From: Candidatus Methanomethylophilaceae archaeon
GTDB lineage: Archaea; Thermoplasmatota; Thermoplasmata; Methanomassiliicoccales; Methanomethylophilaceae
Length of the DNA: 64,000 nucleotides
NCBI GenBank assembly: GCA_944320495.1
Contig: CALUHR010000013.1
Span: 64,001 to 128,000, forward strand
Reading direction: 5' to 3'
Shown: positions 1-64,000 of the stretch, piece after piece
How the letters are laid out: each line of letters starts with the position of its first letter
How positions within the stretch are numbered: the stretch's first letter is position 1
The notes under the pieces: generated by a model
Database searches by the model: none
Seen by the model: the letters and a program-made list of their open reading frames with translations, nothing else
What the model was told of the DNA's origin: nothing
Program-made: the position numbers and the translations under genes

Positions 1-2
1 GG

Positions 3-608
3 AGATGGGACGAGGAGGACACCATCGTCGCCATCTACTACGGCGAGGACGACGTGGCCGAGGGGTACATGGTGTACCAGATCAAGGCGGACGTCATGCA
101 CGTGAAGGAGATGGTCTACCTGAACATGGAGGCCCAGAGGGGGCTATGGGACTACATCAGCGCCCACTACTCCATGATCGAAGAGGTCAGGGGATACACC
201 TATAGGAGCGAGCTGATGGCGTTCATCCTCGAGGACGGGAACGTGACGGAGACCATCCGCCCGTACATGATGGCCCGCATCGTGGACGTGGAGCAGTTCT
301 TCGTCGACTACAGGACCGACGGGGCGGAGGCCGATGTTGTGTTCGCCTTCGAGGTGGAGGACTCCTTCCTCGAGTGGAACAACAGGACCTTCTGCGTGCT
401 GTTCCACGGCGGAAGGGCCGAGGTGACGGACATGGAACCGGACTACACGGTGAGCCTGTCCATCGGATCGCTGACCACCATGCTGATGGGGTACATGACC
501 GCCTCACAGCTCGCCAGGCTGGAGAGGCTGAAGGCCGAGCCGGAGGCCGTGGAGGCCCTGGACGAGATACTGATCCACGAGATCCCGTACATCTCGGACT
601 ATCTGTGA
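3..608 (+). CDS. Eis-like GNAT acetyltransferase with C-terminal SCP2-like domain (5' truncated by window edge)
   Basis: Frame is open from nt 3 (RWDEEDTIVAIYY..AEGYMVY). C-terminus has the Eis-type pattern 'D.FLEWNN..F.V.F..G.A...' and 'SLSIGSLTTMLMGY.TASQL....RL'. TGA stop. Confidence 0.7.
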   Translation, partial: RWDEEDTIVAIYYGEDDVAEGYMVYQIKADVMHVKEMVYLNMEAQRGLWDYISAHYSMIEEVRGYTYRSELMAFILEDGNVTETIRPYMMARIVDVEQFFVDYRTDGAEADVVFAFEVEDSFLEWNNRTFCVLFHGGRAEVTDMEPDYTVSLSIGSLTTMLMGYMTASQLARLERLKAEPEAVEALDEILIHEIPYISDYL

Positions 609-616
609 CGGTCATC

Positions 617-646
617 GCCGGGATGGGGCGGACGCCCCGCCCCGGC
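617..646. terminator. GC-rich hairpin between convergent genes
   Basis: GCCGGG(617-622)/CCCGGC(641-646) and GGGGCG(625-630)/CGCCCC(633-638) can pair. No clear U-tract. Confidence 0.3.
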
Positions 647-660
647 TATTCTCATCAGAC

Positions 661-1032
661 TCGGTCGTCCCACTCGGCGAAGAGTCTGGCTATGCCCTTC
701 TTGGCCACGGACCAGCAGGGGACTCCGCCGATGAGGACGGCCACCTTGATGGCCTCCAGGATCTCCTCCTTGGTGGCCCCGTAGTTCTTGGCCACCCTCG
801 CCTGGGCGTAGACGCAGTCCTCGCACATCCTTACCGCGACGCACGAGAGCGCCATCAGCCTCTTGGTCTTCCTGTCGATGGCCCCGTCCTCGACCATGAC
901 CCTGTCCATCGTGTGCAGGGTGTCGATGAAGGACGGATCCAGCTCCCTGATCGCCTTCAGCGTGTCTGGCGCGAACCCGCCCATGCCGCTGCACATCTGC
1001 CCGAACTTGTCTCCTCCGCATTCCTGGGACAT
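661..1032 (-). CDS. Carboxymuconolactone decarboxylase (CMD/AhpD-like) family protein
   Basis: 'GAIDRKTKRLMALSCVAVRMCEDCV..Q...AK..GATKEEILEAI' with a CxxC motif. ATG at 1032. Ends CGA(663-661)-GTC-TGA(657-655). Confidence 0.8.
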
Positions 1033-1191
1033 GCGTACGGAATCAGTGGGCGGGCAGATAACGGTTGCCCGTCGTGGGACTGGATTCAACCCCCGTTCAC
1101 ATCCGGCCCCTCGAAGTGATGGGCAGACCCTGTGAACATCGTGGGATCCCCGATCTACAATTGCATATTAACATTCGTAACTATCAAATTA

Positions 1192-1199
1192 TTTAAATA
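1192..1199 (+). promoter_or_regulatory. Archaeal TATA box upstream of the aIF-1A operon
   Basis: TTTAAATA about 28 nt upstream of ATG 1227, in an AT-rich intergenic tract. Confidence 0.5.
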
Positions 1200-1226
1200 G
1201 AGAATCCCTTCATGGGTCCCTTATAA

Positions 1227-1565
1227 GTGATGACCATGGTAGACAACCAACCGCTGGAGAGCCCCGATGCGGATGTCACCCGCGTTCGTCTTCCGAACAT
1301 CAAGGAGAACGAGATGTTCGGCATAGCCGACCAGCTGCTGGGCGCATCCAAGATCAAGGTCATGTGCGAGGACGGAGTGTCCCGCGTCGGCCGCATCCCC
1401 GGGAAGATCAAGAAGAGGATGTGGATAAGGGAGGGAGACCTCCTCATCGTGTCCGTCTGGGACTTCCAGCCGGACAAGTGCGACGTCCGCTTCAGGTACA
1501 CCCGCACGCAGGCCGTCAACCTCAGCAAGAGGGGCAAGGTCCCGAAGAACCTCGACATATTCTGA
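1227..1565 (+). CDS. eif1a: Translation initiation factor aIF-1A
   Basis: 'EMFGIADQLLGASKIKVMCEDGVSRVGRIPGKIKKRMWIREGDLLIV..WDFQ..KCDV..RY'. Confidence 0.97.
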   Translation: MMTMVDNQPLESPDADVTRVRLPNIKENEMFGIADQLLGASKIKVMCEDGVSRVGRIPGKIKKRMWIREGDLLIVSVWDFQPDKCDVRFRYTRTQAVNLSKRGKVPKNLDIF

Positions 1566-1573
1566 GAGGTTCC

Positions 1574-2371
1574 ATGACCTCCTACGAGGAGGCGTACGCG
1601 TACCTCGAGAGGCATGTGGACGCCCTAAAGACGGACCGCACCGGCGACGAGCGTCAGACCGACGCGGAGGTGTTCGACAGGAGGACCCTCCTGACGATCT
1701 ACGACATGATGACCGCCGGGTACATCGACATGGTGCACTACCCCGTGTCGACCGGCAAGGAGGGCAACGTCTTCTACGCCACCGACGAGGACGGCGACGG
1801 CATGGCCCTGAAGATCTTCAGGACCTCCACATCGACGTTCAAGCGCGTGGCTAAGTACATCGAGGGGGACCCCAGGTTCAGGGGCGCCACCGGCAACAGG
1901 TGGCGCATGATCTACACCTGGGTCAACAAGGAGTTCAAGAACCTCGCCAGGTACGCCGAGGCCGGGATACCCGTGCCGGAGCCCATAACGTTCAACCAGA
2001 ACTGCCTCCTGATGGAGTACATCGGCGACGAGACCGGACCCGCCCCCCAGCTCAGGGAGTGCGTCCTGGAGGACCCCACCGAGACCTACGACGATGTGAT
2101 ATCATTCATCATCGACGGATGGCAGGAGGCCCACCTCGTGCACGGGGACCTGAGCGAGTACAACATCCTCATGTGGGACGGCCAGCCCGTTATGATCGAC
2201 GTCGGGCAGGCCATGACCACTGACAACTACAACGCGAAGGAGCTCCTGGAGAGGGACATTCGCAACGTCAACGCCTTCTTCCGGAAGAGGGGCGCGGACG
2301 TCATAGAGGACGCCGTCGTCCTCGACGAGACACTGAACGGCGGCAGCGACGACGAGGAGGAAGAGGAATGA
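1574..2371 (+). CDS. rio1: RIO1 family Ser/Thr kinase
   Basis: 'STGKEGNVF', 'LVHGDLSEYNIL', 'IDVGQA'. True ATG at 1574; the ORF-track extension from 1364 overlaps aIF-1A. Confidence 0.95.
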   Translation: MTSYEEAYAYLERHVDALKTDRTGDERQTDAEVFDRRTLLTIYDMMTAGYIDMVHYPVSTGKEGNVFYATDEDGDGMALKIFRTSTSTFKRVAKYIEGDPRFRGATGNRWRMIYTWVNKEFKNLARYAEAGIPVPEPITFNQNCLLMEYIGDETGPAPQLRECVLEDPTETYDDVISFIIDGWQEAHLVHGDLSEYNILMWDGQPVMIDVGQAMTTDNYNAKELLERDIRNVNAFFRKRGADVIEDAVVLDETLNGGSDDEEEEE

Positions 2372-2916
2372 GGTCCATAAGGATACCCGCCGACAGGGTC
2401 GGCACCCTCATAGGGAAGAACGGAGAGGTCAAGAAGACCCTCCAGAACATCTCCGGGATCAAGATCGATGTGGACACCGAGGAGGGGGAGGTCATCCTCC
2501 ACGACGACGTGGAGCTCGAGGACCCCCTCAAGGCGCTCCAGCTCATGGACGTCGTCAAGGCCGTCGGCAGGGGGTTCAACCCCGAGAAGGCCATGAGGCT
2601 GTTCGAGGACGACGAGTACCTCGAGGTCGTTGATCTCAAGGAGTTCGTCGGCGAGCGCTCCAACCAGCTCGCCAGGATCCGCGGGAGGCTCATCGGCAAG
2701 GACGGCAAGACCCGCAGGATCATCGAGGACCTGACCGGCTGCGATATGGTGATCTACGGCAACACCGTCGGGCTGATCGGGAACTCCGTCACACTCCCCG
2801 TGGCCAAGCACGCCGTGGAGCTCATCCTCCAGGGCAGCGAGCACGCCACCGTGTACCACTATCTGGAGAGCCAGCGCCCCCGCCTCCGCATCGCGGAGAT
2901 GGGATTCGACCTGTGA
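2368..2916 (+). CDS. KH-domain rRNA processing protein (Dim2/Pno1-like)
   Basis: Two GxxG KH motifs ('GTLIGKNG', 'GRLIGKDG'), conserved position after rio1, ATGA overlap. Confidence 0.92.
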   Translation: MRSIRIPADRVGTLIGKNGEVKKTLQNISGIKIDVDTEEGEVILHDDVELEDPLKALQLMDVVKAVGRGFNPEKAMRLFEDDEYLEVVDLKEFVGERSNQLARIRGRLIGKDGKTRRIIEDLTGCDMVIYGNTVGLIGNSVTLPVAKHAVELILQGSEHATVYHYLESQRPRLRIAEMGFDL

Positions 2917-2925
2917 GGCGACCCC

Positions 2926-4152
2926 ATGGAGGACTGGATCTACGAGAACCTGGAGACCGCCCGCGCCCTCGCTTCCGAGGGACTGTGCGACAGGTGCCTG
3001 GGCCGCATGTTCGGCAAGGTCGGCACCGGCATGACCAACGACGAGCGCGGACGCATGGTCCGCGAGGCTCTCGCGGAGGAGGGAGACTGCCCTCCCGCAG
3101 TGTCGCCCTGTCCCCTGTGCGAGGACATCTTCGACCTGCTCCCCCGCTTCGCCGAGAACGTGGCGGAGGCGGTGAACCCCATAGAGTCCGACAACTTCCT
3201 CGTCGGCACCAAGGTCGAACCCGAGATCGCCGAGCGCGAGAGGGCCCTGTGGGAGAAGCACCAGCTCCAGAGCCCGGAGGCCATCAAGTCCGAGCTCAAC
3301 CGCGAGATCGGCAAGCTGGCACTCCCCATGATCCACCGCCCGGTGGAGTTCAAGAACCCCCAGGTGGTCGCCCTGGTGGACACCCGCTTCGGCGAGGTCA
3401 AGCTGGACATCGCCCCCCTCTTCATCGCCGGCCGCTACAACAAGTACAGCCGCGAGATCCCCCAGACCATATGGCCCTGCAGGGAGTGCCACGGCAAGGG
3501 ATGTCCCCACTGCCACGGCAAGGGCAAGATGTACGAGACCTCGGTGCAGGAGATCATCGGGGACATCGCCCTGGAGATGGCCGACGGGAAGGAGCACTTC
3601 TTCCACGGCATGGGCCGCGAGGACATCGACGCGCGCATGCTCGGTGACGGGAGGCCCTTCGTCCTGGAGATCTCCCAGCCCAGGAGGAGGTTCATAGACC
3701 TGGACGAGCTCGAGAGGAGGTCCAGCGCAGGCGACATGGCAGCGTTCAACTCCCTGCACTTCGTCCAGCGCGAGGCCGTCGAGAGATACAAGGGTGCCGC
3801 GTCCGACAAGGTCTATCGCGTGCGCGTTAAAGCAGACGGCAAAGTTAATAAAGAGGCAGTAGTTGACGTCGCCTTATCGTTCAAGGACGCCGATATAGAA
3901 CAGAGGACTCCACGCCGTGTCGAGCACAGAAGGGCCGACCTGGTCAGGAAGAGGAGGATCCACTGGGTGACGGCGGACTCCTTCGACGGGGACCGGTTCG
4001 ACCTCGAACTCGAGACCGACTCCGGCACGTACGTGAAGGAGTTCGTGTCCGGGGACGACGGCCGCACTCACCCCAACTTCTCTGAGAGGCTTGGGATCCA
4101 GTGCGTCGTCGAGGCCCTCGACGTATTGGCGATTGACTATCACGAACCACGA
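2926..4152 (+). CDS. pus10: tRNA pseudouridine(54/55) synthase Pus10 (408 aa if CGA at 4150-4152 is the stop)
   Basis: 'LCDRCLGRMF', 'GRYNKYSREIPQT.W', 'FHGMGREDIDARMLG.GRPFVLE', 'SGTYVKEFVSGD.GRT.P', terminal 'LDVLAID'. First in-frame CGA follows four codons after 'AID', 10 nt before the rpl21e ATG. Confidence 0.92.
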
Positions 4153-4162
4153 GGGATTCACA

Positions 4163-4456
4163 ATGCAGGCATCCAGAGGAACAAGGACCAAAACCCGCAA
4201 CCTCCTGAAGAAGAAGCCGAGGGCACGCGGCCTGTCCCCCATCACCAAGGGACTCCAGACCTTCGAGCCCGGCGACAAGGTCAACATCATCATCGACCCC
4301 AGCGTCCACAAGGGCATGCCCTTCTCCAGGTTCCACGGTCTCACCGGCGTCGTCATCGACTCCAGGGGAGAGGCCTACGAGGTCAGCGTCAAGGACGGCA
4401 ACAAGACGAAGATCGTCGTCGCCCGCCCCGAGCACCTCGTCAGGACCATGGAGTGA
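4163..4456 (+). CDS. rpl21e: 50S ribosomal protein L21e
   Basis: 'MQASRGTRTKTR..L.K..R.RG', 'F..GDKV.I.IDPSVHKGMP..RFHG.TG.V', 'K...ARPEHL'. Confidence 0.97.
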   Translation: MQASRGTRTKTRNLLKKKPRARGLSPITKGLQTFEPGDKVNIIIDPSVHKGMPFSRFHGLTGVVIDSRGEAYEVSVKDGNKTKIVVARPEHLVRTME

Positions 4457-4462
4457 GGTCCC

Positions 4463-4789
4463 ATGGAGCAGAGGTACCTCACGGTCGCCGAGGTGGGGGC
4501 GCTCCTCCAGGCCGAATCAGAGGCCAGGGGATACGACTTCATGCTCGCCTCCCAGAAGGCGGCGCTCGACCACGCGCAGAAGACCTGCGCGATTACGAAG
4601 GAGCAGGCGGACGCCATCGTGGCCGCCGCCCTCCAGCTCGACTTCGTGACCGAGCCCGTGGCCGTGAAGATCGCCGACCTGCTCCCCTCCACCCCCGAGG
4701 ACGTGCGCGCCATCTTCGCCAAGGAGAGGGTCGTCCTCGAGAAGGAGCAGATAGACGCCGTCATCGACATCGTCAGCGACAACTCGTGA
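4463..4789 (+). CDS. rpoF: RNA polymerase subunit Rpo4 (RpoF)
   Basis: 'AVKIADLLP.TPEDVRAIFAKER' with conserved synteny rpl21e-rpoF-DUF655-ksgA. Confidence 0.92.
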   Translation: MEQRYLTVAEVGALLQAESEARGYDFMLASQKAALDHAQKTCAITKEQADAIVAAALQLDFVTEPVAVKIADLLPSTPEDVRAIFAKERVVLEKEQIDAVIDIVSDNS

Positions 4790-4798
4790 CGTGATCAA

Positions 4799-5350
4799 GT
4801 GGAAGACTACGCCTACATCCTCGACTGGCTGCCGACCGGTGCCACCGGCGGCGGATTCTCCAAACGCGAACCCCTCGTCTACGCCATCGGCGCGGAGGAG
4901 TTCAAGCTCTTCGAGCTCGTCCCGAAGGCTACCGCGCAGGTGACCATAGGCACCAGGACCTACATCGGGAAGGACACCCCCCAGATCAAGAGGGACGTTA
5001 TCGACCACGTCAAGAGGCGCATCGGTTTCAACGAGCTCACCAGCAACGCCCAGAGCGAGCTGGAGTACGCTGTGACCGACATAGTCATGGCCGACCAGGC
5101 CAGGTTCGTGAAGTTCTTCAACGAGGCCGAGGGGATCAGCCTCCGCAAGCACATGCTTGAGGAGCTGCCCGGCCTCGGGAAGAAGTCCATGGCCACCATC
5201 CTCGAGGAGAGGAAGAAGGGTCCGTTCAAGGACTTCGCAGACCTCACCGAGCGCACCGGCATCAAGGCGCCCGAGAAGTTCATCGTTTCGCGCATCGTGC
5301 TCGAGATCTCCGATCCCGACAGGAAGCGCTACATCTTCGTCTCCAGATGA
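4799..5350 (+). CDS. DUF655 family putative RNA-binding protein
   Basis: 'EDYAYILDWLP.G', 'LRKHMLEELPGLGKK....ILEER...PF.DF.DL..R'. GTG start. Confidence 0.9.
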   Translation: MEDYAYILDWLPTGATGGGFSKREPLVYAIGAEEFKLFELVPKATAQVTIGTRTYIGKDTPQIKRDVIDHVKRRIGFNELTSNAQSELEYAVTDIVMADQARFVKFFNEAEGISLRKHMLEELPGLGKKSMATILEERKKGPFKDFADLTERTGIKAPEKFIVSRIVLEISDPDRKRYIFVSR

Positions 5351-6132
5351 GCACCGCCAGAGAGCTCATGGCCTCCGCGGGAGTCGTCCCGAAGAAGAGC
5401 AAGGGGCAGAATTTTCTGATTGACGACCGCGTGGCGGACCGCATCGTCGGCTACGCCGGCATCACGCCCTCCGACAGGGTGCTGGAGATCGGCCCCGGGT
5501 TCGGCGTCCTCACAGATAGGCTCGCCGGCATGGGATCGAGCCTCACGTGCATCGAACTTGATACCAAGCTCGCATCCTACATCAGATCGACCTACGGCGA
5601 CCGCCTCACGCTCATCGAGGGCGACGCGGTCAAGGTCCCCTTCCCGGAGTTCGACGTCCTCGTCAGCAACCTGCCGTACAGCGTCTCGACCCCCATCATC
5701 TTCAAGCTCCTGGACCGCCCGTTCAGACGCGCCGTCGTCATGGTCCAGAAGGAGTTCGCCGACCGCATGGTCGCGGACGTCGGCAGCCCCGAGTACTCGA
5801 GGCTCACCGTCAACCTGTTCTACCGCGCCGAGTGCGAGATACTCGAACCCGTCCCCGCGTCCAGGTTCGACCCCAGGCCCAAGGTTGACTCCGCCGTAGT
5901 CGGCATAACGCCGAGACCCGCGCCGTTCGAGGTCCTCGACGAGCGCACGTTCTTCAAGGTGACCGAGGCCTGCTTCAACCAGCGCAGGAAGAAGATCGGC
6001 ACCGCCCTCAGGAACTACCGTCTGGTGGAGTCGTCCGAGAACATACCCTACAGGGACGACCGCATAGAGGACCTCCGTCCGGTGGAGATCGCCGAGATCG
6101 CTGACGCGGTGTTCCTGACCAGCAGACAGCGA
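5347..6132 (+). CDS. ksgA: 16S rRNA m6,2A dimethyltransferase KsgA/RsmA (261 aa with CGA stop 6130-6132)
   Basis: 'KKSKGQNFL', 'VLEIGPGFGVLT', 'VSNLPYSVSTP', 'MVQKEFA.R', 'F.PRPKVDSAVV'. CGA lies shortly after the terminal helix; the standard-code stop is 6171. Confidence 0.93.
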
Positions 6133-6202
6133 TCGCTTCAACCAGACCGCCGGCGAAGAGGGGCAGGTTGATATACAACATATTGTCTGATTGCGGGACA
6201 TC

Positions 6203-6919
6203 ATGAGGCACGACCATATCGCCAGACGCATCCTCGTCTTCGCGATGGGTCTTCTGGTGATCTCGCTGAGCATCGGATTCATCACGAAGGCGTCCCTCGG
6301 GACCCCTCCGATCTCCTCCATCCCCTACAGCCTGTCACTGATCTTCCCATCGCTGACGCTCGGCAACTTCACCATCCTCTACAGCCTGCTGCTCGTGTTC
6401 CTGCAGCTCGTCATCCTCGGGAAGGAGGCGGACAAGCTCAGCCTCGGTCTCCAGGTCATCATATCATTCGTGTTCGGGTACTTCATCGACTTCGGGCTCA
6501 TGGTGCTGGGCGACTTCGCGCCAGACGCCTACTGGGAGCAGGTCGTCTGCGTCCTGATCGGATGCTTCGGACTCGCCCTTGGGGTCTATCTGCAGATCAT
6601 CGCCGACTTCACCATGGTCCCAGGGGACGGCTTCGCCTACGCGCTCTCGGTGAAGATCAAGAGGAAGCCCTACAGGGTCGTCCGCGTCTGCTCGGACGTG
6701 ACGATGATCGTCATCGCCGCCCTGCTCGGCTTCATCGCCATGGGCGGGACCGGAGGGGTGCGCGAGGGCACCGTCATCTGCGCGCTCCTGATCGGCACCA
6801 TAGCGGGAGTCTACTTCAGCAAGCTGAGGTGGCTCACCGTCAGGCTCTTCCCGGAGGATGCCCAGGAGACCGTAGTCACCGCCGAACCCGCGGGGGGATC
6901 CGGTGCCAGCGGACAGTGA
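6203..6919 (+). CDS. YczE/YyaS/YitT (DUF6198-like) membrane protein
   Basis: 'ASLGTPPISSIPYSLS', 'LTLGNFT', 'GVREGTVICALLIG'; multiple TM segments. Confidence 0.8.
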   Translation: MRHDHIARRILVFAMGLLVISLSIGFITKASLGTPPISSIPYSLSLIFPSLTLGNFTILYSLLLVFLQLVILGKEADKLSLGLQVIISFVFGYFIDFGLMVLGDFAPDAYWEQVVCVLIGCFGLALGVYLQIIADFTMVPGDGFAYALSVKIKRKPYRVVRVCSDVTMIVIAALLGFIAMGGTGGVREGTVICALLIGTIAGVYFSKLRWLTVRLFPEDAQETVVTAEPAGGSGASGQ

Positions 6920-7346
6920 CATCCTGGCCGTGGCCCGCATGCTCCGCATCGCGGGGCGCGAGGTCACGAGACGCCGCGACGCCCATGCCGCCAGCCTCGG
7001 GCTGACATCGTCCCAGGCGGATGCGCTCACGTTCATCCGCGAGCATCCGGGATGCATGATCGCCGACCTCGGGGCCTATTCAGGCTCCTCGCACCAGGCG
7101 GCCAGGACCCTCGTCGAGAGGCTGCGGGAGAGGGGACTGGTCGAGGTCTCCGTATCGGACAGGGACGCCCGCGCAAGGGTCCTCGAGATAACCCCCCGCG
7201 GAATACTCCTGCACGACAGGTTCCTCGCCATGGGCGCGGAGTCCTTCGGCAACATCAGGGAATCCTTCGACGAGGGCGAGGTCAGGGACCTCAGGGACAC
7301 CTTGGAGAGGTTGATGGCGCTCCTCGGTCTGGAGAGGACGGTCCGA
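6903..7346 (+). CDS. MarR family transcriptional regulator (CGA stop 7344-7346)
   Basis: 'LGLTSSQADAL.FI', 'LVERL.ERGLV....S.RDARAR.L.ITPRG'. GTG start; TGA 5 codons after the CGA. Confidence 0.85.
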
Positions 7347-7368
7347 TCCGTATTTCTATGGTGACACG

Positions 7369-7950
7369 ATGTCATCGAACATGGATCTCGAGAGGTTCAG
7401 AGAGCTGATGGCGAGGGACGGAAGGATCGTCTTCCCCTCCGAGGACGTAGGCGCGTTCTTGAACGAGGCGGCCGACAGGTCCCGCCGCATCACCATGGAC
7501 CTCAACACCGAATACCACACGATGGAGGAGATCCGCTCCATCATGTCGGAGCTCATATGCGAGCCCGTGGGCGAGGGGTTCAGATTGTTTCCTCCGTTCC
7601 ATGCGGACTTCGGCATGAACATCCACATCGGAAGGGACGTGTTCATCAACGAGGGGTGCTGCTTCCAGGACCAGGGAGGAATCTGGATAGGCGACGGATC
7701 GATGATAGGTCAGCAGGTCGTCATGGCCACCCTCGACCACGACCTGGACCCGGAGCACAGATATGACATGTTCCCGGGGCCGATTCACATCGGCAGGAAC
7801 GTCTGGGTCGGTGCCCATGCGACGATACTCAGGAACGTGACCATAGGCGACGGGGCCGTCGTGGCGGCCGGTGCGGTGGTCACGAGGGATGTCCCGCCGA
7901 ACACGGTCGTCGCCGGGGTGCCAGCGAAAGTCGTGAAGACCGTGGATCGA
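7369..7950 (+). CDS. Maltose/galactoside O-acetyltransferase (hexapeptide repeat; 193 aa with CGA stop 7948-7950)
   Basis: 'PPFHADFG.NI.IG..VFIN', 'PIHIG.NVWVGA.ATIL.NVTIGDGAVVAAGAVVTRDVP.NTVVAGVPAKVVKT'. The family ends at this last motif and CGA follows 2 codons later; the standard code gives 625 aa running across ychF. Confidence 0.9.
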
Positions 7951-8026
7951 TTCTGGCACTTCGGATGCGGATGGGAAATCGCCCGACACAATTTAACGCG
8001 AGTACCCCCATCGGCCCCGGGATCAC

Positions 8027-9214
8027 ATGCAGATAGGAATCGTAGGGAAGCCGAACGTCGGCAAGTCGACCTTCTTCGGAGCAGCCACCATGGCGCCGGT
8101 GGAGATCGCCAACTATCCCTTCACCACCATCGAGCCCAACAAGGGCGTCGCTTACGTGCGCACACCGTGCCCCTGCAGGGAGCTCGGCGTCAAGTGCACA
8201 CCGCACAACTCGATCTGCGTCGACGGGACCAGGATGGTCCCAGTGGAACTCCTGGACGTCGCCGGGCTGGTCCCCGACGCGTGGCAGGGCAAGGGCCTGG
8301 GAAACAAGTTCCTGGACGACCTGAGGCAGGCGGACGCCCTGATCAACGTCGTGGACGCCAGCGGCTCCACCGACATCGAGGGGAACCCCGTGGACACCGG
8401 CACCCACGACCCGACCGAGGACATCCTGTTCCTCAGGACCGAGATCGAGTGCTGGATGCGCGAGATCATCAAGAACGGCTTCGCCAAGATAGCCAGACAG
8501 GCCAAGATGCAGGGATCCAAGCCCGAGGCGATACTCGCGGAGAGGCTCCAGGGGCTGAAGGTCACCGAGACCCAGATCAAGGAGGCCCTGAGAGAGGTCC
8601 CTCTCCCGGACGACCCCACCAAGTGGGACGACGACCTTCTGCTGAAGCTGTGCGGAGCCATCCGCGAGCGCTCCAAGCCGATGATCGCCGCCATGAACAA
8701 GGCCGATCTCGCCTCGAAGGAGAACCTCGCGAAGATCGAGGCGGTCAACCCGATCTGCGTCCCCACCATGGCCGAGACCGAGCTCGCCCTCAAGAAGGCC
8801 GCCGCCGGCGGACTGGTGGACTACACCCCGGGCGACGCCACCTTCAGGATCAAGGACGGGGCGAAGGTCTCCGAGGGACAGAGGAAGGCCCTCGAGTACA
8901 TGGCGGAGAACATGGAGCGCAACGGCGGCACCGGCGTCCAGAGATGCATCGAGGAGGCCGCGTTCAAGATGCTGGACCTCATCTGCGTCTATCCCGTCGA
9001 GGACGAGACCAAGTTCACCGACCACTTCGGCAGGGTCCTGCCGGACGCGTTCCTGGTGCCCCGCGGCAGCACCGCCCGGGACCTGGCGTACCGCGTGCAC
9101 ACCGACCTCGGGGACAAGTTCATACGCGCCGTCAACGCGAAGACCAAGCGCACCGTCGGTGCGGACTACGTCCTCCAGGACGGCGACGTCATCAGGATAG
9201 TCGCCAACAAGTGA
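8027..9214 (+). CDS. ychF: Obg-family ATPase YchF/OLA1
   Basis: 'GIVGKPNVGKSTFF', 'ANYPFTTIEPN', 'DVAGLVP.A..G.GLGNKFL', C-terminal TGS domain. Confidence 0.95.
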   Translation: MQIGIVGKPNVGKSTFFGAATMAPVEIANYPFTTIEPNKGVAYVRTPCPCRELGVKCTPHNSICVDGTRMVPVELLDVAGLVPDAWQGKGLGNKFLDDLRQADALINVVDASGSTDIEGNPVDTGTHDPTEDILFLRTEIECWMREIIKNGFAKIARQAKMQGSKPEAILAERLQGLKVTETQIKEALREVPLPDDPTKWDDDLLLKLCGAIRERSKPMIAAMNKADLASKENLAKIEAVNPICVPTMAETELALKKAAAGGLVDYTPGDATFRIKDGAKVSEGQRKALEYMAENMERNGGTGVQRCIEEAAFKMLDLICVYPVEDETKFTDHFGRVLPDAFLVPRGSTARDLAYRVHTDLGDKFIRAVNAKTKRTVGADYVLQDGDVIRIVANK

Positions 9215-9221
9215 GGTTCCC

Positions 9222-11633
9222 ATGGAAACCGCGGAGATCAGGATAATCAGCACGTCGTCCGCCACCCTGGATGAGGAGCCCGTAGTAGAGATCTACGGCA
9301 AGGCCAGGGACGGCAGGTCCGTGACCGTCCTGGTCCGCGGGTTCCATCCGTACCTCTACGGGGTGGAGGTCCCGGAGAAGCTGGAGCGCCAGCTCTCCGA
9401 GGACCCCGAGGTCGTCTCGGTCGAGCACCATCCCCTCCTCTTCAGGGGGAGGAACGTCGATGCGCTGAGGATCACGATCAAGAGTCCCTGGAAGGTCTCA
9501 GACATGCGCAGCAGGCTCCGCGCCAACGGCGTCGAGTCCCTCGCATCCGACATCCCGTTCAACCACCGCTACATCTACGACCAGGACATGGGCGCCTGCA
9601 TCCGCGTGACGGGCGAGCCCGTGGACCGCGGGTACTTCACCGACCTGACGATCGAGCTGTCCTCGTTCGAGAACGTGGACCCCTTCGACCCCGGCCTGAA
9701 GACGCTGTCCTTCGACATCGAGAACAGCGTCGAGCACGATTTCCTGTACTGCATCTGCTCCGTGGTCCATGAGAACGGGACCATGCGGGCCTGCGACCCC
9801 ATCTACGGCACCGAGCCGCAGATCATCCAGGCCTTCTCCGACCTCATCAGGAGGGAGGACCCGGACGTCATCACCGGGTACAACATCGAGAACTACGACA
9901 TCCGCAAGATCGAGGAGCGCGCCAAGGCCAATCGCATGAAGGATGCGATGCCCTGGGGCCGCGACGGCAGCCAGCCGAGGCTGCGCAACGACCGCTTCTG
10001 GCGGGTGAGAGGGCGCATCGTGTGCGACGCCTGGTGGGCCGCCCGCAGAGAGCTCCATCCCAAGCAGGAGACCCTCAACGCGGTCTCCAAGGAGCTCCTC
10101 GGAGAGACCAAGCTGGACGTCGACCCCCGCCACATGGACCAGGAGTGGAGGGACAACCGCGCGAAGGTCCTCGAGTACTGCACCAAGGACGCGGAGCTGG
10201 CACTGCGCATCCTGAACGAGGTGGAGACGGTCCGCAAGGGTATGGACCTGGCGGCGGTGTCGAAGCTGTCGGTGGAAGACGTCCTCTCGTCCGGATCCTC
10301 GCAGCTCGCCGACTCGCTGCTCATCCGCGCGGCGGACCGCGCGAACGTCGCCGTCCCCCAGATGGGCAAGCGCACCAGGGACGACGAGCAGATCGAGGGG
10401 GGATACGTGCACGACATCAAACCGGGACTGTACCACTGGGTCTGCGTCCTGGACTTCAAGTCCATGTACCCGTCCACCATCATCGCCAAGAACATCTGCT
10501 TCACCACGCTCTCCCCCGACGGGGAGATCGTCGCCCCGTCAGGCACAAGGTTCCTCTCCAAGGAGAAGCGCCTCGGGCTCCTGCCGATGATCCTCCAGGG
10601 CCTCATGGACCAAAGGGATTCTATCAAGAGGCAGATGAAGCAGACGACGGACGAGCACGAGCGCAGATACCTGGACGGACTGCAGGCGGCCGTCAAGGTG
10701 CTGATGAACACATTCTACGGGGTGTTCGCCTCATCCTTCTACAGGTTCACGGACAAGAGCATCGGTGCCGCGATAACATCGTTCGCGCGTGCCAACGTCA
10801 AGGGCATCATCGGCGAGCTGCAGTCGGAGGGTCACCATGTGGTGTACTCGGACACCGACTCCGTCTTCGTCCAGTCGCCGAAGGACGACATGGACGGCGC
10901 CATAGGGTTCGGGACGGCGATGGCCGATCGCTACTCCCGGGACGGCGGCACGCTGGAGTTCGAGAAGATCCTCGAGCCCCTGTTCACCCACGGCAAGAAG
11001 AAGAGGTACGTCGGCCGCGTGGTATGGCCCGTGAGGCAGGAGGACCTGCTGGTGCGCGGATACGAGAGCAGGAGGACCGACTCCTTCGACCTCCAGGACC
11101 GCCTCCAGACAGAGATGTTCGCATGCATACTGGACGAGCGCAACGAAGACGCCCTGGCGCTTGCCAGGAAGGCGATCCAGGACACACTGGCCGGACGGGT
11201 GGACCCTTCGGACCTGGTGATATCCAAGACATGCAAGGGGCTAGATGCCTACGAGAACCCCGACCGCATGGCGAACGTCCAGGCGGCCAAGAAGATGATC
11301 GAGCTAGGGTACGACTTCATCCCGGGCATGAAGGTCTCGTGGATCGTCACCGACGCCAAGTCCGCCCCCATGAGGGTGGAGCCATACATCAGCGGTCCCC
11401 AGTTCACGGCGAAGCCCGACTACCGCTACTACGCGGAGCGTCTGGCGAAGATGGCCGGCATGGTCACAGATGTGCTTGGATGGGGCGAGAAGGACCTCAT
11501 GATGGGCAGCCAGCAGGCCACCCTCCTGGACGGCGGGATGTTCTCGTCCAAGGAGTCCGACGCCCCGCAGAGGGAGCCTCCGAAGGCCCCCAAGCCCAAG
11601 TCCAAGGTCCGGAGCCTTGACGAGTTCTTCCGA
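9222..11633 (+). CDS. polB: Family B DNA polymerase (803 aa with CGA stop 11631-11633)
   Basis: Exo I 'SFDIE', Pol A 'LDFKSMYPS', Pol B 'KVLMNTFYG', Pol C 'YSDTDS', 'KKRY'. Ends with the PIP-box-like 'KVRSLDEFF' immediately before CGA. Confidence 0.96.
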
Positions 11634-12167
11634 TCGCGACGCGAGCCTCGGACGGAGCGTCTCCCCCATCATCCTCAGCGTGATATCCGCCATCTCCTCC
11701 GGAGGGTCGGACATGCCCCTGTCGAACCACAGAACGAACCATGCCATCATCCCGCCGAGATGGTACTCCATCCGGTACATGGACGGGACGTCGCCTCCGT
11801 CTGTCGGGAAGTGCTCCCTCAGAACGGGGAGGAGCATGGGCGTGAGACCGCGGGAATGCAGGACGATCATCTCGTCGCGCTTCGCGTAGAACGAGGAGAA
11901 TATCGTCCCGACGTACGCCTTGACGGTCTCCCATCCGTCCATTTCGCTCGCCGCCCTGCTGATAGGCCGCATCGCACCTTCGTAGATGTACGACACGACC
12001 TCGTCAACCGACCCGAACCTGCGGTAGAACGACGTGCGGTTCATGCCCGCCTCCCGGGTCAGCATGCTCACGGTGACCTCGTCGTAAGTATGGTCCCTCA
12101 GCAGCCTTACCAGGGACGAGGCGAGAGCATCCGAGGTCCCATCACGAATATGAGACATATTAGGCAT
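11634..12167 (-). CDS. TetR/AcrR family transcriptional regulator (CGA stop 11636-11634)
   Basis: 'L..LL....YDEVTVSMLTREAGMNRTSFYRRFGSVDEV'; C-terminal 'GG......W...G...PPEEMA'. Start 12167 or 12158. Confidence 0.85.
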
Positions 12168-12232
12168 ATGTGTCTCATCACGGAATTCGTTATCGGAAAC
12201 CGTATAAATCATTATGATGGGGTCGAAGGATC

Positions 12233-12700
12233 ATGCGGTTCAGGACGATGAGACGCGTGGACAGGGACCTGGGCGCGGATGCTGCCCTCGGAATCATCAG
12301 GGACGGACATAGCGGCGTTCTCTGCGTGGATGGGGCGGAGGGCTACCCTTACGGCGTGCCCATGAACTACTGCTTCGATGGCGAACGCCTACTGTTCCAC
12401 TGTTCCAAACATCCGGGACTGCTCCTGGAGTCGATCGGGGACGGGTGCCGGGCTTTCTTCACCGTCGTCGATCACCTGGAGGGGACCAGGTCAAGGAGCG
12501 CCATAGCCTTCGGCACTGTCAGGGAGGACCCCAGCTCGATGCGGAGATGTCTGGAGGGAGTGATAGACAAGTACGTCCCGGAACCCGGTCGTGCGGGCGC
12601 GAAGGACGGAATCCCCAGTGCCGTGAATAGAGCCACAGCACTGGTGTTCACCATCGAACACGTCTCTGCGAAGGTCATCGACCGGCCCGAGGGGCGCTGA
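12233..12700 (+). CDS. Pyridoxamine 5'-phosphate oxidase / NimA-like flavin-binding protein
   Basis: 'MRR.DR', 'GVLC..G..GYPYGVPMNY......LLFHCS..G', 'RSAIAFG'. Confidence 0.8.
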   Translation: MRFRTMRRVDRDLGADAALGIIRDGHSGVLCVDGAEGYPYGVPMNYCFDGERLLFHCSKHPGLLLESIGDGCRAFFTVVDHLEGTRSRSAIAFGTVREDPSSMRRCLEGVIDKYVPEPGRAGAKDGIPSAVNRATALVFTIEHVSAKVIDRPEGR

Positions 12701-12702
12701 CC

Positions 12703-13065
12703 TCGGGCCTCTCCCAGACGTTCCATCATCTCGTTCACCCTATGACGCATGCGTGTGGCTGTGTTTATGGAGACCTCGCACTCCTCAGCGGTCTCCCTCA
12801 GAGTCGCACCCCGTGCGTGACACTCGACGAATATCGCCCACTTGTGCGCAGGAAGCTTGGTGCCTGCCATGACACCATTCCCGACGAACGTGCGTCCGCA
12901 CCCAGAGCATCTGAACCTCTGCGTTCCGCGAGACGTCCTGCCGAAGCGTACGTATTCTGTGCTCCCGCAGACCGGACATGATCCGTCAACCAGTGAAATC
13001 ATCATCTTCAGTCTGTCTCCACCGACGCTCCTCCTGGTGATTGCAGGCTCTTTACTGCCGCCCAT
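12703..13065 (-). mobile_element. Transposase-like fragment (IS1 InsA / IS1595-type zinc ribbon + HTH, no DDE domain); CGA stop 12705-12703
   Basis: 'CPVCGS..YVRFG....GTQRFRC..CGRTF' followed by the HTH 'TLRETAEECEVSINTATRMRHRV'. No catalytic domain or terminal inverted repeats seen. Confidence 0.6.
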
Positions 13066-13250
13066 GGATGGGAGATGTACTCGTATTATATCAACTGCTG
13101 TCTGTTATCTTTGTAATGTTTGTCATTGATTCGATCCAGGCTCGCCAACCACTTTCGGATGTTTCTGAGCGAGCGACAAGGCGGTGCGGGGACGCCGAGG
13201 CCGTCTGCAGGCGAACGGTTATCCAGAGGGCCTCAGATACGGATGACGAC

Positions 13251-13709
13251 ATGCTCGTACTGGACAGCTCCTACTTCTTCTCCTCCGACTCGCTCCCTGA
13301 CGAGGAGCACGTGTGCCCACCCGGCGTCATCCGCGAACTGGAGAACCACGGGGACCCCCGTCTGTCACTCTGGGGCGACATGGTCCGCGTGTCCGACTGC
13401 TCGAAGGGGTCCCTCAAGCGCGTCACAGAGGCCGCCCGCGGCAGCGGGGACCTGGGAAGGCTCTCCCCCGTCGACATGACCGTGCTGGCTCTCGCCCTGG
13501 ATGTGAACGGCACCATCCTCTCCGACGACTACTCCATCCAGAACGTGGCCAGGATACTCGGCATCCCGTTCAGGGCTGTCGGCACCGCCGGCATCAGGAA
13601 GGTCGCCAAGTGGAACTACCAGTGCATCGGCTGCCACAGGTGGTACAAGGAGAAGCTGCCGGAGTGCCCGGTGTGCGGATCGCCGATGCGGGCATGCAGG
13701 AAGAGGCGA
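13251..13709 (+). CDS. nob1: Nob1-like PIN endonuclease with zinc ribbon (152 aa with CGA stop 13707-13709)
   Basis: 'VLDSS.F', 'G.LGRLS.VD..VLALAL', 'SDDYSIQNVA..LGI', 'W...CIGC......CPVCGS'. True ATG at 13251. Confidence 0.9.
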
Positions 13710-14798
13710 TCACGGGAAGAGGCGCCTGCACCTGATCAGGTTGCCCATGCGCCTCTGCCCCAGGATCCTCATGCAGAGCTCGGTGCTCCTCTCGGACCTG
13801 AACGCGAAGGTGTCGGCGAGCCTCTTGTTGAACGCCGCCGTCCTCAGGGGCTTGTCCATGACCCTGCGCCACTGCGTCTCGTAATCGGAGAGCGGCGAGC
13901 CCGATTTTATGTTGGATGCGGCCACGGTCCCGCAGATCCTTCCGGCGATCATCGCCAGCGGGATGCCTCCTCCGTTGACGGATATGACCTGTCCGGCTGC
14001 GTCTCCGACGACCATGCCGTTGCCCTCCACAGTCTTGGGGATGGGGCCCTCGCTGGGGACGTACTTGCCCTGGAGCCTGGAGTGCTCGGCGAACCCGCGC
14101 TTCTCGGCGAAACGGTCGAAGTACTCGGACAGGGAGGTCCCGTCGGAGAACTTGGGCGAGAATCCCACGCCGACGTTGGCGCGGCCGTCCTTCGGTATGA
14201 TCCAGCTGTAGGCGCCGGGCGCGATGTCGCCGAAGTACATGTAGGTGTAGGGCTCGAAGTCGCCCTTGACCTGGGCGGTCACCGCGGGATAGAGGTTCTG
14301 GTTCCTCTGCAGGCCGAGGCTCTGGGCCACGCGGGACCCGGGGCCGTCGGCGCCGACCAGAACCTTGTAGCGTATGTCGCCCTGGGACGTCTTCGCGACC
14401 CCGCCCTCGATCCTGTCGAAGGCGCAGTTCATCTGCAGCTCGGCGCCGGCCTCGACGGCCTCGTGCGCCAGATACTGGTCGAAGCGGTCCCTGTCGGTGG
14501 TGTACCCGTCGAAGTCCAGGAGCGTGACCTTGTCCTTGGGGTCGACCAGCTTTATTCCCTTGATGTCCAGGCAGCGGAGGCCGTCCGGGACCGCGAAGAG
14601 CGACTCGTAGTCCTCCAGCTCCGGGAACATGAACTTGATCTCGGATGCGCCGGGCATGAACTCCCCGCATCTGACCGGCACGCCGACCTGGGAGCGCCTC
14701 TCGATCATGAGGACGGATGCGCCGGCCTCTGCGGCGAATCTCGCTGCGGTGCTTCCGGCGGGGCCGGAACCCACGACAAGGACGTCGACTGAATCCAT
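13710..14798 (-). CDS. Geranylgeranyl reductase family (digeranylgeranylglycerophospholipid reductase)
   Basis: 'DVLVVGSGPAGS.AA', 'VRCGE', 'DRDRFDQ.LA', 'GAYSWIIPK', 'VVGDAAGQV....GGGI'. Confidence 0.9.
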   Translation of the reverse strand: MDSVDVLVVGSGPAGSTAARFAAEAGASVLMIERRSQVGVPVRCGEFMPGASEIKFMFPELEDYESLFAVPDGLRCLDIKGIKLVDPKDKVTLLDFDGYTTDRDRFDQYLAHEAVEAGAELQMNCAFDRIEGGVAKTSQGDIRYKVLVGADGPGSRVAQSLGLQRNQNLYPAVTAQVKGDFEPYTYMYFGDIAPGAYSWIIPKDGRANVGVGFSPKFSDGTSLSEYFDRFAEKRGFAEHSRLQGKYVPSEGPIPKTVEGNGMVVGDAAGQVISVNGGGIPLAMIAGRICGTVAASNIKSGSPLSDYETQWRRVMDKPLRTAAFNKRLADTFAFRSERSTELCMRILGQRRMGNLIRCRRLFP

Positions 14799-14803
14799 TG
14801 GAA

Positions 14804-15769
14804 TCACCTGGTGCGCCTTATGACGTAGTCGGCGACATCGACGAAGGCGCTCTTGTAGACCGAGTCCGGGAGGATGTCGAGACATGCGACGGCGTCATGT
14901 GCCATGCCGTCGGCGAGGGACAGGCACCTCTGAATCGCATCGGTCCTCTGGATGAGTCCCAGGGCCTTCACGACATCGTCCTCCGTCGGTTGCTCCGTCT
15001 CGAATATGGCGCGGATCTCGTCCCCCAGCTTGGGGTCCTGCATCGCGTAGATGACCGGCAAGGTGGGCTTCCCCTCGATGAGGTCCGTCCCTATGGCCTT
15101 CCCGGTCTGATGCGGATCGCCGGTCACGTCGAGGGCGTCGTCCACGATCTGGAACGCGGAACCTATGGCCTGACCGAACTGACCGAGGCTCTCCAGGACC
15201 TCCACATCGGCACCCGCCACAGCGGCGCCCGATTTGATGGACGCCTCGAACAGCTTGGCCGTCTTGTGGTCGATGATGCGCAGGTAGTCCCCCTCGGTGA
15301 CGGAGGACCTGTGCTCGAAGTCCTTCTGGACGAACTCCCCGGCACCCATGGCGGCGGACGCGTCCACGATGTAGTTGACGATGTGGGGGGCGGCGTCGGC
15401 GAGGAGCTTGAAGCCCATGGCGAACATGAAGTCGCCGGCGATGATCGCCTTGCTGGTGGCGTACTGCCTGTGGAGGGCCTTCCTGCCGCGCCTGACCTCG
15501 CCCTGGTCGTTGATGTCGTCGTGGACGAGGGTGGCGCTGTGGATGATCTCGAATCCCGCGCCGATGCTTATCGGGATGCTGGCGTCCTTACCCCCGCACG
15601 CAAAGTAGGCGAGGAGGCACATAGACGGTCTGAGGCGCTTGCCTCCGGCACCGATCACATAGCGGCACATCTCGGAGAGCTCGGGATTCTCCGAATCCAA
15701 CGAGCGGTCCATCAGTGCCTCGAGCTGTTCCAGCTCCTGTGTGATGCATGAATGCCAGGGCTCTGCCAT
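14804..15769 (-). CDS. Polyprenyl (geranylgeranyl) diphosphate synthase
   Basis: 'GGKRLRP', FARM 'HDDIND....RRG', 'KTA.LF', SARM 'FQIVDDALD', 'DL.EGKPTLP'. Confidence 0.93.
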   Translation of the reverse strand: MAEPWHSCITQELEQLEALMDRSLDSENPELSEMCRYVIGAGGKRLRPSMCLLAYFACGGKDASIPISIGAGFEIIHSATLVHDDINDQGEVRRGRKALHRQYATSKAIIAGDFMFAMGFKLLADAAPHIVNYIVDASAAMGAGEFVQKDFEHRSSVTEGDYLRIIDHKTAKLFEASIKSGAAVAGADVEVLESLGQFGQAIGSAFQIVDDALDVTGDPHQTGKAIGTDLIEGKPTLPVIYAMQDPKLGDEIRAIFETEQPTEDDVVKALGLIQRTDAIQRCLSLADGMAHDAVACLDILPDSVYKSAFVDVADYVIRRTR

Positions 15770-15860
15770 CGCGCGTACATGCGCGTTCCCTATTTATGGT
15801 TGTACCTCGGAAGCACCAAGTGCCAGCAGCACAGGAACCGAAGGTCAAGCGTTGTCAGAA

Positions 15861-15884
15861 GGTAAGGGGTTTGGTAAGGGGTTT
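15861..15884. repeat. Tandem 12-bp duplication GGTAAGGGGTTT x2 just downstream of fpoN
   Basis: Exact copies at 15861-15872 and 15873-15884. C-rich on the transcribed (minus) strand; may be part of a terminator. Confidence 0.5.
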
Positions 15885-15895
15885 TGAGACTGCGT

Positions 15896-17377
15896 TCAGA
15901 GCAGCAGGGCTGCGGCGGCGGTCTCGCAGTAGTCGAAGATGAGCTGGGGGTAGACTCCCAGCACGATCACGAAGACCACGCAGATCACGATCGCGACGGT
16001 GAAGACCGCAGGGATCTTGATCTTCTCGGTGGACTCGCCCTTCTCGATGTACATCGCCTTGACGACCCTCGCGTAGTAGTACAGCGAGATCGCGGAGTTC
16101 AGGATGGCGATGAACGCCAGCCAGACCCACTGGGATGTCAGTCCGTCCACACCGCCCAGCGCGGAGCTGAACAGGAAGAACTTGGACGTGAATCCCGCGA
16201 GAGGCGGTATACCGGCCAGGGAGAACAGGAACAGCAGCATGGCGGCCGCCAGGAACGGAGACCTCTTTGCCAGTCCCTTGTAGTCCGAGATCTTCTCGCC
16301 GAGTCCGGCGCAGATCAGGGCTCCGACGATCAGGAACGCTCCGCCCTTCATGAACACGTGGGTGAACATGTGGAACATACCGGAGGCCAGGGCGTAGTCG
16401 GTCATGACCGCCATGACGATCAGGATGTAACCGGCCTGGGCGATAGAGGAGTACGCGAGCATCCTCTTGATGTTGTTCTGGGCGATCGCGACCACGTTTC
16501 CGACGGTCATGGTGAACGCCGCGATGATGGCGAAGAGGTACTGGACCTCCTCTCCGCAGATGGCGCTCAGGCTGGAGCCGGCGACGAACAGGACCAGGAA
16601 GATCTGGAAGAACACGCTCAGACCCATCTTCTTGGATCCCGTTGCCAGGAACAGGGAGACGGGCGAGGATGCTCCCTCGTACACGTCGGGCGCCCACATG
16701 TGGAAGGGCACGGCGGCGATCTTGAATCCATATCCGGCGACCATGCATACCAGGCCGATGGCCAGGATCCAGTTCATGCCGTCGATTGCCGTGGATGCGG
16801 CGATGGCGGCGATGTCCGTGGTCCCGGTGAGACCGTAGATCATGGAGATACCGTAGATGGTCAGGGCGGTGGACAGTCCTCCGACGATGACGTACTTGAC
16901 TCCGGCCTCGGCGGCCCTAGAGTCGTTCCTCTTCATCGTGACGAGGGCGTAGGACGAGATGCTGGTCAGCTCGACGCCGACGAAGATGGTCAGCAGGTCC
17001 GAGGACCCGGCGACGAACATCATACCGGTGGTGGCACCGGTCAGCAGGGCGTAGTACGCTCCGACGTGGAGCCTGGTGGTCTCGGTGCTCGCGTTGGAGA
17101 CCAGGATCGCCAGGAACAGCACGATCTGGAAGAGCAGCAGCATCACTCCGGTGTACGCGTCGTACTCGTACACGCCGAGGGTGGTTCCGGTGAACCCGTC
17201 CACGAGCATGTACGCGTTGACCGCCATCGAGACGACGGCGAAGACGAGCGCGACGGCCCAGGTGACGGTGTGCCTCTTTCCAGCGAAGTGCACTGCGGGC
17301 AGGATCAGCGCGGAGATCAGCATGATGATGATCGGCGCGAATGCGGCGTAATCGCCGAAGATTTCCTCAACGAACAT
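15896..17377 (-). CDS. fpoN: Fpo-like complex subunit N (NuoN)
   Basis: 'EAGVKY', 'FKIAAVPFHMWAPDVYEGA', 'NIKRMLAYSSIAQAGY', 'SLAGIPPLAGF.SKF'. Start at 17377, overlapping the fpoM stop. Confidence 0.95.
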   Translation of the reverse strand: MFVEEIFGDYAAFAPIIIMLISALILPAVHFAGKRHTVTWAVALVFAVVSMAVNAYMLVDGFTGTTLGVYEYDAYTGVMLLLFQIVLFLAILVSNASTETTRLHVGAYYALLTGATTGMMFVAGSSDLLTIFVGVELTSISSYALVTMKRNDSRAAEAGVKYVIVGGLSTALTIYGISMIYGLTGTTDIAAIAASTAIDGMNWILAIGLVCMVAGYGFKIAAVPFHMWAPDVYEGASSPVSLFLATGSKKMGLSVFFQIFLVLFVAGSSLSAICGEEVQYLFAIIAAFTMTVGNVVAIAQNNIKRMLAYSSIAQAGYILIVMAVMTDYALASGMFHMFTHVFMKGGAFLIVGALICAGLGEKISDYKGLAKRSPFLAAAMLLFLFSLAGIPPLAGFTSKFFLFSSALGGVDGLTSQWVWLAFIAILNSAISLYYYARVVKAMYIEKGESTEKIKIPAVFTVAIVICVVFVIVLGVYPQLIFDYCETAAAALLL

Positions 17378-18879
17378 CACAGCACCCCCACAAGGAAGTC
17401 GACGTAGGGATCGATGAAGCTCAGGGCTGCATCGGGCCATACTCCGAACAGGGCGACGAGGACGGCCAGGACGGCGAGCGCGACGAACTCGGGCTTGCTG
17501 ATGTCGTGGACGTGCTCCAGGTCGATCTTCTTGGTCTCGGGGCCGAACAGGGTCTTCTGCATGGCCCAGATGTAGTAGCCGGCGGTGAGCATGAGCGTCA
17601 GCAGGCAGAACACCAGCAGCCACATCACGCCCTCGGCCTTGATGAACTCGTAGAACCCGTAGACGAGCGGGAACTCTCCCCAGAACCCGACCAGACCGGG
17701 CAGTCCGAGGGAGGCCATGAAGGCGATCATCATGAAGGTCGCGTAGATGGGCATCCTGCCGGCGAGTCCGCCGAGCAGGGGCATCTCTCTGGTTCCGACG
17801 GCGTGTCCGGTGAATCCGCACACCATGAACAGCATGGCGCTGATCAGTCCGTGGGCGAACATCTGGAAGATCGCGAAGGTTATTCCGATGTCGGACAGGC
17901 ATCCGATTCCGACCATGACCATTCCCATGTGGCTGATGGACGAGAACGCCACCATCTTCTTGAGATCGGTCTGGGCGATGCAGGCGTAGGCTCCGTAGAC
18001 CATCGAGATGAGACCGATGGCGATGATCACCCACTGCCAGTACGCCGCCCCCTCGGGGAAGCACTCGAGGCAGATCCTGATGATACCGTAGGATCCCATC
18101 TTCAGCATGACACCGGCCAGGATGACGGATCCGGCGGTGGGCGCCTCGACGTGCGCGTCGGGCAGCCAGGTATGGAAGGGCACGGACGGCATCTTCACCA
18201 TGAATCCGAAGAAGAGCAGGGCGAAGACGGCGACCTGGAACGCCTGAGAGGTGGCGGGCATGATCTCGGCCATCGTGTCGAAGCCGAAGTCCATGGTTCC
18301 GGTGACGGCCATGCACTCCCAGCCCATCGCGAAGATTCCGATGAGCATGACCAGCGAGGCCACGTGGGTGTAGATGAAGAACTTGATGGCGGCGTAGTGC
18401 CTCCTCGGTCCTCCGTACCAGCTGATCAGGAAGTACATCGGGATGAGGGTGACCTCCCACATGACGTAGAACAGGAAGTAGTCCGCCGCCATGAAGACGC
18501 CCATCAGGCCGACCTCCATCGCCATCAGCAGGGTGTGGAAGTAGTTCGCCCTGTCGCTCTCCGCGGAGGAGAAGACGACGACGAGCAGGGTCAGCAGGGC
18601 CGTCAGGAAGATCATCAGGACGCTGAGTCCGTCGACCATGAGGTCGAATCCGATGTGGACGGAGCTGGTGTCGATCCAGTCGTACCCGACGGTGAAGACC
18701 GTCCAGTCCTCGAAGCCCGCGTACATCATGTACAGGGTGACGATCAGAGTGATCCCGGAGAAGACTCCGGCGACCCACTTGGCGTATTTCTGCTTCTCGC
18801 CGCCCATGAACAGGGTTGCGACCGCTCCGATGAGCGGGATGACGATCAGCAGAGGCAGTATGAGAGACTCGATGCTCAC
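17377..18879 (-). CDS. fpoM: Fpo-like complex subunit M (NuoM)
   Basis: 'DGLS', 'FYVMWEVTLIPMYFLI', 'VKMPSVPFHTWLPDAHVEAPT.GS', 'DLKKMVAFSSISHMG'. Confidence 0.95.
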   Translation of the reverse strand: MSIESLILPLLIVIPLIGAVATLFMGGEKQKYAKWVAGVFSGITLIVTLYMMYAGFEDWTVFTVGYDWIDTSSVHIGFDLMVDGLSVLMIFLTALLTLLVVVFSSAESDRANYFHTLLMAMEVGLMGVFMAADYFLFYVMWEVTLIPMYFLISWYGGPRRHYAAIKFFIYTHVASLVMLIGIFAMGWECMAVTGTMDFGFDTMAEIMPATSQAFQVAVFALLFFGFMVKMPSVPFHTWLPDAHVEAPTAGSVILAGVMLKMGSYGIIRICLECFPEGAAYWQWVIIAIGLISMVYGAYACIAQTDLKKMVAFSSISHMGMVMVGIGCLSDIGITFAIFQMFAHGLISAMLFMVCGFTGHAVGTREMPLLGGLAGRMPIYATFMMIAFMASLGLPGLVGFWGEFPLVYGFYEFIKAEGVMWLLVFCLLTLMLTAGYYIWAMQKTLFGPETKKIDLEHVHDISKPEFVALAVLAVLVALFGVWPDAALSFIDPYVDFLVGVL

Positions 18880-20916
18880 TCACATCCCCCCCAGGATCAT
18901 GGCGATGACGACGAACAGCGCGGCGAGCACGGAGACTCCGAGCAGGATGACCGCGGTGTAGTCGTGGACGTTACCGGTCTGCATCTTGCTGATGGTGTCT
19001 CCTCCGCCGACGACGGCCGCGGACAGCCCGTTGACGGTGCCGTCGATGACCTGCCTGTCGACATAGTTGACTCCCTTGGCAACTCCGTATCCGAACTTCC
19101 AGGAGACCCAGTTGTAGAACTCGGGGAAGTACCACCTGTTGGCGAGGACCTTGTAGAGTCCGGACTCGCCGTGCTTGTTGAACCTGCCGGGGTCCACGGT
19201 CTTCTTCGCGTACATGAGGTAGGCGATGCCGATACCCAGGAGGGCCAGCACGATGGTGAGGTAGGTGTACGGGTTGGTGAACAGGTGCTCGAAGTAGTGG
19301 ACCATTCCACCGGCATGACCGCCACCGACGATGAACGCGGTGTCGGTGACCTCGAACGAGACCATGCCGTCGAGGCCGAACATGATGAGGAATCCGCTCA
19401 GGACGGCGAAGACCGAGAGGATGACCAGCGGAGCGGTCATAGTCTTGGGGGACTCGCCGTGGCAGTGCTGGGTGTTGGCACCCTCCTCGCCCATGAAGGT
19501 CATGAACCACATGCGGAACATGTAGAACGCGGTCATGAACGCGGTGATGACTGCGAGCAGCCACAGGACGGTGAACCAGATGGTCTGGTCCCCGGCCTCG
19601 AGGGCGATGTCGAGGACGAGATCCTTGGACCAGAATCCGCTGAAGAGCGGGAATCCGGCGATGGACAGCGAACCGAGCAGCATGGTGATCGAGGTGATCT
19701 TCATGTGCTTGCCCAGGCCGCCCATCAGGCGCATGTCCTCGGTGCCCACGGAGTGGATCACGGATCCGGAGCACATGAACAGCAGGGCCTTGAAGAAGGC
19801 GTGGTTCATCATGTGGAAGCATCCGGCGGTGAATCCGGCGGTACCGGCGGCGATGAGGGCGGTTCCCTCGGCTCCTCCCATGTCCATTCCGAGAGCCACG
19901 AGGTAACCTCCGGCTCCCAGGGCCAGGATCATGTATCCGAGCTGGGACACGGTGGAGAAGGCCAGGACCTTCTTGATGTTGTAGTTATTGAGCGCCATGG
20001 TGGCCGCGAAGAACGCGGTGACTCCTCCGATGATACCGACGAACAGCATGACCTCGGGGTCCTGGATGAACAGGGGGTATCCCCTCGCGACGAGGTAGAC
20101 ACCGGCCTTGACCATTGTCGCGGCGTGGATCAGAGAGGAGACGGTGGTCGGACCGGCCATCGCATCCGGCAGCCAGTCGTGGAGCGGGAACTGGGCGCTC
20201 TTTCCGATGACTCCGCCGAACACGAGGAGCATTCCGAGCGTGATCATGGTGGAGTCGGCGTTGGCGATGTTGGCGGGGTCGAACAGCTCGGTGTAGTCCA
20301 GGCTGTGGAACTCGCCAAGCAGGATGAACAGGCCGGCCATGAGGCAGACGTCTCCCATCCTGGTGACGAGGAAGGCTTTCTTGGCGGCGGAGGCCGCGTT
20401 TGCGGAGGCCGCGTCGCCGTCGTTGTGCCTGAAGGACCAGAACCCGATGAGCAGGTACGAGCACAGTCCCATGACCTCCCAGAAGATGAACATCTCGAGG
20501 AAGTTGCTGGAGACGATGAGCCCGAGCATTCCGGTCAGGAACAGGGAGACCTCGGCGTAGTACCTGGTCTTCCTGGCGCCCTCGGCGTGCATGTATCCGA
20601 TGGAGTAGATGAAGATCAGGGTCGAGATGAACGACGAGAACAGCATCATCATGCAGGTGAGGCCGTCCACGTAGTATCCGAGGTTGATCTCGAAGTCTCC
20701 GATGGCGAACCATGCGATCTGAGAGGTCACAGGCTCCGGATAGGCGTCGCCGGTGAGGTACTCGTACGCGATGAGCGCGGAAATGATGAACGAGAGCAGG
20801 GCTCCCGCGATAGCGATGTAGCCGCCTTTCTCGGGCGTCTTCCTGCCGAGGAGACCCACGATCAGGAAGCACAGCATCGGGATGAGGGGCACGAGCCATG
20901 TGTATTCTATGAACAT
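18880..20916 (-). CDS. fpoL: Fpo-like complex subunit L (NuoL)
   Basis: 'FWEVMGLCSYLLIGFW', 'GKSAQFPLHDWLPDAMAGPTTVSSLIHAATMV', 'HAFFKALLF'. Confidence 0.95.
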   Translation of the reverse strand: MFIEYTWLVPLIPMLCFLIVGLLGRKTPEKGGYIAIAGALLSFIISALIAYEYLTGDAYPEPVTSQIAWFAIGDFEINLGYYVDGLTCMMMLFSSFISTLIFIYSIGYMHAEGARKTRYYAEVSLFLTGMLGLIVSSNFLEMFIFWEVMGLCSYLLIGFWSFRHNDGDAASANAASAAKKAFLVTRMGDVCLMAGLFILLGEFHSLDYTELFDPANIANADSTMITLGMLLVFGGVIGKSAQFPLHDWLPDAMAGPTTVSSLIHAATMVKAGVYLVARGYPLFIQDPEVMLFVGIIGGVTAFFAATMALNNYNIKKVLAFSTVSQLGYMILALGAGGYLVALGMDMGGAEGTALIAAGTAGFTAGCFHMMNHAFFKALLFMCSGSVIHSVGTEDMRLMGGLGKHMKITSITMLLGSLSIAGFPLFSGFWSKDLVLDIALEAGDQTIWFTVLWLLAVITAFMTAFYMFRMWFMTFMGEEGANTQHCHGESPKTMTAPLVILSVFAVLSGFLIMFGLDGMVSFEVTDTAFIVGGGHAGGMVHYFEHLFTNPYTYLTIVLALLGIGIAYLMYAKKTVDPGRFNKHGESGLYKVLANRWYFPEFYNWVSWKFGYGVAKGVNYVDRQVIDGTVNGLSAAVVGGGDTISKMQTGNVHDYTAVILLGVSVLAALFVVIAMILGGM

Positions 20917-20918
20917 GC

Positions 20919-21227
20919 TTACCACCTCATGGATGTGAGACCGTCCTCGTCGAGTTCGGTCGTCTTCCTCATCTTGTAGGCGTTCAGCAGGATGGCGATA
21001 CCGACTGCGACCTCGGCTGCGGCGACGGTGATCGTCATGATGACGAAGACCTGCCCCATGATGTCGGGGTGGTACGCTCCGAACGCGACGAAGTTGATGT
21101 TGGCGGCGTTGAGCATCAGCTCGATGCACATCAGGACGATGATGGCGTTGCTCTTGGTGGCGACGCCGTACGCTCCGATGGCGAACAGGATGGCTCCGAG
21201 GATGAGGAAGTACTCAAGCGGAATCAT
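20919..21227 (-). CDS. fpoK: Fpo-like complex subunit K (NuoK)
   Basis: 'LMCIELMLNAANINFV', 'AAAEVAVGIAI'. TAA stop. Confidence 0.95.
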   Translation of the reverse strand: MIPLEYFLILGAILFAIGAYGVATKSNAIIVLMCIELMLNAANINFVAFGAYHPDIMGQVFVIMTITVAAAEVAVGIAILLNAYKMRKTTELDEDGLTSMRW

Positions 21228-21540
21228 CGTTCTCTGCCTCCTCTCTCGAAATGACCACTCCGCCGACCATCGCGCCGAACATGAGCAGCGCGAGCGGGAT
21301 CAGGACCAGGCCGTACTTCTCGAAGATGTTGTACGGGAGACTGGTCTCCTTGAGGTCGCCGTTCTCGTCATAGATGCCGTCCTCGTCCCCGGTGTTGAAC
21401 GTGGGGCCGCCCGGCAGGGGGGTGTCGGTGGTCGTGTAGTCGTCCCAGTCGACCGAGGCGATGCCGATCACGAGGACTGCCAGCAGCAGGACCGCGGCGG
21501 TCGCTCCGATCGCGACCTTCTTGTTGACTCCCTTACTCAT
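21214..21540 (-). CDS. fpoJ: Fpo-like complex subunit J, C-terminal part (J2)
   Basis: 'IFEKYGLVL...ALLMFGAMVGGVVI', matching the NuoJ C-terminal helix. Confidence 0.8.
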   Translation of the reverse strand: MSKGVNKKVAIGATAAVLLLAVLVIGIASVDWDDYTTTDTPLPGGPTFNTGDEDGIYDENGDLKETSLPYNIFEKYGLVLIPLALLMFGAMVGGVVISREEAENDDSA

Positions 21541-21874
21541 TGGAGTCTCCCTCCTTCTTCATGATGTACCTCCTCGTCAGCATGATGCTGAAGGCGAAGA
21601 GGATGGTGATCGCACCGACGTACACCAGGATCTGGATGACGCCGATGAACTCCGCCTCGAGGAAGAAGTAGACGAACCCGACGCACAGGAACACCAGTGC
21701 CAGGTAGAACGCGCTGTGGACGACCTCCTTGTCAGTCACAACGTACAGCGCTGCGAGGACCGCGATGGCGGCCAGGATGAAGAACGCAACCAGGTCCAGA
21801 TTGCTCAGGAGGAAGTTGCTGAAGTCACCCGTTCCCTCGCAGAACGCGTTCCAAATGTCTCTTGCTATTGCCAT
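21533..21874 (-). CDS. fpoJ: Fpo-like complex subunit J, N-terminal part (J1)
   Basis: 'VVHSAFYLALVF..VG.VYF.LEAEFIGVIQILVYVGAI.ILF.F.IML'. TAA stop. Confidence 0.9.
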   Translation of the reverse strand: MAIARDIWNAFCEGTGDFSNFLLSNLDLVAFFILAAIAVLAALYVVTDKEVVHSAFYLALVFLCVGFVYFFLEAEFIGVIQILVYVGAITILFAFSIMLTRRYIMKKEGDSNE

Positions 21875-22617
21875 CACAGCACCTCCTTCATGACGAGCGC
21901 GTCCTTCGGACAGTCGTCGATGCAGTTGCTGCAGCTGATGCACTTGACCTCGTCGATGACGGGGCGGAGGATCGGTTTGCCGGTCTTCTCGTTGGTTCCC
22001 TTCTCCACCATCTGGATGGCGTCGACGGGGCAGACCTTGGCGCACTTCTTGCAGCCGATGCACTTGGCGTCGGTCAGCTCCGGCCTGTCGAGACTGAACA
22101 CGGACACGCGCCTCTCGGCGTTGCCGTTGTCGATGTCCGACTGCAGAGTGACCTCCAGCTTGACCTTCATGCCCTCGGTGGTCTTGTCGTACGCGAGCCT
22201 GCGGGGTCCGTACAGCAGGTCGAACCTGGTGAACTCGGCGAGCTCGTACTCGGGGGTGACGGTCATGGCGTCGACGGGGCAGTACTCGGCGCAGTATCCG
22301 CACATGGCGCACCTGCCGAGGTTGACCTGAGGCCTCTTGACGGTCTTGCCGTCGGCGGCCTCTGAGTCGACGATCTTGATGCACGCGGTGGGGCACATGC
22401 GGGCGCACATGCCGCATCCGACGCATTTGTCGAAATCGAGTCCCGGGCGTCCGCGATAGTTGTCCGGCACCCACTCCTTCTCGTAGGGGTACAGGACGGT
22501 GACCGGCCTGTGGAAGACGGTCTTCGCGAAGAGCTTCAGGACGTGCCACTGGGGTTTGATGACCCAGAGTCCCCTCGCTGTGCTGCGGGGGTACTTTTCG
22601 AGATACTTCATAGCCAT
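21874..22617 (-). CDS. fpoI: Fpo-like complex subunit I (NuoI) with four CxxCxxCxxxCP motifs
   Basis: 'T..YPYEK...PDNYRG', CVGCGMCARMCP, CAMCGYCAEYCP, CIGCKKCAKVCP, CISCSNCIDDCP. Confidence 0.93.
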   Translation of the reverse strand: MAMKYLEKYPRSTARGLWVIKPQWHVLKLFAKTVFHRPVTVLYPYEKEWVPDNYRGRPGLDFDKCVGCGMCARMCPTACIKIVDSEAADGKTVKRPQVNLGRCAMCGYCAEYCPVDAMTVTPEYELAEFTRFDLLYGPRRLAYDKTTEGMKVKLEVTLQSDIDNGNAERRVSVFSLDRPELTDAKCIGCKKCAKVCPVDAIQMVEKGTNEKTGKPILRPVIDEVKCISCSNCIDDCPKDALVMKEVL

Positions 22618-23795
22618 CGGAAGAACCCTCCTACCTTGAGCAGCAGAACGACTGCCAGGTTGATCACGGACAGGGGCATGAAGACCTTCCATCCGATGTT
22701 GACGATCTGGTCGGGCCTGACACGTCCGAGGGCGGCCCTCACGAGGATCATGAGGAAGAACACGAACCAGGTCTTCAGCAGGAACACGATCTCGGGTATG
22801 GGGCCGTTTCCGATGATGGGGAGCGCCCATCCGCCGAGGTACATGATTGTGACCATGGCGCACGCGACGTAGCCTCTGAAGTAGTCGGCCAGCATGATGA
22901 GACCCCACTTCATTCCGGCGTACTCGGTCTGCCATCCCTCGACCAGCTCGGCCTCTGCCTCGGCGATATCGAAGGGCACACGCTCGGACTCCGCTGTGGC
23001 GCAGAAGAAGAACGTGATGAAACCGATGATCTGCGGGATGAAGTACCAGACGGTCTCGTACTGGGCGTCCACAATGTCGCCGATGTTGAAGCTGCCGGCG
23101 AGCAGGGCGGTGGTCGCGATCATGATGAGCATCGGGACCTCATAGGAGATCATCAGCTCGGCCGCACGCATACCTCCGATCATGGCGTACTTGTTGTTCT
23201 GGGACCATCCGGACACAAGGATGAAGAACGGGGCCAGGGCGAAGAACGCCATGATGATCAGGAGACCGGAATCGTAGTTGACGACGAACCATCTCTGGGA
23301 CAGAGGGATCATACAGGCGAGCAGGACGGAGACACCGATGACCAGGGACACAGTCCACATGTAGGTCATGTTGTCGACCTTCTTCGGGATGGTGTTCTCC
23401 TTCATGAAGGTCTTGAGACCGTCGGCAACGCACTGGAGGAATCCCTTCATTCCCACCATGGTTCCCCTTCTGTCCATCATCCTACCGAGGCACTTACGCT
23501 CCATCCATAGGGAGATGAGCGTACATACGAACACCACGATGAAGACGATGAGCATGAAGATTATCAGCGACAGGAGGACGCACACGGGCTCGCTCATGAG
23601 CCAGTCCGACACGGGGTTCTCCGGGAAGATCAGGTTGATGAGCCAGGCGAGGGCTCCTCCGATGATCTTCCAGAGGCCGTACGAGATGGCGAACGGCAGG
23701 TTGTAGACGTCCTCGAACGGGTAGTACGCGTTGTCCATCACGTACTGGCCGTTGAAGTCGATGAAATCCAGGATGCTTGTGTATTCCACTACCAC
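22608..23795 (-). CDS. fpoH: Fpo-like complex subunit H (NuoH)
   Basis: 'WMERK..GRM.DRRG', 'QCVADGLK.F.KE', 'GGMRAA...ISYE', 'ERVPFDIAEAEAELV.G..TEY.G', 'RVRPDQ'. GTG start at 23795 or 23804. Confidence 0.93.
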   Translation of the reverse strand: MVVEYTSILDFIDFNGQYVMDNAYYPFEDVYNLPFAISYGLWKIIGGALAWLINLIFPENPVSDWLMSEPVCVLLSLIIFMLIVFIVVFVCTLISLWMERKCLGRMMDRRGTMVGMKGFLQCVADGLKTFMKENTIPKKVDNMTYMWTVSLVIGVSVLLACMIPLSQRWFVVNYDSGLLIIMAFFALAPFFILVSGWSQNNKYAMIGGMRAAELMISYEVPMLIMIATTALLAGSFNIGDIVDAQYETVWYFIPQIIGFITFFFCATAESERVPFDIAEAEAELVEGWQTEYAGMKWGLIMLADYFRGYVACAMVTIMYLGGWALPIIGNGPIPEIVFLLKTWFVFFLMILVRAALGRVRPDQIVNIGWKVFMPLSVINLAVVLLLKVGGFFRWL

Positions 23796-23800
23796 GCTGA

Positions 23801-24964
23801 TCACCTGTCGGTTTCTCCGAGGCACATGTCGATCTGGGCGAGGACGGCCGGAACATCGGCGATCCTGACGCCCTGGCACTGCAGCTTGGCGGAGGATACG
23901 TTCGTGAAGATCGGACTGCGGACCTTGAGCCTGTAGGGCTTGTCGGTTCCGTCGGACACGAGGTACATGAGGGACTCGCCGCGCGGGTCCTCCATCCTCA
24001 TGAAGTGGGTTCCGGCGGGGACCCTGGACGGGGCCTTGACCCTGTAGGGGGCGTTCTTCCCGAGAGCCTGGATCTTCTTCACGGCCTGCCTGATGATCTC
24101 GCAGGACTGGAACATCTCCTCGGTACGGATCATGTACCTGGCGTAGGAATCGCCCTCGGTCAGCACGGGGACCTCGAAGTCGACCTTGTCGTAGTTGTCG
24201 TAGGGGTCGTCCCTGCGGATATCGAAGTCGACGCCGCATCCCCTCATGGCGGGGCCGGTGAGTCCGACGTTGGCGGCCTGCTCCCTGGTGATGTAGCTGA
24301 TGCCTTTCATCCTCGATACGATGATCGAGCTGTCGTCCATCAGCGCGATGATCTCCCAGAGGGCCTTCTCGAACCTGTCGACGGTGCGGAGGATGTCCCT
24401 GTCGAAGAGCTCGGTGGTGTCGTTGCGGACACCTCCGATCCTCGGGTAGTTGGTGGTCATCCTGGCTCCGCAGAGCTTGACGTTCAGGTCGAGGAAGTAC
24501 TCCCTCTCCCTCATGGCCCACAGGAAGACGGTCAGGTTACCGAGGTCGGTACCTACCGCGGCGAGCCACATGAGGTGCGAGTTGATGCGGCAGACCTCGT
24601 CCGCCACGATCCTGATGTACTTGGCCTTCTCCGGGATGTCCATCCCGAGGGCCTTCTCGACCGTCATGCAGTACAGGTGGGTGTAGGTCATCGAGGCGGC
24701 GTAGCAGAGACGGTCCGCCATGGGGATGATCTTGGGATAGGTCCTGTTCTCGGTCTCCTTCTCCCACCCCCTGTGCAGGTAGCCGACGATGGGCTCCGCA
24801 TCAACGCAGATCTCTCCGTCGACCTTGATCTTCAGGGTCCACAGTCCGTGCGAGAACGGGTGCTGGGGTCCCATGATGATCCACATCTTGTCGGTTTCCA
24901 TCTTGTCGGCCTGCTGCTGGAGCTTCTCCTCGGCCGCAACGATGGGCGCTATTGAGTCAGCCAT
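23801..24964 (-). CDS. fpoD: Fpo-like complex subunit D (NuoD)
   Basis: 'GPQHP.SHG', 'GYLHRG.EK', 'DRLCY', 'LTGP.MRG.GV..DIR', 'E.PRGE', 'PYRLKVRSP'. Confidence 0.96.
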   Translation of the reverse strand: MADSIAPIVAAEEKLQQQADKMETDKMWIIMGPQHPFSHGLWTLKIKVDGEICVDAEPIVGYLHRGWEKETENRTYPKIIPMADRLCYAASMTYTHLYCMTVEKALGMDIPEKAKYIRIVADEVCRINSHLMWLAAVGTDLGNLTVFLWAMREREYFLDLNVKLCGARMTTNYPRIGGVRNDTTELFDRDILRTVDRFEKALWEIIALMDDSSIIVSRMKGISYITREQAANVGLTGPAMRGCGVDFDIRRDDPYDNYDKVDFEVPVLTEGDSYARYMIRTEEMFQSCEIIRQAVKKIQALGKNAPYRVKAPSRVPAGTHFMRMEDPRGESLMYLVSDGTDKPYRLKVRSPIFTNVSSAKLQCQGVRIADVPAVLAQIDMCLGETDR

Positions 24965-25434
24965 CACTCCTGCCCCCTGAGCTTGTATGATTTCCTGAAC
25001 GGGAAGAACTCGTAGGTCTGAGGCGTGAGGAGCCTCTCGAGCTTCGGGTGACCGTCGAAGACGATTCCGAACAGCTCCCAGGTCTCCCTCTCGTGCCAGT
25101 TGACCCCCTCCCAGATGCAGGTGACGGAGTCCACGTGGGGATCGTCGTTGGGGATGTCGGCGGAGAGCTCGATCATGAGTCCGTTCCAGTAGTTGGACAG
25201 GTGGTAGACCACGGTGAGGTGGTCGACGTAGTCGACGCCGATGACGGTGGAGCAGTGCTCGAACGAGAGGTTGTCGTGGATGTACTGGCACACCTCGCGG
25301 ACCTTCTCCCTGGGGAGCTTCGCGAAGACCCTGCGGGCCTCGGTGCCGGTGACCTCCACCTCGGGGAACCTCTCGGTCAGGAGGGTTTTGACCTCCTCCT
25401 CGGTGGGTTTCTGGTAGACTGCGGACGTGTCCAT
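24964..25434 (-). CDS. fpoC: Fpo-like complex subunit C (NuoC)
   Basis: 'W.GVNWHERETWELFGIVFDGHPKLERLL'. Confidence 0.95.
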   Translation of the reverse strand: MDTSAVYQKPTEEEVKTLLTERFPEVEVTGTEARRVFAKLPREKVREVCQYIHDNLSFEHCSTVIGVDYVDHLTVVYHLSNYWNGLMIELSADIPNDDPHVDSVTCIWEGVNWHERETWELFGIVFDGHPKLERLLTPQTYEFFPFRKSYKLRGQE

Positions 25435-25436
25435 TC

Positions 25437-26000
25437 TCAGTCCTCCAGGAACGCGCCTCTCCTGAAGTAGTCCTCGATCTTCTTCTGGAGCAGCATGAAT
25501 CCGTCGATCATGGCGTCGGGACGTGCGGGGCATCCGGGGATGTAGACATCCACGGGCACGATCTGGTCGAGGCCCTGCACGGTGTTGTAGGAGTCGTACC
25601 AGGGTCCGCCGGAGATGGCGCACTCGCCCATGGCCACGACCCACTTGGGGTTGGGGATCTGCTCGTACAGACGCCTGAGGTCCGGACGGATCTTCTTGGA
25701 GATCCAGCCGTTGACGAGCAGGATATCGGTCTGCCTGGGGGACGAACGGTAGATCATACCGTAACGCTCGGCATCATACCTGGGGGCCGACGCGGCCGCC
25801 ATCTCCAGGGCGCAGCAAGCGAGACCCCAGTGCAGAGGGTGCATGGAGTTCTTCATCGCCCAGGACCAGATGGGTCCGGTCAGCTCGTCGATGGTCTTCT
25901 TGGTACCGGAGCTCAGAAGGTCGTTGATCATCGCATCGGACCACGACATGAACTCGTCGGCACTCATTGCCACCGCATGGGGGTAGAGGCTCATATCCAT
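25437..26000 (-). CDS. fpoB: Fpo-like complex subunit B (NuoB)
   Basis: 'W.MKNSMHP..WGLACCALEM', 'RSSPRQ.D.L.V.G', 'AMGECAISGG', 'DVYIPGCP.RP'. Confidence 0.96.
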   Translation of the reverse strand: MDMSLYPHAVAMSADEFMSWSDAMINDLLSSGTKKTIDELTGPIWSWAMKNSMHPLHWGLACCALEMAAASAPRYDAERYGMIYRSSPRQTDILLVNGWISKKIRPDLRRLYEQIPNPKWVVAMGECAISGGPWYDSYNTVQGLDQIVPVDVYIPGCPARPDAMIDGFMLLQKKIEDYFRRGAFLED

Positions 26001-26353
26001 ACGTTCTCCTCCTTTTTGAGTGAGTAGCATACCCCAAGAATCAGAATCGCGAAGAAGGCGATCATCATGACCTGAGCCGTTATCGACAGTCCGGAGAATG
26101 CGACTGCCCAGATCATGAGGAAGGTCGCGACCAGGTCGAATACCACGAAGATCAGTGCGAACGTGTAGTACTGGAACCTGAACTGGACCTGAGCCTCTCC
26201 GATCGGTTCGGAACCGCACTCGTAGGTGGATTCCATCCACTGAGTGGGTTTCTTGGGCCGGATGAACCTGGATGCCCACCATGCCAGCGGTGCGAAGCCC
26301 AGCGCGATGACTGCGACTATCGCCAATGGCATGTAAAATGCTACTAGAGACAT
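25991..26353 (-). CDS. fpoA: Fpo-like complex subunit A (NuoA)
   Basis: 'YECGSEP.G.A...F..QYY.FALIFVVFDL'. Confidence 0.95.
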   Translation of the reverse strand: MSLVAFYMPLAIVAVIALGFAPLAWWASRFIRPKKPTQWMESTYECGSEPIGEAQVQFRFQYYTFALIFVVFDLVATFLMIWAVAFSGLSITAQVMMIAFFAILILGVCYSLKKEENVWI

Positions 26354-26376
26354 TGGACGCGCGCACGGAGTTGCAG

Positions 26377-26383
26377 TATAAAA
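26377..26383 (-). promoter_or_regulatory. TATA box of the fpo operon
   Basis: TTTTATA on the minus strand, 24-30 nt upstream of the fpoA ATG, consistent with a leaderless transcript. Confidence 0.5.
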
Positions 26384-26494
26384 TAACTAAGGAAGGCCAG
26401 CTTAAATTATATTTAAAAGAAAGAGGGGAGCGAGATAAGCCAGGACCCGGCGAATCGCCACACCTATTTAGTGGCACTGGGATGCCCATCCATC

Positions 26495-27304
26495 ATGACC
26501 GCACGCATCGGATTCATCGGCGCCGGGAAGATGGCCGAGGCCCTGATGGCCGGACTCCTGGCGAAGGGCGTATGCTCGAAGGACGACATCATCGCCTGCG
26601 CCCCCAGCGAGGGGACCAGGAGGCACATCTCGGAGACCTACGGGATCGCGATGTTCCAGACCGCCACCGAGGTGGTCTCCATGGTGGACGAGGTCGTCCT
26701 CGCCGTCAAGCCCGCGCAGGTCCGCACCGTGATGGTCGACGAGGGCGCCGCATCGGCCTTCAGGCCCGGGACCCTCCTCCTCAGCGTCGTCGCGGGGCTC
26801 ACCGTGAACGGCCTGAAATCATATGTGCCAGACGCAAAGATCGTGCGTGTCATGCCGAACCACTGCGTGGCCGTTCTGGAGGGCGCCATGGGCTACACCA
26901 CGGACGGCACGCTGACCCCCGAGGAGCTGAATGGAGTATCATCCATCCTGGGTTCCGTGGGCCTCGCCGTGCAGGTGCCCGAGGAGAAGATGGACGCCAT
27001 CACCGGCCTCGCCGGGAGCTCCCCCGCGTTCATATATCAGGTGATAGACGCGATGGCCGACGCTGGCGTGCTCAACGGCATCCCGAGGAGGGACGCCATA
27101 ACACTGGCCGCGCAGTCGGTGCTGGGGGCCGCCAAGATGGTTCTCGAGACCGGGAAGCACCCGGACCAGCTGAAGGACGAGGTCTGCTCCCCCGGCGGCA
27201 CCACCATCGAGGGCGTCCGCGCCGCGGAGGACATGGGACTCCGCTCCGCGATGATCGCCGCGGTGGATGCGGCGGTATCCAAGTCGAGGGAGATGAGCAG
27301 GCGA
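26495..27304 (+). CDS. proC: Pyrroline-5-carboxylate reductase (269 aa with CGA stop 27302-27304)
   Basis: 'IGFIGAGKMAEAL', 'LAVKP', 'RVMPN', 'GLAGSSPAF', 'L...VCSPGGTTIEG', terminal 'AA..KSREM' directly before the CGA. Confidence 0.95.
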
Positions 27305-29029
27305 TCGGCGCCTCAGGAACGACTTCGCGAGGCCCATGACCACCCTGGGACCGTTGGACCATATCGATCCGGCGTCCCAGTCCAGGTCCTTCTTGTTGGC
27401 GATGGTGGAGTTCATCATCCTGATGCCCTCCTCCTTCGTCTCCCACAGCTTCGCATCCCTCTCCCCCTGATCGGGGATGAGCATGATCTCGTCGATGCGG
27501 TGCATCAGCGAGCGGGCCTTCTCCGTGCGGTCGACCCTGTCGTCATAGACCTCCTTCGATGTGCGTCCCGCCTCGTGCTCGCATCTCGCGAGCTCGTTGG
27601 CCGCGTCGTAGGAGATCTCGGCGACGTCGTCCCTGGTCATCCACTTCGTCTCGTAGGACAGGACGTGCTTCCACGATGGGTTGTCCAGGAGCCTCCTGTG
27701 GTCCTCCAGCGTGTGGGCGCGGAGGGTGTATCCCCACTCGTCGGGATGCTCGAATATCCTGCTCCCGGGGTCGACGAAGGGCGCGAACGGGGCGTTGTAG
27801 ATGAACAGGTTGTCCTCCGGCCTGACCGAATCCCATAGCTTCTTGGAGGCTCTGGCACTGTTCATGGCGGACTCGCGGTCCTGGAACGGGAGACCGTTCA
27901 TGTAGAACAGGTCGAACCTGCTGCAACCGCATTCGAAGGCCGTCGGCACGGTGCGCTCGATGGCCTCGTTCGTATAGCCCTTCCCGAGCGCCGAGCGCAC
28001 GGCCTCGTCGTGGGAGTCGGGCGAGAACTCGATGGACCATCCGGCCTCCAGGGAGCGGTCGATCTCCGTGAAGTAGTCCGGTCCGGCGCCGTTGAAGAGC
28101 TCGATGACCACATGGTTCCTTATGCCGATCTCGCGGCACTCCCTGAGGAACCTGGTGGCGTAGTCGCGGCCGGCCTGCCTCAAGTCGCCCACGATGAACA
28201 CGGGAGTGTCAAGATAGGACTGAATGGACTCTATGTCCTGTGCGAGCCTCTCCGGGCTGCGGAACGCCGGCTTCCTCCTGCAGACGACGGTTCCGTTCGC
28301 GTAGTGGGAACCGCCGCACTCGGCGCAGTTGATGGAGCATCCGCGCACTGTGAACACGGAGGTCAGCGGGAGCCTGTCCCACCCGTACCACGGGAGGGCC
28401 CCTTTGATGTCCATGTTCCTGAGGACACCGCGGATCATCGTCCCGTAGTCGAACCTTATGGAATCCAGCGATTCCAGAGAATGGGACACGCCGTTGTCGT
28501 GCACCTTCCCCTCGGAGTCCTTCCAGACGAGGTTCGGCACCTCCGACAGGTCACCTCCCCTCTGCAGGACCTCCATCATCTTCACGGTCGGGACCTCGGT
28601 GGTGTCCCCGCACATGACCAGGTCCACCTCGGGACGGCGGATCAGCTCGTCCTTGAAGTAGGACGACGTGAGCCCCCCGAACTCGACCTTCGATTCGGGA
28701 TGGAGCCTCTTGACGATCTTCGCCAGCTCCAGCGCGCCGTGCGCGTGGGGCATCCAGTGGAGGTCTATGGCGAAGACGTCAGCATGGAGCTTGCGGATGC
28801 ATTCCTCGGCGTCGAAGCTGTCGCTCTGCAGCATCCGGACCGCGATGTTGACGATGCGGGTGCGGAAGCCTGCGGCCTCCAGCTCCGAGGAGATGGTCAT
28901 GAAGCCCACGGGGTACATCTCGAACACCGGGGACGACGGGATGACGTCGGACACCGGCCCGTAGAATATGGGCTTCTTGCGGAAATCGTAGACGCTGGGC
29001 GCATGCAGGAACACTATCTCCGTCTTCAA
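27305..29029 (-). CDS. B12-binding radical SAM protein (574 aa with CGA stop 27307-27305)
   Basis: N-terminal 'FLHAPSVYDFR', B12-binding domain 'AIDLHWMPH', 'RGCSINCAECGGS' (CxxxCxxC). TTG start. Confidence 0.88.
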
Positions 29030-29033
29030 CCGA

Positions 29034-29819
29034 TCATCTCCCGAAGCGCCTGACGCGCTGCTGATAGGTGCGTATGGCCCTCAGCAGGTCTATGTGCCTG
29101 AATCCCGGCCAGTACACGTCCGTGAAGTATAGTTCGGAATAGGCGAGCTGCCAGAGCAGGAAGTTGGACACCCTGACCTCCCCGGACGTGCGGAGCACCA
29201 GGTCCGGGTCGGGCATCCCCGTGGTGGAGATGTACCCAGACACCGTGTCCTCGTCTATCTCGTCGACGGATATCTTCCCATCGACGGCGTCCTGGGCTAT
29301 CGCGCGGACGGCGTTGGCGATGTCCTGCCTCCCGCCGTAGGCGATGGCCATGTTGAGGAACCTCTCGTTGTATCCAGAGGTGCGCTCGTAGGCGTAGTCC
29401 ATCGCCTTGCGGACCTTCTCCGGAAGGAGATCCGTCTGGCCTATGACGCGGATGCCCACCATGTTGGCGTGCACGTCCTCGTCGTCGGCGAACTCGTACA
29501 GCGACTGCTCCAGCAGGTCCATGAGGTACTCGACCTCGTCCGAGTCCCGCTTGAAGTTCTCCATGGAGAACGCGTAGACGGTGAGGACCTTGATGTCCAG
29601 GTCCATGCACCAGTGGAGGACCTCCTCCAGCTTCTTACGGCCCAGCCTGTGGCCCTCGAGCGGCGGGCTGCCCAGCACCTCCTCGGCGTAGCGCCGGTTG
29701 CCGTCCATTATGATGGCTATGTGCTGGGGCATCTCCCCCGCACGCACCTCCTTCTCGAGCTGCGCGTCGTAGGTGGCATACGCCCTGTCTGTTAATATCC
29801 CCTTGAGGTCCATGCTCAT
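29034..29819 (-). CDS. uppS: Undecaprenyl/polyprenyl diphosphate synthase (cis-prenyltransferase)
   Basis: 'HIAIIMDGNRRYA', 'TVYAFS.ENFKR', 'AIAYGGRQDI', 'PDLVLRTSGEVRVSNFLLWQ.AYSE', 'RRFG'. Confidence 0.95.
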   Translation of the reverse strand: MSMDLKGILTDRAYATYDAQLEKEVRAGEMPQHIAIIMDGNRRYAEEVLGSPPLEGHRLGRKKLEEVLHWCMDLDIKVLTVYAFSMENFKRDSDEVEYLMDLLEQSLYEFADDEDVHANMVGIRVIGQTDLLPEKVRKAMDYAYERTSGYNERFLNMAIAYGGRQDIANAVRAIAQDAVDGKISVDEIDEDTVSGYISTTGMPDPDLVLRTSGEVRVSNFLLWQLAYSELYFTDVYWPGFRHIDLLRAIRTYQQRVRRFGR

Positions 29820-30763
29820 TCGAAGTCCTCGGGGATCCCCGCGGCCCTCTCGCCGATGTCGAAGCATCCTATGGCAGCGACGGCGCCGATGACGCCCTTG
29901 GTCCCGGTGACGCTGATGATCTGGACCCCGCACTCCTCGGCGACGCGGACGGCATCGTCCGTCGTGTACAGGACGGATTTGCAGGACCAGCCGTACTCCC
30001 TGAGGCGCTCCGGGATCTCCAGACCCTGGAACACTGTCAGGACCGCGTCCTCGGAGTAGCTCTCCTTGCGGACGAAGTCCACGGCGTACTCGATGAGCGC
30101 CGGGATCTCCTCCTCGCGCACGGCGAAGGAGACGGCGGTGGAGCAGCAGTTGGTGGTCTTGTTGGGGACCTTCGGGTTGAGCTGGATGATCTTGTGCTCC
30201 AGGAACCTCCCCACGGGGCAGGTGGTCCCGAGCTTGAGGGACACCACCCACGAGGCGCCGGCCTCCTTGGTGTCGGTGTCGTCGATGCCGATGATCACCC
30301 TGACCATCTTGGGCGTGATGATGTCCACGTGGGCGCGGTGCGCCCCTCCGATGGTGAAGTCGTCCGGATACTCGGTGCGGATCACATCGGGGCACTGCGG
30401 TATGCACGCGCCGATGCCGACGGAGGCGCCGGCTATGCCGTACCAGGTGGTGCGGACCTCGTCCCCCTCCACCTTCAGGGCGCTGAGCCCCTGGCCGCCC
30501 ACGTCGGAGGACACTGGGCCGAAGCTCAGCTCGCTCTCCCCGATGCGGGCGTTCATCACGAGCATGTCCGACTCCTGGCGGATATCCTCTATGACGCCCT
30601 TGGTGCGGCGCCTATTGACCAGGTCCCACTCGCCGGGGCCCTTGGAGGCGCATTTCTCGACGATCATGGCCTTGCCGGCCTTCTCGTCCACCAGGGTGTA
30701 GAACCCCCTGCAGAACAGAGGCCCGTACTTCGCGCGGACCTCGTCCGGTCTCAGCACGTACAT
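29816..30763 (-). CDS. Methanogenesis marker protein 11 (contains a TiaS-like GxDDTD domain)
   Basis: 'GIAGASVG...C', 'IIGIDDTDT.E.GASW', 'KTTNCCSTAV.F', 'G..G.IGAVAAIG'. Confidence 0.75.
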   Translation of the reverse strand: MYVLRPDEVRAKYGPLFCRGFYTLVDEKAGKAMIVEKCASKGPGEWDLVNRRRTKGVIEDIRQESDMLVMNARIGESELSFGPVSSDVGGQGLSALKVEGDEVRTTWYGIAGASVGIGACIPQCPDVIRTEYPDDFTIGGAHRAHVDIITPKMVRVIIGIDDTDTKEAGASWVVSLKLGTTCPVGRFLEHKIIQLNPKVPNKTTNCCSTAVSFAVREEEIPALIEYAVDFVRKESYSEDAVLTVFQGLEIPERLREYGWSCKSVLYTTDDAVRVAEECGVQIISVTGTKGVIGAVAAIGCFDIGERAAGIPEDFE

Positions 30764-31440
30764 CGCTCGACCTCCTCGTCGTCATCGTCGACCGGACCGG
30801 TGTCCCAGTCCTCCGGGTCGGCGATGTCGATGGCGTCCGACGGGACGTGCTTGCAGAGGAACACAGTCCTGGCGGCCCTGCCGATGTCGGCGCCCATCTC
30901 GATGCAGACGCCGGTGTCTATGACCAGGATCTCGGGTTCGTCCATCCTGACGGACCCTGCGCGGACGGCGTCGCGGAACGACAGGGACAGATGGACCATG
31001 TTGCGGTCCGTCGGCGATATGCCGTCGCGGAGGATGTCCTCGGTCTCCTCGGGGGAGACGGGGTAGAACAGCTCCGGGGGTATGTCCTCGTTGTCCAGCT
31101 TGAGGTCCAGCGGGATGGTGTGGCCGTACGTGGCGCGGACCTTGCCGCCGGCGATGGAGTAGCGGCCCTTCGGGTCGGTCTCCACCAGGGCCTCGATGTG
31201 CCTCGGCCTCAGCCAGTTCATGTAGGTGTGGCGCCCCCTGATCAGGGCGACCACCTGCTGCATGGGCACCCAGCCCTGATCGTCCATGTCCGGCTCGAAC
31301 TTGCCGTGCCTAAGGATGGCGGCAAGCGTGCGTCCGATCCTCTCGACCTCCTTGTCAGAAAGGATGAACTTGCCCTCCTCCCCGCAGTGGGGACATCTCT
31401 CGTCACGGAAGTAGCCGTGTTCCTCGCATTCCCTTATCAT
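30763..31440 (-). CDS. kptA: RNA 2'-phosphotransferase KptA/Tpt1 with N-terminal zinc finger (CGA stop 30765-30763)
   Basis: 'C.EHGYFR...CP.CG', 'LAAILRH', 'D..GW', 'KGRY', 'RATYGH', 'R.MVHLS'. The CGA overlaps the next ATG (CGATG). Confidence 0.88.
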
Positions 31441-32327
31441 CTTGATACCCCCGCTGCCTTCTCGGCCGCGCGGACGGCGTTGGCCATCAGCATGCAGATC
31501 GTCATCGGTCCGACCCCTCCCGGGACCGGCGTGATAGCCGATGCGACCTCCTTCACGGCATCGAAGTCCACGTCCCCGACGAGCCTGCTGCCCTTGGGGT
31601 GCGTCGGATCATCGACCCTGTTGGTGCCGACGTCGATCACGACCGCTCCCGGTCTGACCATGTCGGCCGTTATGAAGCGCGGCTTCCCGATCGCCACGAC
31701 CAGGATGTCCGCGGTGCGCGTGATCTCGGCGAGGTTGGCCGTCCTGGAGTGGACGACGGTGACCGTGGAATCCGCCCCAGGGCCCTTCTGGACCATCAGC
31801 GCGGCCATGGGCTTGCCCACGATGTTGCTCCTCCCGACGACCACCACGTGTTTGCCGGCGATCTCGACCCCGGAACGGACCAGCATCTGCTGGACGCCGG
31901 CGGGGGTGGCCGGCATGAAGTCCGGGTCCCCGATGAGGAGCTTCCCCACGTTGGACGGATGGAAGCAGTCCACGTCCTTCTCGGGGGATATCGAGGCGAT
32001 CACGACCTCCTCGTCGATGTGCGGAGGCAGCGGCAGCTGGACCAGGAACCCGTGGATGTCCTCGTCAGCGTTCAGCTCGGCGATCTTCCCGAGAAGCTCC
32101 TCCTGGGTGGTCTCGGCCGGCATGCGGATTATCCTCGAGCGCATCCCCAGCTCCTCGCACATCTCGCCCTTCTTCCTCACGTAGACCTGCGATGCGGGAT
32201 CGTCGCCCACGAGGATCACCGCGAGCCCGGGGACCGTCCCATGCTCCTTCAGGGATGCGATCCTCTGCCTGAGCTCCGCGTAGATCTCCTCCGAGACCTC
32301 CTTTCCCAGTATGAGCTTGGCTGTCAT
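31437..32327 (-). CDS. folD: Bifunctional methylene-THF dehydrogenase/cyclohydrolase
   Basis: 'PGLAVILVGDDPAS..YV..K', 'LVQLPLP', 'EKDVD.FHP.N.G', 'VGRSNIVGKP', 'ITPVPGGVGPMT'. Confidence 0.97.
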   Translation of the reverse strand: MTAKLILGKEVSEEIYAELRQRIASLKEHGTVPGLAVILVGDDPASQVYVRKKGEMCEELGMRSRIIRMPAETTQEELLGKIAELNADEDIHGFLVQLPLPPHIDEEVVIASISPEKDVDCFHPSNVGKLLIGDPDFMPATPAGVQQMLVRSGVEIAGKHVVVVGRSNIVGKPMAALMVQKGPGADSTVTVVHSRTANLAEITRTADILVVAIGKPRFITADMVRPGAVVIDVGTNRVDDPTHPKGSRLVGDVDFDAVKEVASAITPVPGGVGPMTICMLMANAVRAAEKAAGVSR

Positions 32328-32527
32328 CTGCCTCCTCCTTCTGGCCGCCCATCGCCAATCCCATATAAAGAGAAACGCGCGCGTGGAAGGGTGGGTCTGA
32401 CGGCCGACATAGCCTACGGATGGGCCCGTAGGACTCCCTATGATACCTCGACAACGAACTTAACGGTCCCGAGACTGGACAGCCACTGCTGTGATCCCAT
32501 GACCGATTCACGCATGGAGGCGCCGCG

Positions 32528-33799
32528 ATGAGCGGCTTCGGACTGACCAGGACCGAGAGGTCCTGGGTCATGTACGACGTGGGGAACTCCGCGTTCACCC
32601 TGATGCTCTCGACCATCATCCCGATCTACTTCAACTCGGTCGCGGGCGAGGAGCTCTCGTCCGTAGACTATCTGGCATACTGGGGATACGCCGCCTCTAT
32701 CGCCACCCTCCTGTGCGCCGTCCTCGGGCCCGTGCTCGGAGCCTACTCAGACCGCAGCGGCCTGAGGATGAGGATGTTCGTGGCCGCCCTCGGGGTCGGC
32801 GTGATCGGATGCGCCCTTCTGGGATTCATCAGCGCATGGCTGGCCTTCCTGGTGGTGCTAGTGGTGACGAGGCTCGGATACTCCCTGAGCCTGGTGTTCT
32901 ACGACTCGATGCTCGTGGACGTCACCACACCGTCCCATTCCGACAGGGTCTCCGCGGCCGGATACGCGTGGGGGTACATCGGCAGCTGCGTGCCGTTCGT
33001 CGCCTGCCTGGTCCTCATCCTCGGATGTGATTCGTTCGGCATGACCATGGGCCAGGCGATGACCGTGTCCCTCATCGTAATCGCCGCGTGGTGGGTCGCC
33101 GCCAGCATCCCGCTCGTGAAGAACTACAAGCAGATCCACAGCGTCGACGCGAGGTCCGAGGGGGCGCTCCGCACCCTCGCGAGGACGATCCGCAACGCCA
33201 GGGGAGAGAGGAAGGCGTTCGTCTTCCTCGTCGCGTTCTTCTTCTACATCGACGGGGTCTACACGATCATCGAGATGGCCACCGCCTACGGGCAGTCCAT
33301 GGGCCTCGACACAACGATGCTGCTCGTCGCACTTCTGGTGACACAGGTGGTGGCGTTCCCGTTCACCATCGCCTTCGGCAGGATGTCGACCAGGTTCGAC
33401 ACGTCCAGACTCATCATGGTCTGCATCGTGGCGTACATGCTCATCACGGTCGTCGCGTTCTTCATGACGTCCATCACCCAGTTCTTCGCGCTGGCCGTCA
33501 TGGTCGGGATGTTCCAGGGAGGGATCCAGGCGCTCTCCAGGTCCCACTTCTCCAGGATCATCCCGCCGGAGAGGGCGGGCGAGTTCTTCGGGCTCATGGA
33601 CATCTTCGGCAAGGGGGCGTCCTTCACTGGGACACTGGTGGTCTCCGCGGTCAGCCAGCTGACCGGACAGACCTCCTTCGGGATCCTGTCCCTCGTGGCG
33701 CTCTTCGCGATAGGTCTGGCACTGTTGGTCGTGTCATCCCGTACGCCTTCGAACAGGGATCATTCGGACACGGCGTGCACGGAGGCGCAATCGGCTTGA
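32528..33799 (+). CDS. MFS transporter, UMF1/Atg22-like family
   Basis: 'SWVMYDVGNSAF', 'P.LGAYSD', 'SLVFYDSML', 'GYIGS', 'FFYIDG', 'GGIQALSRS', 'EFFG...IFGK'. Confidence 0.88.
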   Translation: MSGFGLTRTERSWVMYDVGNSAFTLMLSTIIPIYFNSVAGEELSSVDYLAYWGYAASIATLLCAVLGPVLGAYSDRSGLRMRMFVAALGVGVIGCALLGFISAWLAFLVVLVVTRLGYSLSLVFYDSMLVDVTTPSHSDRVSAAGYAWGYIGSCVPFVACLVLILGCDSFGMTMGQAMTVSLIVIAAWWVAASIPLVKNYKQIHSVDARSEGALRTLARTIRNARGERKAFVFLVAFFFYIDGVYTIIEMATAYGQSMGLDTTMLLVALLVTQVVAFPFTIAFGRMSTRFDTSRLIMVCIVAYMLITVVAFFMTSITQFFALAVMVGMFQGGIQALSRSHFSRIIPPERAGEFFGLMDIFGKGASFTGTLVVSAVSQLTGQTSFGILSLVALFAIGLALLVVSSRTPSNRDHSDTACTEAQSA

Positions 33800-33824
33800 A
33801 CCAGCCGGCGATGGAAGTGACGAT

Positions 33825-34616
33825 ATGCCGTCGACTTACGCCCACCTGAGACTCGGACGCGAAGTGCTCGAGAGGCTCGATGGAGAGCCCCGCAGGGTCT
33901 GCGAGGAGCATGGGGGCCTGTACCTGATAGGCCTGCACGGCCCGGACATCCTGTTCTACTACGATGCGCTTCACAGGAACCCCGTCAGCTCGGTGGGCTT
34001 CGGGATGCACGACAGACCGGGGAGGGAGCTGTTCGAGCGCGCGAAGGCCTCGCTCCCGGAAACAGGGGACGCGGGCAGGGCGTACGCTTACGGGTTCGCC
34101 TGCCACTTCGCGCTGGACAGTGAGGCACACCCGTACATCGAGGAGTACATCCATGCCCACGGGGTGGCCCACACGGCCATCGAGGGGGAGTTCGACAGGA
34201 TGCTGCTCGAGAGGGACGGCATCGAACCCAAGAGGGCGTACCTCGCCGGCCACATATCCGCCGATGAGAGTGACTGCAAGGTGATCTCCAGGTTCTTCCC
34301 CGGCGTGACCCCGGAGCAGGTCTCCAGGGCCCTGGAGGACATGAGGAGGTACAACAGGCTCCTGGTCGCCCCGGGGAGATTCAAAAGATGGGTCATCGAG
34401 CGCACCCTGAGGAGGAGCGGGAACTACGATGACATGATTGGCCTGGTCCTGAGGAACGAGCCGGACCCCCGGTGCGGGGAGAGCGACAGGGAGCTGGACC
34501 GCATCTACGACGGGGCGGTCGCCCTGTCGGTGGGGCTCATCGGCGACCTCGAGAGGTACTTCGACGGCTCCGCCGAGCTTCCCCCGAGGTTCGACAGGAC
34601 CTTCTCCTACATGTGA
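33825..34616 (+). CDS. Zinc-dependent phospholipase C family protein
   Basis: N-terminal 'MPSTYAH', 'G..GPDILFY', 'H', 'AY.YGFACHFALDS..HPY', 'H..IE..FD'. Confidence 0.75.
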   Translation: MPSTYAHLRLGREVLERLDGEPRRVCEEHGGLYLIGLHGPDILFYYDALHRNPVSSVGFGMHDRPGRELFERAKASLPETGDAGRAYAYGFACHFALDSEAHPYIEEYIHAHGVAHTAIEGEFDRMLLERDGIEPKRAYLAGHISADESDCKVISRFFPGVTPEQVSRALEDMRRYNRLLVAPGRFKRWVIERTLRRSGNYDDMIGLVLRNEPDPRCGESDRELDRIYDGAVALSVGLIGDLERYFDGSAELPPRFDRTFSYM

Positions 34617-34620
34617 CGGA

Positions 34621-36522
34621 TCGGACCCGCCCGACCCTCATGGTGGCCACCGGGCGGTCCCTCATGAAGCCGCTCACAACGATGTCGTACATCAGGTCGC
34701 GGTTGTCCCTGTAGGCGTCCATGACCGCCTCCGCCCTGCGGACGCACTCCGCCTCGTACGGGTCCAGGCCGGACACGTCCATCTCGGCCATCTCCACCTC
34801 GGAGTCCAGGTCCTCAGACATGGCCTCCCTGACCTTCGCCCTGCAGGCCTCCGACATCCCCGGGACGGACCTGTAGAGGGAGGAGCACTGCATGGACAGG
34901 GAGTCCTGCCTCATCATGAACCTCCTCAGCATCGGATCCGAGTCGCGGTCGGCGTTGATGAGCATCTTCTGGGAGACGCTGGCGGAGATTATCGCCAGCC
35001 CGGCCTCCTCCTCGGAGTCGTCCCTCCCGTCCAGCATGTCGCGGATGTTGCGGATCCTCTCGAGGCCTATGGCCAGCGAGCGGGCGGCCAGCTCCCTGTT
35101 CTCGTCGGATATCCTGTACGGGAGGACCACGCGGTTCGCGACCACGGCCACGAACACGCCGGCCAGCGTGAACAGGACGCGGTCGGCCGCCAGCGTCTCC
35201 GACGGCGAGACCATGGAGGATGCCACCAGCACCAGGATCGTGTAGAACAGCAGCCTGGTCTCGTAGCGGTCCGTCCCGACGACGACGTACGCGTAGCCGG
35301 CGAACAGTCCGACGGCCAGCATGAGTAGCGCATCGTAGCCGGCGACCGCCCACAGCACCAGGAATGCGGCGGCTCCTGCGAGCGTATGTGCCAGACGCAG
35401 CATGGATCCCCTCCACGAGTCCTCCAGGTACGGTACCACGGCGGCAACGACGGTGAACAGCATCCACTGGGCATTCTCCCATCCCCAGTACGACCATGCG
35501 AAGGCCACCAGGGCGAACATCAGGCCCATGCGGACACCGAAGGTGAACCTCGCCGAGTCCCTGCGGGCCTCCTCGCGGAGGGTCCGGATGACGGCGCGGA
35601 CGGTCGGGAGCCTGCCCTCACCGTACTCGCCCTCGGCCCCGGACTCCAGGGACTCCAGGCATCTGGCCATCTCCCTCAGCGCGATGACCGTGGATCTGCC
35701 GGCATCCGGATTGGAGGCCAGGAGCGCGTCGACCGCGGAGCGCACCGCGGAGGCCCCCACCTCGCCCGTCTCATGGGACGACACGATGGACATCAGCGGC
35801 CTCATGCCCCTCAGGACCCCTTCCGACCTCTCCGTCCTGCAGACAGAGCGGCCCACGTCCATGAGGGCCACGACCAGGTCGAGAACCCTCCTATCGCGCG
35901 GCGTGGTAAAGAAGTTGCCCTTCAGACGGTCGTACATCATACGATTCATGTCCGTGCACAGACGACCGAGGTCGGCCACGCTTGGCTCCCCTCCGTCCAG
36001 CACCTCGTCCGCGCACCTGGAGACCTCGTCGCATATGGCGATGACCCCGCGGTGACTGGAGCTGACCCTGCTGCCGCGATTCACCATCACGTTGAGCGCG
36101 ACGATGAAGACGGCGCTGACTGCCAGCACGAGCAGGCGGTCGGGCATCTCCTCCAGGGTCACGGGGAGCGTGACCATCGAGGCGTAGAACAGCAGCATGG
36201 GGAAGTGCATCGGGGAGCGGAGGTCCTGCATGGAGACGAAGACCACCACGAACACTACCACGAAGTTGACCGCGAGACCGAGGAACGGGTCCAGGGACGC
36301 CACGAAGGCCCCCAGACCCATGAAGACCATGAAGACCATCAGGCTCGCGAGATTCGAGAACGGGCGCGACGACAGGTCCTTCGAGAGCATCAGCATCGCG
36401 GCCGAGGAGACGGTGATCCCCAGCAGGGCGTAACGGGTCCCGAAGAGGAACAGGAACACCGCCATGAAGGCGCATATGACGGCGAACGTGAGCGTCTTGC
36501 CTCCCAAGGTCCTGCCGTCCAT
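34621..36522 (-). CDS. FUSC-family (YeeA/YccS-like) membrane protein (633 aa with CGA stop 34623-34621)
   Basis: Two TM bundles; 'F.VRMGL', 'W...T...V.PY', 'R...TLAG', 'DRVLFTLAGV..AVVANRVVLP'. Confidence 0.78.
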
Positions 36523-36601
36523 GGCATCGTCAGCGCGTGTACCTATTTAGAGACCCCGCGGACGGCAACAGATATGAACGGCGCAGGGGCATCATCGGCG
36601 C

Positions 36602-37504
36602 ATGAGGTCCGCGCTCCTGATACTGCCCATCCTTTCGGGTGTGATGTGGGGCGCAGCGGGGATATTCGTCCGCACACTCTCGGAGTACGGCTTCGACGGT
36701 CAGACCATCGCGTTCTCGCGCGTGCTCATCGCCATGGCCATGATGCTCCTGCTGATCCTGGCAACCGACAGGAGGATGCTCTCGTTCAGGAGGCGCGACA
36801 TCTGGCTGTTCGTCCTGTGCGCGGTGTCGATGACGGGGCTGAACGTGTTCTACACCATAGCCGCCGACGAGCTCTCGCTCTCCCTGGCGGCTGTCCTGCT
36901 CAGCCTGTCCCCGGTGTTCATGGTCCTCATCGCCCGCGTCATATTCGGCGAGGCCATCACCAGGCGCAAGGTGTTCTGCATAGCCGTATCCATCGTGGGA
37001 TGCGTCCTGGTGAGCGGATACCTCGAGAACGAATCTACGCTCTCGATGTTCGGCATCGCGTCAGGAATAGTCGCGGCGGTGTTCTACGCCGTCTACGGAA
37101 TAGCGTCGAAGAAGGCCTCCGCCAGCGGCTACAGCGTCTACACCACGCTGTTCTACTGCATGCTGATCTCCATGGTCATCCTGATCCCGTTCTCAGACCT
37201 CGGCATCGTGGCCGACTACGCGGGCGAGGGGGCCTGGGAGATCGGATTCCTGGTACTGCAGGCGGCGGTGGCATCGTTCCTGCCGTACATCCTGTACTCG
37301 GTGGCGATGGCGCGCATCGAGGCGGGCACGGGGTCGCTCCTGGCGGCCTGCGGGGAGCCGGTGGCGGCCGCCGTGTTCGGACTCCTGGTGTTCGCGGAGG
37401 TGCCGAGCCCGATCATGGTTGTCGGCATGGCCCTCGCCATCGGGGCGATGGCCACGATATGCATGAACCCCAAGAGGGAGGGGAACCTCGCGGAGGATCA
37501 TCGA
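36602..37504 (+). CDS. EamA/DMT family transporter (300 aa with CGA stop 37502-37504)
   Basis: 'MWGAAG.F', 'SLAAVLL.LSPVF', 'LPY.LY..AM.RIEAG..SLL...EPV.AAV.G...F.E'. Confidence 0.9.
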
Positions 37505-37953
37505 AGAAGCGGGCGTTCCATCACGATGCGCATGAGGCCGGCCCTTCCGGACTCCCGGAACCCCTTCCTGGAGTACAGCGAGATCGCCCCGGCGTTCCTC
37601 TCGTTGACCTCCAGGACGATCGAACGCGCCCCGGAGGAGCGGGCGATCCCCTCAACGCGGTCGATGGCCCTCGAACCGAGGCCGAGGCCACGGAACCCCT
37701 CGAAGAGGTAGAGCTTGCCCAGGTGCATCGCGTCCCCCTCCATGCCATAGGCGAGATATCCGGCGCGGACCCCGCACACTGTGATCCACTCGTAGACCAT
37801 GCCCTCGGCCATCTGCCTCCTTATGCCCTCGGACGACTGCTCCTGCTCCAGGAACTCGTCGAGGAGATCGTCCGGCACGTATGAGTAGACCTCTCTGAGT
37901 AGGGAGTATGCCAGACCGGAGAGCTCGTCGGCGTCCTCGGGACCCAGGCGCAT
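37501..37953 (-). CDS. GNAT family N-acetyltransferase
   Basis: 'LGKLYL...FRGLGLG', 'LEVNERN..AISLY.RKGF'. Ends CGA(37503-37501) immediately followed by TGA(37500-37498). Confidence 0.88.
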
Positions 37954-37963
37954 GAAACCCGCT

Positions 37964-38515
37964 TCGCTCAAGCAGCCTGCCCCCATCGTTCCAGTTGCCG
38001 CGGATCAGACCGCGGCGGGTGTCCGAGATGAACGAGTCCAGCCTGCTCCTGTAGGCCTCGGGCCTGTCGCGGTACAGCTGCACGTTCCCGAGCCTCACGC
38101 GGACGTACAGGTCCGGCAGGACCTGGAAGTTCTCCCAGACGACCGGGTCCGCCCTCAGCTCGTCGAGGACCGCCTCGTCCACGGAGAACGACATGTCCGG
38201 TAGGACCGCCCTGCCGGCGTCCGTCATGAGGCCCAGGCGCTCCAGCCTGCGGCAGCGCGCCTTGTTGAGCTCCGTCCATCTCGACCCCTTGCGGGGAGAG
38301 AACCTCTGGACAGTGCCCAGCTCCGGGTCCTTCCTGACCGTGGAATCGATCCAGCCGAAGCACAGGGCCTCCTCGACCGCATCGACGTACGGCAGGATGC
38401 CCGTCTGGGCCTTCGTCCTGTCCACCGCGACCCAACAGCCCCGGGAGGACCGATGGTTGTCCTCCAGCCAGGACCTGAAACCGGCACGGTCCAGGACGAG
38501 GACGTCCTGCTCCAT
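37964..38515 (-). CDS. YdeI/OmpD-associated family protein (183 aa with CGA stop 37966-37964)
   Basis: 'FR.WL..NH......W', 'DAVEEALCFGWIDS', 'RFSPRK.S.W...NK.R...L...GLMT.AG'. Confidence 0.85.
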
Positions 38516-39273
38516 CGGATGACCCCCGGTCTGTAGCCGATGTCGAGGATCCCCTCAATGACCCTGCGGACGTCGTCCGACGCCCTGTCGGCATCTTCGC
38601 GGGACATGACCCCTCCGTCCCTAGTCTCGACCATGTGCCAGGAGTGGTCTGCGATGACGATGTCTCCCTCCGCGGAGGCGGCCATGGCGATGTAGTCCCC
38701 GGGCCCCCTCCTGCCCTCGTGCATCGGCCAGAGGTAGGCGGCGATGACCTTGCCCCCTGGATCCCTGGCCTTGTTCACGGGAAACTCGACCATGTCCTCC
38801 AGAAGGAACGGCTCCGACGGGGAGCCCACATCCGTGTAGGACGATGAGTCGTGCCTGATACCCAGGCGGCGCACGGCGCTCAGGACCCTCGCGTCGGCGG
38901 TCATGTACGGCGCACGCGAGCAGACGGGCCTGCCCACCCTGTCGGAGACAGCCGAGAAGGAACGTGCCAGCGTGCCGCGGAGATGGTCATCCCCCAGGGA
39001 AGTCAGGTCCTCGTGGTCGTAGCCGTGGACGCCTATCGAATGCCCGGCGGCGCGTGCGCAGTCTATGACCTCGGAGGTGCGGCCCTCGAAGAACAGCGTG
39101 CCGCGGATGCCGATGCCGTCGAGCAGATCCAGTATCGCGCCCAGACCCCTCTCCGAGGACGAGAAGCGGGGGGCGTCGCCGAAGCCCCTGTCCAGGGACC
39201 CGGCGGCGACCCTCCCCGGGACGCGCACGTTGACGTCCCGGTCTATGTCGGCGGTGTAGTACAGCCGTCTCAT
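38515..39273 (-). CDS. Polysaccharide deacetylase (NodB-like) family protein (252 aa with CGA stop 38517-38515)
   Basis: 'T.DID.D', 'ILDLLD..GIRGTLF', 'IGVHGYDH', 'RAPY', 'HDSS', 'HSWH'. The CGA overlaps the next ATG. Confidence 0.82.
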
Positions 39274-40784
39274 TTCCTGACGTTCATGTTGGAGACCCTC
39301 TTGATGAGCATCCCCTCGATGTCTATCGGCGGATACTTGATCGCGGTCTCCCTGGCGCGCCTCAGCTTGGCCTCGTTGTCGGCGTAGATCGTCATGAGGA
39401 CGTCCCCGGCCTCGACCCTCTGACCCTTCTTCTTGTAGATCATCAGGCCGGCACCCTTGTCGTTCGGCGCGCCGGCGGCCTTCGCGATCGCGACGACGTC
39501 CTTGTTGTGGATCGCATGGATGTATCCGGACTTGGACGCCACGATGTCCTCGCTGAACTGCCCGGGCTTCAGGTCCTCGGACTTCAGCTCGGGGCTTCCG
39601 CCCTGGGCGACGACGATCTCCATGAACTTCCTGTGGGCGGCGCCGGACTCCAGGATCTCCCTGGCCTTGGCGGCCCCTCCCGGGATCCCGGCCATGTCCA
39701 GGATGATGCCGGCGCAGTCGCAGGCCTTCTCGATGACGCTTGCCGGGTGCTTCGCTCCCTCCAGGATCGAGATGCACTCCCTCGCCTCGAGGTTGGGTCC
39801 GACGGCGTTGCCGACGGGCTGGTCGGCGTAGGTGATGGCGCACTCGGTGTGGATGCCCAACTTCTCGCCCAGGTCCATCATGTCCCTGGCATAGACACGG
39901 GCGTCCTCGATCGTCGGCACCTTCGTGCCCGTCCCGGTGGGTATGTCCACCAGAAGGTAGTTGGCGCCGATGGCGAGCTTCTTGCTCATGATGGACGCGA
40001 GCATCTGCGCCCTGGGGTTGATGCCGAGCGGGTGCTCTATCTTGATGACGATGTCGTCCACGGGGGCGATGTTCATCCCGCCTCCCCAGGCGAACACGCC
40101 TCCGACCTCCTCGGAGATCCTCTTGAGGCTGGGTCCGTCGAGCTCGACGTCGCAGAACGTCTCCACGAAGTCGGACGTCCCGCAGGCGCTGCTGATGGCC
40201 CTGGACGAGGTCTTCGGGATCATGACGCCGGCGGCCGCCACGATGGAGACCACGATGGGCGTGATCTTGTTCCCGGGGACGCCTCCGAAGCTGTGGAAGT
40301 CGAAGACAGGCTGCCTGTCGAAGGCGATGATGTCACCGGTGTGGGCCATCGATTTGGTGAAGTCGGCGATCTCGTCGATGTCCATGCCGTTGATGTACAG
40401 CGACGTCAGCCAGGCGGACACCTCGATCTTGGAGAGCTTGTTGTCCAGGATGTCGTTGACGATGGACTCGATCTCCTCGCGGGACAGCTTCTCGCCGTCC
40501 ATCTTCCTGCGGATGGAGCGGACGGAGTCCGGCTTGCTGGAGTAGATGACCTCCACCTCGTCCCCCTCGCGGACGGCGCAGCGCTCCATCACCGGGCCGG
40601 GCATCATGACGACGCCCCTCTCGACGAGGGTGTCCGAGCACGTGACCAGGGCGACGGCGCTCCTCGGACCGGAGATGGAGACGCGGTCGTTCTCCTTCAC
40701 ACCGATGGCGGCCGCGTCGTCCTCGTGGATCAGCACAAGGGGCTCTGCGGCATCGAGGTCGTAGTAGCGTGCGATGAGCTTCAT
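39270..40784 (-). CDS. AMP phosphorylase (thymidine phosphorylase family)
   Basis: N-terminal double-psi barrel, 'HSFGGVPGNK', 'IPKTSSRAISSACGT.D', 'SIMSKK', 'QPVG.AVGP.LEA', 'AGAP.DKGAG'. Confidence 0.95.
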   Translation of the reverse strand: MKLIARYYDLDAAEPLVLIHEDDAAAIGVKENDRVSISGPRSAVALVTCSDTLVERGVVMMPGPVMERCAVREGDEVEVIYSSKPDSVRSIRRKMDGEKLSREEIESIVNDILDNKLSKIEVSAWLTSLYINGMDIDEIADFTKSMAHTGDIIAFDRQPVFDFHSFGGVPGNKITPIVVSIVAAAGVMIPKTSSRAISSACGTSDFVETFCDVELDGPSLKRISEEVGGVFAWGGGMNIAPVDDIVIKIEHPLGINPRAQMLASIMSKKLAIGANYLLVDIPTGTGTKVPTIEDARVYARDMMDLGEKLGIHTECAITYADQPVGNAVGPNLEARECISILEGAKHPASVIEKACDCAGIILDMAGIPGGAAKAREILESGAAHRKFMEIVVAQGGSPELKSEDLKPGQFSEDIVASKSGYIHAIHNKDVVAIAKAAGAPNDKGAGLMIYKKKGQRVEAGDVLMTIYADNEAKLRRARETAIKYPPIDIEGMLIKRVSNMNVRK

Positions 40785-42016
40785 GCGGATCCCCACTTGT
40801 CGAGAGCGGCCCTGAGCTCGGGGTGCGTCTCCGCGTACTCCGCCGCGGGGATGCCCTCGAACGCGGCATCCACCGCCTGGCTCATCCCCATCGCACCGGC
40901 GCGGACGCCGCCGGGATGGCCGGCCACGCCGCCTCCCGCCTGGATCTGCACGTTCATGCCGGAGCGCCTGATGATCTCCCCGACCAGTCCGGGATGGACA
41001 CCACCGGAGCACACGGGCATGACCGCCTTGTAGGGCACGTCGTCCCCTAGGCACGCGCGGAGGTTGCTGTCATCGTGGGCCCCCGCGGACATCTTGCCGA
41101 CGCCGAGCGTGCCGATGTGGAGGGCGTCCCCGCCCACCATGCGGACCAGCTTGGTCAGGGCGAGCATGTTCACGCCGTGGAGCGGGTCCTTGGTGAACGC
41201 CCCGTGCATCGTCCTGTGGACGTGTATGGGCACCTTTATGGACGGGTCCTCGGCCAGGGCCTGGAGGCATCCGTATCCGCAGGTGATCACGTCGATCATG
41301 ATCTCCCTGGCGCCCCACCCCTGCACCTTCTCGGCGAGCTCCAGGATGCGGTCGCTCCTGGTGCTGACGTTTACGGCGTGCATCATGTAGTGGCCCTCCT
41401 CCTCCAGGCGGTCGAGGGCCTCGGCCACCTTGACAGTCCTGTCCTCGATGGGGCAGAACGCCTGGTCCACCAGGGTCTCGTCGTCCTTGGAGTTGGTGAG
41501 CCCTCCGGACCCGGCCTCGTAGACGTACTCGGCCGTCTTCTCCGGAGAGAGCCCGATCTTCGGCTTCACGATGGTCCCGACCAGGGGCTTCTCGGGCCTG
41601 TGCAGGGCCTGCCTGATCCCCTCGGCCCCGAACTTGGGACCCTTGAACTGCTCCAGGATGCTCTTCGGGAAGGTCACGTCCTCCAGCCTGACGGCCTTGA
41701 GCGCGCCGAGGCCGAACAGGTTCCCGGCTATGACGCTGAGGATCTGGGGGACGGCGCCGTTCTCGATGCTGAAGTCCTCGGCGGGGAACTCGCAGGTGAC
41801 GATGTCCCCGTCGATCGAGGTTATCCTCGCGCCGAGGGTGTCGAAGATGCCGTGGTCCAGGGTGGAGATCCCGGTCCACGTGCCGGTGGACTGCTCCGCC
41901 GCGATGGCCTCCGCCGCCTTCTCCATCGGAAGGTCGGTGGTGACCCTGTATCTGCAAACGACGTTCCTGTCCGGGTCCTCGGGCTCCCCGAGGTGAAGGT
42001 AAGAATAGCTCTCCAT
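40781..42016 (-). CDS. rbcL: Form III ribulose-1,5-bisphosphate carboxylase
   Basis: 'EQSTGTW', 'GNLFG', 'GTIVKPKIGL', 'KDDE', 'HRTMHG', 'HIGT.GVGKM', 'SGG.HPG', 'QAGGG..GHP'. Confidence 0.93.
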   Translation of the reverse strand: MESYSYLHLGEPEDPDRNVVCRYRVTTDLPMEKAAEAIAAEQSTGTWTGISTLDHGIFDTLGARITSIDGDIVTCEFPAEDFSIENGAVPQILSVIAGNLFGLGALKAVRLEDVTFPKSILEQFKGPKFGAEGIRQALHRPEKPLVGTIVKPKIGLSPEKTAEYVYEAGSGGLTNSKDDETLVDQAFCPIEDRTVKVAEALDRLEEEGHYMMHAVNVSTRSDRILELAEKVQGWGAREIMIDVITCGYGCLQALAEDPSIKVPIHVHRTMHGAFTKDPLHGVNMLALTKLVRMVGGDALHIGTLGVGKMSAGAHDDSNLRACLGDDVPYKAVMPVCSGGVHPGLVGEIIRRSGMNVQIQAGGGVAGHPGGVRAGAMGMSQAVDAAFEGIPAAEYAETHPELRAALDKWGSA

Positions 42017-42021
42017 CGAAA

Positions 42022-42948
42022 TCGCTCCCTTGAGAATATCCCGTCGCCCAGCTGCCTCACCATGACGTCATACACCGAGCCGGGACTCATCATGCCCAGC
42101 TCCGTGACGATCGCGTCTATGTACGCGGCGGGGGTGCTGTCGAACACTGGATTGAATATCTTTACCGAGTCGCGGACCTCCCCGGGCCTCACGACCTCGG
42201 AGATTTCGCGCTCCTCTATGGTCACCGAATCGCCGAACATTGTCATCGGCGAGAACTTGTAGGTCTCGGCGCAGGCGTAGAGGTGCACCCTGGCCTCGTG
42301 GGCGGCCAGCGCAAGCTGGGACGTCCCGACCTTGTTGATGAGGGCCCCCTGGGACGTGACGGTGTCGGCACCCACGAACACCTTGTCGACCTTGCGCATC
42401 ACCGAGCGCACCGCGCTGTCGATGATCAGCGTGACGTCCACGCCGGCGTCGGCCAGGTCGTTGACCGTCAGGATGCCCTGCCTCCAGGGACGGGACTCGG
42501 TTGCGTACACCCTGATGTCCTTCCCCTGCCTGTGGGCCTCCTTGATGACGCCTAGGGCGGCGCTGCTGTTGCAGTGCGTCATGATGACATCGCCGTCCTG
42601 GATCCTGCGTGCTCCGATGCGGGCGATCTCCTCCACCGCCCTCTCGGACCTTTCGCAGAATGCCTTCGCGTTGGCCAAGACCAGCGACCTTGCCTCCTCG
42701 AGGGAGGATGCCTCGGACGCGCCCCTGACCGTGGCGTGCAGCCCGTTCCACAGCGAGACCGCGGTGGGCCTCGATGCGAGGATCGTGTCGCTCGCCCCCT
42801 TCAGATCGGCGAGGAACCCCTCCAGGGTCCCCCCGGTGTACGTGTCGGCGAAGTCGCCCAGCGCGGACGCTCCCGCCCTGGCGATCCTCCCGGCCCCGCG
42901 AATCCTCATGCTGCGGATCAGCTCCGCAGTCTCCTCCGCCGTGGTCAC
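42022..42948 (-). CDS. Ribose-1,5-bisphosphate isomerase (eIF2B-alpha-like; 308 aa with CGA stop 42024-42022)
   Basis: 'IRSMRIRGAGRIA', 'RPTAVSL.N', 'MTHCNS', 'ESRP..QG', 'VGADTV', 'NKVGT', 'NPVFD.TP'. GTG start at 42948 is inferred. Confidence 0.92.
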
Positions 42949-43192
42949 GATGGGGGTATCTCCGACTACCCCTATAAGGACGCGCAATGAGGCCTCGTGA
43001 ATGGACTGGAAATAAAATGCATACGATTGTCTGTGACCAATATGCTTATCCCATCGGCTGTCCATCAGAGATTGCATATATCGGAATCCACGGCCCTTCC
43101 GTTTGCGGATGTCGGGACCCGTGGATGATACACAACTAACACCGTGCATGAAACGTTGCAGTGACGTACGCCGTTGAAATACGATATCGGAG

Positions 43193-43666
43193 GTGGCTCG
43201 GATGACGGAGGATGAGACGATGTCTGAAGACGTGAACAGGCTGATTTCCGCGGTCTCCAAGGCGGCGGGACGCAGATTGGACCCCGACGTGTGGGAGGAC
43301 AGGCAAATCATGAATCATGGATGCCAGATCCTCAACAGGATGGGCCACTTCCCGAGGTTCGATTATGACAAGAATGTCTATGGTCCGTTCTCCTACGAAC
43401 TCAATGACCAGTTTAAAAGGGCGGGGATCGTAGATGACAGCCTCTGTGACATCCCTGTAGAGGACCTCGAGGTTCTCACCATGCTGCTTTCCAAGGGATT
43501 GGACTTCCTGATGGCTTACAACACATTGATTGCAGCATTCGGTTACAATCCGAACAAGAGCCATGAATCCATCAAGGAATGGATCGTGGGAAATGAGCCC
43601 GAATACAAGCGCTATTACGATGAGGCCTTCGAATGGCTGTCAGCTACATCGACACCTGCTATCTGA
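43193..43666 (+). CDS. Putative antitoxin / hypothetical protein (possible DUF4065/Panacea-like 'YGPFS.EL' motif)
   Basis: Directly upstream of, and overlapping, a PIN gene; '...YGPFSYELND'. Start may be ATG 43220. More A/T-ending codons than the core genes. Confidence 0.55.
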   Translation: MARMTEDETMSEDVNRLISAVSKAAGRRLDPDVWEDRQIMNHGCQILNRMGHFPRFDYDKNVYGPFSYELNDQFKRAGIVDDSLCDIPVEDLEVLTMLLSKGLDFLMAYNTLIAAFGYNPNKSHESIKEWIVGNEPEYKRYYDEAFEWLSATSTPAI

Positions 43667-44157
43667 TTGCGTTGATAGACCCGACGGACAAGATGCGTTC
43701 GGAGGCCAAGATAGGCCGTGGAAGGGCTGAGAGCATCGTAGGGAACCTCAGATCGTTGAAAGTCCCTCTGCCTGCTTACAGCGAAGCAATCTGCAAAACC
43801 GGGGACTACTATCAGAAAGACAGAGATGCACGCCTGAGACTCTACGAGGAACTGGATCGCCTGAGGAGCAGGGGATTCGTCGAAGTGGAGTACATCAAAG
43901 ACCCAGAGACGCTGAGGCTCGCTTCGGAGATGGCAAGATCACGTACGGATGAACGTGACAAGATGTCGATCATGGATTCCCTGATCATCGCGACGGCGAC
44001 GTCCGATCCGGAATGCAGGACGTTCTACACCACCGATGACAAGTGCCTCCATAACAGCGAAGTCTGGGAGTTGAGCAGAGAGTTCAGGGAGAGACACGAG
44101 TTCGACAACGCGTCGATCTCCGTCCAGATGCTGTGGAAGACCAGAGCCTCTGCGTGA
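43633..44157 (+). CDS. PIN-domain (VapC-like) toxin
   Basis: 'YIDTCYLIAL....D', 'E', 'MSIMDSLIIATA', 'FYTTD': the PIN acidic residue set. Confidence 0.8.
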   Translation: MAVSYIDTCYLIALIDPTDKMRSEAKIGRGRAESIVGNLRSLKVPLPAYSEAICKTGDYYQKDRDARLRLYEELDRLRSRGFVEVEYIKDPETLRLASEMARSRTDERDKMSIMDSLIIATATSDPECRTFYTTDDKCLHNSEVWELSREFRERHEFDNASISVQMLWKTRASA

Positions 44158-44658
44158 TTCAAACATAGTACCCAACATCGAGATCTTCCACGGCTCGATG
44201 TGACAGTACCCCCCTGGGTTCCTGTCCAGGTACCTCTGGTGGTACTCCTCGGCCCTCGCCCACTGGGTGAGCGGTCCGCACTCGACATGGAACTCCGGAT
44301 ACCTCGGGGCCTCCCTCGAGAGGACATCTATCACCGTCCCCTCGGACTGGAGATCGGACCAGTAGACCCCGGTCTGGTACTGTATGCCGACGTCGTTCCC
44401 CTGGCGCCTCTCCTGAGTCGGGTCTATCAGGAACAGGAACACCTCCAGGAGGTCCTCCAGGCTCAGGGCCGAGGGATCGTACTCGACGCGCACCGCCTCC
44501 CGGTACCCGAACCTCCCCGAGCACACGAGCATGTAGTCCGGGATGTAGTGGGGGTCGCCATTGGCGTAGCCGCATTCGGTGGAGAGGATCCCGGGGATGT
44601 CCTCCAGCGCCCTCTCCAGGCCCCAGAAGCATCCGCCCGCGAGATGTATGACGCTCAA
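44113..44658 (-). CDS. msrA: Peptide methionine sulfoxide reductase A
   Basis: 'LAGGCFWG.E', 'GYANG', 'EAV.V.YDP', 'RQGND.G.QY.TG.Y', 'AEEYHQ.YL..NP.GYCH'. TTG start overlaps the thyX stop. The first CGA is 44115-44113; the 3' end is less certain. Confidence 0.88.
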
Positions 44659-45311
44659 GGGCGCCTCGGATGTCCGCAGGACTTCTTGCCCTCGGGGCAG
44701 GGACCCCTGACGCACGCCGGACCGGCGTTCGCGAATATCACGGGGGACACCTCCTTGCAGAGCTCCAGCATCCTGTCCGCCATCTCGCGGATCTCCCACT
44801 GGGCCCTGTTGCAGCACCTCAGCGAGAAGAAGTGCAGCAGCTCGCGGGCGTTCATCGTGATCGTGATGTTCGTGGTGCATCCGTTCGGAAGGAGGTACCT
44901 GGCATCCTCCGCCGGGATCCCCATCTCCTCCAGCTTCGAGTAGGCATCCCAGATGGCGTCCATGGTCTGGTCGAAGACCCTCAGCGCCTCGGGGTCCGCC
45001 TCCACCGTGTGGGGCGTCACGAAGGACGGCTCCTTCAGGGACACGTACCTCTGGCTCTGCTGGGAGAACGAGGCTATCCTATGCCTCACCAGCTGGTGGG
45101 TGAGCGCGCGGGAGACGCCGCTGACCGAGAACGTGAACGTGGCGTGCTCCACCACGGACAGGTGGCCCATCCCGACGATGCGGGAGAGCGTCCTCTCCGG
45201 GTCGATGTCCTCCATGATCTCGTACGACGGATGCTCCGAATAGCACGAGTTGCCCGCCGATGCGCATATCCTGTCTGCGTCCCTTGTGTATGCCAGAAGC
45301 TCGACCCTCAT
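44655..45311 (-). CDS. thyX: FAD-dependent thymidylate synthase
   Basis: 'GHLSVVEH', 'SRALTHQLVRHR.ASFSQQSQRY', 'EDARYLLP', 'N.RELLHF..LR....AQWEIR'. Confidence 0.96.
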   Translation of the reverse strand: MRVELLAYTRDADRICASAGNSCYSEHPSYEIMEDIDPERTLSRIVGMGHLSVVEHATFTFSVSGVSRALTHQLVRHRIASFSQQSQRYVSLKEPSFVTPHTVEADPEALRVFDQTMDAIWDAYSKLEEMGIPAEDARYLLPNGCTTNITITMNARELLHFFSLRCCNRAQWEIREMADRMLELCKEVSPVIFANAGPACVRGPCPEGKKSCGHPRRP

Positions 45312-46042
45312 TCCTGTCCCCCCTTCCAGATCATGTCGCGGACCCTGTCCATCCTCTCGCGGTCCATGAGGTCCGCCAGGCGCACCTTGCGCACCTGGGC
45401 GTCGCCCAACAGCCTGCAGATGCCCTCCACGTGCGCGTCCCCGACGATCACGACCATGTTGGAGTGCGTCTTGGCGGCCTCCAGGATCTGCTCGGCCATG
45501 TGCTGGTTGCGCTCGTCGATGAGCTTCCTCACCAGCGTTGGGTACTTCCGGCGCATGCCCTCGATGTAGGCCTCCTCGTTGTCGGCGAAGCTCCTCTGCA
45601 CGCTGGCGACCTTGCGCTTGCCACCGATGTTGTCCGAGATGCCGGAGAGGCGGTAACGTATGCGCTCCTTTGTGGACATCTCCCTCCACATCTCGTCCAT
45701 CACGCGCATGGCGTCCGTGTCAATCGGGATAATCTCGGCGCCCGCGAGCCTGCCGGCGTTCACCGCGGCGAGGAACTCCCCTCCGAGCTGCGCACCGTGC
45801 TCCTCGGACATGCGCTGCTGGTACCTCGCGGTCTGCATGTAGATGGGTGACGGCTCCGGGCCGTCGCCCGACGGTTCCTTCCCCTCGGCCTCGCGGGTCA
45901 TGGCGTTGAGCCTGCCCACATCCAGCTCCAGGAGGACCGCGTCCGGCCAAGTGTTCTTGACGATGAAGGCCACGGGCTCCGCCAGGTTGAACACGTGCCC
46001 GGTGCCCACGATCGTGATCATGGTCCGGGGATGCTCAGACAT
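45308..46042 (-). CDS. TraB/GumN family protein
   Basis: 'IVGTGHV', 'PDAVLLELD..R', 'GGEF.AA', 'IPID', 'L..ERN..MA', 'V.IVGDAH..G'. Start 46042 or 46021. Confidence 0.85.
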   Translation of the reverse strand: MSEHPRTMITIVGTGHVFNLAEPVAFIVKNTWPDAVLLELDVGRLNAMTREAEGKEPSGDGPEPSPIYMQTARYQQRMSEEHGAQLGGEFLAAVNAGRLAGAEIIPIDTDAMRVMDEMWREMSTKERIRYRLSGISDNIGGKRKVASVQRSFADNEEAYIEGMRRKYPTLVRKLIDERNQHMAEQILEAAKTHSNMVVIVGDAHVEGICRLLGDAQVRKVRLADLMDRERMDRVRDMIWKGGQE

Positions 46043-46070
46043 ATTAAAGAAAGAATGGATAGGGCGCAGC

Positions 46071-46730
46071 ATGCGCAAGTACGACCTCGTCTGCTTCGAC
46101 ATGGACGGAACCCTCACCACCGTACGCAGCTCCTGGAGATGGATCCACGACTACCTGGGCGTGGACAACGAGCCGTCCTATCAGGCGTTCATCAACGGGG
46201 AGATAGACGAGAACGAGTTCATGCGCAGGGACATCCACCTCTGGATGGAGAACAGGCCCGGGATCACCATCGGCGACATCGCCCACATCTTCCAGACCCT
46301 GCCACTGATCGGCGGAATACAGGAGACCGTCGCCTGCCTCAAGGACAACGGAATCGCCTGCGTCATCGTCAGCGGTGGGATCGACATCGCCGCGAAGATG
46401 CTCGCGGACGAGTTCGGCTTCGACGAGTACATCGCGGACAGCCTCGAGACCGATTCCGAGGGCAGGCTCACCGGCGAGGGTATCAGGAACCTGAACCTCC
46501 GCGACAAGGGGATCAACGTCAGAGGGTACATCGAGAAGTACTTCACGACCCCCGAGCGCACCGTGTCCATCGGCAACTCGTACACGGACATACCGATGTT
46601 CCAGAACTCCGGACTCTCCATCGCGTTCAACCCGACGGACGAGTACACATCGGAAGCGGCCACGCACACCGTGAACTCGGACAACATCGCGGACGTCCTC
46701 GACTTCATCATCGGGGACGGCGAGGAGCGA
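46071..46730 (+). CDS. HAD-family phosphoserine phosphatase-like hydrolase
   Basis: 'FDMDGTL', 'IVSGG', 'DKG', 'IGNSYTD'. Ends CGA(46728-46730)-TCG-TGA. Confidence 0.88.
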
Positions 46731-46872
46731 TCGTGAACTGATAGCACATCAGGATTGTGTAATGGCATTCGATTAATTTCGTATTGCCATTATGCAAGGA
46801 CGATGCAATCGGATACAGAACAATAATCTCAGAAGGTAATCGGTTTTGAGGAGGGGGAGGTCCCCCTCTCGT

Positions 46873-47553
46873 TCACTCGTCGTAGTCCTCGTCGTCATCG
46901 TCGAGGATGTAGTCCGACTCGTCGAACTCCTCATCCAGGTCGAGGACGTCGTAGGTCTTCTTGCGGATCTTTCCGTAGATCCTGGTGATGTCCCTTGCCT
47001 CGGCGGAACCGTGCCTGACCAGGCTGTGCTTGGTCTTGATGGCGTGGATCATGCAGTCGAAGTCCTCGAACTTCAGCATGGATCCGACGACGAACTCGTC
47101 GTCAGGCTCGGCCTGGACCCTGAGCGGGTAGGTCTTCCGGTTGTCGTTGACGGAGACCTTGACACTCAGGACGTCGAACCTCTTGACCCACAGCTTCTTG
47201 ATGTCCGTGGCCACGCACTTCTTCACCCTGCGGCCGTCCGCGACCTCGATGTAGGTGACGCAGACTCTCCTGCCGTCGTCCATCTCGAACTCGTCGTCGA
47301 TCTGGACCAGGTCGTTGCTCTCGAGGGTCGTGGATGTGGGCTCCGATACGTCCCCGTCGCTGTAGATAACGGGGACGGTGATGATCTCTGGGATCCGGAT
47401 GGTCTCCGAGGTCACCTTGCCGCACTCGTTGCATCTGAACGTGCCCTCCAGGGTGGCCTTACCCATCCTTCCCTTCAGTATCTGGTGCTCCGTCTCCTCC
47501 CCGCAATCGGAGCAGACGTAGACGATGGTGTCCGGCATCTCTCTCTGGATCAT
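46873..47553 (-). CDS. Archaeal zinc-finger protein (HVO_0476-like)
   Basis: 'CSDCG.ET.H.ILK', 'C.ECG', 'VSVN', 'F.VG', 'A.DI.RIYG'; acidic C-terminal tail. Confidence 0.72.
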   Translation of the reverse strand: MIQREMPDTIVYVCSDCGEETEHQILKGRMGKATLEGTFRCNECGKVTSETIRIPEIITVPVIYSDGDVSEPTSTTLESNDLVQIDDEFEMDDGRRVCVTYIEVADGRRVKKCVATDIKKLWVKRFDVLSVKVSVNDNRKTYPLRVQAEPDDEFVVGSMLKFEDFDCMIHAIKTKHSLVRHGSAEARDITRIYGKIRKKTYDVLDLDEEFDESDYILDDDDEDYDE

Positions 47554-47614
47554 GTTTGGACCGTCCTCTGGTTCTTCGTGCGTAGTTGCCTACCGCCTTT
47601 AACCTTTCTATCGG

Positions 47615-48190
47615 TCACCCGACAATGAACGGCGCCCCGTGGCCCGGGACCACGACGTCGGCGAACCTCTCGACCCTACGCATGCTCTCCATCGCGAGGT
47701 CGCGGTCGGTGTTGATCGCCGGGGGTTTGCCCTCCTTGAGGTTGTCCTGCAGGGGGACGGTGTCGCCGGCGATGGCGTAATGTCTGTCGGCCTCGACGAA
47801 CACGCTGCACTCCTCCGGGCAGTGGCCCGGCGTGTGCACCATCCTTACGCCGGGGCATATCTCGTACTCATCGGCGTCGATGACCTCGGCACCCTCAATC
47901 TCGACGTCCGAGCCGGAGTGGATCAGCACCCTCGCCTTCTTGTAGCGTTTGAGGTTGCCTGCGTGGTCCCCGTGGGCGTGCGTGAGGACGATGGTGTCGA
48001 CGTCCTCCGGGAAGATGCCTATCTGCCTGAACGAGGTCTTCACGGCGGGCCACATGTAGGGCGTGCTGGTGTCCACGACTATGTTGCGGCCGTCCGCGCG
48101 GATGAGTGTGGAGGTCGAATGGGCCTCCAGGATGGAGCCGTCCTCACCGCGCTCGAGGGACCCGATGCACAGGACGTCGAGTTGGATCAT
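47615..48190 (-). CDS. MBL-fold metallo-hydrolase
   Basis: 'VVDT', 'THAHGDHAGN', 'HTPGH', 'IAGD', 'VPGHG'. Confidence 0.9.
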   Translation of the reverse strand: MIQLDVLCIGSLERGEDGSILEAHSTSTLIRADGRNIVVDTSTPYMWPAVKTSFRQIGIFPEDVDTIVLTHAHGDHAGNLKRYKKARVLIHSGSDVEIEGAEVIDADEYEICPGVRMVHTPGHCPEECSVFVEADRHYAIAGDTVPLQDNLKEGKPPAINTDRDLAMESMRRVERFADVVVPGHGAPFIVG

Positions 48191-48228
48191 GCCCCGCTAT
48201 CATGATTCGTGGTTTAACAATTTTCGAG

Positions 48229-49668
48229 TCACAGCAGGGCGGCCATGTAGAGGGGCAACAGGACGATACCGTCCTTGACCCTGATGTCCTTGGTGCAGAG
48301 GATGTACGGCTGACCGAGACGACCTTTGAATTTGCCGATGAAGCGCTCCAGGGATTCATAGCGGATCCGATCCGACGACTTGACCTCCAGCGGACAGATC
48401 TTGTGGCCTCTGCGTATCAGGAAATCGATCTCCACGGCCGTATCCCATACAACTGGAGCCTGATCAGAGACTCCAGCATCGTTCCCGGAATCGGCCTCCG
48501 CCCCGTTGTGTGGTTCCTCCCTGCCCTCCTTCCCATCCTTCGGCCTGGGATACCTGGAATAGAAGTACAGCTGATTGCCGTTGGCACGGAGACATTGTGC
48601 CACCACGTTCTCTGCGAACATGCCCTCGTTTATGCCGATCTTCCCGAGCAGCAGAGACTTGTAGATGTCCTCATCGGTGCCGTTCCTGTCTGCCAGACTC
48701 TCGGTGACCAGAAGCCCGGTGTCGCCCATGTACAGCTTCTGACTGGTATGGTCCGCGCTCATCATCAGTCCGACCGTCGGGTCAGTCGCATTGACGCACG
48801 GGTTGACGATCATACCATCTGCCAGCCACATGAACGCATCGTCGAAATCACGATACCGGGCATTCTTGTCGAGGCTCGACAGGAGATACTTCTTCTCGCC
48901 TTTGGCGAGCTGTGACGGTATCGTATCGAATATGAAATTGACCCTCTGACTGTATCCGCCAGCGTATTTCGCGATATCTTTGCGATAAACAGACAGGATC
49001 CTCTTTTTGACGGCCTCCGTCTTCTCGAAACTCCCCGCGGTCACGTAATTGATGACGGCCTGGGGCATGCCCCCGACGAGCATGTACTTCCTGAAGAGGT
49101 CCATGATCTTCTTATGGGCGGCATTGCCCAACGGCTTCAAGTCCCTGAAGCACTCCTCCATGTACGGGATTGCAGTCTCGTTCCCCATAGCCCAGAGGAA
49201 CTCCTCGAAATCCAACGGGAACATCTCGAGGTCATCCTCCTCGGAAGGAACCACTATGTCCTGCACATTCGTCCTTATGGATATCAGTGAACCGGTCTCG
49301 ATATAATCATATCTGCCGTCCTCCACCAGATACTTTATCATCTGTCTGGCAGGAGGATACAGCTGGACCTCGTCGAACACCACCACTGATTCACGGGGGT
49401 ACAGTTTGCGTCCCTTGGCAACCATCAGCTTCTGGAAGAAATCATCCAGGTCGCTGCTGTGGTTCTTGAAAACCTCCAGGGTCGTCTCATCTATCTTGGC
49501 GAAATCAATTATGATGTGGCTGCGATACTCATTCTCTGCGAATTTACGCACCAGATGACTTTTCCCCACCCTGCGAGCCCCGTTCACAAGCAACGCTGTA
49601 GAACCAGCACTCTCCTCTTTCCACCTCAACAACTTGGAATAGGCCTTTCTGCGGAGCTCGATATTCAT
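48229..49668 (-). CDS. AAA_14 ATPase with DUF4143 C-terminal domain
   Basis: 'GARRVGKS', 'FDEVQ', 'TGSLI', 'PLDFEEFL', 'VGGMPQAV', 'KLYMGDTGL', 'G...EN.VAQ.L', 'EIDF', 'EVKS'. Confidence 0.88.
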   Translation of the reverse strand: MNIELRRKAYSKLLRWKEESAGSTALLVNGARRVGKSHLVRKFAENEYRSHIIIDFAKIDETTLEVFKNHSSDLDDFFQKLMVAKGRKLYPRESVVVFDEVQLYPPARQMIKYLVEDGRYDYIETGSLISIRTNVQDIVVPSEEDDLEMFPLDFEEFLWAMGNETAIPYMEECFRDLKPLGNAAHKKIMDLFRKYMLVGGMPQAVINYVTAGSFEKTEAVKKRILSVYRKDIAKYAGGYSQRVNFIFDTIPSQLAKGEKKYLLSSLDKNARYRDFDDAFMWLADGMIVNPCVNATDPTVGLMMSADHTSQKLYMGDTGLLVTESLADRNGTDEDIYKSLLLGKIGINEGMFAENVVAQCLRANGNQLYFYSRYPRPKDGKEGREEPHNGAEADSGNDAGVSDQAPVVWDTAVEIDFLIRRGHKICPLEVKSSDRIRYESLERFIGKFKGRLGQPYILCTKDIRVKDGIVLLPLYMAALL

Positions 49669-49702
49669 ATTGCATTAATGTATTTGATACTATATAATTA
49701 CA

Positions 49703-49822
49703 CACATATTTAGACTTAAGAAAAGTTGATTTTCACACGGATTTAGACTTAAGAAACAGCCAATTTTCACATATTTAGACTTAAGAAACAGGGGTTTTCT
49801 CACATATTCAGACTTAAGGAAC
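49703..49822. repeat. Four ~22-bp direct repeats (CACATATTTAGACTTAAGAAAC consensus) with 32-33 bp period
   Basis: Copies start at 49703, 49736, 49768 and 49801, each with a CTTAAG palindromic core. Located in the divergent promoter region of the AAA_14 gene. Confidence 0.85.
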
Positions 49823-49875
49823 CGCCTCTTCCGCCCAGGCATCCCCCTTTATACGACCGGACCCGTCCGGAGAAC

Positions 49876-49980
49876 ATGGACAACAATATCGTCATGAAGA
49901 TCGCCGTGAGCGTCTCCGCGGTGACCCTCGTGATATCATCATCCTCGCTGGCGGTCCGCAGGCTGCCGATCCCGGAGTGA
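49876..49980 (+). CDS. Possible 34-aa hydrophobic small protein
   Basis: MDNNIVMKIAVSVSAVTLVISSSSLAVRRLPIPE. TTTATAC lies 22-28 nt upstream; its stop sits in GGAGTGA 4 nt before the hemK2 ATG. Confidence 0.35.
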   Translation: MDNNIVMKIAVSVSAVTLVISSSSLAVRRLPIPE

Positions 49981-49984
49981 GACC

Positions 49985-50554
49985 ATGGAGTACGACCCCG
50001 ATGTCAGGATCTACGAGGATCCGGAGGTGTATCCGCCCTCGGACGACAGCATCCTGCTTATCGAATCGCTGGACGTTCATCCTGGGGAGAGGGTCCTGGA
50101 GATCGGGTGCGGATCGGGGGTGGTGTCCATCCACTGCGCCCTGAACGGATGCGACGTCACCTCTGGGGACATCAACCCCCGCGCCGTCGAGCTTACCCGC
50201 AGGAACGCGGAGGCGAACGGCGCCTACATAGACGTGGTGGAGACCGACGTCTACTCCGCCGTGGAGGGGAGGTTCGACACGATAGTGTTCAACCTGCCGT
50301 ACCTCCCGGTCGAGGAGGAGGGACTGCTGGAGAAGGCCTGGTCCGGAGGCCCTGATGGCCTCGGACCTCTGCCGAGGCTCCTGGAGGGAGCGGACGACCG
50401 CCTTCTCCCCGGAGGGAGAGTGGTGGTCGTCGTCTCGTCCCTGATGGACCGCGATGCTCTGGACGGGACCCTCGTGGGCTGGAGCCGGAGGGTCCTGGGG
50501 GAGCTCCCCCTGTTCTTCGAGAGGCTCTATGTCCTGGAGCTCAGGCGTCCGCGA
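49985..50554 (+). CDS. HemK2/Mtq2-family methyltransferase (189 aa with CGA stop 50552-50554)
   Basis: 'EVYPPSDDS.LL', 'VLEIGCGSGVVS', 'DINP.A', 'FNLPYLP', 'W.GG.DG', terminal 'FFERLYVLEL'. Confidence 0.88.
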
Positions 50555-51752
50555 TCAGCTCCTCCGACTGGACCTCGGGGTACGGCTTCGCCGAGAGCAC
50601 GAGCATCGCCGCGTACATCACGGCTATCAGGATGACGTACCAGGACAGGATGTCCAGCACCGCGTGGGTCCCGGGCAGGAGTCCCACGACGAAGTTCGGG
50701 ATGGCCGCCCCGCCGTACGAGGTCAGGTAGATCGTCGAGAACGTCCCCGCCCTCAGCCCCTTGCCAGCACGGGACAGCAGGGCGGTGACCCCTGCGGTGA
50801 AGCCGATGCCCTGGCCTATGCCCGCCACCACGCTGAACACGCAGAACAGCAGGAGGCTGTCGAGGTACGCCAGGGACACATACATCATCACCATCATGAC
50901 GAGGAATATCCCCATGCCCCATCTCTGGGCCTGCCTGGTCTCGAACCTGTTGGAGAAGAAGCTCCCCACCACGTTCGGGAGCAGGAGCGATGTGAACACG
51001 GCGGCTGCGATGAACTGGTTGTGGACGCCGAACTGCTCCGTGACGATGGACGCACTGAACGATTGGGAGAATCCGCCGACCGCCCACGTCCCGATGAAGA
51101 GCATGGCGCAGGCGGCGTAGAGGCGTCCGCATCCCTTCGGGAGCGTGATGCGCGGGACCATGGACCTCAGCAGACCTGGCCTCCTCGGCATGGTCTCCCT
51201 GGCGAACACCACGATCACCGCTATGATGACGATCAGCACCGCTACGGCCTCAAAGTACGAGGTGGGCGAGACGGAGGTGTACGTCATGAGCCCTCCGGAG
51301 ACGAACGCCCCCGTCGACAGCCCCAGCGTCGGGGCGCTGCTGGTGATGGTGGGGCCCACCCATCTGGGCAGGTCCGAGGACAGGTCGACGACGTAGGCCG
51401 CAACGGTGCTCGAGCCGAGACCGCTGGCTATGCCCTGGATGAGCCTCCCGGCCATGATCATCTCCGGGTTGGAAATCATCGCGAAGGTCACCGCGCCGCA
51501 CACCGCGACCATGAGGATGATGATCGTGGCCGGCCTCCTCCCCAGATGGTCGGAGATCCTCGGGAGGAACAACAGCGGGATGACCGTGCCCAGCAGGTAC
51601 CACATGGACACCATGGACAGCTGCGCATGAGTCATGCCCAGCTCCTCCTGCCACATCGAGTACAGCGATATCGGCGATCCCGATGCGAAGTATAGGATGA
51701 CCAGCGCGCCGACAGCACCGACGAAGCTCAACCGGGCCCTCGCGTCCATCAT
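50541..51752 (-). CDS. MFS transporter
   Basis: 'SPI.LY', 'SDHLGRRP', 'GRLIQG.ASG'; about 12 TM segments. Confidence 0.88.
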   Translation of the reverse strand: MMDARARLSFVGAVGALVILYFASGSPISLYSMWQEELGMTHAQLSMVSMWYLLGTVIPLLFLPRISDHLGRRPATIIILMVAVCGAVTFAMISNPEMIMAGRLIQGIASGLGSSTVAAYVVDLSSDLPRWVGPTITSSAPTLGLSTGAFVSGGLMTYTSVSPTSYFEAVAVLIVIIAVIVVFARETMPRRPGLLRSMVPRITLPKGCGRLYAACAMLFIGTWAVGGFSQSFSASIVTEQFGVHNQFIAAAVFTSLLLPNVVGSFFSNRFETRQAQRWGMGIFLVMMVMMYVSLAYLDSLLLFCVFSVVAGIGQGIGFTAGVTALLSRAGKGLRAGTFSTIYLTSYGGAAIPNFVVGLLPGTHAVLDILSWYVILIAVMYAAMLVLSAKPYPEVQSEELIADA

Positions 51753-52375
51753 GACCGCCTGATGAAGTCCGTGCGCATCGGGGCCTCGTACTCCGGACGG
51801 GGGACGCCCGCCTGGTCGGCGGCCTCGATGCATCTCATGAGCCAGGCTATGTTCGCCGCCAGCGTCCTCATGGTCTGAAGCCCCTCCTCGTCCTGAGCCA
51901 CGTCCTCGGCCCTCGAACCGTGGACCTGGTTCCAGTACTGGGAGGATGCCACGGGCATGTTGCAGATCGTGAAGTACTTGTTCAGACGGTCGAAGGCCGC
52001 TGAAGCCCCTCCCCTCCTACACGAAACGATCGCCGCGCCGACCTTCCCGCGCATCTTGCCCGAATAGGTGTAGAACAGACGGTCGGCGAATGAGCAGATC
52101 TGCCCAGAGGCGCTGGCGTAGTAGACGGGAGAGCCGAGGACTATGGCGCCGAACTCGTCGAGACGGGAGCCGATCTCGTTGACAATGTCGTCTGTCACGC
52201 ACCTGCCGTTCCTCTTGCAGGCGCCGCACGCCCTGCATCCAGGGGTGTCGTACGGGACCTGCACGATCTCCGATTCGATGCCGCCCTTCGCGAGCTCGTC
52301 GGCGATTTCTTTCAGTGCGGTGTATGTGCATCCGGCGGCGTGGGGGCTGCCGTTGACCAGGAGGACCTTCTTCAT
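51749..52375 (-). CDS. Flavodoxin-like NADPH-dependent FMN reductase / iron-sulfur flavoprotein
   Basis: 'VNGSPH..GCT', 'CRACGAC...G.C...D', 'GSPVYYA', 'RRGG'. Confidence 0.9.
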   Translation of the reverse strand: MKKVLLVNGSPHAAGCTYTALKEIADELAKGGIESEIVQVPYDTPGCRACGACKRNGRCVTDDIVNEIGSRLDEFGAIVLGSPVYYASASGQICSFADRLFYTYSGKMRGKVGAAIVSCRRGGASAAFDRLNKYFTICNMPVASSQYWNQVHGSRAEDVAQDEEGLQTMRTLAANIAWLMRCIEAADQAGVPRPEYEAPMRTDFIRRS

Positions 52376-52514
52376 AGCCGCTCGATTTTTGGTCGCGATT
52401 ATAAAATCTTCTTTGTTACGCGATGTCAGCAAGGATCGGGGACCCGTATGTGCCAGACATGTCGGGATGACGGATTTCGAGGTGCCCCGGCACGACGGCC
52501 GGGGCGATGGTTTC

Positions 52515-54383
52515 TCACTGCTCCAGCAGCTTCTTGATGGACTTGGTGAGCAGGTCGCTCGCCTGCTTCCCATCGACCTTTCCGCGCAGGGCGCCCATGA
52601 CCGGACCCATCAGCGGACCTACGGATGCCATGCCCCTCTCGCGGACGAAGGCCTCGCGCTCCCTCACAATGGAGTCGATGATGCCCTCTGCCTCCGAGGA
52701 GTCCATGGCGCCGAGGCCGAGCTTGGAGATGGCGGCCTCCGGCTTGGTGCCGGAGCACATCTCCCTCAGGAGGACCGGCAGGGCCTCCTTGGCGAAGCGC
52801 CCGTCCTTCAGGAGGGAGAACGCCTCGATCATGTCCCCCTCGGGGATGGACAGCGGGTCGAGCCCGTCGTGCTCCAGCTCGCCGAAGGTATTCAGCACCG
52901 TCGTGGCGGCGATGGCGGACATCCCGTCGGCGGCGAGCATCTCGAAGAGCTCGTCCAGACCCTTCCTGACGATCTGCCTGGACTGCTGCTCGTTGACGCC
53001 GTAGTCCTTCACGAGACGGGCCTCGATCTGCTCCGGGAACTCGGGCATGGACGCGCGGACGGCGGCCATGCGCTCCTCCGTGATGAGGGTGGGCGGCACG
53101 TCCGTCTCGGGATACATCCTGGCGGCCCCGGGCAGAGGCCTGGAGTACTTGGTGGTCCCGTCCGGGAGCGGGTCGCGGGTCTCCTCCGGCACTCCGACCA
53201 AGGCCTCGTTCGCCCTGGCGACGGCGACCTCGAGGGCCTCGGTGGCCTTCTTCTCCTTGGCGGCGCAGATGACGAACGCGTCGAACTCGGCGGTCATGCC
53301 GAGACGCTCCCTCAGGGCGTCGACGTAGGACTGCTCGATCCCGTAGTTGGGCAGCTCGTCCGAATGGAAGATGCCCTTGACGCCGCGGGTGCGGGCGCGC
53401 TGGGCCATCTCGGACCCGAGCCTGAGGGTCTTGTTGTCCCCGTTCATGACGCCGGCGAATCCTGGCAGGCGCACTGCAATCACCTTGCCCTTGTCCGAGA
53501 GCGCGCCCTTGATGACCTTGGACTCGCAGTCGGCGAATATGTCCGTCACATCCTCGGTGACGAAGTCGACGGGCCTGGTGCCCCTCCCGTTGAGTATGTC
53601 CTTGACACGGATCAGCATCCTCTGCCTGGCGACCTCGTTCCTCACGTAGTCTGGGATGAGCTTCAGGTCCCCGACCCCTTTGAGCTCTATGCGGGCCCCT
53701 CCGGGGATGGAGATGTTCAGGTCCTGGCGGATGGTGCCGATGCCGCGCTTCACACGCCTGGTGGCCCTCAGGAGGGTGCCGATGCGGTACGCGACCTCCT
53801 GGACCTCCTCCGGGGTGCGCATGTCCGGGCCGGTGGCGACCTCGATCAGGGGGATCCCCAGACGGTCCAGCCTGTAGAGGATCTCGTCGCCCTTGGTCTC
53901 GACCTTCCTGGCGGCGTCCTCCTCCAGGCAGACCGACAGGATCGAGATGTCCCTGTCCCCCGCCTTCACGTGTCCGTCGGTGGATATGAGGGCAGTCCTC
54001 TGGAACCCAGAGGTGTTGGACCCGTCGACGACGATCTTCCTCATGAAGTGGATCTCGTCGATGACGTTCGCGCCGAGCATCTCCGAGAAGGTGAGCGCAA
54101 TCTGCATCGCGTCGGGGTTCACGCCGTGGGGCGGCTCCTCGTCCAGCTCCACGAGGCACGAGGTGCCCTCGCAGCACTGGTAGCGGTATCCCATGTGCCT
54201 CTGGAACTGTGCCAGCGCGGCGCGGTCGATCTCGCCCATCTCGCTGGTGGTGGGCCTGAGCTTCCTGAAGTAGGCGCCCTGGCCGTCGTCGCAGAGATGG
54301 CTGTCGCAGTCGCAGAACAGCTTCTTGGTATCGAGCTGCTGGTGGATCTCGATGCCGCACATCATCTCGTAGTCTTCACTCAT
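52515..54383 (-). CDS. gatE: Glu-tRNA(Gln) amidotransferase subunit E
   Basis: 'CGIEIHQQL.T.KLFC', 'LRPT.SEMGE.D.AA', 'MRKIVVDGSNTSGFQRT', 'LDRLGIPLIEVAT', 'RPLPGAARMYPETD'. Confidence 0.97.
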   Translation of the reverse strand: MSEDYEMMCGIEIHQQLDTKKLFCDCDSHLCDDGQGAYFRKLRPTTSEMGEIDRAALAQFQRHMGYRYQCCEGTSCLVELDEEPPHGVNPDAMQIALTFSEMLGANVIDEIHFMRKIVVDGSNTSGFQRTALISTDGHVKAGDRDISILSVCLEEDAARKVETKGDEILYRLDRLGIPLIEVATGPDMRTPEEVQEVAYRIGTLLRATRRVKRGIGTIRQDLNISIPGGARIELKGVGDLKLIPDYVRNEVARQRMLIRVKDILNGRGTRPVDFVTEDVTDIFADCESKVIKGALSDKGKVIAVRLPGFAGVMNGDNKTLRLGSEMAQRARTRGVKGIFHSDELPNYGIEQSYVDALRERLGMTAEFDAFVICAAKEKKATEALEVAVARANEALVGVPEETRDPLPDGTTKYSRPLPGAARMYPETDVPPTLITEERMAAVRASMPEFPEQIEARLVKDYGVNEQQSRQIVRKGLDELFEMLAADGMSAIAATTVLNTFGELEHDGLDPLSIPEGDMIEAFSLLKDGRFAKEALPVLLREMCSGTKPEAAISKLGLGAMDSSEAEGIIDSIVREREAFVRERGMASVGPLMGPVMGALRGKVDGKQASDLLTKSIKKLLEQ

Positions 54384-55674
54384 CGATGGTCCTCCTGTCT
54401 GACATCTCGTCGGCGAGCGGGGTCGCCATCATCTCCCTGGCCTCCTCCGGCGAGGAAGTGTTGGCGAGGACCCACATCAGCTTGACGTAGGCGGTCTCGG
54501 GGAGCATGTCCAGGACGGTGACGACGCCCGCCTTGAGCATGTCCCTGCCAGTGTTGTACACGTTGAGGTTCGTCCTGCCGTTGAGGCACTGGCTCGTCAC
54601 CACGACGACAGTGCCGTTCTCGGTGGCCCTCCTGATGAGGGGGATCATGCCCTCGTTCACGTGACCCAGGCCGGAGCCGGCGATGACGACACCCTTGGAT
54701 TTCATGAAGATGGGCTCGAAGAGCTCCGGGTCCATGCCGGGGTAGTACTGCAGGAGGACGCACGACCTCTCCATGGCGGTCCTGGCGACGGCCTTGCCGT
54801 CCCTGACGGCTGGCCCGTCGGTGCGGACCTCCATCCTTCCGGATGCGTCCAGATGGGCGACGGGGAGCGCGTTGATCGAATGGAACGCGTCCCTGCGGGA
54901 GGTGTGCATCTTCCTCACGCGGGTGCCGAGGTGCACCGCGAAGGAGTCGTCACCGGGGGTGTCGTGCATGACGACGTAGACGCCGGCACGGTCCGCCTTC
55001 GTGGCGAAGCGGGCGCAGGCCATCAGGTTGCTGGACGCGTCCGAGGAGGGGCGGTCCGACGAGCGCTGCGCGCCCACCAGGATGACAGGCTTGGGGACGT
55101 CTCCGAGCATGAAGGAGAGCGCGGCGGCGGTGTAGCCCATGGTGTCCGTCCCGTGGGGGATGATCACCGCGTCGGCGCCGCCGTTGATCTCGTCGGCGAC
55201 GGCCTGGGCGAGCTCCTGCCAGTGGGCGGGGTCCATGTTCTCGGAGAATATCGAGAAAAGGACACGGGCGTCGATGTTGGCGATCTCCCTGATCTCCGGG
55301 ACGGCGTTGACCATGTCGGAGGTGGAGAGCGCGGGGTGGACGGCCCCGGTCCTGTAGTCGACGTAGGACGCGATGGTCCCTCCGGTACCGATGAGGACGA
55401 TCTTGGGCAGACCCTCACGGAACTCCACGGGCTGCTCGGACCTGGTCCTCTGGACGGGCTGCTCGATAACCTCGATGACGGTGGAGTCGGTGATCGCGAT
55501 GCCGACGTTGTATCCGCTCTTGACCTTGAGGATCAGCACGTCCGGCGAGCTGAACTCGTGGTGGGGCATCAGCGTCCCCTCGAAGACCCTCCCCTCCTTG
55601 GAGACCCTCAGCCTGGTGCCCTCGGTGGCACCTATGGCGCTCAGGGTGCCGGAGAGCGATTCGGAATAGCTCAT
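54376..55674 (-). CDS. gatD: Glu-tRNA(Gln) amidotransferase subunit D
   Basis: 'K.KSGYN.G', 'GTGGTIAS.VDY.TGAV', 'HGTDTM.Y', 'GAQRSSDRPSSD', 'RKMHTSRRDAF'. Confidence 0.97.
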   Translation of the reverse strand: MSYSESLSGTLSAIGATEGTRLRVSKEGRVFEGTLMPHHEFSSPDVLILKVKSGYNVGIAITDSTVIEVIEQPVQRTRSEQPVEFREGLPKIVLIGTGGTIASYVDYRTGAVHPALSTSDMVNAVPEIREIANIDARVLFSIFSENMDPAHWQELAQAVADEINGGADAVIIPHGTDTMGYTAAALSFMLGDVPKPVILVGAQRSSDRPSSDASSNLMACARFATKADRAGVYVVMHDTPGDDSFAVHLGTRVRKMHTSRRDAFHSINALPVAHLDASGRMEVRTDGPAVRDGKAVARTAMERSCVLLQYYPGMDPELFEPIFMKSKGVVIAGSGLGHVNEGMIPLIRRATENGTVVVVTSQCLNGRTNLNVYNTGRDMLKAGVVTVLDMLPETAYVKLMWVLANTSSPEEAREMMATPLADEMSDRRTIDE

Positions 55675-55792
55675 GGTTGAGAGTATCTGCACATCTGATA
55701 AGAGGTTTGGGCAGTGCGGTCGGGTTGGACGTCGTGGGATCCGCCTGCGGAGGTCGGGTGCATTTATCATCCCGTAATCGATACATATATTC

Positions 55793-57439
55793 ATGAAGAA
55801 GGTGAACACCAGCGGGCTGTCGTTCCGGGACATCCGCGAGGGAGGGAAGTACTACGTCGACAAATCTCTCCTCATCAAGGACATGCTTGATACGGACGAC
55901 CGTGGGGTCTTCCTCTACACCCGCCCCCGCAGGTTCGGCAAGACCACCAACCTCACCATGCTCGACGCCTTCTTCAACATCGAATACAAAGGGAACACAT
56001 GGTTCGACGGGCTCGCCATCTCCGAACACCCGGACTGCATGTGCCAGATGAGCAGATATCCTGTGATACTCCTCGACCTGAAAGACCTCGCGGCCGAGGG
56101 CAACAACGATTACGGAATCTTCGTATCGAGGGTGAAGAAGGTCCTGAGCGACCTGTACAACCGCTTCACCTACCTTCTCGACTCACCGAGGATCGGTGAC
56201 AGGGACAGGAGGCTCTTCGAATCCGTCCTGTACATGGATGCCGACGAGAACGTGCTCGCGGATGCCGTCAGGGACCTATCCAGGATGCTGCACCTCTTCC
56301 ATGGGGAGCGGACGGTCATCCTGGTGGACGAGTACGACCAGTCGATAACCCAGACGTTCGGCGATGCTTTGCAGGAGCGTGTCATCGGATTCCTGAGACT
56401 CCTGCTGTCCAGCGCACTGAAGTCCAACGGCGACCTCCAGATGGCCTACGTCACGGGCGTGATGCAGGTCGCTAAGGCAGGGTTCTTCTCCGGGATGAAC
56501 AACATCAGCATCAACAACACGTTCTCCGTAGAGTCGGACGAGCGCTTCGGTTTCACCGAACCGGAGGTCAGGGACATCCTGTCGTACTACGGCCATCCGG
56601 AGAAGTTCGACGAGGCGAGGGATTGGTACGACGGGTACCGCTTCGGGGACGCCGAGGTGTACAACCCGTTCAGCATAATGACCTACGTCCAGAGGGGATT
56701 CCAACCGGACAGCTACTGGCGCGACTCGAGCAGGAACACCCCAATGTTGTGGATGCTGGAGAGGGCCGGCGCCATAGGGTTGCAGGCCGTTGCGGACCTG
56801 GTCAACGGCGGGACCATGGTGTCCGAGCTCCATCGGACGGTGAGCTACGACGAGATGAGACTCAACGACCCCGTCGACCTGCTCTCTCTGATGGTCATGA
56901 CCGGATACCTGAACGCCATCCCTAAGGGGGACGGACTCTACGAGCTGTCCGTCCCCAACAGGGAGGCCATGGGCATCGTGGATTCGCTCCTGAGCAGGAA
57001 CAGGCGCATCGGGAACGATGCGTTCGAGAGGTTCAACGCCGCGGTGCTGGACGGGGATGCGGCGGCCATGACGGAAGTCCTCCAGAGCGTCCTCGCCGAT
57101 GGCAGCTACTTCTCGCTGAGGGACGAGTCGTCGTATGAGAACATAGTCCTCACGATGATGCACGGGATGCTTCGCGGGTACAGGATAACCTCCCAAAAGG
57201 AGTCCGGGAACGGGAGAGCGGACCTCGTGCTGGAACTGAGGGACGAGGGGTCCGTTCCCATAATCCTCGAGCTGAAGGTGTCGGACTCGGAGGGCTCCCT
57301 CGATTCCGACGCTGAGAGCGCGATAGCACAGATCCACGACAAGAACTACTATCTCGGCATGAGGGGCGACGTCATACTGATCGGCCTCGCGTTCCGCGGC
57401 AAGCTCGTCCGCGGGAAGGTCGAGAGGCTCCGCCTGCGA
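55793..57439 (+). CDS. AAA-ATPase-like protein with C-terminal PD-(D/E)XK (PDDEXK_9-type) nuclease domain (548 aa with CGA stop 57437-57439)
   Basis: 'YYVDKS..I', 'TRPRRFGKT', 'ILVDEYD', 'TGV', 'FGFT..EV', 'WYDGY.FG...VYNP.S', 'PN.E', 'G.GRADL', 'ILELK', 'QI..K.Y'. Confidence 0.88.
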
Positions 57440-57492
57440 GGACGGACGCGCAGACCGCCGGCCATTCGGGAAGGGGATGACATGGAGGACCC

Positions 57493-58038
57493 ATGACCGC
57501 GCGCGACGATCCCGACGTCAGGGACAGCAGGCTGATGAGCAGGATACTGCGCCACTGCCCCGAGAGATACGGGGTCGCCCTGGACCGCGACGGGTGGGCA
57601 TCGGTGGAGGGGCTCAGCAGGGGCTCCGGACTCCAGGCGGAGCGCATAATCCGCATAGCGGAGACCAACACCAGGTACGAGCTGTCCCCCGACGGAGGGA
57701 GGATAAGGGCGCTCCACGGCCACAGCGTCGACGTCGGATACGGGGCGCCCGTGTCCCCTCCGGACGTGCTCTACCACGGCACCAGCAGGGAGAACCTGAA
57801 GGGGATCATGGCCTCGGGTGCGATACTCCCGATGAGGCGCACCATGGTCCACCTGTCGGTCTCCGTGGAGAGGGCGGAGGAGGTCGGCAGGAGGCACGGT
57901 GAGCCCGTCGTCATATCCGTGGATGCCAGGAGGATGGCCGGGAGCGGGTTCGAGTTCTTTCTCTCGGGGGACGGGGTGTACCTCACGGAGAGGGTGCCGA
58001 CGGGATACTTCCTGGTCGTGACCGATATGGGGGATCGA
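57493..58038 (+). CDS. kptA: Second RNA 2'-phosphotransferase KptA/Tpt1, bacterial-type (181 aa with CGA stop 58036-58038)
   Basis: 'MSRILRH.P', 'LD.DGW', 'TRY', 'IRALHGHS', 'LYHGT', 'R..VHLS', 'RHG.PV', 'GVYL...VP..Y'. Confidence 0.88.
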
Positions 58039-58380
58039 TCGCAGGGTCCTGTCGATCCTGTGTATCTCCTCGTACTGCTCTAGGACCTCGCCGTCCTCGC
58101 GCATCTCGCCGCAGATGATGAAATCGGCGGCCTGCAGATGGTTGGCCACCCTCGTCCCGCCGGGGGTGATCGTGTAGAACCTCGTGACGTGCTTCCCCGT
58201 CTCGAGGTATGTGTCGGCCATTCCCAGCTCGACGAGCCTGCGGCCGATCCTGGAGGCCGTGGTGTAGTTCGAACCGAACCTGTAGAGGTCGCCCTCCTTG
58301 ATGCGGCCCTTGTAGCTCAGAAACATGATGGCATCCGCTATGTACCTTTCCGACAACGGGGATACATCGTTGCGTGCCAC
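58039..58380 (-). CDS. Small winged-helix DNA-binding protein (113 aa with CGA stop 58041-58039)
   Basis: 'NYTTASRIGRRLVELGM', 'FYTITPGG.RVA..L'. GTG start. Confidence 0.6.
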
Positions 58381-58481
58381 ACGATGTTAGTGCAAGACGG
58401 GTTTTATCCAGATTTTCATTTATAAACTAAGTCTATATTCAATTCTAAAGAAGATATTCAATTCTTATAGTATGTAATCAG

Positions 58482-59927
58482 ATGTGGATTTTGATTCGAA
58501 TGAATGCGCGCCTCAAAGCCATCATGACCATAACGGCGATTCTGATAATGTGCGGAGCATTCGTAATGATGAGCGAGAAGGCGTGCGCCGAAGAGGGCGC
58601 ATCCCCGACCTTGGATTCCGATGCGACCGCTTATGCCTCTGGACCACAGGTCAACGGAAAGGTCACCAACGGAACATATACGGAAACATACGATGAAAGC
58701 AGTGGCACACTCACCTTCGTCATAAAACCCAACAGCGGCTACTATCTGCCAGACACGGTTTCCGAGACCCATGGTGGGACCACCAATTGGTCGGTAAACA
58801 ACAGCAGAAACGAAGGCACACTAACCTTCACAAACGTAGGCTCCAGCGTCAGTTTCACAGTAATATGTGACAGACCCGAATTCACGGTGAACGTCGACCG
58901 CGGTTCTTACTCCACATCGTACTCGCCTAGCACCGACACGTACACGATCACGATCCGCGCCAACTCCGGATACGTGGTCCCCGAGGACGTCTCCGTGTCC
59001 TCCTACAATTACAGCTGGAACCCCAACAGCTCCAGGAGCTCAGGAACCCTGTACATCTACGACGTCGGATACAACGACAGCGGCAGGGTCAGCGTCGACT
59101 GCATCAAGGTCGTGCCGGTGACCGTGAGCATCACCACGGGAAAGACGATGTCCTCCGTCAGCCTCGGTAACGCCATCCCCGGCGAGACCTTCTACGGGAA
59201 CCTCCCCTCCAGGACCGGGTACGACTACCCGTCGAGCATCTCGATCAAAGCAGGGAACTCCACGGTCAGCTCCAGCAGGTACAGCTACAACAGCAACAGC
59301 GGATCTTTCAGCATCCAGTCGTCGGCGTTCTCCAGCAGCACGTCGTCGATAACGGTCACGGCCAACTACCAGGCCGAGCGGTACAGCGTCTCTGCCGATA
59401 TCGAGCGCGGCGACGTAACGTACTCCGGTTCGCCCGCGTACGAGCAGACGTTCTCCATCCAGATCGTCCCCGACGACGGGTATGCCTACCCGGACAGCGT
59501 CAGGGTCACCAACGGGACCGCATCCACCGGTTGGACATACGATCCCGACACCGGGGTCGTGACCATCTCCAGCGTCAGGGGGGCCATCAAGGTCACCGGG
59601 ACCTGCGACGCAGGCACCTACTCGATCATCTACCACGACGGGAACGAGACGCTCAACCTGAGCCCGAGCCAGTACACGTACAACATCAGGTGCATCCTCC
59701 CCGAGGATGTGGAGAAGCCCAGCTTCATCTTCGTGAAATGGGTGGATTCCGAGGGGAACGAGGTGACGGAGGTGCCCCTCGGCACATTCGGAGAATTCCA
59801 CGTCTACGCCGAGTTCGTCGACGACCTCAGCGACGTGAACGTCGGACTGTACAAGACGCTGTGCTACATCGGAGCGGCCCTCTCGGCCGTGTTCATCGTG
59901 GTACTCGCCTACGTCTCCAGGAAGTGA
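58482..59927 (+). CDS. Cell-surface protein with InlB B-repeat-like domains, signal peptide and C-terminal TM anchor
   Basis: N-terminal hydrophobic leader; repeated 'P(N/D).GY..P..V.V' units; Ser/Thr/Tyr-rich; 'LP...KP.F.F..W' repeat; C-terminal TM followed by 'RK'. Start may be 58500. Confidence 0.8.
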   Translation: MWILIRMNARLKAIMTITAILIMCGAFVMMSEKACAEEGASPTLDSDATAYASGPQVNGKVTNGTYTETYDESSGTLTFVIKPNSGYYLPDTVSETHGGTTNWSVNNSRNEGTLTFTNVGSSVSFTVICDRPEFTVNVDRGSYSTSYSPSTDTYTITIRANSGYVVPEDVSVSSYNYSWNPNSSRSSGTLYIYDVGYNDSGRVSVDCIKVVPVTVSITTGKTMSSVSLGNAIPGETFYGNLPSRTGYDYPSSISIKAGNSTVSSSRYSYNSNSGSFSIQSSAFSSSTSSITVTANYQAERYSVSADIERGDVTYSGSPAYEQTFSIQIVPDDGYAYPDSVRVTNGTASTGWTYDPDTGVVTISSVRGAIKVTGTCDAGTYSIIYHDGNETLNLSPSQYTYNIRCILPEDVEKPSFIFVKWVDSEGNEVTEVPLGTFGEFHVYAEFVDDLSDVNVGLYKTLCYIGAALSAVFIVVLAYVSRK

Positions 59928-59932
59928 TTTGT

Positions 59933-60613
59933 ATGGATCCAAAGAGATGTGATACGTTCGGATCAATCGCCTGGGTACTCGTGATCGGAGGGCTCCTGAT
60001 ACTGGCCATGGTATTCCTTGATATCATGCATACCGCCAGATTGGATACGAATGTTGCGATCTGTGCTCTGCTTGCACTAGGAGGCCCCCTTTTCGCATCC
60101 ATAATCAGCAGAATAGTCCTCCGCAATGACCAATCCAGCGAGAACGACAGATACTACAAGATCTGGCGCATCGACACCCTGGTCTACCTCTACATGATGC
60201 TGATGGCCTGCATCAGCTTCGCGATGTTCATCGAGGCGGGATATGAGACTTCGTCGAGAGAGACACTCGGGCGGACAATGGCGGTCATCTACATACTGCT
60301 GATGATCTGGCTGCCATTCCTCGTAATCAACTGCATCTGCTTCCTCTTCGCGGTCCGCGACCATAACAGAACATCCGCGGCCAGATCGAATGATTTCTAC
60401 AAGGGCCTCCAGGTCATCCTTCTGCAGATCGACGAGATGAACGGCGTCGTCGCTCCGAAGGAGAAGGGCACTAAGACAAAGTTCGGCAAGAAGGGCGGCA
60501 AGAAGGGAGCCGACGGGGTTCTGCCGATCAAAGAGACGAACGCCGTTGACACACAGCAGGACGAGAAGCCCAAGATGAAGCTCAGAAAGAGGGAAAAGAA
60601 GGGAGGTGAGTGA
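59933..60613 (+). CDS. Hypothetical 4-TM membrane protein with Lys-rich C-terminal tail
   Basis: Four hydrophobic segments followed by a 'KEKGTKTKFGKKGGKKG..' tail. ATG at 59933, 5 nt after the upstream stop. Confidence 0.7.
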   Translation: MDPKRCDTFGSIAWVLVIGGLLILAMVFLDIMHTARLDTNVAICALLALGGPLFASIISRIVLRNDQSSENDRYYKIWRIDTLVYLYMMLMACISFAMFIEAGYETSSRETLGRTMAVIYILLMIWLPFLVINCICFLFAVRDHNRTSAARSNDFYKGLQVILLQIDEMNGVVAPKEKGTKTKFGKKGGKKGADGVLPIKETNAVDTQQDEKPKMKLRKREKKGGE

Positions 60614-60614
60614 G

Positions 60615-63600
60615 ATGGTCAGAATCAAGAAGGACGCTTCGGGAGAATCGGCCGAAGAGAAGCCCAAGAAGGGATTCAGTATAAAGAGGGTCGAGAAGAA
60701 CGACCATGCAGCCTCCAACAGGACGAAGAACCACGGGGAAGCGACCCGGGTAACGGACCCTGATGATGCGGCAGATAGGGAAGGATTCGTCGGATCTGCA
60801 GGATACGGCCATGACGACCGGACTGAGAGTCCGACCGATGAGACGGCTGCGAAAACCCCCAACGGCGGATTGCTCAGCGGGAAGAAGAACAGCGATGGCA
60901 CGCCCCGCGACACCAAGAACCCGCGGATGCCTGTGAAAAATCCTGGGAAGAAGGAGACGAGCCAGGAGGACCTGACCAAGCGCAAGGTGGATGACATCTG
61001 CAGCAACATCAATAAGGTCTTCAACAACGTCGAAGCGGGAATCATCTCCAACGAGGACTACATCAAGGTAGTCGACTTCCTGCTGAAGTACAACCGTTTC
61101 GACACCGTGGTCATGGCTACGGAGCATGTCGGCTCCGGCAAATACTCTCTAAGAGCCAGGCTGATCGCCCAGAAGACTGGGGAACTGCTCGCCGCCAACG
61201 ACCTGAGGACGCTGTACAACCTCTACGGTCACGAGGTCCTCTCCGATTCCATCATAGATAACAGATGCGACCTCGGAGAATACCTGGACAGTTACATACA
61301 ACGCAACGCCAAGGCCATCGAGGCCGTCCCGAAGGCCGTCGAGGACCTGAAGCGCGCGTTCCCGTCCGCATCATACTACCCGAGGATGATCGATGAGAGT
61401 TCCGTAAGGGTGTCCTCGAACTACGCGAACGAGGACATCATCAGATGCGACGACTTCAACGGCCTGGATGCCCAGTACAACAGATACAAACAGAGACTGG
61501 AGATCATTCTGGGTTCGGATGTGTTCAAGCAGGCCTACACCAACAGGTTCAAGGCGATCGTGTCGGACATCGACAGGATCGAGGAACTGAAGCCGATACT
61601 CCTGACCCTCGACACGAACATGAACCCGTTCCTGGAACCGTCTGGTCAGATCCTGGCGGACAGGATGGATGAGCTGGTCTGCCATTACATGCACTCCCCC
61701 GGACGCATGGATGAGCTCAACAACCAGTTCAACCGCGCCAACACCGATGTCAAGGACCGCGTCTCGGAATCATACTTCCAGAACGTCGTCCGCATCCTCT
61801 CCAACAGTTCTCACAGCGTGGAGGAACTGTCAGAGGACTACAGGGCGGTCAACTGGGGATATATGCACACCGACGGCAGAGATAGCATCGTCGTCGACGT
61901 CTACTGCAAGAACATCGTCGCCCATATACTGCCGCTGGTCACAAGCAGCATACCCGCCCTCAAATCCTCGGTGCCCAGGGACGATGGCCGCGTGTCCAAG
62001 CGTCTGGCCGAGCTCGTCATCGGACCTGTCTCCAACGGCGACGTGCCCTTCGACAGCCTCTACGCCTGGCTGGAGTACTTCCAGAACGTCACCGATAAGA
62101 GCAACGAGGTGAGCCTCGTCGATTCCAAGATCTGCCTCCAGATTGGGAAGGGATTGATCCAGAACAATCCCGAGGAGGCGTTGGCATACTTCCAGATGGC
62201 GGTCCACGAGGATCTGGGCGGGCTGGAGGTCTACGCCATACTCATCAAAGCACAGAAGAGCCTCGACGACGGCAACACCGGCATGGCGCTGAAGTACGCC
62301 CATGATGCGATCCTGAACAACCCGCGGATGACCTGTGCCGGAAAGGCGTTCTCAGCCTATGTGTCCAACATAAGCACCCCGGGAGAGCTATCGTTCTGCG
62401 AATCCGTGGATTCGTTCATCGACGAGATGAACAACCTGGACCAGATCATCAGCTCCACTACGCTGGACTACATCGCGATGGCCTACTGCGCGGGCAACCT
62501 GTCCCGCGTCGACCTCGTGGGAAAACTCGCTGGTCTGAAGACCGAGAAGAGCAAGTTCTTCGAGGCGTTCTGCGAGACTATCCGCGGAATAGAGCTCCTG
62601 CGTGGGGAATCCTTCGGCGAGGCCCTGGACGCCTTCTCGGAATCCATGGACCTGGCCAGCGACGACGAGCGCCTGACCTATCTCAACAGGATGGGCTACT
62701 CGGCATGCCTATGGGCGACCAACTCCGAGATGACGGCTGGCAATCTGAAGTCCATATGCGAGGAGGCCCAGCGCATGTCCAGCGTCAGGATCGACATCTG
62801 GATGTCCCTGTACATCTCCGGACTGGTGGATGACCACCAGCTCTCGTGGAACTATGCGGCGGACAAGTACATCAGGGCAATGGACTACGTCTTCGACAAG
62901 ACGGAACTCAGGATCCTGGCATCCCGCATGTACATCAAGATGAACGAGCCGGCCGAGGCGAAGAGGATCCTCGAGGGCAACAACGACAACGTGTCGGAGA
63001 TCATGCGCCTCGAGATCGACTTCCTCGTGGGAGCCACCGGAACGGCCACCCGCCCCAGGGGCAGCATCGAGAAGCTCTCCCTGGAGACCCCGTATCAGCG
63101 CGCCCTGGCGGACCGCCTGCTCGGTATGGCCGAGGACTACCACAACGTGTGGGGCAAAGCCGCCGACAAGTACGGCGAGGGGCTGAAGGAGCTGGCCAAC
63201 TCCAAGAGGCGTCGCGACGTCCTGATGAGGGCCGACCTGTACCGCAAGCGCGCCAAGGCCCAGTACAAGGTCTCCAGACAGAACCTCGCCAAGGTCAACG
63301 AGGACTACGAGGCCGCCATCGAACTCCTTCTCAACATGGACGACGGGACCAGCGAGTTCAAGCAGATGATGGAGGACATCGAGAAGGAGAAGGCATCCGT
63401 CAACTCCTCGACAGAGGTCGTAGAGGAGTCCCCGAGGGACATGTCCGTCAAGGCGCTGGATTTCGGAGGCATCGACCTCGTCATGAGGGGAGGCCCCATC
63501 GGGAAGGGAGGGACGTACAACGTGTACGCCGCCAGCTCGACCGACGGCAGGAGATACGCCGTGAGGCTCCTGAAGAGGATCGACCCCTACGTCACCGCGA

Positions 63601-64000
63601 CCAACGCCCTCACCAAATCCGAGGAGTCGAAGCTCCAGAACGAGGAGGACATCTGGAAGGAACTGTCGGACTACTGCCCGGACAAGGTCGTCCAGCTGAT
63701 AGGCTCCATCAAGATCCGCGATGTACCGGCCCAGATCATGGAGTTCGCAGACAAGCAGTACAGCAGGATCGAGAGCTCCCTGTCCATCAGGGAGCGCCAG
63801 GAGGTCGTCATCCGCGTGCTTGACTGTCTGGCGTCCATCCACGAGGCGGGCTTCGTCCACAACGACATCAAACCCGACAACATCATACAGGTCGGAGGGG
63901 TCTGGAAGATCGCCGACTTCGACACCGCCTTCGAGGAGGGCGAGTCCACTCCCAACCCCGGCGGCACGTTCCAGTACGAGTCCCCCGAGCAGTTCAGCGG
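60615..64000 (+). CDS. Large (>1120 aa) protein: disordered N-terminus, helical TPR-like region and C-terminal Hanks-type Ser/Thr kinase (3' truncated; absent from the ORF track)
   Basis: Manually translated from ATG 60615 (SD GGAGGTGA) with no stop before the window end. Kinase motifs 'IGKGGTYNVY', 'HNDIKPDNI', 'KIADFD', 'GT..Y.SPEQ'. Confidence 0.88.
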   Translation, partial: MVRIKKDASGESAEEKPKKGFSIKRVEKNDHAASNRTKNHGEATRVTDPDDAADREGFVGSAGYGHDDRTESPTDETAAKTPNGGLLSGKKNSDGTPRDTKNPRMPVKNPGKKETSQEDLTKRKVDDICSNINKVFNNVEAGIISNEDYIKVVDFLLKYNRFDTVVMATEHVGSGKYSLRARLIAQKTGELLAANDLRTLYNLYGHEVLSDSIIDNRCDLGEYLDSYIQRNAKAIEAVPKAVEDLKRAFPSASYYPRMIDESSVRVSSNYANEDIIRCDDFNGLDAQYNRYKQRLEIILGSDVFKQAYTNRFKAIVSDIDRIEELKPILLTLDTNMNPFLEPSGQILADRMDELVCHYMHSPGRMDELNNQFNRANTDVKDRVSESYFQNVVRILSNSSHSVEELSEDYRAVNWGYMHTDGRDSIVVDVYCKNIVAHILPLVTSSIPALKSSVPRDDGRVSKRLAELVIGPVSNGDVPFDSLYAWLEYFQNVTDKSNEVSLVDSKICLQIGKGLIQNNPEEALAYFQMAVHEDLGGLEVYAILIKAQKSLDDGNTGMALKYAHDAILNNPRMTCAGKAFSAYVSNISTPGELSFCESVDSFIDEMNNLDQIISSTTLDYIAMAYCAGNLSRVDLVGKLAGLKTEKSKFFEAFCETIRGIELLRGESFGEALDAFSESMDLASDDERLTYLNRMGYSACLWATNSEMTAGNLKSICEEAQRMSSVRIDIWMSLYISGLVDDHQLSWNYAADKYIRAMDYVFDKTELRILASRMYIKMNEPAEAKRILEGNNDNVSEIMRLEIDFLVGATGTATRPRGSIEKLSLETPYQRALADRLLGMAEDYHNVWGKAADKYGEGLKELANSKRRRDVLMRADLYRKRAKAQYKVSRQNLAKVNEDYEAAIELLLNMDDGTSEFKQMMEDIEKEKASVNSSTEVVEESPRDMSVKALDFGGIDLVMRGGPIGKGGTYNVYAASSTDGRRYAVRLLKRIDPYVTATNALTKSEESKLQNEEDIWKELSDYCPDKVVQLIGSIKIRDVPAQIMEFADKQYSRIESSLSIRERQEVVIRVLDCLASIHEAGFVHNDIKPDNIIQVGGVWKIADFDTAFEEGESTPNPGGTFQYESPEQFS

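What the first reader, a model, noticed from the sequence alone, without database searches (positions are those of the whole stretch)
661..58041. CGA behaves as a stop codon throughout this genome segment (candidate new genetic code or codon-specific recoding)
Seen in the sequence: 24 of 68 gene 3' ends (hand count) carry an in-frame CGA at or near where the family ends or where the neighbouring gene abuts. Positions: CMD 663-661, pus10 4150, ksgA 6130, MarR 7344, acetyltransferase 7948, polB 11631, TetR 11636, IS-like 12705, nob1 13707, proC 27302, radical SAM 27307, kptA 30765, FUSC 34623, DMT 37502, GNAT 37503, YdeI 37966, deacetylase 38517, R15P isomerase 42024, msrA 44115, HAD 46728, hemK2 50552, AAA-nuclease 57437, kptA2 58036, wHTH 58041. 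I found no internal in-frame CGA in the genes I scanned codon by codon (including polB, pus10, gatE, the radical SAM gene, AMP phosphorylase, ychF, rio1, the AAA-nuclease and the >1100-aa kinase), although AGG, CGC, AGA, CGT and CGG all occur internally. Reading CGA as Arg gives implausible tails that run through neighbouring genes: Pus10 622 vs 408 aa, PolB 1009 vs 803, acetyltransferase 625 vs 193, Nob1 513 vs 152, ProC 447 vs 269, wHTH 343 vs 113. Inference, three mechanisms: (a) true reassignment, with aRF1 reading CGA and tRNA-Arg(UCG) lost; (b) C-to-U mRNA editing of CGA to UGA; (c) termination or rescue at an unassigned codon. I know of no described code with CGA as stop, but I could not check the literature.
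Basis: partly seen in the sequence, partly recalled or inferred. Interest (0 to 1): 0.97.

Follow-up and report, generated by a model that had tools for sequence, protein, structure and literature searches.

The report
CGA works as a stop codon
In this gut methanogen (Candidatus Methanoprimaticola), the arginine codon CGA has vanished from inside genes and instead ends about a quarter of them, and the only internal CGA left sits in the release-factor gene, so this looks like a sense-to-stop change of the genetic code with its own feedback sensor.

Summary
All 24 listed CGA codons are at the stated coordinates. With CGA read as a stop, the window's ORFs tile cleanly (33 TGA, 24 CGA, 2 TAA).

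- **Genome-wide:** 353 of 1,482 coding-like ORFs end at CGA. Coding periodicity collapses after CGA as it does after TGA. CGA-defined C-termini coincide with the standard stops of homologues outside the genus (median offset 0).
- **Frame-specific:** there are 41,617 out-of-frame CGA trinucleotides against one genuine in-frame CGA. This rules out blanket C-to-U editing.
- **Genus-wide:** in Methanoprimaticola/UBA71, 2 CGA occur in 192,842 aligned codons from 46 genomes.

- The one internal CGA is codon 78 of the single aRF1 gene, conserved in 32/32 genus members.
- Six other CGA-depleted Methanomethylophilaceae genera also keep at least one CGA early in aRF1 (63/63 genomes including Methanoprimaticola), at shifting positions.
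- tRNA-Arg(UCG) is not lost. In this genus its anticodon arm is always non-canonical.

Best reading: aRF1 terminates at CGA in competition with a weakened tRNA, and the aRF1 CGA acts as a feedback sensor. This is inferred, because no RNA or protein data were available. The scan has flagged CGA=stop before, on other windows of this genome and on another genome. I found no paper describing it.

The parts
661..663 (-). CGA ending the 123-aa ORF 661-1032 (reader: CMD)
   Evidence: family name not checked
4150..4152 (+). CGA ending pus10 (408 aa)
   Evidence: Pus10_C profile 1-232/232 ends at residue 404; table-11 ORF would be 622 aa
6130..6132 (+). CGA ending ksgA/RrnaAD (261 aa)
7344..7346 (+). 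CGA ending the 147-aa ORF (reader: MarR)
   Evidence: name not checked
7948..7950 (+). CGA ending the 193-aa ORF (reader: acetyltransferase)
   Evidence: 625 aa if read through
11631..11633 (+). CGA ending polB (803 aa), directly after the conserved C-terminal ..LD(D/E)FF
   Evidence: relatives have TGA at exactly this codon; G018, G009, G010, G004, Mx06 and UBA537 have CGA
11634..11636 (-). CGA ending the convergent 192-aa ORF (reader: TetR); forms the palindrome CGATCG with the polB stop
12703..12705 (-). CGA ending the 120-aa low-GC3 ORF (reader: IS-like)
   Evidence: weakest case, GC3 only 0.66
13707..13709 (+). CGA ending the nob1-like PIN_6 gene (152 aa)
22617..22619 (-).
   Evidence: ambiguous because a standard stop follows closely
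27302..27304 (+). CGA ending proC (277 aa)
   Evidence: P5CR_dimer 105/105 ends at residue 275
27305..27307 (-). CGA ending the B12-binding radical SAM gene (574 aa); abuts the proC stop (CGATCG)
30763..30765 (-). CGA ending kptA/Tpt1 (225 aa)
34621..34623 (-). CGA ending the 633-aa ORF (reader: FUSC)
   Evidence: name not checked
37502..37504 (+). CGA ending the 300-aa ORF (reader: DMT); overlaps the next stop as TCGA
37501..37503 (-). CGA ending the 161-aa ORF (reader: GNAT)
37964..37966 (-). CGA ending the 183-aa ORF (reader: YdeI)
38515..38517 (-). CGA ending the 252-aa ORF (reader: deacetylase)
42022..42024 (-). CGA ending the ribose-1,5-bisphosphate isomerase/IF-2B family gene (321 aa)
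   Evidence: IF-2B profile 280/280 complete
44113..44115 (-). CGA ending msrA (181 aa)
   Evidence: PMSR 153/153 complete
46728..46730 (+). CGA ending the 295-aa ORF (reader: HAD)
   Evidence: overlaps an antisense ORF, not resolved
50552..50554 (+). CGA ending the MTS-type methyltransferase (reader: hemK2; 189 aa)
57437..57439 (+). CGA ending the 548-aa ORF (reader: AAA-nuclease)
58036..58038 (+). CGA ending the second kptA/Tpt1 gene (181 aa)
58039..58041 (-). CGA ending the 113-aa ORF (reader: wHTH); abuts the kptA2 stop (CGATCG)
   Evidence: 343 aa if read through

Best explanation
CGA is a fourth termination signal in this archaeon, a Candidatus Methanoprimaticola (GTDB UBA71) species of the Methanomethylophilaceae. 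Ribosomes that reach an in-frame CGA release the protein.

**Most likely mechanism.** The single release factor aRF1 reads CGA through its UGA-reading mode. It wins against a tRNA-Arg(UCG) whose anticodon arm has been weakened in this genus.

**Evolutionary path.**
1. Sense CGA was purged first: it is rare across the family and essentially zero in several genera.
2. T-to-C drift at unconstrained TGA stops then produced CGA stops, now about 24% of genes in this genome.

**Feedback sensor.** The only CGA still read as arginine is an in-frame CGA early in the aRF1 gene, at codon 78 in this genus. I read it as working like the in-frame UGA of bacterial prfB:
- When aRF1 is abundant, translation of its own mRNA stops at CGA.
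- When aRF1 is scarce, tRNA-Arg(UCG) reads through and full-length aRF1 is made.

**Shown:** the position, frame-specificity, phylogenetic spread and homology-matched ends of CGA; the conserved aRF1 CGA; the altered tRNA.

**Inferred:** that aRF1 is the agent, and that the aRF1 CGA is regulatory.
For: **1. CGA marks gene ends.**
- 353 of 1,482 coding-like ORFs end at CGA.
- The same-frame coding signal continues after CGA in 4.8% of cases, against 5.9% after TGA and 7.1% after TAA.
- For 59 CGA-ending genes with homologues outside the genus, the end matches the homologue's standard stop: median offset 0, and 75% within 2 codons. The 235 TGA-ending genes give 76%. Reading through to the next standard stop gives only 5%.
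- PolB has CGA exactly where relatives have TGA, in several independent public assemblies.

**2. The effect is at the level of translation.**
- 41,617 out-of-frame CGA trinucleotides occur against 0 in-frame.
- 34 CGAUG stop-start overlaps occur against 13 UGAUG.

**3. The CGA share of stops depends on the +4 base.** It is U 44%, C 29%, G 24% and A 12%. This is expected for recognition by a release factor.

**4. aRF1 keeps a CGA where nothing else does.**
- There is a single aRF1 gene.
- Its codon 78 is CGA in 32/32 genus genomes. The flanks are conserved at synonymous sites in the 30 tabulated genes: GCU 30/30 before it, CUN and AAA (24/30) after it. G008 and G015 have UCU before the CGA.
- In all 63 genomes examined from seven CGA-depleted genera, aRF1 keeps at least one CGA within its first 105 codons, at positions 9, 11, 25, 50, 78 or 99/105. 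Flanking genes have almost none.

**5. The tRNA is retained but altered.**
- In this genus, positions 31 and 39 of tRNA-Arg(UCG) never pair (A.A 19, C.A 11, U.C 1), or the loop is CCUCGAC with C33. The rest of the stem co-varies.
- Eight other genera keep a canonical arm.
- The two A.A clades have 15-50% CGA stops. C.A clades have 10% or less.

**6. Precedent in yeast.** Yeast eRF1 detectably terminates at CGA and competes with tRNA-Arg. L123R in the YxC motif enhances this (PMC7379694). This family's aRF1 has Y-R-C at the aligned position.
Against: - Termination at CGA is therefore inferred from sequence alone.
- aRF1 shows no clade-specific change in NIKS, the GT(S/E) loop or YxCxxxF. Nothing marks a new specificity, and Y-R-C also occurs outside the CGA-stop clade.
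- A cognate tRNA gene is kept and looks functional, which should cause read-through.
- CGA makes up only 25-30% of TGA+CGA stops. First-position C at synonymous Leu sites is 86-95%. CGA is therefore either a poorer stop than TGA or a recent one.
- Part of the +4 U excess comes from gene packing: abutting convergent stops and CGAUG overlaps.
- The sensor's +4 base differs between genera (C, G or U), so no common 'leaky context' is evident.
- No conserved RNA structure follows the aRF1 CGA.
Confidence: 0.65

Rival explanations
1. CGA is an unassigned or 'hungry' codon. Ribosomes stall there because decoding by the crippled tRNA-Arg(UCG) is very slow. They are resolved by rescue factors (aPelota/ABCE1 splitting, then peptidyl-tRNA hydrolase) rather than by aRF1 recognising CGA.
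For: - aRF1 has no specificity-motif change.
- The tRNA arm is degenerate in this genus.
- Sense CGA was purged in sister genera long before CGA stops appeared.
- aPelota is present.
Against: - Rescue is slow and costly for a quarter of all genes.
- It does not explain why the release-factor gene alone keeps a CGA in 63/63 genomes.
- It does not explain the +4-base dependence or the 34 CGAUG termination-reinitiation overlaps.
- Yeast eRF1 demonstrably acts on CGA.
Confidence: 0.2
2. Site-specific C-to-U mRNA editing converts the terminal CGA codons to UGA, so the code itself is standard.
For: CGA and UGA differ by one C/U. Plant organelles create stops this way (my own knowledge). No RNA data were available to exclude it.
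Against: - Out-of-frame CGA is abundant and not avoided. NCG|A codons behave as unedited Ser/Pro/Thr/Ala. Editing would therefore have to pick about 350 in-frame sites with no shared motif beyond a weak +4 bias.
- It would not explain the genome-wide purge of sense CGA or the conserved CGA in aRF1.
- mRNA editing of this kind is not known in archaea, to my knowledge.
Confidence: 0.04
3. CGA is still plain arginine, just extremely rare. The proteins carry C-terminal tails up to the next standard stop.
For: A tRNA-Arg(UCG) gene exists, and aRF1 codon 78 must be read as Arg.
Against: - Tails have a median of 27 codons and 26% exceed 100 codons.
- They lose coding periodicity.
- They run antisense through neighbouring genes.
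- They destroy the match with homologue ends: 5% vs 75% within 2 codons.
Confidence: 0.03
4. Assembly or sequencing artefact (systematic T-to-C error at TGA stops).
For: None found.
Against: - The same pattern appears in dozens of independent assemblies from different laboratories: UBA bins, Mx06, the RGIG rumen MAGs, RefSeq MG2 and single-contig genomes.
- An error could not remove sense CGA.
Confidence: 0.01

Closest known systems
Sense-to-stop codes of organelles (NCBI tables 2, 22, 23: AGA/AGG in vertebrate, UCA in Scenedesmus, UUA in Thraustochytrium mitochondria; my own knowledge)
   Same: A sense codon disappears from genes and is found only at ORF ends. Arginine codons are again the ones affected.
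   Different: - This is a free-living (host-associated) cellular genome of 1.8 Mb with about 350 such stops, not a dozen-gene organelle.
- The human AGA/AGG case was explained by a -1 shift onto UAG. That cannot work for CGA, because NCG is not a stop.
- The cognate tRNA gene is retained here.
Bacterial prfB (RF2) autoregulation through an in-frame UGA (my own knowledge)
   Same: A release-factor gene carries, early in its ORF, the very codon that the factor is proposed to read. The feature is conserved across many species.
   Different: - prfB uses a +1 frameshift with a Shine-Dalgarno-like stimulator.
- Here the frame continues and a conserved Arg is encoded, so it would be read-through by a cognate tRNA.
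- The position has moved at least five times within the family.
- No experimental support exists yet.
Misdecoding of CGA by yeast eRF1/eRF3 (Wada & Ito 2018, PMC7379694)
   Same: The eRF1/aRF1 family can release peptide at CGA in competition with tRNA-Arg. UGA-biased YxC variants (L123R/F/Y) enhance this. The aRF1 here has R at that position.
   Different: In yeast this is a weak side reaction at a poorly decoded codon. Here it would be the normal way to end a quarter of all genes.
Speculated CGA=stop in two hydrothermal-vent archaeal MAGs (Melnykov 2026, bioRxiv 10.64898/2026.04.02.715157)
   Same: Archaeal genomes with no CGA in recognisable domains. The author raises CGA=stop as a possibility.
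   Different: - Those MAGs have CGG reassigned to Trp and no tRNA(UCG). Here CGG is Arg and tRNA(UCG) is present.
- That paper states its method cannot infer stops and leaves the question open.
- That preprint never mentions Methanomassiliicoccales.
Codon capture and unassigned codons (CGG in Mycoplasma capricolum, AGA/AUA in Micrococcus luteus; my own knowledge); arginine-codon reassignments found by Codetta (PMC8629427)
   Same: A graded series is visible: rare codon, then vanished codon, then reappearance with a new meaning. The CGN box is again the soft spot.
   Different: - The genomes here are GC-rich (62%), not AT-rich.
- The new meaning is 'stop', which Codetta-type methods cannot detect.
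- The tRNA is not lost.
tRNAs with shortened (4-bp) anticodon stems that change decoding (Blastocrithidia tRNA-Trp, my own knowledge; bacterial survey PMC13092985, abstract seen)
   Same: A code change goes together with loss of one anticodon-stem base pair in the tRNA concerned.
   Different: In those cases the short stem lets a tRNA read a stop as sense. Here the broken 31-39 pair (or C33 loop) is in the tRNA that loses its codon, and would weaken rather than extend decoding. This effect is inferred, not tested.

Membership tests
Sense-to-stop genetic code variant | The codon is absent from conserved sense positions | tested here: met
   One internal CGA (aRF1) in 469,476 G000 codons. 2 in 192,842 aligned codons of 46 genus genomes, against 268 in 62,575 in other families.
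Sense-to-stop genetic code variant | The codon sits where homologues have standard stops | tested here: met
   Median offset 0, and 75% within 2 codons for 59 genes. PolB has CGA at the same codon as TGA in relatives.
Sense-to-stop genetic code variant | The cognate tRNA is lost or disabled | tested here: inconclusive
   The gene is present with a conserved cloverleaf, but the 31-39 pair is broken or the loop is altered in every genus member. Its function is untested.
Sense-to-stop genetic code variant | The release factor recognises the codon | not testable with these tools
   There is no motif change in aRF1. Indirect support comes from the aRF1 sensor and yeast eRF1.
Sense-to-stop genetic code variant | Protein or ribosome evidence of termination | not testable with these tools
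No proteomics tool is available.
Release-factor autoregulation (prfB type) | An in-frame copy of the factor's own codon lies early in the factor's gene and is conserved | tested here: met
   Codon 78 in 32/32 genus genomes. At least one CGA within codons 9-105 in 63/63 genomes of seven CGA-depleted genera.
Release-factor autoregulation (prfB type) | A programmed +1 frameshift with an upstream stimulator | tested here: not met
   The frame continues through the CGA and encodes the conserved Arg of ..ARLKTY... No conserved downstream structure was found.
C-to-U editing that creates stop codons | CGA is converted to UGA in RNA | tested here: inconclusive
   Blanket editing is excluded by normal NCG|A codons. 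Site-specific editing needs RNA reads, which were unavailable.
Unassigned codon | The codon is absent from ORFs and no tRNA reads it | tested here: not met
   The codon is used at 353 ORF ends and once in aRF1, and a tRNA(UCG) gene is present.
Mitochondrial AGA/AGG-type termination by -1 frameshift | The shifted frame yields a standard stop | tested here: not met
   A -1 shift gives NCG and a +1 shift gives GAN. Neither is a stop, and the -1 base is mostly C or G.

The most novel reading that the evidence does not exclude
This would be the first sense-to-stop reassignment in a cellular (non-organellar) genome: CGA read by aRF1 in Candidatus Methanoprimaticola. The evolutionary intermediates are still alive across the Methanomethylophilaceae. 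In Methanomethylophilus, the genus of the cultivated M. alvus, CGA is essentially unassigned. A read-through sensor in the aRF1 gene, together with a deliberately weakened tRNA-Arg(UCG), would set the balance between termination and decoding.
Probability: 0.6. Interest if true: 0.95.

Novelty: new variant of a known kind. Interest (0 to 1): 0.93.

Why it matters
- **A new kind of code change.** It would show that a sense codon can become a stop codon in a free-living cell. It would also show how: purge of the codon, weakening of its tRNA, and near-cognate reading by the release factor, all under feedback from the factor's own gene. The living intermediates in sister genera make the codon-capture and ambiguous-intermediate models directly testable.
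- **Public annotations.** Table-11 annotations of these abundant human, primate and ruminant gut methanogens would be wrong for up to a quarter or more of genes, with false C-terminal tails and swallowed neighbours.
- **Detection methods.** By their authors' accounts, Codetta and KACI infer only amino-acid meanings and cannot call a stop. Other lineages with sense-to-stop changes may therefore be hidden.
- **Genetic code expansion.** M. alvus, the source of a widely used PylRS/tRNA pair, belongs to a genus where CGA is almost free.

Tried and rejected
- **aRF1 specificity motifs.** The NIKS, GT(S/E) and YxCxxxF regions do not differ between CGA-free and CGA-using genera. Genus-specific residues (17, 142, 250, 270, 299, 310) lie outside the known codon-reading motifs.
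- **Stimulatory RNA structure after the aRF1 CGA.** RNAalifold on 18 sequences gave a covariation term of 0.11, with only one pair showing compensatory change. I found no evidence for a structure.
- **Strict tRNA pattern search.** It found nothing in the complete genomes G008 and G015, and BLAST also missed them. A covariance model resolved this: they carry a divergent tRNA(UCG) with a CCUCGAC loop. The idea that the tRNA was lost in some species is therefore rejected.
- **Frameshift onto a standard stop.** Impossible from the sequence.
- **GC content as the sole driver of CGA-stop frequency.** This holds only partly. Low-GC species have none, but species at 0.61 GC range from 2% to about 45%.
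- **A 'weak context' common to all aRF1 sensors.** Not supported, because the +4 base differs by genus.
- **Ribosomal protein L2 search.** No hit; the search was meant to locate highly expressed genes. The assembly is about 90% complete and the r-protein cluster seems to be missing. I did not test whether highly expressed genes avoid CGA stops.
- **Literature.** Five searches and several papers gave no description of CGA=stop in this clade.

Full report
**Observation**

The window is G000:C13:64001-128000 of a 1.77-Mb, 14-contig, 62% GC archaeal assembly. Under table 11 many ORFs overrun their neighbours. With CGA read as a stop they tile cleanly. Real frames are easy to recognise because GC3 is about 0.9.

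One more lies at 22617-22619(-). Among 60 coding-like ORFs in the window, the stops are 33 TGA, 24 CGA and 2 TAA.

Pfam confirms ten of the gene identities. Complete domains finish a few residues before the CGA, for example Pus10_C 232/232 at residue 404 of 408 and P5CR_dimer 105/105 at 275 of 277.

**Genome scale**

- Of 1,482 coding-like ORFs, 1,039 end in TGA, 353 in CGA, 47 in TAA and 43 in TAG.
- After CGA the same-frame coding signal survives in 4.8% of cases, against 5.9% after TGA and 7.1% after TAA. It survives in 40% after TAG, as expected for a pyrrolysine user.
- Only eight in-frame CGAs have coding-like sequence on both sides. From the sequence, seven look like same-frame neighbouring genes (not checked by homology). 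The eighth is aRF1.
- Out-of-frame CGA is very common (32,965 xxC|GA and 8,652 xCG|A). NCG codons followed by A align to Ser/Pro/Thr/Ala in outgroup genomes as well as other NCG codons do. The avoidance is therefore frame-specific, meaning translational. Indiscriminate CGA-to-UGA editing is excluded.
- CGG still aligns to Arg.

**Homology test of the ends**

I used tblastn of G000 proteins against about 1.5 Mb fetched from relatives. For 59 CGA-ending genes with homologues outside the genus:
- The ends coincide with the homologue's standard stop: median offset 0, 75% within 2 codons and 97% within 10.
- This is indistinguishable from the 235 TGA-ending genes (76% within 2 codons).
- If CGA were read through to the next standard stop, only 5% would match.

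PolB ends with the conserved ..LD(D/E)FF in the genus and most relatives fetched. Most relatives then have TGA. G000, G018, G009, G010, G004, Ca. M. hominis Mx06, UBA537 and others have CGA at that very codon. Within the genus, the codon aligned with a G000 CGA stop is TGA 36 times, CGA 17 times and TAA 4 times.

**Who and how widely**

Record titles place the genus as Candidatus Methanoprimaticola, which is GTDB UBA71, in the Methanomethylophilaceae.

| Group | In-frame CGA / aligned codons |
|---|---|
| Genus, 46 genomes | 2 / 192,842 (10,930 Arg codons) |
| Other families of the order | 268 / 62,575, mostly aligned to Arg |
| M. alvus (G127) | 2 / 38,520 |
| A g23 genome (G086) | 4 / 26,446 |
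| M. termitum (G074) | 24 / 23,137 |

Some genera of the family use CGA normally.

The share of CGA stops differs strongly between Methanoprimaticola species, from 0/26 to about 50%. It follows GC content only loosely. The codon was evidently emptied first and re-used as a stop later, in particular lineages.

**The release factor**

G000 has one aRF1, plus aPelota. Its NIKS and YxCxxxF motifs are intact. No recognition-motif change separates CGA-free from CGA-using genera.

The gene contains the genome's only true internal CGA, at codon 78. This is the conserved Arg of ..AARLKTY...

- All 30 genus aRF1 genes first fetched have exactly one CGA, at codon 78. The two complete genomes G008 and G015 do as well.
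- Other Arg codons in the gene drift among AGG, AGA, CGC and CGT. Codon 77 is GCU in 30/30 (UCU in G008 and G015), codon 79 is CUN, and codon 80 is AAA in 24/30.
- In the other CGA-depleted genera, aRF1 again keeps a CGA early in the gene:

| Genus | aRF1 CGA position | Genomes |
|---|---|---|
| Methanomethylophilus (g17) | codon 25 | 9/9 |
| g15 | codon 25 | 6/6 |
| g23 | codon 11 | 6/6 |
| g16 | codon 11 | 2/2 |
| g24 | codon 50 or 9 | 2/2 |
| g13 | codons 25, 50, 78 or 99/105 | 6/6 |

Flanking genes in these genomes have almost no CGA. Together with Methanoprimaticola this is 63 of 63 genomes. In CGA-using genera, aRF1 has several CGAs or none.

A codon that has been purged everywhere except the release-factor gene, and whose position has been replaced several times, argues for selection on its presence there. 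The natural reading is termination-versus-read-through feedback, as with the in-frame UGA of prfB. No conserved downstream RNA structure was found.

**The tRNA**

It is found through the genus and family. Its acceptor, D and T arms are conserved, and the upper anticodon stem co-varies (TCAG/CTGA, CTAG/CTAG, TTGG/CCAA, TCGG/CCGA).

In Methanoprimaticola the 31-39 pair is never formed: A.A in 19 sequences, C.A in 11 and U.C in 1.
- G000 and G018 additionally have the loop UUUCGGC instead of CUUCGGA.
- G008, G007 and G015 have the loop CCUCGAC (C33, A37) and a 27.43 mismatch. These were found only with a covariance model.
- In eight other genera (24 sequences), positions 31 and 39 always pair and the loop is canonical; six of these sequences have one mismatch higher in the stem.

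On an aRF1 gene tree the A.A state falls in two separate clades. These are the clades with 15-50% CGA stops, while C.A clades have 10% or less. That gives only two independent contrasts, so it is suggestive rather than significant.

I infer that the tRNA is kept to read the aRF1 CGA (and perhaps CGG), but is weakened so that termination wins elsewhere.

**Context**

Among stops not locked in ATGA-type overlaps, the CGA share is 44% before U, 29% before C, 24% before G and 12% before A. Part of the U excess is due to gene packing:
- 34 CGAUG stop-start overlaps against 13 UGAUG.
- 25 exactly abutting convergent gene pairs, of which 24 involve CGA and 12 form the palindrome CGATCG. I cannot explain this last enrichment.

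CGA is 25-30% of TGA+CGA stops. Synonymous first-position C at Leu codons is 86-95%. CGA is therefore still less favoured than TGA, or has not reached equilibrium. Backup stops are modestly enriched after CGA: 31% have a standard stop within 10 codons, against 22% after TGA.

**Mechanism and rivals**

The best-supported model is near-cognate reading of CGA by aRF1 in competition with a weak tRNA.
- Yeast eRF1 does this detectably, even at a single terminal CGA. UGA-biased YxC variants such as L123R enhance it (PMC7379694).
- The aRF1 of this family has Y-R-C at the aligned position. So do some archaea outside the clade, so this is a predisposition and not a marker.

Rescue of stalled ribosomes at an unassigned codon remains possible, at about 0.2. 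It does not explain the aRF1 sensor, the context dependence or the CGAUG coupling sites. Site-specific editing, real Arg tails and artefact are all unlikely, for the reasons given under the rivals.

**Literature and earlier scan notes**

Searches found no description of CGA as a stop in Methanomassiliicoccales.
- Codetta (PMC8629427) and KACI infer only amino-acid meanings and cannot call stops.
- The KACI preprint merely raises CGA=stop as a possibility for two unrelated vent MAGs that have CGG=Trp and no tRNA(UCG).
- The Pyl-code preprint on M. alvus does not mention CGA.

Earlier notes of this scan had already flagged CGA=stop on other windows of this genome and on another genome. One unchecked first-reader note had pointed at aRF1 codon 78. 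I reached both points independently before reading those notes. I extended them with the family-wide sensor, the tRNA arm states and the homology-matched ends.

**Verdict**

The interpretation 'CGA is a stop codon' is very probably right at the level of gene ends (about 0.95). The agent (aRF1) and the feedback sensor are well-motivated inferences (about 0.6) that need RNA and protein data.

Noticed in passing
G000:C2:85936-87165 (-), outside the window: The single aRF1 gene holds the genome's only genuine internal CGA, at codon 78. In G000 and G018 the GT(S/E)-loop equivalent reads R-S-T-E instead of the R-G-T-E of all other relatives.
   Followed up: yes
G000:C13:413317-413390 (+), outside the window: tRNA-Arg(UCG) has an A31.A39 mismatch and the loop UUUCGGC, with no encoded CCA. 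The genus-wide variants of this arm are described in the report.
   Followed up: yes
window 11631-11636, 27302-27307, 58036-58041, 37501-37504: Convergent genes share palindromic stops (CGATCG abutting, TCGA overlapping). Genome-wide, 24 of 25 exactly abutting convergent pairs involve CGA and 12 are CGATCG. Gaps of 1-3 nt are far rarer. This is unexplained.
   Followed up: partly
whole genome G000: TAG closes only 20 of 1,219 long coding-like ORFs, and in 40% of those the frame stays coding-like afterwards. This fits TAG read as pyrrolysine. ARAGORN called no tRNA-Pyl in this 90%-complete assembly.
   Followed up: no
whole genome G000: The CGAUG stop-start overlap (1 nt) occurs 34 times against 13 for UGAUG. 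All 206 four-base overlaps are (A/G/T)TGA by necessity, which protects those TGA stops from drifting to CGA.
   Followed up: partly
window 45308-46730: The 295-aa CGA-ending ORF 45843-46730(+) overlaps the 270-aa ORF 45308-46120(-) by about 280 nt on the opposite strand. Both pass the composition filter, so one may be spurious or mis-started.
   Followed up: no
window 58458-61100 and 12703-13065: These stretches have clearly lower GC3 (0.45-0.8) than the rest of the window, so they may be recently acquired DNA.
   Followed up: no
L241 (CAVABN010000023.1): A contig filed under a Bifidobacteriaceae bin encodes a PolB fragment 83% identical to this archaeon's. It is probably a binning contaminant in a public record.
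   Followed up: no
G000, whole assembly: No match to Ribosomal_L2_N was found. The main ribosomal-protein cluster seems to be missing from the assembly.
   Followed up: no

Follow-up and report, generated by a model that had tools for sequence, protein, structure and literature searches.

Apart from the case considered here, we know of sense-to-stop changes only from a few organelles, and we know of no NCBI table that has CGA as a stop. In the organelle codes (NCBI tables 2, 22 and 23), AGA and AGG in vertebrate mitochondria, UCA in Scenedesmus mitochondria and UUA in Thraustochytrium mitochondria act as stops. In two archaeal assemblies from hydrothermal vents, CGA is absent from recognisable domains and has been named as a possible stop, and these assemblies read CGG as Trp and lack tRNA(UCG); stop use lay outside what that paper tested (Melnykov 2026, bioRxiv 10.64898/2026.04.02.715157). 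Anticodon stems of only 4 bp have been described in connection with reassignment, in the tRNA-Trp of Blastocrithidia and Condylostoma and in a bacterial survey (PMC13092985). In the literature we found no paper on CGA stops in Methanomethylophilaceae, and the group goes unmentioned in the Codetta paper.

The locus described below resembles the organelle codes in that the codon is absent inside genes and stands at gene ends where relatives use standard stops, but here the codon concerned is CGA, in the chromosome of a free-living archaeon of the gut that retains the cognate tRNA and has this codon in frame in a release factor gene. It differs from the vent archaea in lineage and habitat, and because gene ends, switching between TGA and CGA, and a retained tRNA can be documented. 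With bacterial prfB, the RF2 gene with its in-frame UGA, it shares a release factor gene that contains in frame the codon of its own termination, in this case CGA at codon 78 of aRF1; however, aRF1 needs no frameshift, its codon can be read as Arg by a cognate tRNA, and the feedback is putative. The likeness to the 4-bp-stem tRNAs consists in a conserved unpaired 31-39 position in the tRNA of the changed codon, but there the short stem serves to read a stop as sense, whereas here it accompanies a change from sense to stop and would have only a putative effect on decoding.

The window, that is, the whole stretch of 64,000 nucleotides that was analysed, contains pus10 (tRNA pseudouridine 54/55 synthase; 2926..4152, plus strand), followed on the same strand by rpl21e (ribosomal protein L21e, 4163..4456; Pfam PF01157, 3.1e-34, and NF003303, 2.5e-39) and rpoF (RNA polymerase subunit F/Rpb4, 4463..4789; Pfam PF03874, 5.8e-8, and NF011552, 3.8e-18), both of which end on TGA. 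The pus10 frame opens with ATG at 2926 and meets no canonical stop before the TGA at 4792-4794, which under table 11 amounts to 622 codons. Homology to Pus10 ends well before that point: TIGR01213 matches residues 12-403 (1.3e-143, 401 of 402 model positions), and the Pfam domains Pus10_THUMP_arc and Pus10_C reach residue 404, the latter matched over 232 of its 232 positions. Five codons beyond this last homology (residue 403-404), and after 408 sense codons, codon 409 is a CGA (4150..4152, plus strand), the proposed terminator, in a junction that reads GAC TAT CAC GAA CCA CGA GGG ATT CAC A ATG with the CGA in the pus10 frame. The first-pass annotation had proposed that pus10 lacks a canonical stop and would run 214 extra codons across rpl21e and rpoF, and both points stand: the table-11 tail (4153..4794, plus strand) has exactly 214 codons past the CGA and crosses the two genes in the -1 frame.

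The tail is non-coding in the pus10 frame. The body of pus10 contains no CGA in 408 codons and has a coding score of +0.35 per codon, and the tail contains 17 further in-frame CGAs in about 213-214 codons; its DNA scores -0.73 per codon in the pus10 frame versus +0.47 in the frame of rpl21e and +0.54 in that of rpoF. Its translation would be 26% Arg with a pI of 12, and scans of the read-through ORF with Pfam and NCBIfam returned no match within the tail. The predicted product is a protein of 408 residues and 46 kDa if translation stops at CGA, versus 622 residues and about 71 kDa on read-through; an exact look-up of the two sequences found neither in the protein collection. We considered the length of the open tail as evidence and rejected it: stops occur in the -1 frame of genes here at 10.7 per 1000 codons, an open run of 214 codons has a chance probability of about 0.10, and relatives that bear TGA have similar open runs. 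What lifts this CGA above chance is the orthologous stop position in 49 relatives and the behaviour of CGA at gene ends throughout the genome, not the length of the tail.

Alignment of the junction across relatives, the check that the first-pass annotation had suggested, places TGA and CGA in one column. Among 57 loci of the genus, pus10 ends on TGA in 40, on TAA in nine and on CGA in eight, the last being those of the source species (in two MAGs), G009 and G056, G010 and G043, G047, and G055. On a tree built from pus10, rpl21e and rpoF with the junction excluded, this distribution requires at least five to six T/C switches and at least six changes of state in all, four to five of the latter forced by well-supported branches; a clade of 12 species is split into six with CGA and six with TGA, and sister species share the CGA state. 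In G009 and G056 a 1-nt insertion stands directly after the CGA, indicating that there is no frame constraint downstream, as is expected of a spacer and not of a reading frame. The two genes that follow never end on CGA in the genus loci (rpl21e: TGA 54, TAA 2; rpoF: TGA 52, TAA 1), and the KH-type gene upstream of pus10 does so only in G047 (L035). Within pus10, rpl21e and rpoF there is not a single CGA among 33,681 codons, 2,625 of them for Arg, from 59 genomes. The source organism is a member of Candidatus Methanomethylophilaceae, and the 90%-identity cluster of its L21e includes Ca. Methanoprimaticola sp. MG2.

One further locus, that of G062 (L028), has GGA in place of the stop (CCA GGA GGG ATT AAA ATG), and the length of its spacer brings pus10 into frame with rpl21e; either this MAG contains a sequencing error here, or Pus10 and L21e are predicted to be fused (408+3+98 residues).

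The source genome, a MAG in 14 contigs at 90.6% completeness, has about 1,700 genes, and its 1167 confident ORFs end on TGA (866), CGA (234, or 20%), TAG (36) and TAA (31). To compare codons by what follows them, we selected those that stood in frame behind 40 strongly coding codons, and applied to the 40 codons downstream a codon-usage model in which CGA itself has no weight. The mean score behind CGA (n = 232) is -18.6 and 1% of the sequences are still coding, close to the values after TGA (n = 854; -20.2 and 3%) and far from those after the other Arg codons, where 44-71% are still coding; a model-free test based on GC3 minus GC2 gives the same split. Among 414 CGAs that follow coding sequence, the coding sequence then continues at only seven. 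When ten ORFs of the window were extended through their CGA and scanned with Pfam, eight had a hit, and every domain ended before the CGA. CGA makes up about 16% of gene ends in the clade around the source species, as against about 6% elsewhere in the genus.

Codon-usage scores, GC3 periodicity and the ends of Pfam domains, three independent tests, thus all speak for the earlier suggestion that CGA ends pus10. The sequences show that the proteins of this organism, Pus10 among them, are encoded as far as CGA and no further, and that TGA and CGA stand in for each other at orthologous ends. On these sequence comparisons we regard it as very probable that the CGA at 4150-4152 is where ribosomes finish Pus10, and that CGA is a gene-end signal beside TGA, TAA and TAG in the genus. 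With the same high confidence we hold that CGA has probably left the ordinary set of Arg codons in this genus; if CGA is a gene-end signal, then the change from TGA to CGA at the pus10/rpl21e junction would be one from stop to stop, with the layout of a stop inside the Shine-Dalgarno element kept.

The other way to read the junction is as a plain loss of the stop codon, with CGA decoded as Arg and Pus10 extended by as many as 214 junk residues that are tolerated. Crude table-11 calls seem to favour this, in that they contain 1616 CGAs in 1243 ORFs, as if CGA were an ordinary codon; however, these CGAs lie in the overshoot regions beyond the first CGA, the codon at which the coding signal ends, and we rejected the ordinary-codon reading for that reason. 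A gene for tRNA-Arg(UCG) exists, the -1 frame may be open by chance (P about 0.10), and G062 has GGA, a true sense codon through which pus10 is joined in frame to rpl21e, all of which a stop loss would accommodate, but it would also leave about 234 genes with junk tails. Moreover, the supposed losses are always to CGA, recur, and persist through speciation without compensating stops, and the codon is missing from the bodies of pus10, rpl21e and rpoF in 59 genomes. We therefore consider a plain stop loss very improbable indeed, and return to CGA as a gene-end signal.

The CGA ends can be compared with the TGA ends in further respects. Start overlaps of the form CGATG number 54, and occur at the same or a higher rate than their TGA counterpart; T is the base at +4 after 56% of the CGA ends, these 54 overlaps included. 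Back-up stops show no clear excess after CGA compared with TGA, either within 3 codons (0.12 vs 0.09) or within 10 (0.30 vs 0.23), and this counts against the gene-end reading. A rule by which a weak context (C at +4) would permit read-through was considered and is unsupported, C being found there after 17% of CGA ends versus 18% of TGA ends. The genes that end on CGA have a lower codon adaptation (0.334 vs 0.382 per codon).

Three other CGAs in the source genome have coding signal on both sides, at G000:C8:55685 (plus strand), C8:98215 (minus strand) and C13:194145 (minus strand), one of them in a flavodoxin-like motif (GKTI-R-PFCT); they may be sites of read-through or of Arg, or may separate neighbouring genes that happen to be in frame. 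TAG stands between stop and sense, since coding continues after 15% of 68 in-frame TAGs that follow coding sequence (G000), an intermediate behaviour that fits the use of pyrrolysine in the order Methanomassiliicoccales.

As the inference depends on one base, we asked whether the C at 4150 is real. The source is a MAG of 14 contigs and 90.6% completeness, and this is the one circumstance in favour of a sequencing or assembly error with a true T at 4150. Yet the second MAG of the species (G018) has CGA at the pus10 end, a strain of 98.6% identity in DNA run X1 has the same C, so do assemblies from three RNA libraries, and sister species share the state; the TGA that was to be looked for in reads at 4150-4152 was not found, the contigs from DNA and from RNA libraries all having C. 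The probability of an error is accordingly negligible. The habitat is the gut of chickens and birds.

The RNA contigs also bear on the possibility that the CGA is present in DNA only, and that the mRNA is edited from C to U to give UGA, as in plant organelles. From species to species the site has T or C interchangeably, as editing would allow. The contigs of three metatranscriptome runs, from three separate studies, span the junction, match the window throughout and read C, not U, at 4150, and hence none of them displays C-to-U editing, as consensus sequences at a depth of 3-9 in which carried-over DNA may take part. Furthermore, a tRNA that reads CGA, and a CGA at a conserved Arg of aRF1, are kept in every species, which implies that CGA reaches the ribosome unedited. 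We know of no C-to-U editing of mRNA in archaea, and consider it highly improbable at this site.

The junction retains the layout of its neighbours. Overlaps of the TGAGG type between stop and Shine-Dalgarno element are reportedly found in archaeal operons, where they are said to couple termination to reinitiation. At pus10, as in such overlaps, the last two bases of the stop, here those of the CGA, are the first two of a GAGGG, the Shine-Dalgarno-like core for rpl21e (4151..4155, plus strand). From GAGG at 4151-4154 there are 8 nt to the ATG of rpl21e at 4163, a distance within the 5-10 nt expected of this type of junction. The difference is in the first base of the stop, which is C at pus10, and a coupling of termination to reinitiation is putative here. 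The first-pass annotation had placed the CGA within this element and had likened CGAGGG to the TGAGG-type junctions nearby, with C for T. We find the same arrangement: TGAGGCG at 2914, TGAGGTC at 4454 and TGAGAGG at 1563 are all present in the window, congeners have TGAGGG at the orthologous site, and GAGGG or AGGG is kept at the junction in 59 loci. Among confident ORFs of the source genome, xGAGG is found at 12% of TGA ends and at 12% of CGA ends, and junctions of the form xGAGG-N1-9-ATG/GTG occur at an equal rate (30 of 866 TGA ends versus eight of 234 CGA ends). The 3' end of the 16S rRNA, sought for its anti-Shine-Dalgarno sequence, was not found in the 14-contig assembly. An RNA helix in which the T or C would pair with G was tried and rejected, as the junction folds no better than shuffled sequences (z = +0.71).

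Loss of the cognate tRNA, which might be expected of a sense-to-stop reassignment, is not the case here. The gene for tRNA-Arg(UCG) (G000:C13:413317-413390; L129:101-174) is present in the source genome and, with a match, in 30 of 30 genomes of the genus. With this gene present, decoding of CGA as Arg is possible in principle, and termination may be leaky. In all 30 of these genomes the tRNA has a mismatch at position 31-39 (A.A, C.A or U.C), which leaves this position unpaired. All 12 tRNAs checked from other genera have 31-39 paired, once as a U.G wobble; ten of them have full stems, and the two from genus g20 instead have C.A at 27-43.

The single clear and conserved CGA inside a gene lies in that for the release factor itself. 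Codon 78 of aRF1 (G000:C2:86932-86934, minus strand; L061:1678-1680), stands at a conserved Arg directly behind the NIKS motif, and all 30 genus genomes checked have CGA there; it is the only CGA in the gene, and its context GCT CGA CTN is conserved. Congeneric species, sampled over 253 kb, have no CGA with coding sequence after it other than this codon. In 16 outgroup genomes from six other families of the order, codon 78 is CGC, CGT, CGG, AGA or AGG, and 15 of the 16 have one to four CGAs at other places in the gene; the remaining gene, a partial one, has none. Other genera of the family have CGA rarely inside genes, and many keep a single CGA in aRF1, at codon 25, 11 or 50. The NIKS and YxCxxxF motifs of aRF1 are intact; the genus has 35 fixed positions at which the outgroups differ, several of them beside these two motifs, and some of the lineage substitutions nearby are common to other genera.

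The aRF1 gene of G045 (L065) itself ends on CGA, and those of the other 29 genus genomes on TGA (27) or TAA (two). In the two complete genomes of genus g20 (L118, L119) three genes end on CGA, and about 9,400 aligned codons contain none internally; the habit of ending genes on CGA may reach this sister genus.

How CGA would end translation is a more tentative matter. We lean slightly towards a code with four stops throughout the genus, and with traces in the family, in which aRF1 would read CGA at about 6-20% of gene ends and a weakened tRNA-Arg(UCG) would have the CGA of aRF1 as its main client. In such a scheme aRF1 would recognise CGA in competition with the tRNA, which an anticodon stem of just four base pairs would weaken; the mRNA of aRF1, with its conserved in-frame CGA at a conserved Arg, would be the reason for keeping the tRNA; and codon 78 might restrain aRF1 by feedback, much as the in-frame UGA does in bacterial prfB. 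Ribosomes that leaked past 4150 would meet another in-frame CGA after 38 codons and stop there. As the decoding motifs of aRF1 are canonical, its acceptance of C at the first codon position is putative.

These canonical motifs, along with the conserved mismatch at 31-39, could also be taken to mean that CGA is effectively an unassigned ("hungry") codon, at which ribosomes stall because the tRNA decodes it poorly, and the peptide is released through a rescue route such as aPelota/ABCE1 or slowly by non-cognate action of aRF1. The protein would end at the same place as with a true stop, and only the mechanism would be different. Pelota is present in the genome, and CGA ends are commoner in genes of lower codon adaptation (the difference given above) and never found at rpl21e or rpoF, points that favour such a reading. 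However, about 20% of genes would then need a rescue pathway, and the 54 CGATG overlaps and the CGAGG junctions, at rates like those of TGA or higher, suggest orderly termination and re-initiation. The conserved CGA in aRF1, too, is most simply explained if the level of aRF1 sets the outcome at CGA. We thus regard stalling at an unassigned codon as unlikely, though the most serious of the alternatives considered, and prefer recognition of CGA by aRF1.

If this is true, it would be the first reassignment from sense to stop in a cellular, non-organellar genome; and if CGA ends translation, a code change of the organelle type would exist in a free-living archaeal lineage that is common in animal guts. 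The lineage appears to be in an intermediate state, with the tRNA kept and a release factor gene that carries the codon, and such a state makes the route of codon reassignment directly testable. There would also be a consequence for annotation, as gene callers that use table 11 let about a fifth of the genes run into their neighbours, Pus10 becoming a chimaera of 622 residues across rpl21e and rpoF, and this overshoot would distort the entries of these methanogens in protein databases as well as the pathways assigned to them. As an object for a test the pus10 junction is compact, since it offers one orthologous site with TGA or CGA depending on the species, and a read-out of 46 versus 71 kDa or of the C-terminal peptide.

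Further upstream, pus10 contains an AT-rich patch (3826-3900; 55-61% AT versus 30-45% around it) that includes AAAGTTAATAAAGAGG. Across the genus, its synonymous third positions are unusually conserved (entropy 0.45-0.48 versus about 0.9-1.2), and its amino acids are variable. Some 300 nt before rpl21e, the patch may serve as an internal promoter with BRE/TATA-like sequence or another element that acts at the nucleotide level.

Follow-up and report, generated by a model that had tools for sequence, protein, structure and literature searches.

Two convergent genes of a chicken-gut methanogen, one encoding a family B DNA polymerase (PolB) and the other a TetR-family regulator, meet on the palindrome CGATCG, and we questioned whether both of them end there, on CGA, a codon that normally specifies arginine, and how such ends might be recognised by the ribosome. 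Within the window (the whole 64,000-nucleotide stretch of DNA analysed), positions 11625-11642 read TTC TTC CGA TCG CGA CGC, which contain a CGA in the PolB frame at 11631-11633 on the plus strand and a CGA in the TetR frame at 11636-11634 on the minus strand. The two triplets abut with a gap of 0, together forming the palindrome at 11631-11636, as the preliminary description had it. Judged from translated frames and orthologous ends, both genes end at CGA.

The PolB frame opens with ATG at 9222 and extends over 803 codons to ...VRSLDEFF (9222-11630, plus strand). Its product matched the Pfam profiles DNA_pol_B (PF00136, 186 bits, 1.2e-54) and DNA_pol_B_exo1 (PF03104, 55 bits), orthologues from 20 relatives aligned with it across residues 1-803, and the putative PCNA-binding (PIP-like) terminal motif, x-L-[DE]-[DE]-F-[FL], was kept in 12 congeners. 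Polymerase and exonuclease domains, with a PIP-like motif at the very end, thus mark the predicted product as a family B polymerase. The first standard stop in the frame is at 12249-12251, giving a 1009-aa open reading frame under translation table 11. The ~205 codons added in this way (11634-12251, plus strand) run antisense through the TetR gene and appear spurious: their codon score was -0.91, and nine of 207 codons are CGA (counting the one at 11631) compared with none of the 803 in the body. A profile search found no Pfam family in this tail or in the corresponding tail of TetR, and the PolB tail differs in sequence even in a strain that is 97% identical. Among same-genus genomes, the PolB end codon lies at the same position, after F(F/L), and is TGA in six of 12 and CGA in the other six. 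The conserved extension of about 200 residues that the preliminary description had named in advance as evidence against an end at CGA was not found. Among public homologues, 81 of 103 stop at FF and 22 run on, with mutually unrelated tails of 1-390 aa whose first residue is R in every case (22/22); public table-11 calls stretch PolB to 936-1192 aa in several records. The description of PolB as an essential replicative polymerase is overstated: the genome also encodes PolD, and in archaea that possess this enzyme, Thermococcus and Methanococcus among them, PolD is the essential replicase. The gene for the large subunit of PolD, however, also has CGA at its end, and there too the junction is zero-gap.

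The TetR gene occupies 11637-12158 on the minus strand. The table-11 frame that contains it opens at 12212, and its start is probably the ATG at 12158 (MSHIRDG...), the sole candidate methionine kept in the sister species. The frame reads ...RMMGETLRPRLAS, ending ...RPRLAS immediately before the CGA, which gives a length of 174-192 aa. TetR_N was matched at 31.4 bits (cut-off 24), whereas the C-terminal TetR_C_8 match was weak (21.8 bits, under the cut-off of 26.1). The product fits the TetR family, whose members are about 190 aa long and combine an N-terminal helix-turn-helix domain with a helical C-terminal ligand domain. An end at CGA is supported by three observations: ten residues short of it the TetR_C_8 match was already at profile position 101 of 103, the sister-species orthologue ends ...RPRLAT|CGA, and a paralogue in genome G004 has CGA at the homologous end position. 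Past the CGA the frame stays open down to 11304, and these 109 codons (11304-11633, minus strand), antisense through the 3' end of polB, also appear spurious from their non-coding score; in-frame CGA is found in 0 of 192 codons of the body and three of 111 in the tail. Public annotation under table 11 leaves the TetR gene uncalled.

The arrangement at 11631-11636 recurs elsewhere in the genome. A search for CGATCG at convergent junctions returned 13 CGA|TCG cases among 29 zero-gap convergent junctions, alongside 15 mixed junctions and one TGA|TCA. Zero-gap spacing was seen in 13 of 29 convergent CGA/CGA pairs genome-wide, whereas for TGA/TGA pairs the figure was one of 96 (Fisher p = 5e-9), and CGA made up 71% of the stops at zero-gap junctions. 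Two further cases lie in the window: one at 27302-27307, between proC (P5C reductase, plus strand) and a B12-binding radical SAM gene (minus strand), where the P5CR_dimer profile was matched over 1-105 of 105 positions up to residue 267 of 269 in ProC, and another at 58036-58041, between a Tpt1/KptA RNA 2'-phosphotransferase (plus strand) and a small gene of 105 aa (minus strand). At 37501-37504 (TCGA), the convergent CGA stops of an EamA transporter (plus strand) and a GNAT acetyltransferase (minus strand) share 2 nt. An ordinary zero-gap TGA|TCA junction has the same geometry, with stops abutting on a GATC-centred palindrome, and relatives carry such TGATCA junctions (three in 100 kb of G004, one in 60 kb of G006), whereas here TGA|TCA survives at only one of the 29. 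Since zero-gap [C/T]GA|TC[G/A] junctions are recurrent and relatives show TGA|TCA, the earlier comparison of this locus to a TGA|TCA junction is apt. The suspicion that chance had not placed the two CGAs side by side was likewise borne out by the CGA-free gene bodies, the TGA or CGA at the orthologous PolB codon and the genome-wide excess of zero-gap pairs.

Genome-wide, 401 of 1,653 self-called genes (~24%) end on CGA, while only four in-frame CGAs flanked by coding sequence on both sides were found in ~560,000 codons. Of all 64 codons, CGA behaved most like a stop, with non-coding sequence downstream of 88% of its occurrences compared with 86% for TGA. Swaps between CGA and TGA at aligned C-termini were found in each congener sampled (for example nine pairs in G008 and six in G004), and the same pattern of CGA ends was present in G010, G001, G004 and G009. 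Use of CGA at gene ends was lowest where codon adaptation was highest, at 4.7% in the top codon-adapted decile compared with 34% in the lower half (p = 6e-26). This is the signature of a weaker stop, as is the finding that 22.9% of CGA ends have a standard stop within five codons compared with 16.2% of TGA ends (p = 0.003). With CGA absent inside conserved coding sequence, present at homology-defined C-termini and followed by non-coding sequence, comparative evidence indicates that it is an extra stop signal across the genus, and probably a leaky one.

We examined the release factor and the cognate tRNA in light of these patterns. An alignment of 18 aRF1 sequences contained no substitution in the NIKS or YxCxxxF motifs that tracked CGA use, and NIKS and YRCDS were unchanged both in other families of the order and in congeners where CGA stops are few, so an aRF1 change was rejected as the discriminating cause. 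The arginine at x of YxCxxxF (YRCDS) aligns with position 123 of yeast eRF1; because it is common to the whole order and also to Aeropyrum aRF1, its role is permissive at most. The aRF1 gene itself contains one of the four internal CGAs (...SIAA-R-LKT); 10 of 11 congeners have CGA at this same position, and none of eight genomes of other families does. Its conservation in congeners implies that CGA can still be decoded as arginine. This conserved in-frame CGA early in the gene for a release factor is reminiscent of prfB autoregulation, but no +1 frameshift is needed, as the frame continues and the CGA is read through as arginine. Loss of the tRNA was rejected too, since tRNA-Arg(UCG) was present in G000 and in all 12 congeners (with one copy truncated where its contig ends). 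Its anticodon arm was anomalous in every congener, with a 31:39 mismatch in 10 (again including one truncated copy) and, in three, C33 together with a C.C mismatch at 27:43, whereas it was canonical in four other families of the order, as were the other G000 tRNAs examined. The covariance model used here was built on a structure supplied by hand; the RNAalifold structure was not a cloverleaf. Because tRNA-Arg(UCG) has been retained with compensatory stem changes, it is under selection and can presumably read CGA. Retention of the tRNA, together with an aRF1 codon that must be read, places CGA in a dual-use class and sets it apart from a clean sense-to-stop reassignment of the organelle type.

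The explanation we favour, and consider probable, is that both genes end at CGA, which would serve as a nearly purged fourth stop signal, weaker than TGA, with release by ordinary aRF1. Termination at CGA is here inferred from comparative genomics. Near-removal of CGA from coding sequence in the genus would have left it usable as a stop, so that TGA-to-CGA changes at gene ends would be tolerated and a zero-gap TGA|TCA junction could have turned into CGA|TCG. Unaltered aRF1 would read CGA as a near-cognate of UGA and release the peptide, its arginine in YxCxxxF lying at the position where the L123R change in yeast eRF1 favours both UGA and CGA, and would outcompete a tRNA-Arg(UCG) weakened by the genus-specific anticodon-arm defects. 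That tRNA would have been kept for the few CGAs, including the one within aRF1, that still need to be read as arginine. Since some CGAs must still be read in this way, termination is probably leaky, and the need of aRF1 for its internal CGA to be read makes some read-through at polB and tetR likely. Retention of a tRNA that can presumably read CGA and the aRF1 codon that must be read weigh against the explanation. High leakage would also be costly where at least 100 open codons follow, as they do behind a quarter of CGA ends, and aRF1 offers no change that tracks the trait, its motifs being the same in low-CGA congeners. More tentatively, with somewhat less than even confidence, we suggest that the meaning of CGA depends on context, being a stop at gene ends (best in CGAUC and CGAUG junctions) and arginine at a sensor site in aRF1. 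Competition between aRF1 and the weakened tRNA would in that case regulate itself, making it an archaeal equivalent of RF2 autoregulation, linked to a sense-to-stop change still under way. The base after CGA ends was T in 54%, and whether it was T or not did not predict nearby backup stops at CGA (p = 0.47).

Several other readings of the CGA ends were weighed against termination by aRF1. It is unlikely that CGA is effectively unreadable and that stalled ribosomes are freed by a rescue pathway (Pelota/ABCE1-type or another) instead of canonical aRF1, even though the tRNA-Arg(UCG) arm is anomalous throughout the congeners, highly adapted genes avoid CGA, and ribosome stalling at CGA is known in yeast. 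To our knowledge, Pelota-type factors do not hydrolyse peptidyl-tRNA, so an extra hydrolase would be needed for a quarter of the proteome; moreover, the CGA within aRF1 is read, and yeast eRF1 can itself release at CGA (PMC7379694). That CGA is plain arginine, with PolB, TetR and about 400 other proteins truly extended to the next standard stop, strikes us as slightly less credible still. Maintenance of tRNA-Arg(UCG) and the aRF1 codon that must be decoded would fit plain arginine, as would the slightly greater frequency of standard stops close behind CGA. However, the distance to the next standard stop did not differ overall between CGA and TGA ends (Mann-Whitney p = 0.27), close relatives have unrelated tails, each of which begins where others have TGA, the tails run antisense through neighbouring genes with non-coding composition, and four CGAs in gene bodies beside 401 at ends is unlike a normal rare arginine codon.

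Editing of mRNA from C to U, which would convert CGA to UGA at gene ends and leave a standard translated stop, appears about equally improbable. The two codons are one C/U change apart, CGA replaces only TGA-type positions, and such editing is known from plant organelles, but we know of no mRNA C-to-U editing in archaea. A conserved CGA within aRF1 would, in addition, have to escape it, and CGA ends stand in varied sequence contexts. Window positions 1-20000 were compared with contigs from one DNA run and three RNA-type runs, and only one RNA contig clearly bridged a CGA end in that range: a metatranscriptome contig (run X16, 7775-8009, 0 differences) that keeps an unedited CGA at the stop at 7948-7950, albeit as a single contig in which DNA carry-over is possible. 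Contigs spanning 4150-4152 had one difference, at a site that was not listed. That the CGA ends are an artefact of sequencing or assembly, for instance through systematic miscalling of T as C at a methylated motif of the GATC type, is effectively refuted. CGATCG is palindromic and T is the base most often found after CGA ends, as such miscalls would predict, but at 46% of CGA ends the next base is not T and TGATCA is not depleted (614 sites compared with 692 for CGATCG), which led us to reject a restriction-site or methylation artefact. CGA ends also occur in at least five congeners of differing assembly fragmentation, and three other CGA ends lie in stretches where DNA contigs from another run showed 0 differences. 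The hexamer is kept at the polB/TetR junction in four independent assemblies of the sister species and the stretch is partly present in metagenome runs of seven studies, so the junction DNA itself is real. A frameshift to a hidden stop was also dropped, as neither the -1 nor the +1 frame at TTC-CGA-TCG contains a stop.

Sense-to-stop codes are known from organelles (NCBI tables 2, 22 and 23), with AGA/AGG in vertebrate mitochondria, TCA in Scenedesmus and TTA in Thraustochytrium mitochondria. There, as here, gene ends carry a codon that the standard code reads as an amino acid and that gene bodies lack. The present case differs in that the codon is CGA and the setting chromosomal, in a free-living (gut) archaeon of ~1,650 genes, that the cognate tRNA is kept, and that at least one essential gene (aRF1) needs CGA as arginine. 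In yeast, eRF1/eRF3 misdecodes CGA and releases the peptide there, competing with a tRNA-Arg that decodes the codon poorly (Wada and Ito 2018, PMC7379694); one CGA at the terminal position is enough for termination to be detected, and L123R enhances it. The release factors belong to the same family, and the enhancing Arg 123 corresponds to the arginine of this aRF1, but release at CGA in yeast is a minor side reaction or rescue on reporters, whereas ~24% of natural genes would rely on it here. A stop function for CGA was also raised as a possibility for two hydrothermal-vent archaeal assemblies whose HMM-matched regions lack CGA (Melnykov 2026 preprint, 10.64898/2026.04.02.715157), as conserved domains do here. 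In those ~50% GC assemblies, CGG is read as Trp, a tRNA-UCG is lacking and stop use was untested; in the present genome, Arg/Lys is what CGG aligns with, a tRNA-Arg(UCG) exists and stop use is shown by comparative evidence. UAG in methanogens is reported to be ambiguous between stop and pyrrolysine (PMC12626013), likewise giving one codon two meanings per cell through competition between aRF1 and a tRNA, although UAG is a stop gaining sense whereas CGA would be a sense codon gaining stop. In recoding of the Blastocrithidia type, a tRNA-Trp with a 4-bp anticodon stem is reported to read UGA, a stop-to-sense change (PMC13092985). A shortened anticodon stem also accompanies a change of meaning in the UGA/CGA neighbourhood there, whereas here the mismatch sits in the cognate tRNA of the codon becoming a stop, and its effect is putative.

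CGA as an extra stop has not been established for any free-living organism. Because table 11 extends PolB and misses the TetR gene, about a quarter of the proteins in these genomes are probably mis-annotated under it, and both cellular DNA polymerases, PolB and the large subunit of PolD, end on CGA. If CGA terminates translation here, no earlier sense-to-stop change of the genetic code would have been documented except in organelles. The change would also have been caught in an intermediate, ambiguous state, with the tRNA kept, the release factor unchanged and less use of the codon in the best-adapted genes, and how codons change meaning would become directly testable in culturable gut methanogens.

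In the window, the genes for a family B DNA polymerase (PolB) and a TetR-type regulator converge on the sequence TTC TTC CGA TCG CGA CGC (11625–11642). On the forward strand, PolB (Pfam DNA_pol_B, 186 bits, plus an exonuclease domain) runs from the ATG at 9222 to 11630 (803 codons, ending ...KVRSLDEFF) and is followed directly by CGA (11631–11633). On the reverse strand, the TetR-type frame (TetR_N, 31.4 bits, above cut-off) opens at 12212, ends ...RPRLAS and is also followed directly by CGA (11636–11634). The sequence and both translations agree with the preliminary description that the two genes end back-to-back at CGA/TCG, the palindrome CGATCG consisting of two abutting CGA triplets. The TetR start is likely the ATG at 12158, the sole candidate methionine retained in the sister species, and a weak match to TetR_C_8 extends as far as position 101 of the 103 in the profile, at residue 182 of 192. 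Under table 11, which reads CGA as Arg, the PolB frame stays open to 12251 (1,009 aa) and the TetR frame down to 11304, each tail being the antisense of the opposite gene. A Pfam search found no families in either tail. In-frame CGA occurs nine times in the PolB tail, three times in the TetR tail and in neither gene body. Upstream of polB, at a spacing of 7 nt, lies an Obg/YchF-like GTPase gene (8027–9214, TGA), and the gene order MarR, GTPase, polB is common to the window and the sister species.

PolB is probably not the essential replicative polymerase it had been taken for, since PolD is present in the genome. The PolD large subunit (DP2, 1,129 aa; reverse strand of contig C14:5076–9371, locus L092) itself ends on CGA, forming a zero-gap CGA/TCG junction with a converging 301-aa gene, and its table-11 open frame is 1,924 aa.

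The genome under study (G000; 1.77 Mb in 14 contigs, with ~62% G+C in the window) belongs to Methanomethylophilaceae, judging by the names that PolB homologues carry. Across it we scored each of the 64 codons for coding-like sequence ceasing behind it, and CGA was the most stop-like of all. Behind CGA with coding sequence upstream (n = 298), the downstream sequence was non-coding in 88% of cases and coding in 2%; the same scoring gave 86% and 4% for TGA. In-frame CGA with coding sequence on either side was seen just four times genome-wide. A simple self-trained caller using four stops, which is crude and places starts approximately, yielded 1,653 genes, ending in TGA (1,176), CGA (401), TAA (52) or TAG (17). 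Coding-like sequence followed 59% of the 17 TAG ends, which fits TAG being largely read through (putative pyrrolysine) in this Methanomassiliicoccales lineage. Among orthologue pairs with aligned C-termini, CGA in G000 corresponded to TGA in same-genus relatives, for example G008 (9), G004 (6), G006 (5) and G002 (4), and the reverse was found for G010 (4) and G001 (2). CGA ends were frequent in the high-GC congeners G010, G001, G004 and G009 and rare in those of about 50–55% GC, where CGA is nearly unused. Counts across congeners are not independent, because these genomes are related.

The PolB C-terminus, x-L-[DE]-[DE]-F-[FL], was found in 12 same-genus genomes, and the next codon was TGA in six (G002, G005, G006, G007, G008, G011) and CGA in the other six (G000, G001, G003, G004, G009, G010). 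A standard stop follows this CGA within one to two codons in G004, G001 and G003; in G000 none occurs for 205 codons. A conserved extension in PolB orthologues had been named as the observation that would count against termination here, and none was present among these 12 genomes or 103 public homologues whose terminal motif could be recognised: 81 stop exactly at FF, and the other 22 have mutually unrelated tails of 1–390 residues, all starting with R. The polB–CGATCG–tetR arrangement is retained in four separate assemblies of the sister species (PolB identity 91%), where TetR ends ...RPRLAT before CGA. A TetR paralogue in G004 has a CGA end at the homologous place, and one in G009 has a standard stop a few residues further on. 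In the public annotation of the sister species (L088–L091: GCA_964304965.1, GCA_964306525.1 and two ENA assemblies), PolB is given as 936 aa and the TetR gene is left uncalled, a systematic error that comes of taking CGA as Arg. A strain whose PolB is 97% identical (ENA scaffold, L126:2462–2854) has another convergent gene set against the polB CGA, again with zero gap (CGA/TCA); this gene is InsA-like, with a zinc ribbon and HTH, and its stop is TGA. The strain's DNA ceases to resemble the window right after CGATC and does so again from the PIN-domain gene, the 1.6-kb segment carrying tetR and a pyridoxamine-oxidase-like gene (window 11634–12700) having been replaced; the polB 3′ flank is thus a variable island bounded by the stop junction. 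The window stretch is also present in chicken-gut and bird metagenomes. An assembly artefact was ruled out by independent assemblies and matching DNA contigs from another run.

Such junctions recur in G000. Among 225 convergent pairs of self-called genes, 29 had zero gap: CGA/TCG in 13, CGA/TCA in eight, TGA/TCG in seven and TGA/TCA in one. Those in the window lie at 11631, 27302 and 58036, with an overlapping TCGA at 37501. The share of CGA among stops was 71% where convergent genes had gaps of 0/−1, 61% at co-directional gaps of 0/−1 (NGATG; co-directional gap classes are rough because starts are approximate), 10% at ATGA stop/start overlaps, a form impossible for CGA, and 16–29% in all remaining classes. 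This excess goes beyond +4/+5 context (zero-gap versus other NGATC stops, OR 5.2, p = 2e-7). Relatives write the identical geometry as TGATCA, which bears out the description of the junction as the CGA equivalent of TGA/TCA and implies that the arrangement is old and its letters have changed.

Were CGA plainly read as Arg, the frames would simply be read through; this does not fit tails that are unrelated to one another, the alternation of TGA and CGA in orthologues, or the near-complete removal of CGA from within genes. A stop could also be made from CGA by C-to-U editing, but two observations make this less likely: one metatranscriptome contig (contigs, not reads) still has CGA at 7948–7950, and the gene for the archaeal release factor, aRF1, contains an internal CGA. 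Stalling at CGA with rescue that bypasses aRF1 is possible. We found no description of CGA as a stop in Methanomassiliicoccales. The closest literature is a study of CGA misdecoding by yeast eRF1, in which the wild type gave detectable release at a single terminal CGA and the UGA-biased L123R variant raised it, competing with tRNA-Arg (PMC7379694). A 2026 preprint goes no further than suggesting a possible CGA stop in two unrelated archaeal assemblies (10.64898/2026.04.02.715157); its vent archaea, with CGG reassigned to Trp, are unlike this lineage, in which CGG aligns with Arg/Lys.

Wholly from DNA, we infer that unaltered aRF1 would release at CGA in competition with an unusual tRNA-Arg(UCG). 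The aRF1 N-domain is ordinary (NIKS and YRCDSTFF) and near-identical order-wide and in congeners rich or poor in CGA ends; no aRF1 change tracking CGA-end use was found among the congeners and the order. The Arg of YRC aligns with human L126 and yeast L123 (His in Halobacterium, Arg in Aeropyrum) and, by analogy with yeast, would offer a permissive background, not proof. The tRNA-Arg(UCG) gene (C13:413317–413390; L076:1501–1574), compared with loci L077–L084, L098, L099 and L101, is present in G000 and 12 of 12 congeners, with one copy cut off at a contig end, and is under selection, as its stem changes are compensated. In 10 of these 13 genomes A39 lies opposite A31 or C31 (A.A or C.A mismatch), leaving a 4-bp anticodon stem; G005, G007 and G008 carry C33 in place of U33 and C.C at 27:43. 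The arm is canonical in the tRNA-Arg(UCG) of four other families in the order and in other G000 tRNAs examined, and the anomalies are specific to the genus.

CGA looks to be a weaker stop than TGA. It ends 4.7% of genes in the top codon-adapted decile and 34% in the lower half (p = 6e-26), and a standard stop follows within five codons behind 22.9% of CGA ends and 16.2% of TGA ends (p = 0.003). Of the four internal CGAs, the one in aRF1 (reverse strand, C2:85942–87135, locus L019, outside the window) encodes the Arg of ...SIAA-R-LKT, ~20 residues past NIKS (GCT CGA CTC AAA), so CGA is still readable as Arg. At this position 10 of 11 congeners likewise have CGA; the eight genomes from other families use AGG, AGA, CGC or CGG instead. 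Synthesis of aRF1 may in this way sense the balance between aRF1 and the tRNA, and the internal CGA may serve as read-through autoregulation of the release factor.

Follow-up and report, generated by a model that had tools for sequence, protein, structure and literature searches.

Sense codons that have become stop codons are known from organelles, namely AGA and AGG in vertebrate mitochondria, TCA in the mitochondria of Scenedesmus (table 22) and TTA in those of Thraustochytrium (table 23). Joint changes in tRNA and release factor are known from Blastocrithidia, where tRNAs with 4-bp anticodon stems occur together with an altered eRF1 and tRNA-Trp reads UGA thanks to its shortened stem, and bacteria provide a release-factor gene that is controlled through its own decoding, the release factor 2 gene prfB being autoregulated via an in-frame UGA, a +1 frameshift and a Shine-Dalgarno-like stimulator. 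Following Osawa and Jukes, codons are said to change hands by codon capture, passing through an unassigned stage, as reportedly happened to CGG in Mycoplasma capricolum and to AGA and AUA in Micrococcus.

At CGA itself, yeast eRF1/eRF3 is reported to terminate detectably in competition with tRNA-Arg (Wada and Ito 2018, PMC7379694), and the accessible part of that paper describes raised CGA termination in the UGA-biased yeast mutants L123R/F/Y. Among archaea, Genetic Code 34, in which all TAG codons encode pyrrolysine, has been proposed for Methanomethylophilus, Methanogranum, Methanoplasma and others (per the accessible text of bioRxiv 10.1101/2024.09.30.615893), and two Njordarchaeales assemblies are described as having CGG reassigned to Trp and no CGA in HMM-aligned sequence (Melnykov 2026, bioRxiv 10.64898/2026.04.02.715157); the accessible text of the latter preprint considers that CGA could be a stop in Njordarchaeales and contains no gene-end test of it. 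In the literature that we searched we found no description of CGA as a stop in the Methanomethylophilaceae, the family of Methanomassiliicoccales to which the archaeon described here belongs, in a genus that includes a Candidatus Methanoprimaticola record.

The proC/radical SAM junction and other probable CGA gene ends

Our starting point was a convergent gene pair in a 64,000-nucleotide stretch of this genome, which was analysed whole and is referred to below as the window. The plus strand at the junction reads GAG ATG AGC AGG (AGG at 27299-27301), CGA (27302-27304), TCG (27305-27307) and GCG. Read from the ATG at 26495, the plus-strand frame ends in ...KSREMSR followed by the CGA at 27302-27304, and the minus-strand gene ends in ...SFLRR followed by CGA at 27307-27305, the reverse complement of 27305-27307, just as the initial annotation had described them. 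Under translation table 11 the region contains open reading frames at 26471..27838 (plus strand, 455 aa) and 26939..29029 (minus strand, 696 aa), from which we computed an overlap of 900 nt (26939-27838), the figure that the annotation had put at about 900. When CGA was instead treated as a stop, the frames became 26471..27304 (plus) and 27305..29029 (minus) and abutted with the zero gap that had been claimed for them. The hexamer CGATCG at 27302-27307 probably represents two back-to-back stop codons.

We took both genes to end at CGA because of their profile coverage, the ends of their orthologues, the lengths of their homologues and the pattern of substitutions. The plus-strand gene, proC (pyrroline-5-carboxylate reductase), occupies 26495..27301, comprising 269 codons from the ATG at 26495 (translation might instead begin at an in-frame GTG, 26471), and scored 264.5 bits against the TIGR00112 equivalog (cut-off 196.75), with profile positions 1-263 of 263 falling on residues 5-267 of 269; its Pfam matches were F420_oxidored and P5CR_dimer (1-105 of 105). 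The minus-strand gene at 27308..29029 (574 codons, start taken as TTG 29029) encodes a B12-binding domain/radical SAM protein of the TIGR04190 family, with 603.4 bits against an equivalog cut-off of 500, a best stretch covering profile positions 2-507 of 554, and the Pfam domains B12-binding and Radical_SAM. Orthologue ends likewise placed the terminating codons at 27302..27304 on the plus strand for proC and at 27305..27307 on the minus strand (TCG on the plus strand) for the radical SAM gene. Stops of proC orthologues from the same genus, all at the aligned position or at most two codons from it, were TGA in L003, L004, L006-L009 and L011 and CGA in L001, L002, L005, L010 and L012. Radical SAM orthologues ended in CGA at the aligned position (L001, L002) or one codon later (L003, L005), and in TGA at the aligned position (L004, L006, L008-L012) or four codons later (L007). 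The comparison of ProC lengths that the annotation had proposed, with about 270 aa as the typical value, gave 256-299 aa for 113 of 120 listed homologues, against the 269 codons of proC here.

Under the standard code proC would continue through a tail at 27305..27838 (plus) and the radical SAM gene through one at 26939..27304 (minus), each of which is non-coding in the frame that would be extended. Compared with the 98%-identical relative L002, the proC tail carried 1 synonymous and 16 non-synonymous differences, while the same DNA read in the radical SAM frame carried 47 and 12; the radical SAM tail gave 0 and 16, and the same DNA in the proC frame 20 and 7. At this locus the read-through tails bear no mark of purifying selection, and a Pfam search of the proC tail returned no match. 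All tests run were in line with the annotation's view, in which each gene terminates at CGA and the 900-nt overlap of the standard-code reading is spurious, and none of them pointed to a tail on either protein. If CGA is a stop, then the proC product should be 269 residues long and the B12/radical SAM product about 574, neither with a tail, which we regard as likely to the same degree as the explanation as a whole. The closest public ProC entry (P0002) is the 447-aa read-through form; we found no entry in the protein collection identical to either the 269-aa or the 447-aa ProC, probably because the called start or one residue differs.

Other genes in the window end in the same way. Zero-gap CGA/TCG junctions lie at 11631..11636, between the family-B DNA polymerase PolB (plus strand, ending at 11633) and a TetR-family gene (minus, 11634..12212), and at 58036..58041, between Tpt1/KptA (plus, 57493..58038) and an unnamed ORF (minus, 58039..58380); at 37501..37504 the bases TCGA provide two convergent CGA stops with a 2-nt overlap, for an EamA transporter (plus, ending at 37504) and a GNAT gene (minus, ending at 37501). 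Full-length Pfam and NCBIfam profiles finish just ahead of terminal CGAs: Pus10_C (1-232 of 232) ends at residue 404 of 408 in Pus10, which terminates at 4150..4152 (plus) with the next standard stop 213 codons further on; NADHdh (3-297 of 298) ends at residue 386 of 395 in the NuoH-like subunit of an Fpo/Nuo-like operon, which terminates at 22617..22619 (minus); and IF-2B (2-280 of 280) covers residues 29-302 of 321 in an IF-2B-family gene, presumably ribose-1,5-bisphosphate isomerase-like, which terminates at 42022..42024 (minus) with the next standard stop 66 codons past the CGA. A KsgA/RrnaAD gene ends in CGA at 6130..6132 (plus), and further CGA terminators were found on the plus strand at 7948-7950, 13707-13709, 46728-46730, 50552-50554 and 57437-57439 and on the minus strand at 661-663, 30763-30765, 34621-34623, 37964-37966, 38515-38517 and 44113-44115. 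Among the 73 window ORFs with a coding score above 0.45, a list that takes in some low-scoring antisense ORFs, 43 ended in TGA, 23 in CGA and 7 in TAA.

The hexamer CGATCG is not itself enriched, with 21 copies in the window against 64 expected from shuffles; what lies above chance is its position rather than its copy number. Across the genome, the exact sites between two converging strongly coding stretches comprised 9 CGATCG, 14 TGATCG/CGATCA and 1 TGATCA, and none of the control palindromes TAATTA, CGGCCG, AGATCT, GGATCC and CCATGG (42 to 1231 copies each) occurred at such a junction. A methylation-linked base-calling artefact was considered separately and rejected, as the flanks of terminal CGAs are diverse and form no fixed motif, CGATCG accounting for only 44 of 279.

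CGA as a probable terminator in the genome and its relatives

Stops of the 1322 confident genes in the genome were TGA in 974, CGA in 304 (about 23%) and TAA in 44, and CGA-ended genes were present on all 14 contigs except C12. We also applied a strict continuation test, asking for each codon that follows 60 strongly coding codons whether coding goes on. It did so after 50 of 895 TGA, 3 of 28 TAA and 6 of 245 CGA codons, as against fractions of 0.45-0.74 for eight sense codons, and GC3 over the next 50 codons fell to 0.579 after CGA and 0.572 after TGA. A coding-like stretch downstream of a CGA with coding upstream was seen in 9 of 229 cases, about three of which are truly internal. From these sequence comparisons we consider it likely that CGA has undergone a sense-to-stop reassignment and terminates alongside TGA and rare TAA instead of encoding Arg. 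CGA is nevertheless not purely a stop, because a tRNA with the anticodon UCG is still encoded in the genome and at least three genes need CGA as a residue.

The share of CGA among stops was 37.7% in the lowest quintile of codon adaptation and 6.8% in the top quintile, and such a concentration in low-adaptation, weakly expressed genes is as expected of a usable but weaker stop. A standard stop followed within 10 codons downstream in 100 of 304 genes ending in CGA and 235 of 974 ending in TGA (Fisher p 0.003), an excess of backup stops that hints at leaky termination at CGA.

TAG behaved differently from the stops in the strict test, with coding following in 43 of 100 cases (0.02-0.11 for stops), and two mtmB matches each contained one in-frame TAG. 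It is apparently read through as pyrrolysine (Genetic Code 34). An early reading in which TAG is generally read through was set aside, having been inflated by high-GC3 antisense ORFs; several many-TAG ORFs overlap better-scoring genes.

Relatives were surveyed by tblastn with the proteins of genome G000. Members of the genus had 0-4 in-frame CGAs per 18,474-26,519 aligned codons, and in the samples examined the CGA share of stops within the genus ranged from 0 to 40%. The record titled Ca. Methanoprimaticola sp. MG2 had CGA at 9 of 53 sampled stops. CGA stops were present in independently assembled species, and the same CGAs recurred in an independent assembly of 98% identity. Orthologous stop pairs between G000 and G010 comprised 12 CGA/CGA, 6 CGA/TGA, 17 TGA/CGA and 47 TGA/TGA, so that exchange between CGA and TGA runs both ways. 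Across the family, CGA fades from coding sequence and then returns as a terminator in part of the genus: it is still a rare Arg codon, about 1 per 1000, in genera g17 and g22, and falls to 0-0.05 per 1000 aligned codons with no new role in g12, g15, G008 and G015. Three of these have lost CGA from coding yet have no CGA stops (0 of 42 in G008, 0 of 69 in G015 and 0 of 58 in g15). Such cross-taxon correlations may reflect one or a few evolutionary events.

The release factor, tRNA(UCG) and rival explanations

The archaeal release factor aRF1 was identified by a 544-bit match to TIGR03676 that spans an in-frame CGA. Exactly one in-frame CGA was found in the aRF1 genes of 21 of 21 genus members and at 71 of 80 family loci, always at a conserved Arg and with the frame unchanged across it, although the place of this CGA differs between clades. 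Here it is codon 78, in the context GCT CGA CTC. In seven outgroup genomes aRF1 had 2-4 scattered CGAs, and in the family members that keep Arg or Lys at the NIKS-loop position it had 4 and 0. This position, residue 65, aligns with Arg68 of human eRF1, whose loop 59-68, including Arg68, is implicated in reading U1 (in the accessible portion of PMC3632111). The aRF1 of the family has Met there, and Met or Leu is also found in g17 and g22, where CGA is a rare Arg codon. The NIKS and YxCxxxF motifs are unchanged, and the residue aligned with yeast L123 is Arg123, which outgroups with normal CGA decoding have as well. No convincing change in the aRF1 N-domain set genus members rich in CGA stops apart from those lacking them. 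In the GTx loop a change from G to S occurs in G000 and G018 only. Most likely aRF1 recognises CGA as a stop, and the conserved in-frame CGA may serve this archaeal release-factor gene as a means of autoregulation.

A search by sequence pattern and covariance model found tRNA(UCG) to be structurally altered in each genus member examined. Across the genus the 31-39 pair is broken in three forms (A.A, C.A and U.C) or C33 replaces U33, and a short D-loop accompanies the 31-39 mismatch. These alterations would also suit an explanation in which CGA is an unassigned or 'hungry' codon, that is, tRNA(UCG) would be too slow, ribosomes would stall, and Pelota/aEF1-alpha, ABCE1 and peptidyl-tRNA hydrolase would free the chain with no reading of CGA by aRF1. 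Consistent with it are the structural impairment of the tRNA in every genus member examined, the loss of CGA from coding in relatives that have no CGA stops (G008, G015 and g15), the gathering of CGA stops in weakly expressed genes, the slight surplus of backup stops and the presence of a Pelota gene. On the other side, it gives no reason why the release-factor gene in particular should have a single CGA in 71 of 80 family members; to finish 23-34% of all proteins by rescue, with no GGQ-catalysed hydrolysis, would be costly; and eRF1 of yeast is reported to release at CGA (PMC7379694, in its accessible part). We think this explanation unlikely.

We give still less weight to site-specific C-to-U RNA editing of terminal CGA to UGA, as in plant organelles, with the code itself remaining standard. 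CGA and TGA are one transition apart and alternate at orthologous stops, as editing would have it, but frame-blind editing finds no support: the share of NCG codons aligned to the standard residue is much the same with and without a following A (0.608 vs 0.596 for TCG, for example), and the 'edited' residue is aligned in 1-6% of cases in both NCG classes. The contexts of terminal CGAs are diverse, and an editing enzyme would need some means of sensing the reading frame. Nor does editing account for the loss of CGA in relatives without CGA stops, for the aRF1 CGA at Arg or for the deformed tRNA(UCG). To compare RNA directly, we used three metatranscriptome runs and one DNA run over 21000-40999, a comparison which rests on assembled contigs with their differences listed in part and which leaves editing some room. 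Among the differences listed there was none at 27302, 27307 or 22617, the junction lying only under a contig with unspecified differences, and there was no excess of C>T over T>C (22 vs 15 in X13), which is weak evidence against editing.

We can give almost no credence to a standard code, in which CGA is Arg and the genes have real long tails or are decaying, or in which sequencing or assembly errors turned T to C at TGA, as the existing tRNA(UCG) gene and the 447-aa ProC of public gene calls are outweighed by tails that lack coding signal and purifying selection and run antisense to a conserved gene in a 900-nt overlap, by the near absence of in-frame CGA from the aligned codons of each genus member, and, for errors, by the same CGAs in the independent 98%-identical assembly and their equivalents in other species. 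Frameshifting at CGA to a hidden standard stop was a further candidate, and was rejected as neither -1 nor +1 reaches a stop, judging from sequence contexts.

Proposed origin and comparison with known systems

Returning to CGA as a stop read by the release factor, we propose that the single aRF1 would accept C besides U at the first position of YGA and would outcompete a deliberately weakened tRNA-Arg(UCG) at CGA. Codon capture in three stages seems to be the route by which the arrangement arose. CGA would first have been lost from coding in most of the family, coinciding with the change of Arg to Met or Leu in the NIKS loop of aRF1, where human eRF1 has Arg68; part of the genus would next have come to tolerate stop-site transitions from TGA to CGA; and CGA stops would finally have built up, mainly in weakly expressed genes. 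The in-frame CGA of aRF1 would make the factor's own synthesis hinge on termination versus reading by Arg-tRNA(UCG), in a feedback loop like that of prfB. Taken together this would be a stepwise new archaeal code, in which a NIKS-loop change lets aRF1 accept CGA, CGA is purged except for the aRF1 feedback copy read by the weakened tRNA-Arg(UCG), and CGA becomes a working stop for up to a third of genes in one branch of a gut genus, on top of TAG as pyrrolysine; in our judgement this full account is evenly balanced between being right and being wrong. If it is right, it would be the first case outside organelles, in the genome of a cell, of a sense codon turned into a stop.

CGA as a stop would mean that the termination machinery is able to take over a sense codon in a cellular genome, with living intermediates in one family of gut methanogens in which CGA goes from normal to rare, to absent, to stop, and it would offer a testable structural hypothesis on first-base recognition of stop codons by an eRF1-type factor. 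Standard gene callers would put false tails and overlaps on about a quarter of the genes here and on up to a third in a relative, and since they extend genes past CGA, those genes would be wrong in the proteomes and pangenomes of these archaea of human and animal guts and in metaproteomic databases that cover them. Relatives in the family are the source of widely used PylRS/tRNA-Pyl pairs, so the decoding rules of the family should be of interest to genetic-code engineers.

As in the organellar reassignments, a sense codon has left coding sequence and turned up at gene ends. The organellar cases concern tiny genomes and bacterial-type factors, whereas the present case concerns a chromosome, that of a free-living archaeon with aRF1, the cognate tRNA is kept and the codon is a different one. 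Like prfB, the aRF1 gene carries near its 5' end an in-frame codon that its own factor would read and that is conserved across the lineage, by which the abundance of the factor would set its own synthesis. Unlike prfB it has no +1 frameshift, and it is not a member of the prfB mechanism: the frame stays and the CGA is at a conserved Arg, so that tRNA-Arg(UCG) would carry the ribosome past it by ordinary decoding. In Blastocrithidia, as here, an anticodon-stem change and a release-factor change near NIKS go together with a new meaning for a YGA codon; the direction there is stop to sense, while here the 31-39 pair is broken in a tRNA that would be losing its codon to termination. Codon capture predicts an intermediate of the kind seen in g12, g15, G008 and G015. 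Its classical form, however, involves extreme base composition and loss of the tRNA, whereas here genomic GC is 0.54-0.62, base composition does not work against CGA, an altered tRNA survives, and the meaning gained would be termination.

The taxa of Genetic Code 34 belong to the same family, and TAG behaves as sense here too, but the accessible text of that work (bioRxiv 10.1101/2024.09.30.615893) gives TGA and TAA as the only stops and has 0 occurrences of CGA. Like the Njordarchaeales as described in the accessible part of their preprint (bioRxiv 10.64898/2026.04.02.715157), this is an archaeon with CGA missing from conserved coding sequence; the phylum is a different one, and tRNA(UCG), not found there, is kept here. 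With the yeast L123R variant of PMC7379694 our aRF1 shares an Arg at the aligned residue. What the available part of that study describes is weak reporter misreading in an organism where CGA is still Arg, whereas here about 23% of genes end at CGA and very few in-frame CGAs lie within genes.

A convergent junction at CGATCG

At CGATCG 27302-27307, where proC (+) converges on a radical SAM gene (-), the window reads ...GAG ATG AGC AGG CGA TCG GCG..., placing CGA on 27302-27304 and TCG on 27305-27307. Under the standard code (table 11) the plus frame is open over 26471-27838 (455 aa) and the minus frame over 29029-26939 (696 aa), and we computed an overlap of 900 nt, in agreement with the ~900 nt of the initial annotation, whose coordinates and peptide ends for both genes also match the sequence. 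With CGA as a stop the ORFs are 26471..27304 and 27305..29029 and directly abut, as it had proposed. The plus gene is proC (TIGR00112, 264.5 bits, cut-off 196.75); 269 residues precede CGA, the entire profile (1-263) falls on residues 5-267, and the Pfam dimerisation profile is covered over 1-105/105. The minus gene encodes a B12-binding radical SAM protein of the TIGR04190 family (603.4 bits, cut-off 500). The suggested comparison of ProC lengths agreed with termination at CGA: among the 120 best public homologues listed, 113 were 256-299 aa and 7 were longer, and the nearest of them, 98% identical, is a 447-aa read-through call.

In eleven loci of the same genus the proC stop lies at, or at most two codons from, the same aligned place, as TGA in L003, L004, L006-L009 and L011 and as CGA in L002, L005, L010 and L012. 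The radical SAM orthologues end with CGA at the aligned residue (L001, L002) or one codon later (L003, L005), or with TGA at the aligned residue (L004, L006, L008-L012) or four codons later (L007). Relative to the 98%-identical L002, synonymous/non-synonymous changes number 20/7 in the body of proC and 47/12 in that of the radical SAM gene, versus 1/16 in the tail frame of proC and 0/16 in that of the radical SAM gene, the tails being the stretches translated beyond CGA under the standard code. Neither tail looks protein-like by this comparison, and the sequence comparisons gave no sign of a tail on either protein, which would have spoken against the initial annotation.

Public runs holding half or more of 26400-29100 (5 rows, 3 studies) carry the labels chicken gut, bird or unspecified metagenome, which fits an animal-gut habitat; the best of these runs may be the source sample. 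The CGATCG palindrome is three-fold under-represented in window 1-64000, with 21 copies versus 64 expected from 100 dinucleotide-preserving shuffles (largest 82, every shuffle at least 21), a scarcity that may reflect restriction-modification avoidance. Genome-wide, strongly coding sequence converges from both sides on 9 CGATCG, 14 TGATCG/CGATCA and 1 TGATCA sites, and on none of five control palindromes. Zero-gap convergent junctions strongly favour CGA (27302, 58036 and 11631 in the window), though TGA stops are three times commoner. Outside the window, two mtmB genes on contig C3, 48813-50165 (-) and 56058-57410 (+), each have one in-frame TAG, the hallmark of pyrrolysine; a few bases downstream of the second is C3:57417, one of the nine CGATCG junctions, and this key methanogenesis enzyme appears to stop at CGA.

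CGA as a gene end across the genome

The assembly comprises 1.77 Mb in 14 contigs with a GC of 0.60-0.64, save C7 (7 kb, 0.577); the window is 64001-128000 of contig C13. When high-GC3 ORFs of at least 150 codons were cut at TAA, TAG, TGA or CGA, the terminators were TGA in 913, CGA in 313, TAA in 43 and TAG in 32, and mean GC3 over the next 50 codons was 0.572 after TGA, 0.579 after CGA, 0.597 after TAA and 0.844 after TAG. A more stringent test, scored on codon usage, asked whether, at a codon following 60 strongly coding codons, coding goes on for 60 more. It went on after CGA in 6/245 (0.024), after TGA in 50/895 (0.056), after TAA in 3/28 and after TAG in 43/100, with stops at 0.02-0.11 and eight sense codons at 0.45-0.74. 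TAG thus behaves mostly as a sense codon in this genome; in-frame TAGs exceed what methylamine methyltransferases alone would supply, in agreement with the proposed Code 34.

Our gene set (stops TAA, TGA and CGA; membership by our own codon-score thresholds) held 1322 genes, 974 ending with TGA, 304 with CGA and 44 with TAA; CGA ends occur on all contigs but C12, to which the set assigns 6 genes. The window's ORF list has 43 TGA, 23 CGA and 7 TAA ends, and complete Pfam profiles stop just short of CGA in Pus10, a NuoH-like subunit, ProC and an IF-2B-family protein. The next standard stop lies a median of 23 codons beyond the terminal CGA and at least 50 codons away in 36%, runs so long that a nearby hidden stop is no explanation; one within 10 codons follows 100/304 of the CGA ends and 235/974 of the TGA ends, a slight excess for CGA (p 0.003). 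In the lowest codon-adaptation quintile CGA makes up 37.7% of stops, in the highest 6.8% (Mann-Whitney p 5e-27). At the level of sequence, these tests show that about 23% of the genes have their functional end at CGA, that CGA is kept out of the interiors of these genes, and that the signal depends on reading frame.

In the window, a long operon of complex-I-like subunits at 15896-26353 (-), with Oxidored_q6, 30 kDa, 49 kDa, NADHdh, Fer4, q3, q2 and three Proton_antipo_M members, presumably encodes the Fpo-like complex known from methylotrophic methanogens. The NuoH-like gene stops at CGA in the middle of this operon, so a CGA end is not just the end of a transcript. At 39270-42987 (-), a thymidine/AMP-phosphorylase-like gene (Glycos_trans_3N/Glycos_transf_3/PYNP_C), a RuBisCO large-chain homologue and an IF-2B-family gene, the last with a CGA end, form what we take to be the archaeal AMP-salvage trio. 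Two paralogous Tpt1/KptA RNA 2'-phosphotransferase genes, 30766-31440 (-) and 57493-58035 (+), both end with CGA.

The varied flanks of terminal CGAs, and the recurrence of identical or equivalent CGAs in species assembled independently, make an artefact of assembly or base calling unlikely. Alignments to relatives give no support to frame-blind C-to-U editing of CGA: NCG followed by A faces the standard residue as often as other NCG, and the 'edited' residue is matched in 1-6% with and without the following A alike. Editing confined to particular sites might yet make the stop at the terminal CGA, as the RNA compared consisted of assembled contigs with part of their differences listed.

To look for internal CGA we screened 229 cases in which strongly coding sequence lies upstream and the next standard stop is more than 40 codons away. 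The downstream stretch was coding-like in 9/229, most of them adjacent same-frame genes, and a truly internal CGA was found in three genes: that of aRF1, the archaeal release factor, and two outside the window. A Flavodoxin_4 gene (C8:55307-55837, +; L258:508-1038) has an in-frame CGA at residue 127, within a domain match over residues 34-175, and the next base is C, as in aRF1; it could be another gene with read-through or else a pseudogene of recent date. On contig C13 (193672-194718, -; L257:873-1919), GmhA-like SIS and GmhB-like HAD phosphatase domains share a single frame, linked by one CGA (...ELFGS CGA AVFIDRDD...) with no ATG, GTG or TTG after it. The phosphatase part seems to require read-through of CGA, and the ORF, which itself has a CGA end, is possibly a programmed fusion.

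Relatives, tRNA(UCG) and the release factor

In relatives, stops were located by tblastn with protein queries from the studied genome (G000; samples of 11-116 kb per genome), counting the first stop-like codon past alignments that reached the C-terminus; these counts may take in sense CGA close to the true stop, and the internal aRF1 match was taken out of five of them. CGA stops numbered 304/1322 in G000, 30/87 in G010, 9/53 in G013, 9/55 in G001, 4/10 in G003, 2/9 in G012, 3/23 in G002, 1/14 in G016, 4/73 in G004, 3/59 in G082, 2/67 in G006, 2/79 in G090, 0/34 in G011, 0/21 in G036, 0/42 in G008 and 0/69 in G015. In other genera and two outgroup families, 18-72 stops per sample included 0-2 cases, some of which are doubtful, being far from the aligned end. 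Orthologous stops of G000/G010 paired as CGA/CGA 12, CGA/TGA 6, TGA/CGA 17 and TGA/TGA 47, and by these alignments CGA and TGA are interchangeable in evolution, in both directions. In-frame CGA, which where found in relatives is mostly opposite Arg, occurs at 0-0.15 per 1000 aligned codons in nine genus members sampled at about 80-116 kb, at 0 (g12), 0.05 (g15), 0.33 (g14), 1.0 (g17), 1.2 (g22) and 4.9 (g21) in other genera of the family, and at 1.3 and 2.9 in outgroups. This suggests that CGA was lost from genes first and was used as a terminator later, in part of one genus only. Kinship leaves few independent events, and correlations among these taxa are not independent.

All five Arg anticodons are encoded in G000, including the UCG cognate to CGA. 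In tRNA(UCG) of G000 and eleven further members of the genus the 31-39 pair is broken, as A.A (G000/G018, G009, G010, G003, G012, G001), U.C (G013) or C.A (G004, G002, G011, G016, G036); these tRNAs are 73-75 nt with a short D-loop, except in G036 (77 nt, D-loop not short). In G008, G015, G007 and G031 (loci L228-L231) the pair is intact and position 33, a near-universal U in tRNAs, is C; genomes of this branch have no in-frame CGA beyond the one in aRF1. One g15 genome has a regular 5-bp stem. The share of CGA stops is 16-40% with A.A or U.C, 0-13% with C.A and 0% with C33 (G008, G015), a suggestive association in which phylogeny is a confounder.

G000 has one aRF1 (TIGR03676, 544 bits) and one Pelota, whose gene ends with CGA. 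The aRF1 frame holds a single CGA, at codon 78, opposite an Arg conserved in archaeal and human factors (human eRF1 Arg81). Exactly one in-frame CGA is present in aRF1 of 21/21 genus members (20 at codon 78, one at codon 25) and in 71 of 80 family loci (two of the 71 being partial genes), with none in 3 and two or three in 6; its site varies by clade (aligned codons 78, 25, 11, 123, 50, 9, 178 or 327). Seven outgroup genomes have 2-4, scattered. As g15 has one CGA per 20,726 aligned codons, one in a 410-codon aRF1 cannot be chance. In the genus its context is GCT (or TCT) CGA CTN, with T before and C after; terminal CGAs in G000 have T before in 8%, C after in 17% and T after in 55%, the last in part from CGATG stop-start overlaps. 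CGA also ends aRF1 in 3/80 family genes.

Aligned gap-free with human eRF1 over the N-domain, G000 aRF1 has Met65 at Arg68 and Arg123 at Leu126. Position 65 is Met in CGA-depleted family members (Leu in g14), Lys in g18, and Arg or Gln in 6/7 outgroup genomes (the six aligned); g21, with 4.9 CGA per 1000 and 4 CGAs in aRF1, keeps Arg. Kryuchkova et al. 2013 (PMC3632111) place candidates for reading U1 at eRF1 positions 61-68, and report R68A to be almost inactive and R68 to be stacked on I62 of NIKS. Wada and Ito 2018 (PMC7379694) demonstrate release at CGA by yeast eRF1/eRF3 in competition with tRNA-Arg, enhanced by the UGA-biased L123R/F/Y variants. We infer that yeast L123 is the x of YxCxxxF; Arg at this place cannot suffice, since outgroups have it too.

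Proposed mechanism and known codes

The main rival to termination by the factor is stalling at an unassigned CGA followed by factor-independent rescue, which accounts for the disappearance of CGA from genes but leaves the CGA in the release-factor gene unexplained. We propose that aRF1 itself would read CGA, as a somewhat weaker stop, and that the altered tRNA-Arg(UCG) may be retained at low efficiency to decode the small number of programmed CGAs. The in-frame CGA of aRF1 could then lower synthesis of the factor when termination at CGA is efficient and raise it when inefficient.

For Methanomethylophilaceae, the family of this genome, TAG = Pyl has been proposed with TGA and TAA stated as the only stops, and CGA is unmentioned in the available text of that preprint (bioRxiv 10.1101/2024.09.30.615893). 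CGA as a stop in two Njordarchaeales assemblies is merely raised as a possibility in the accessible part of a 2026 preprint (bioRxiv 10.64898/2026.04.02.715157), and CGA has 0 occurrences in Borrel et al. 2014. The literature searched, outside which lay most subscription journals and the Codetta/KACI supplementary tables, held no description of CGA termination in Methanomassiliicoccales, and an earlier notice is possible. We would class the G000 case, as read from sequence, as a variant genetic code. Two parts of it would be new to that literature: that in a cellular genome an eRF1-type factor has captured a sense codon, as proposed here, and that the factor's own gene conserves this codon in frame. 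Sense-to-stop changes are known in mitochondria. In bacteria, the known changes, as given in the available text of PMC8629427, include stop-to-sense changes and reassignments of Arg codons.
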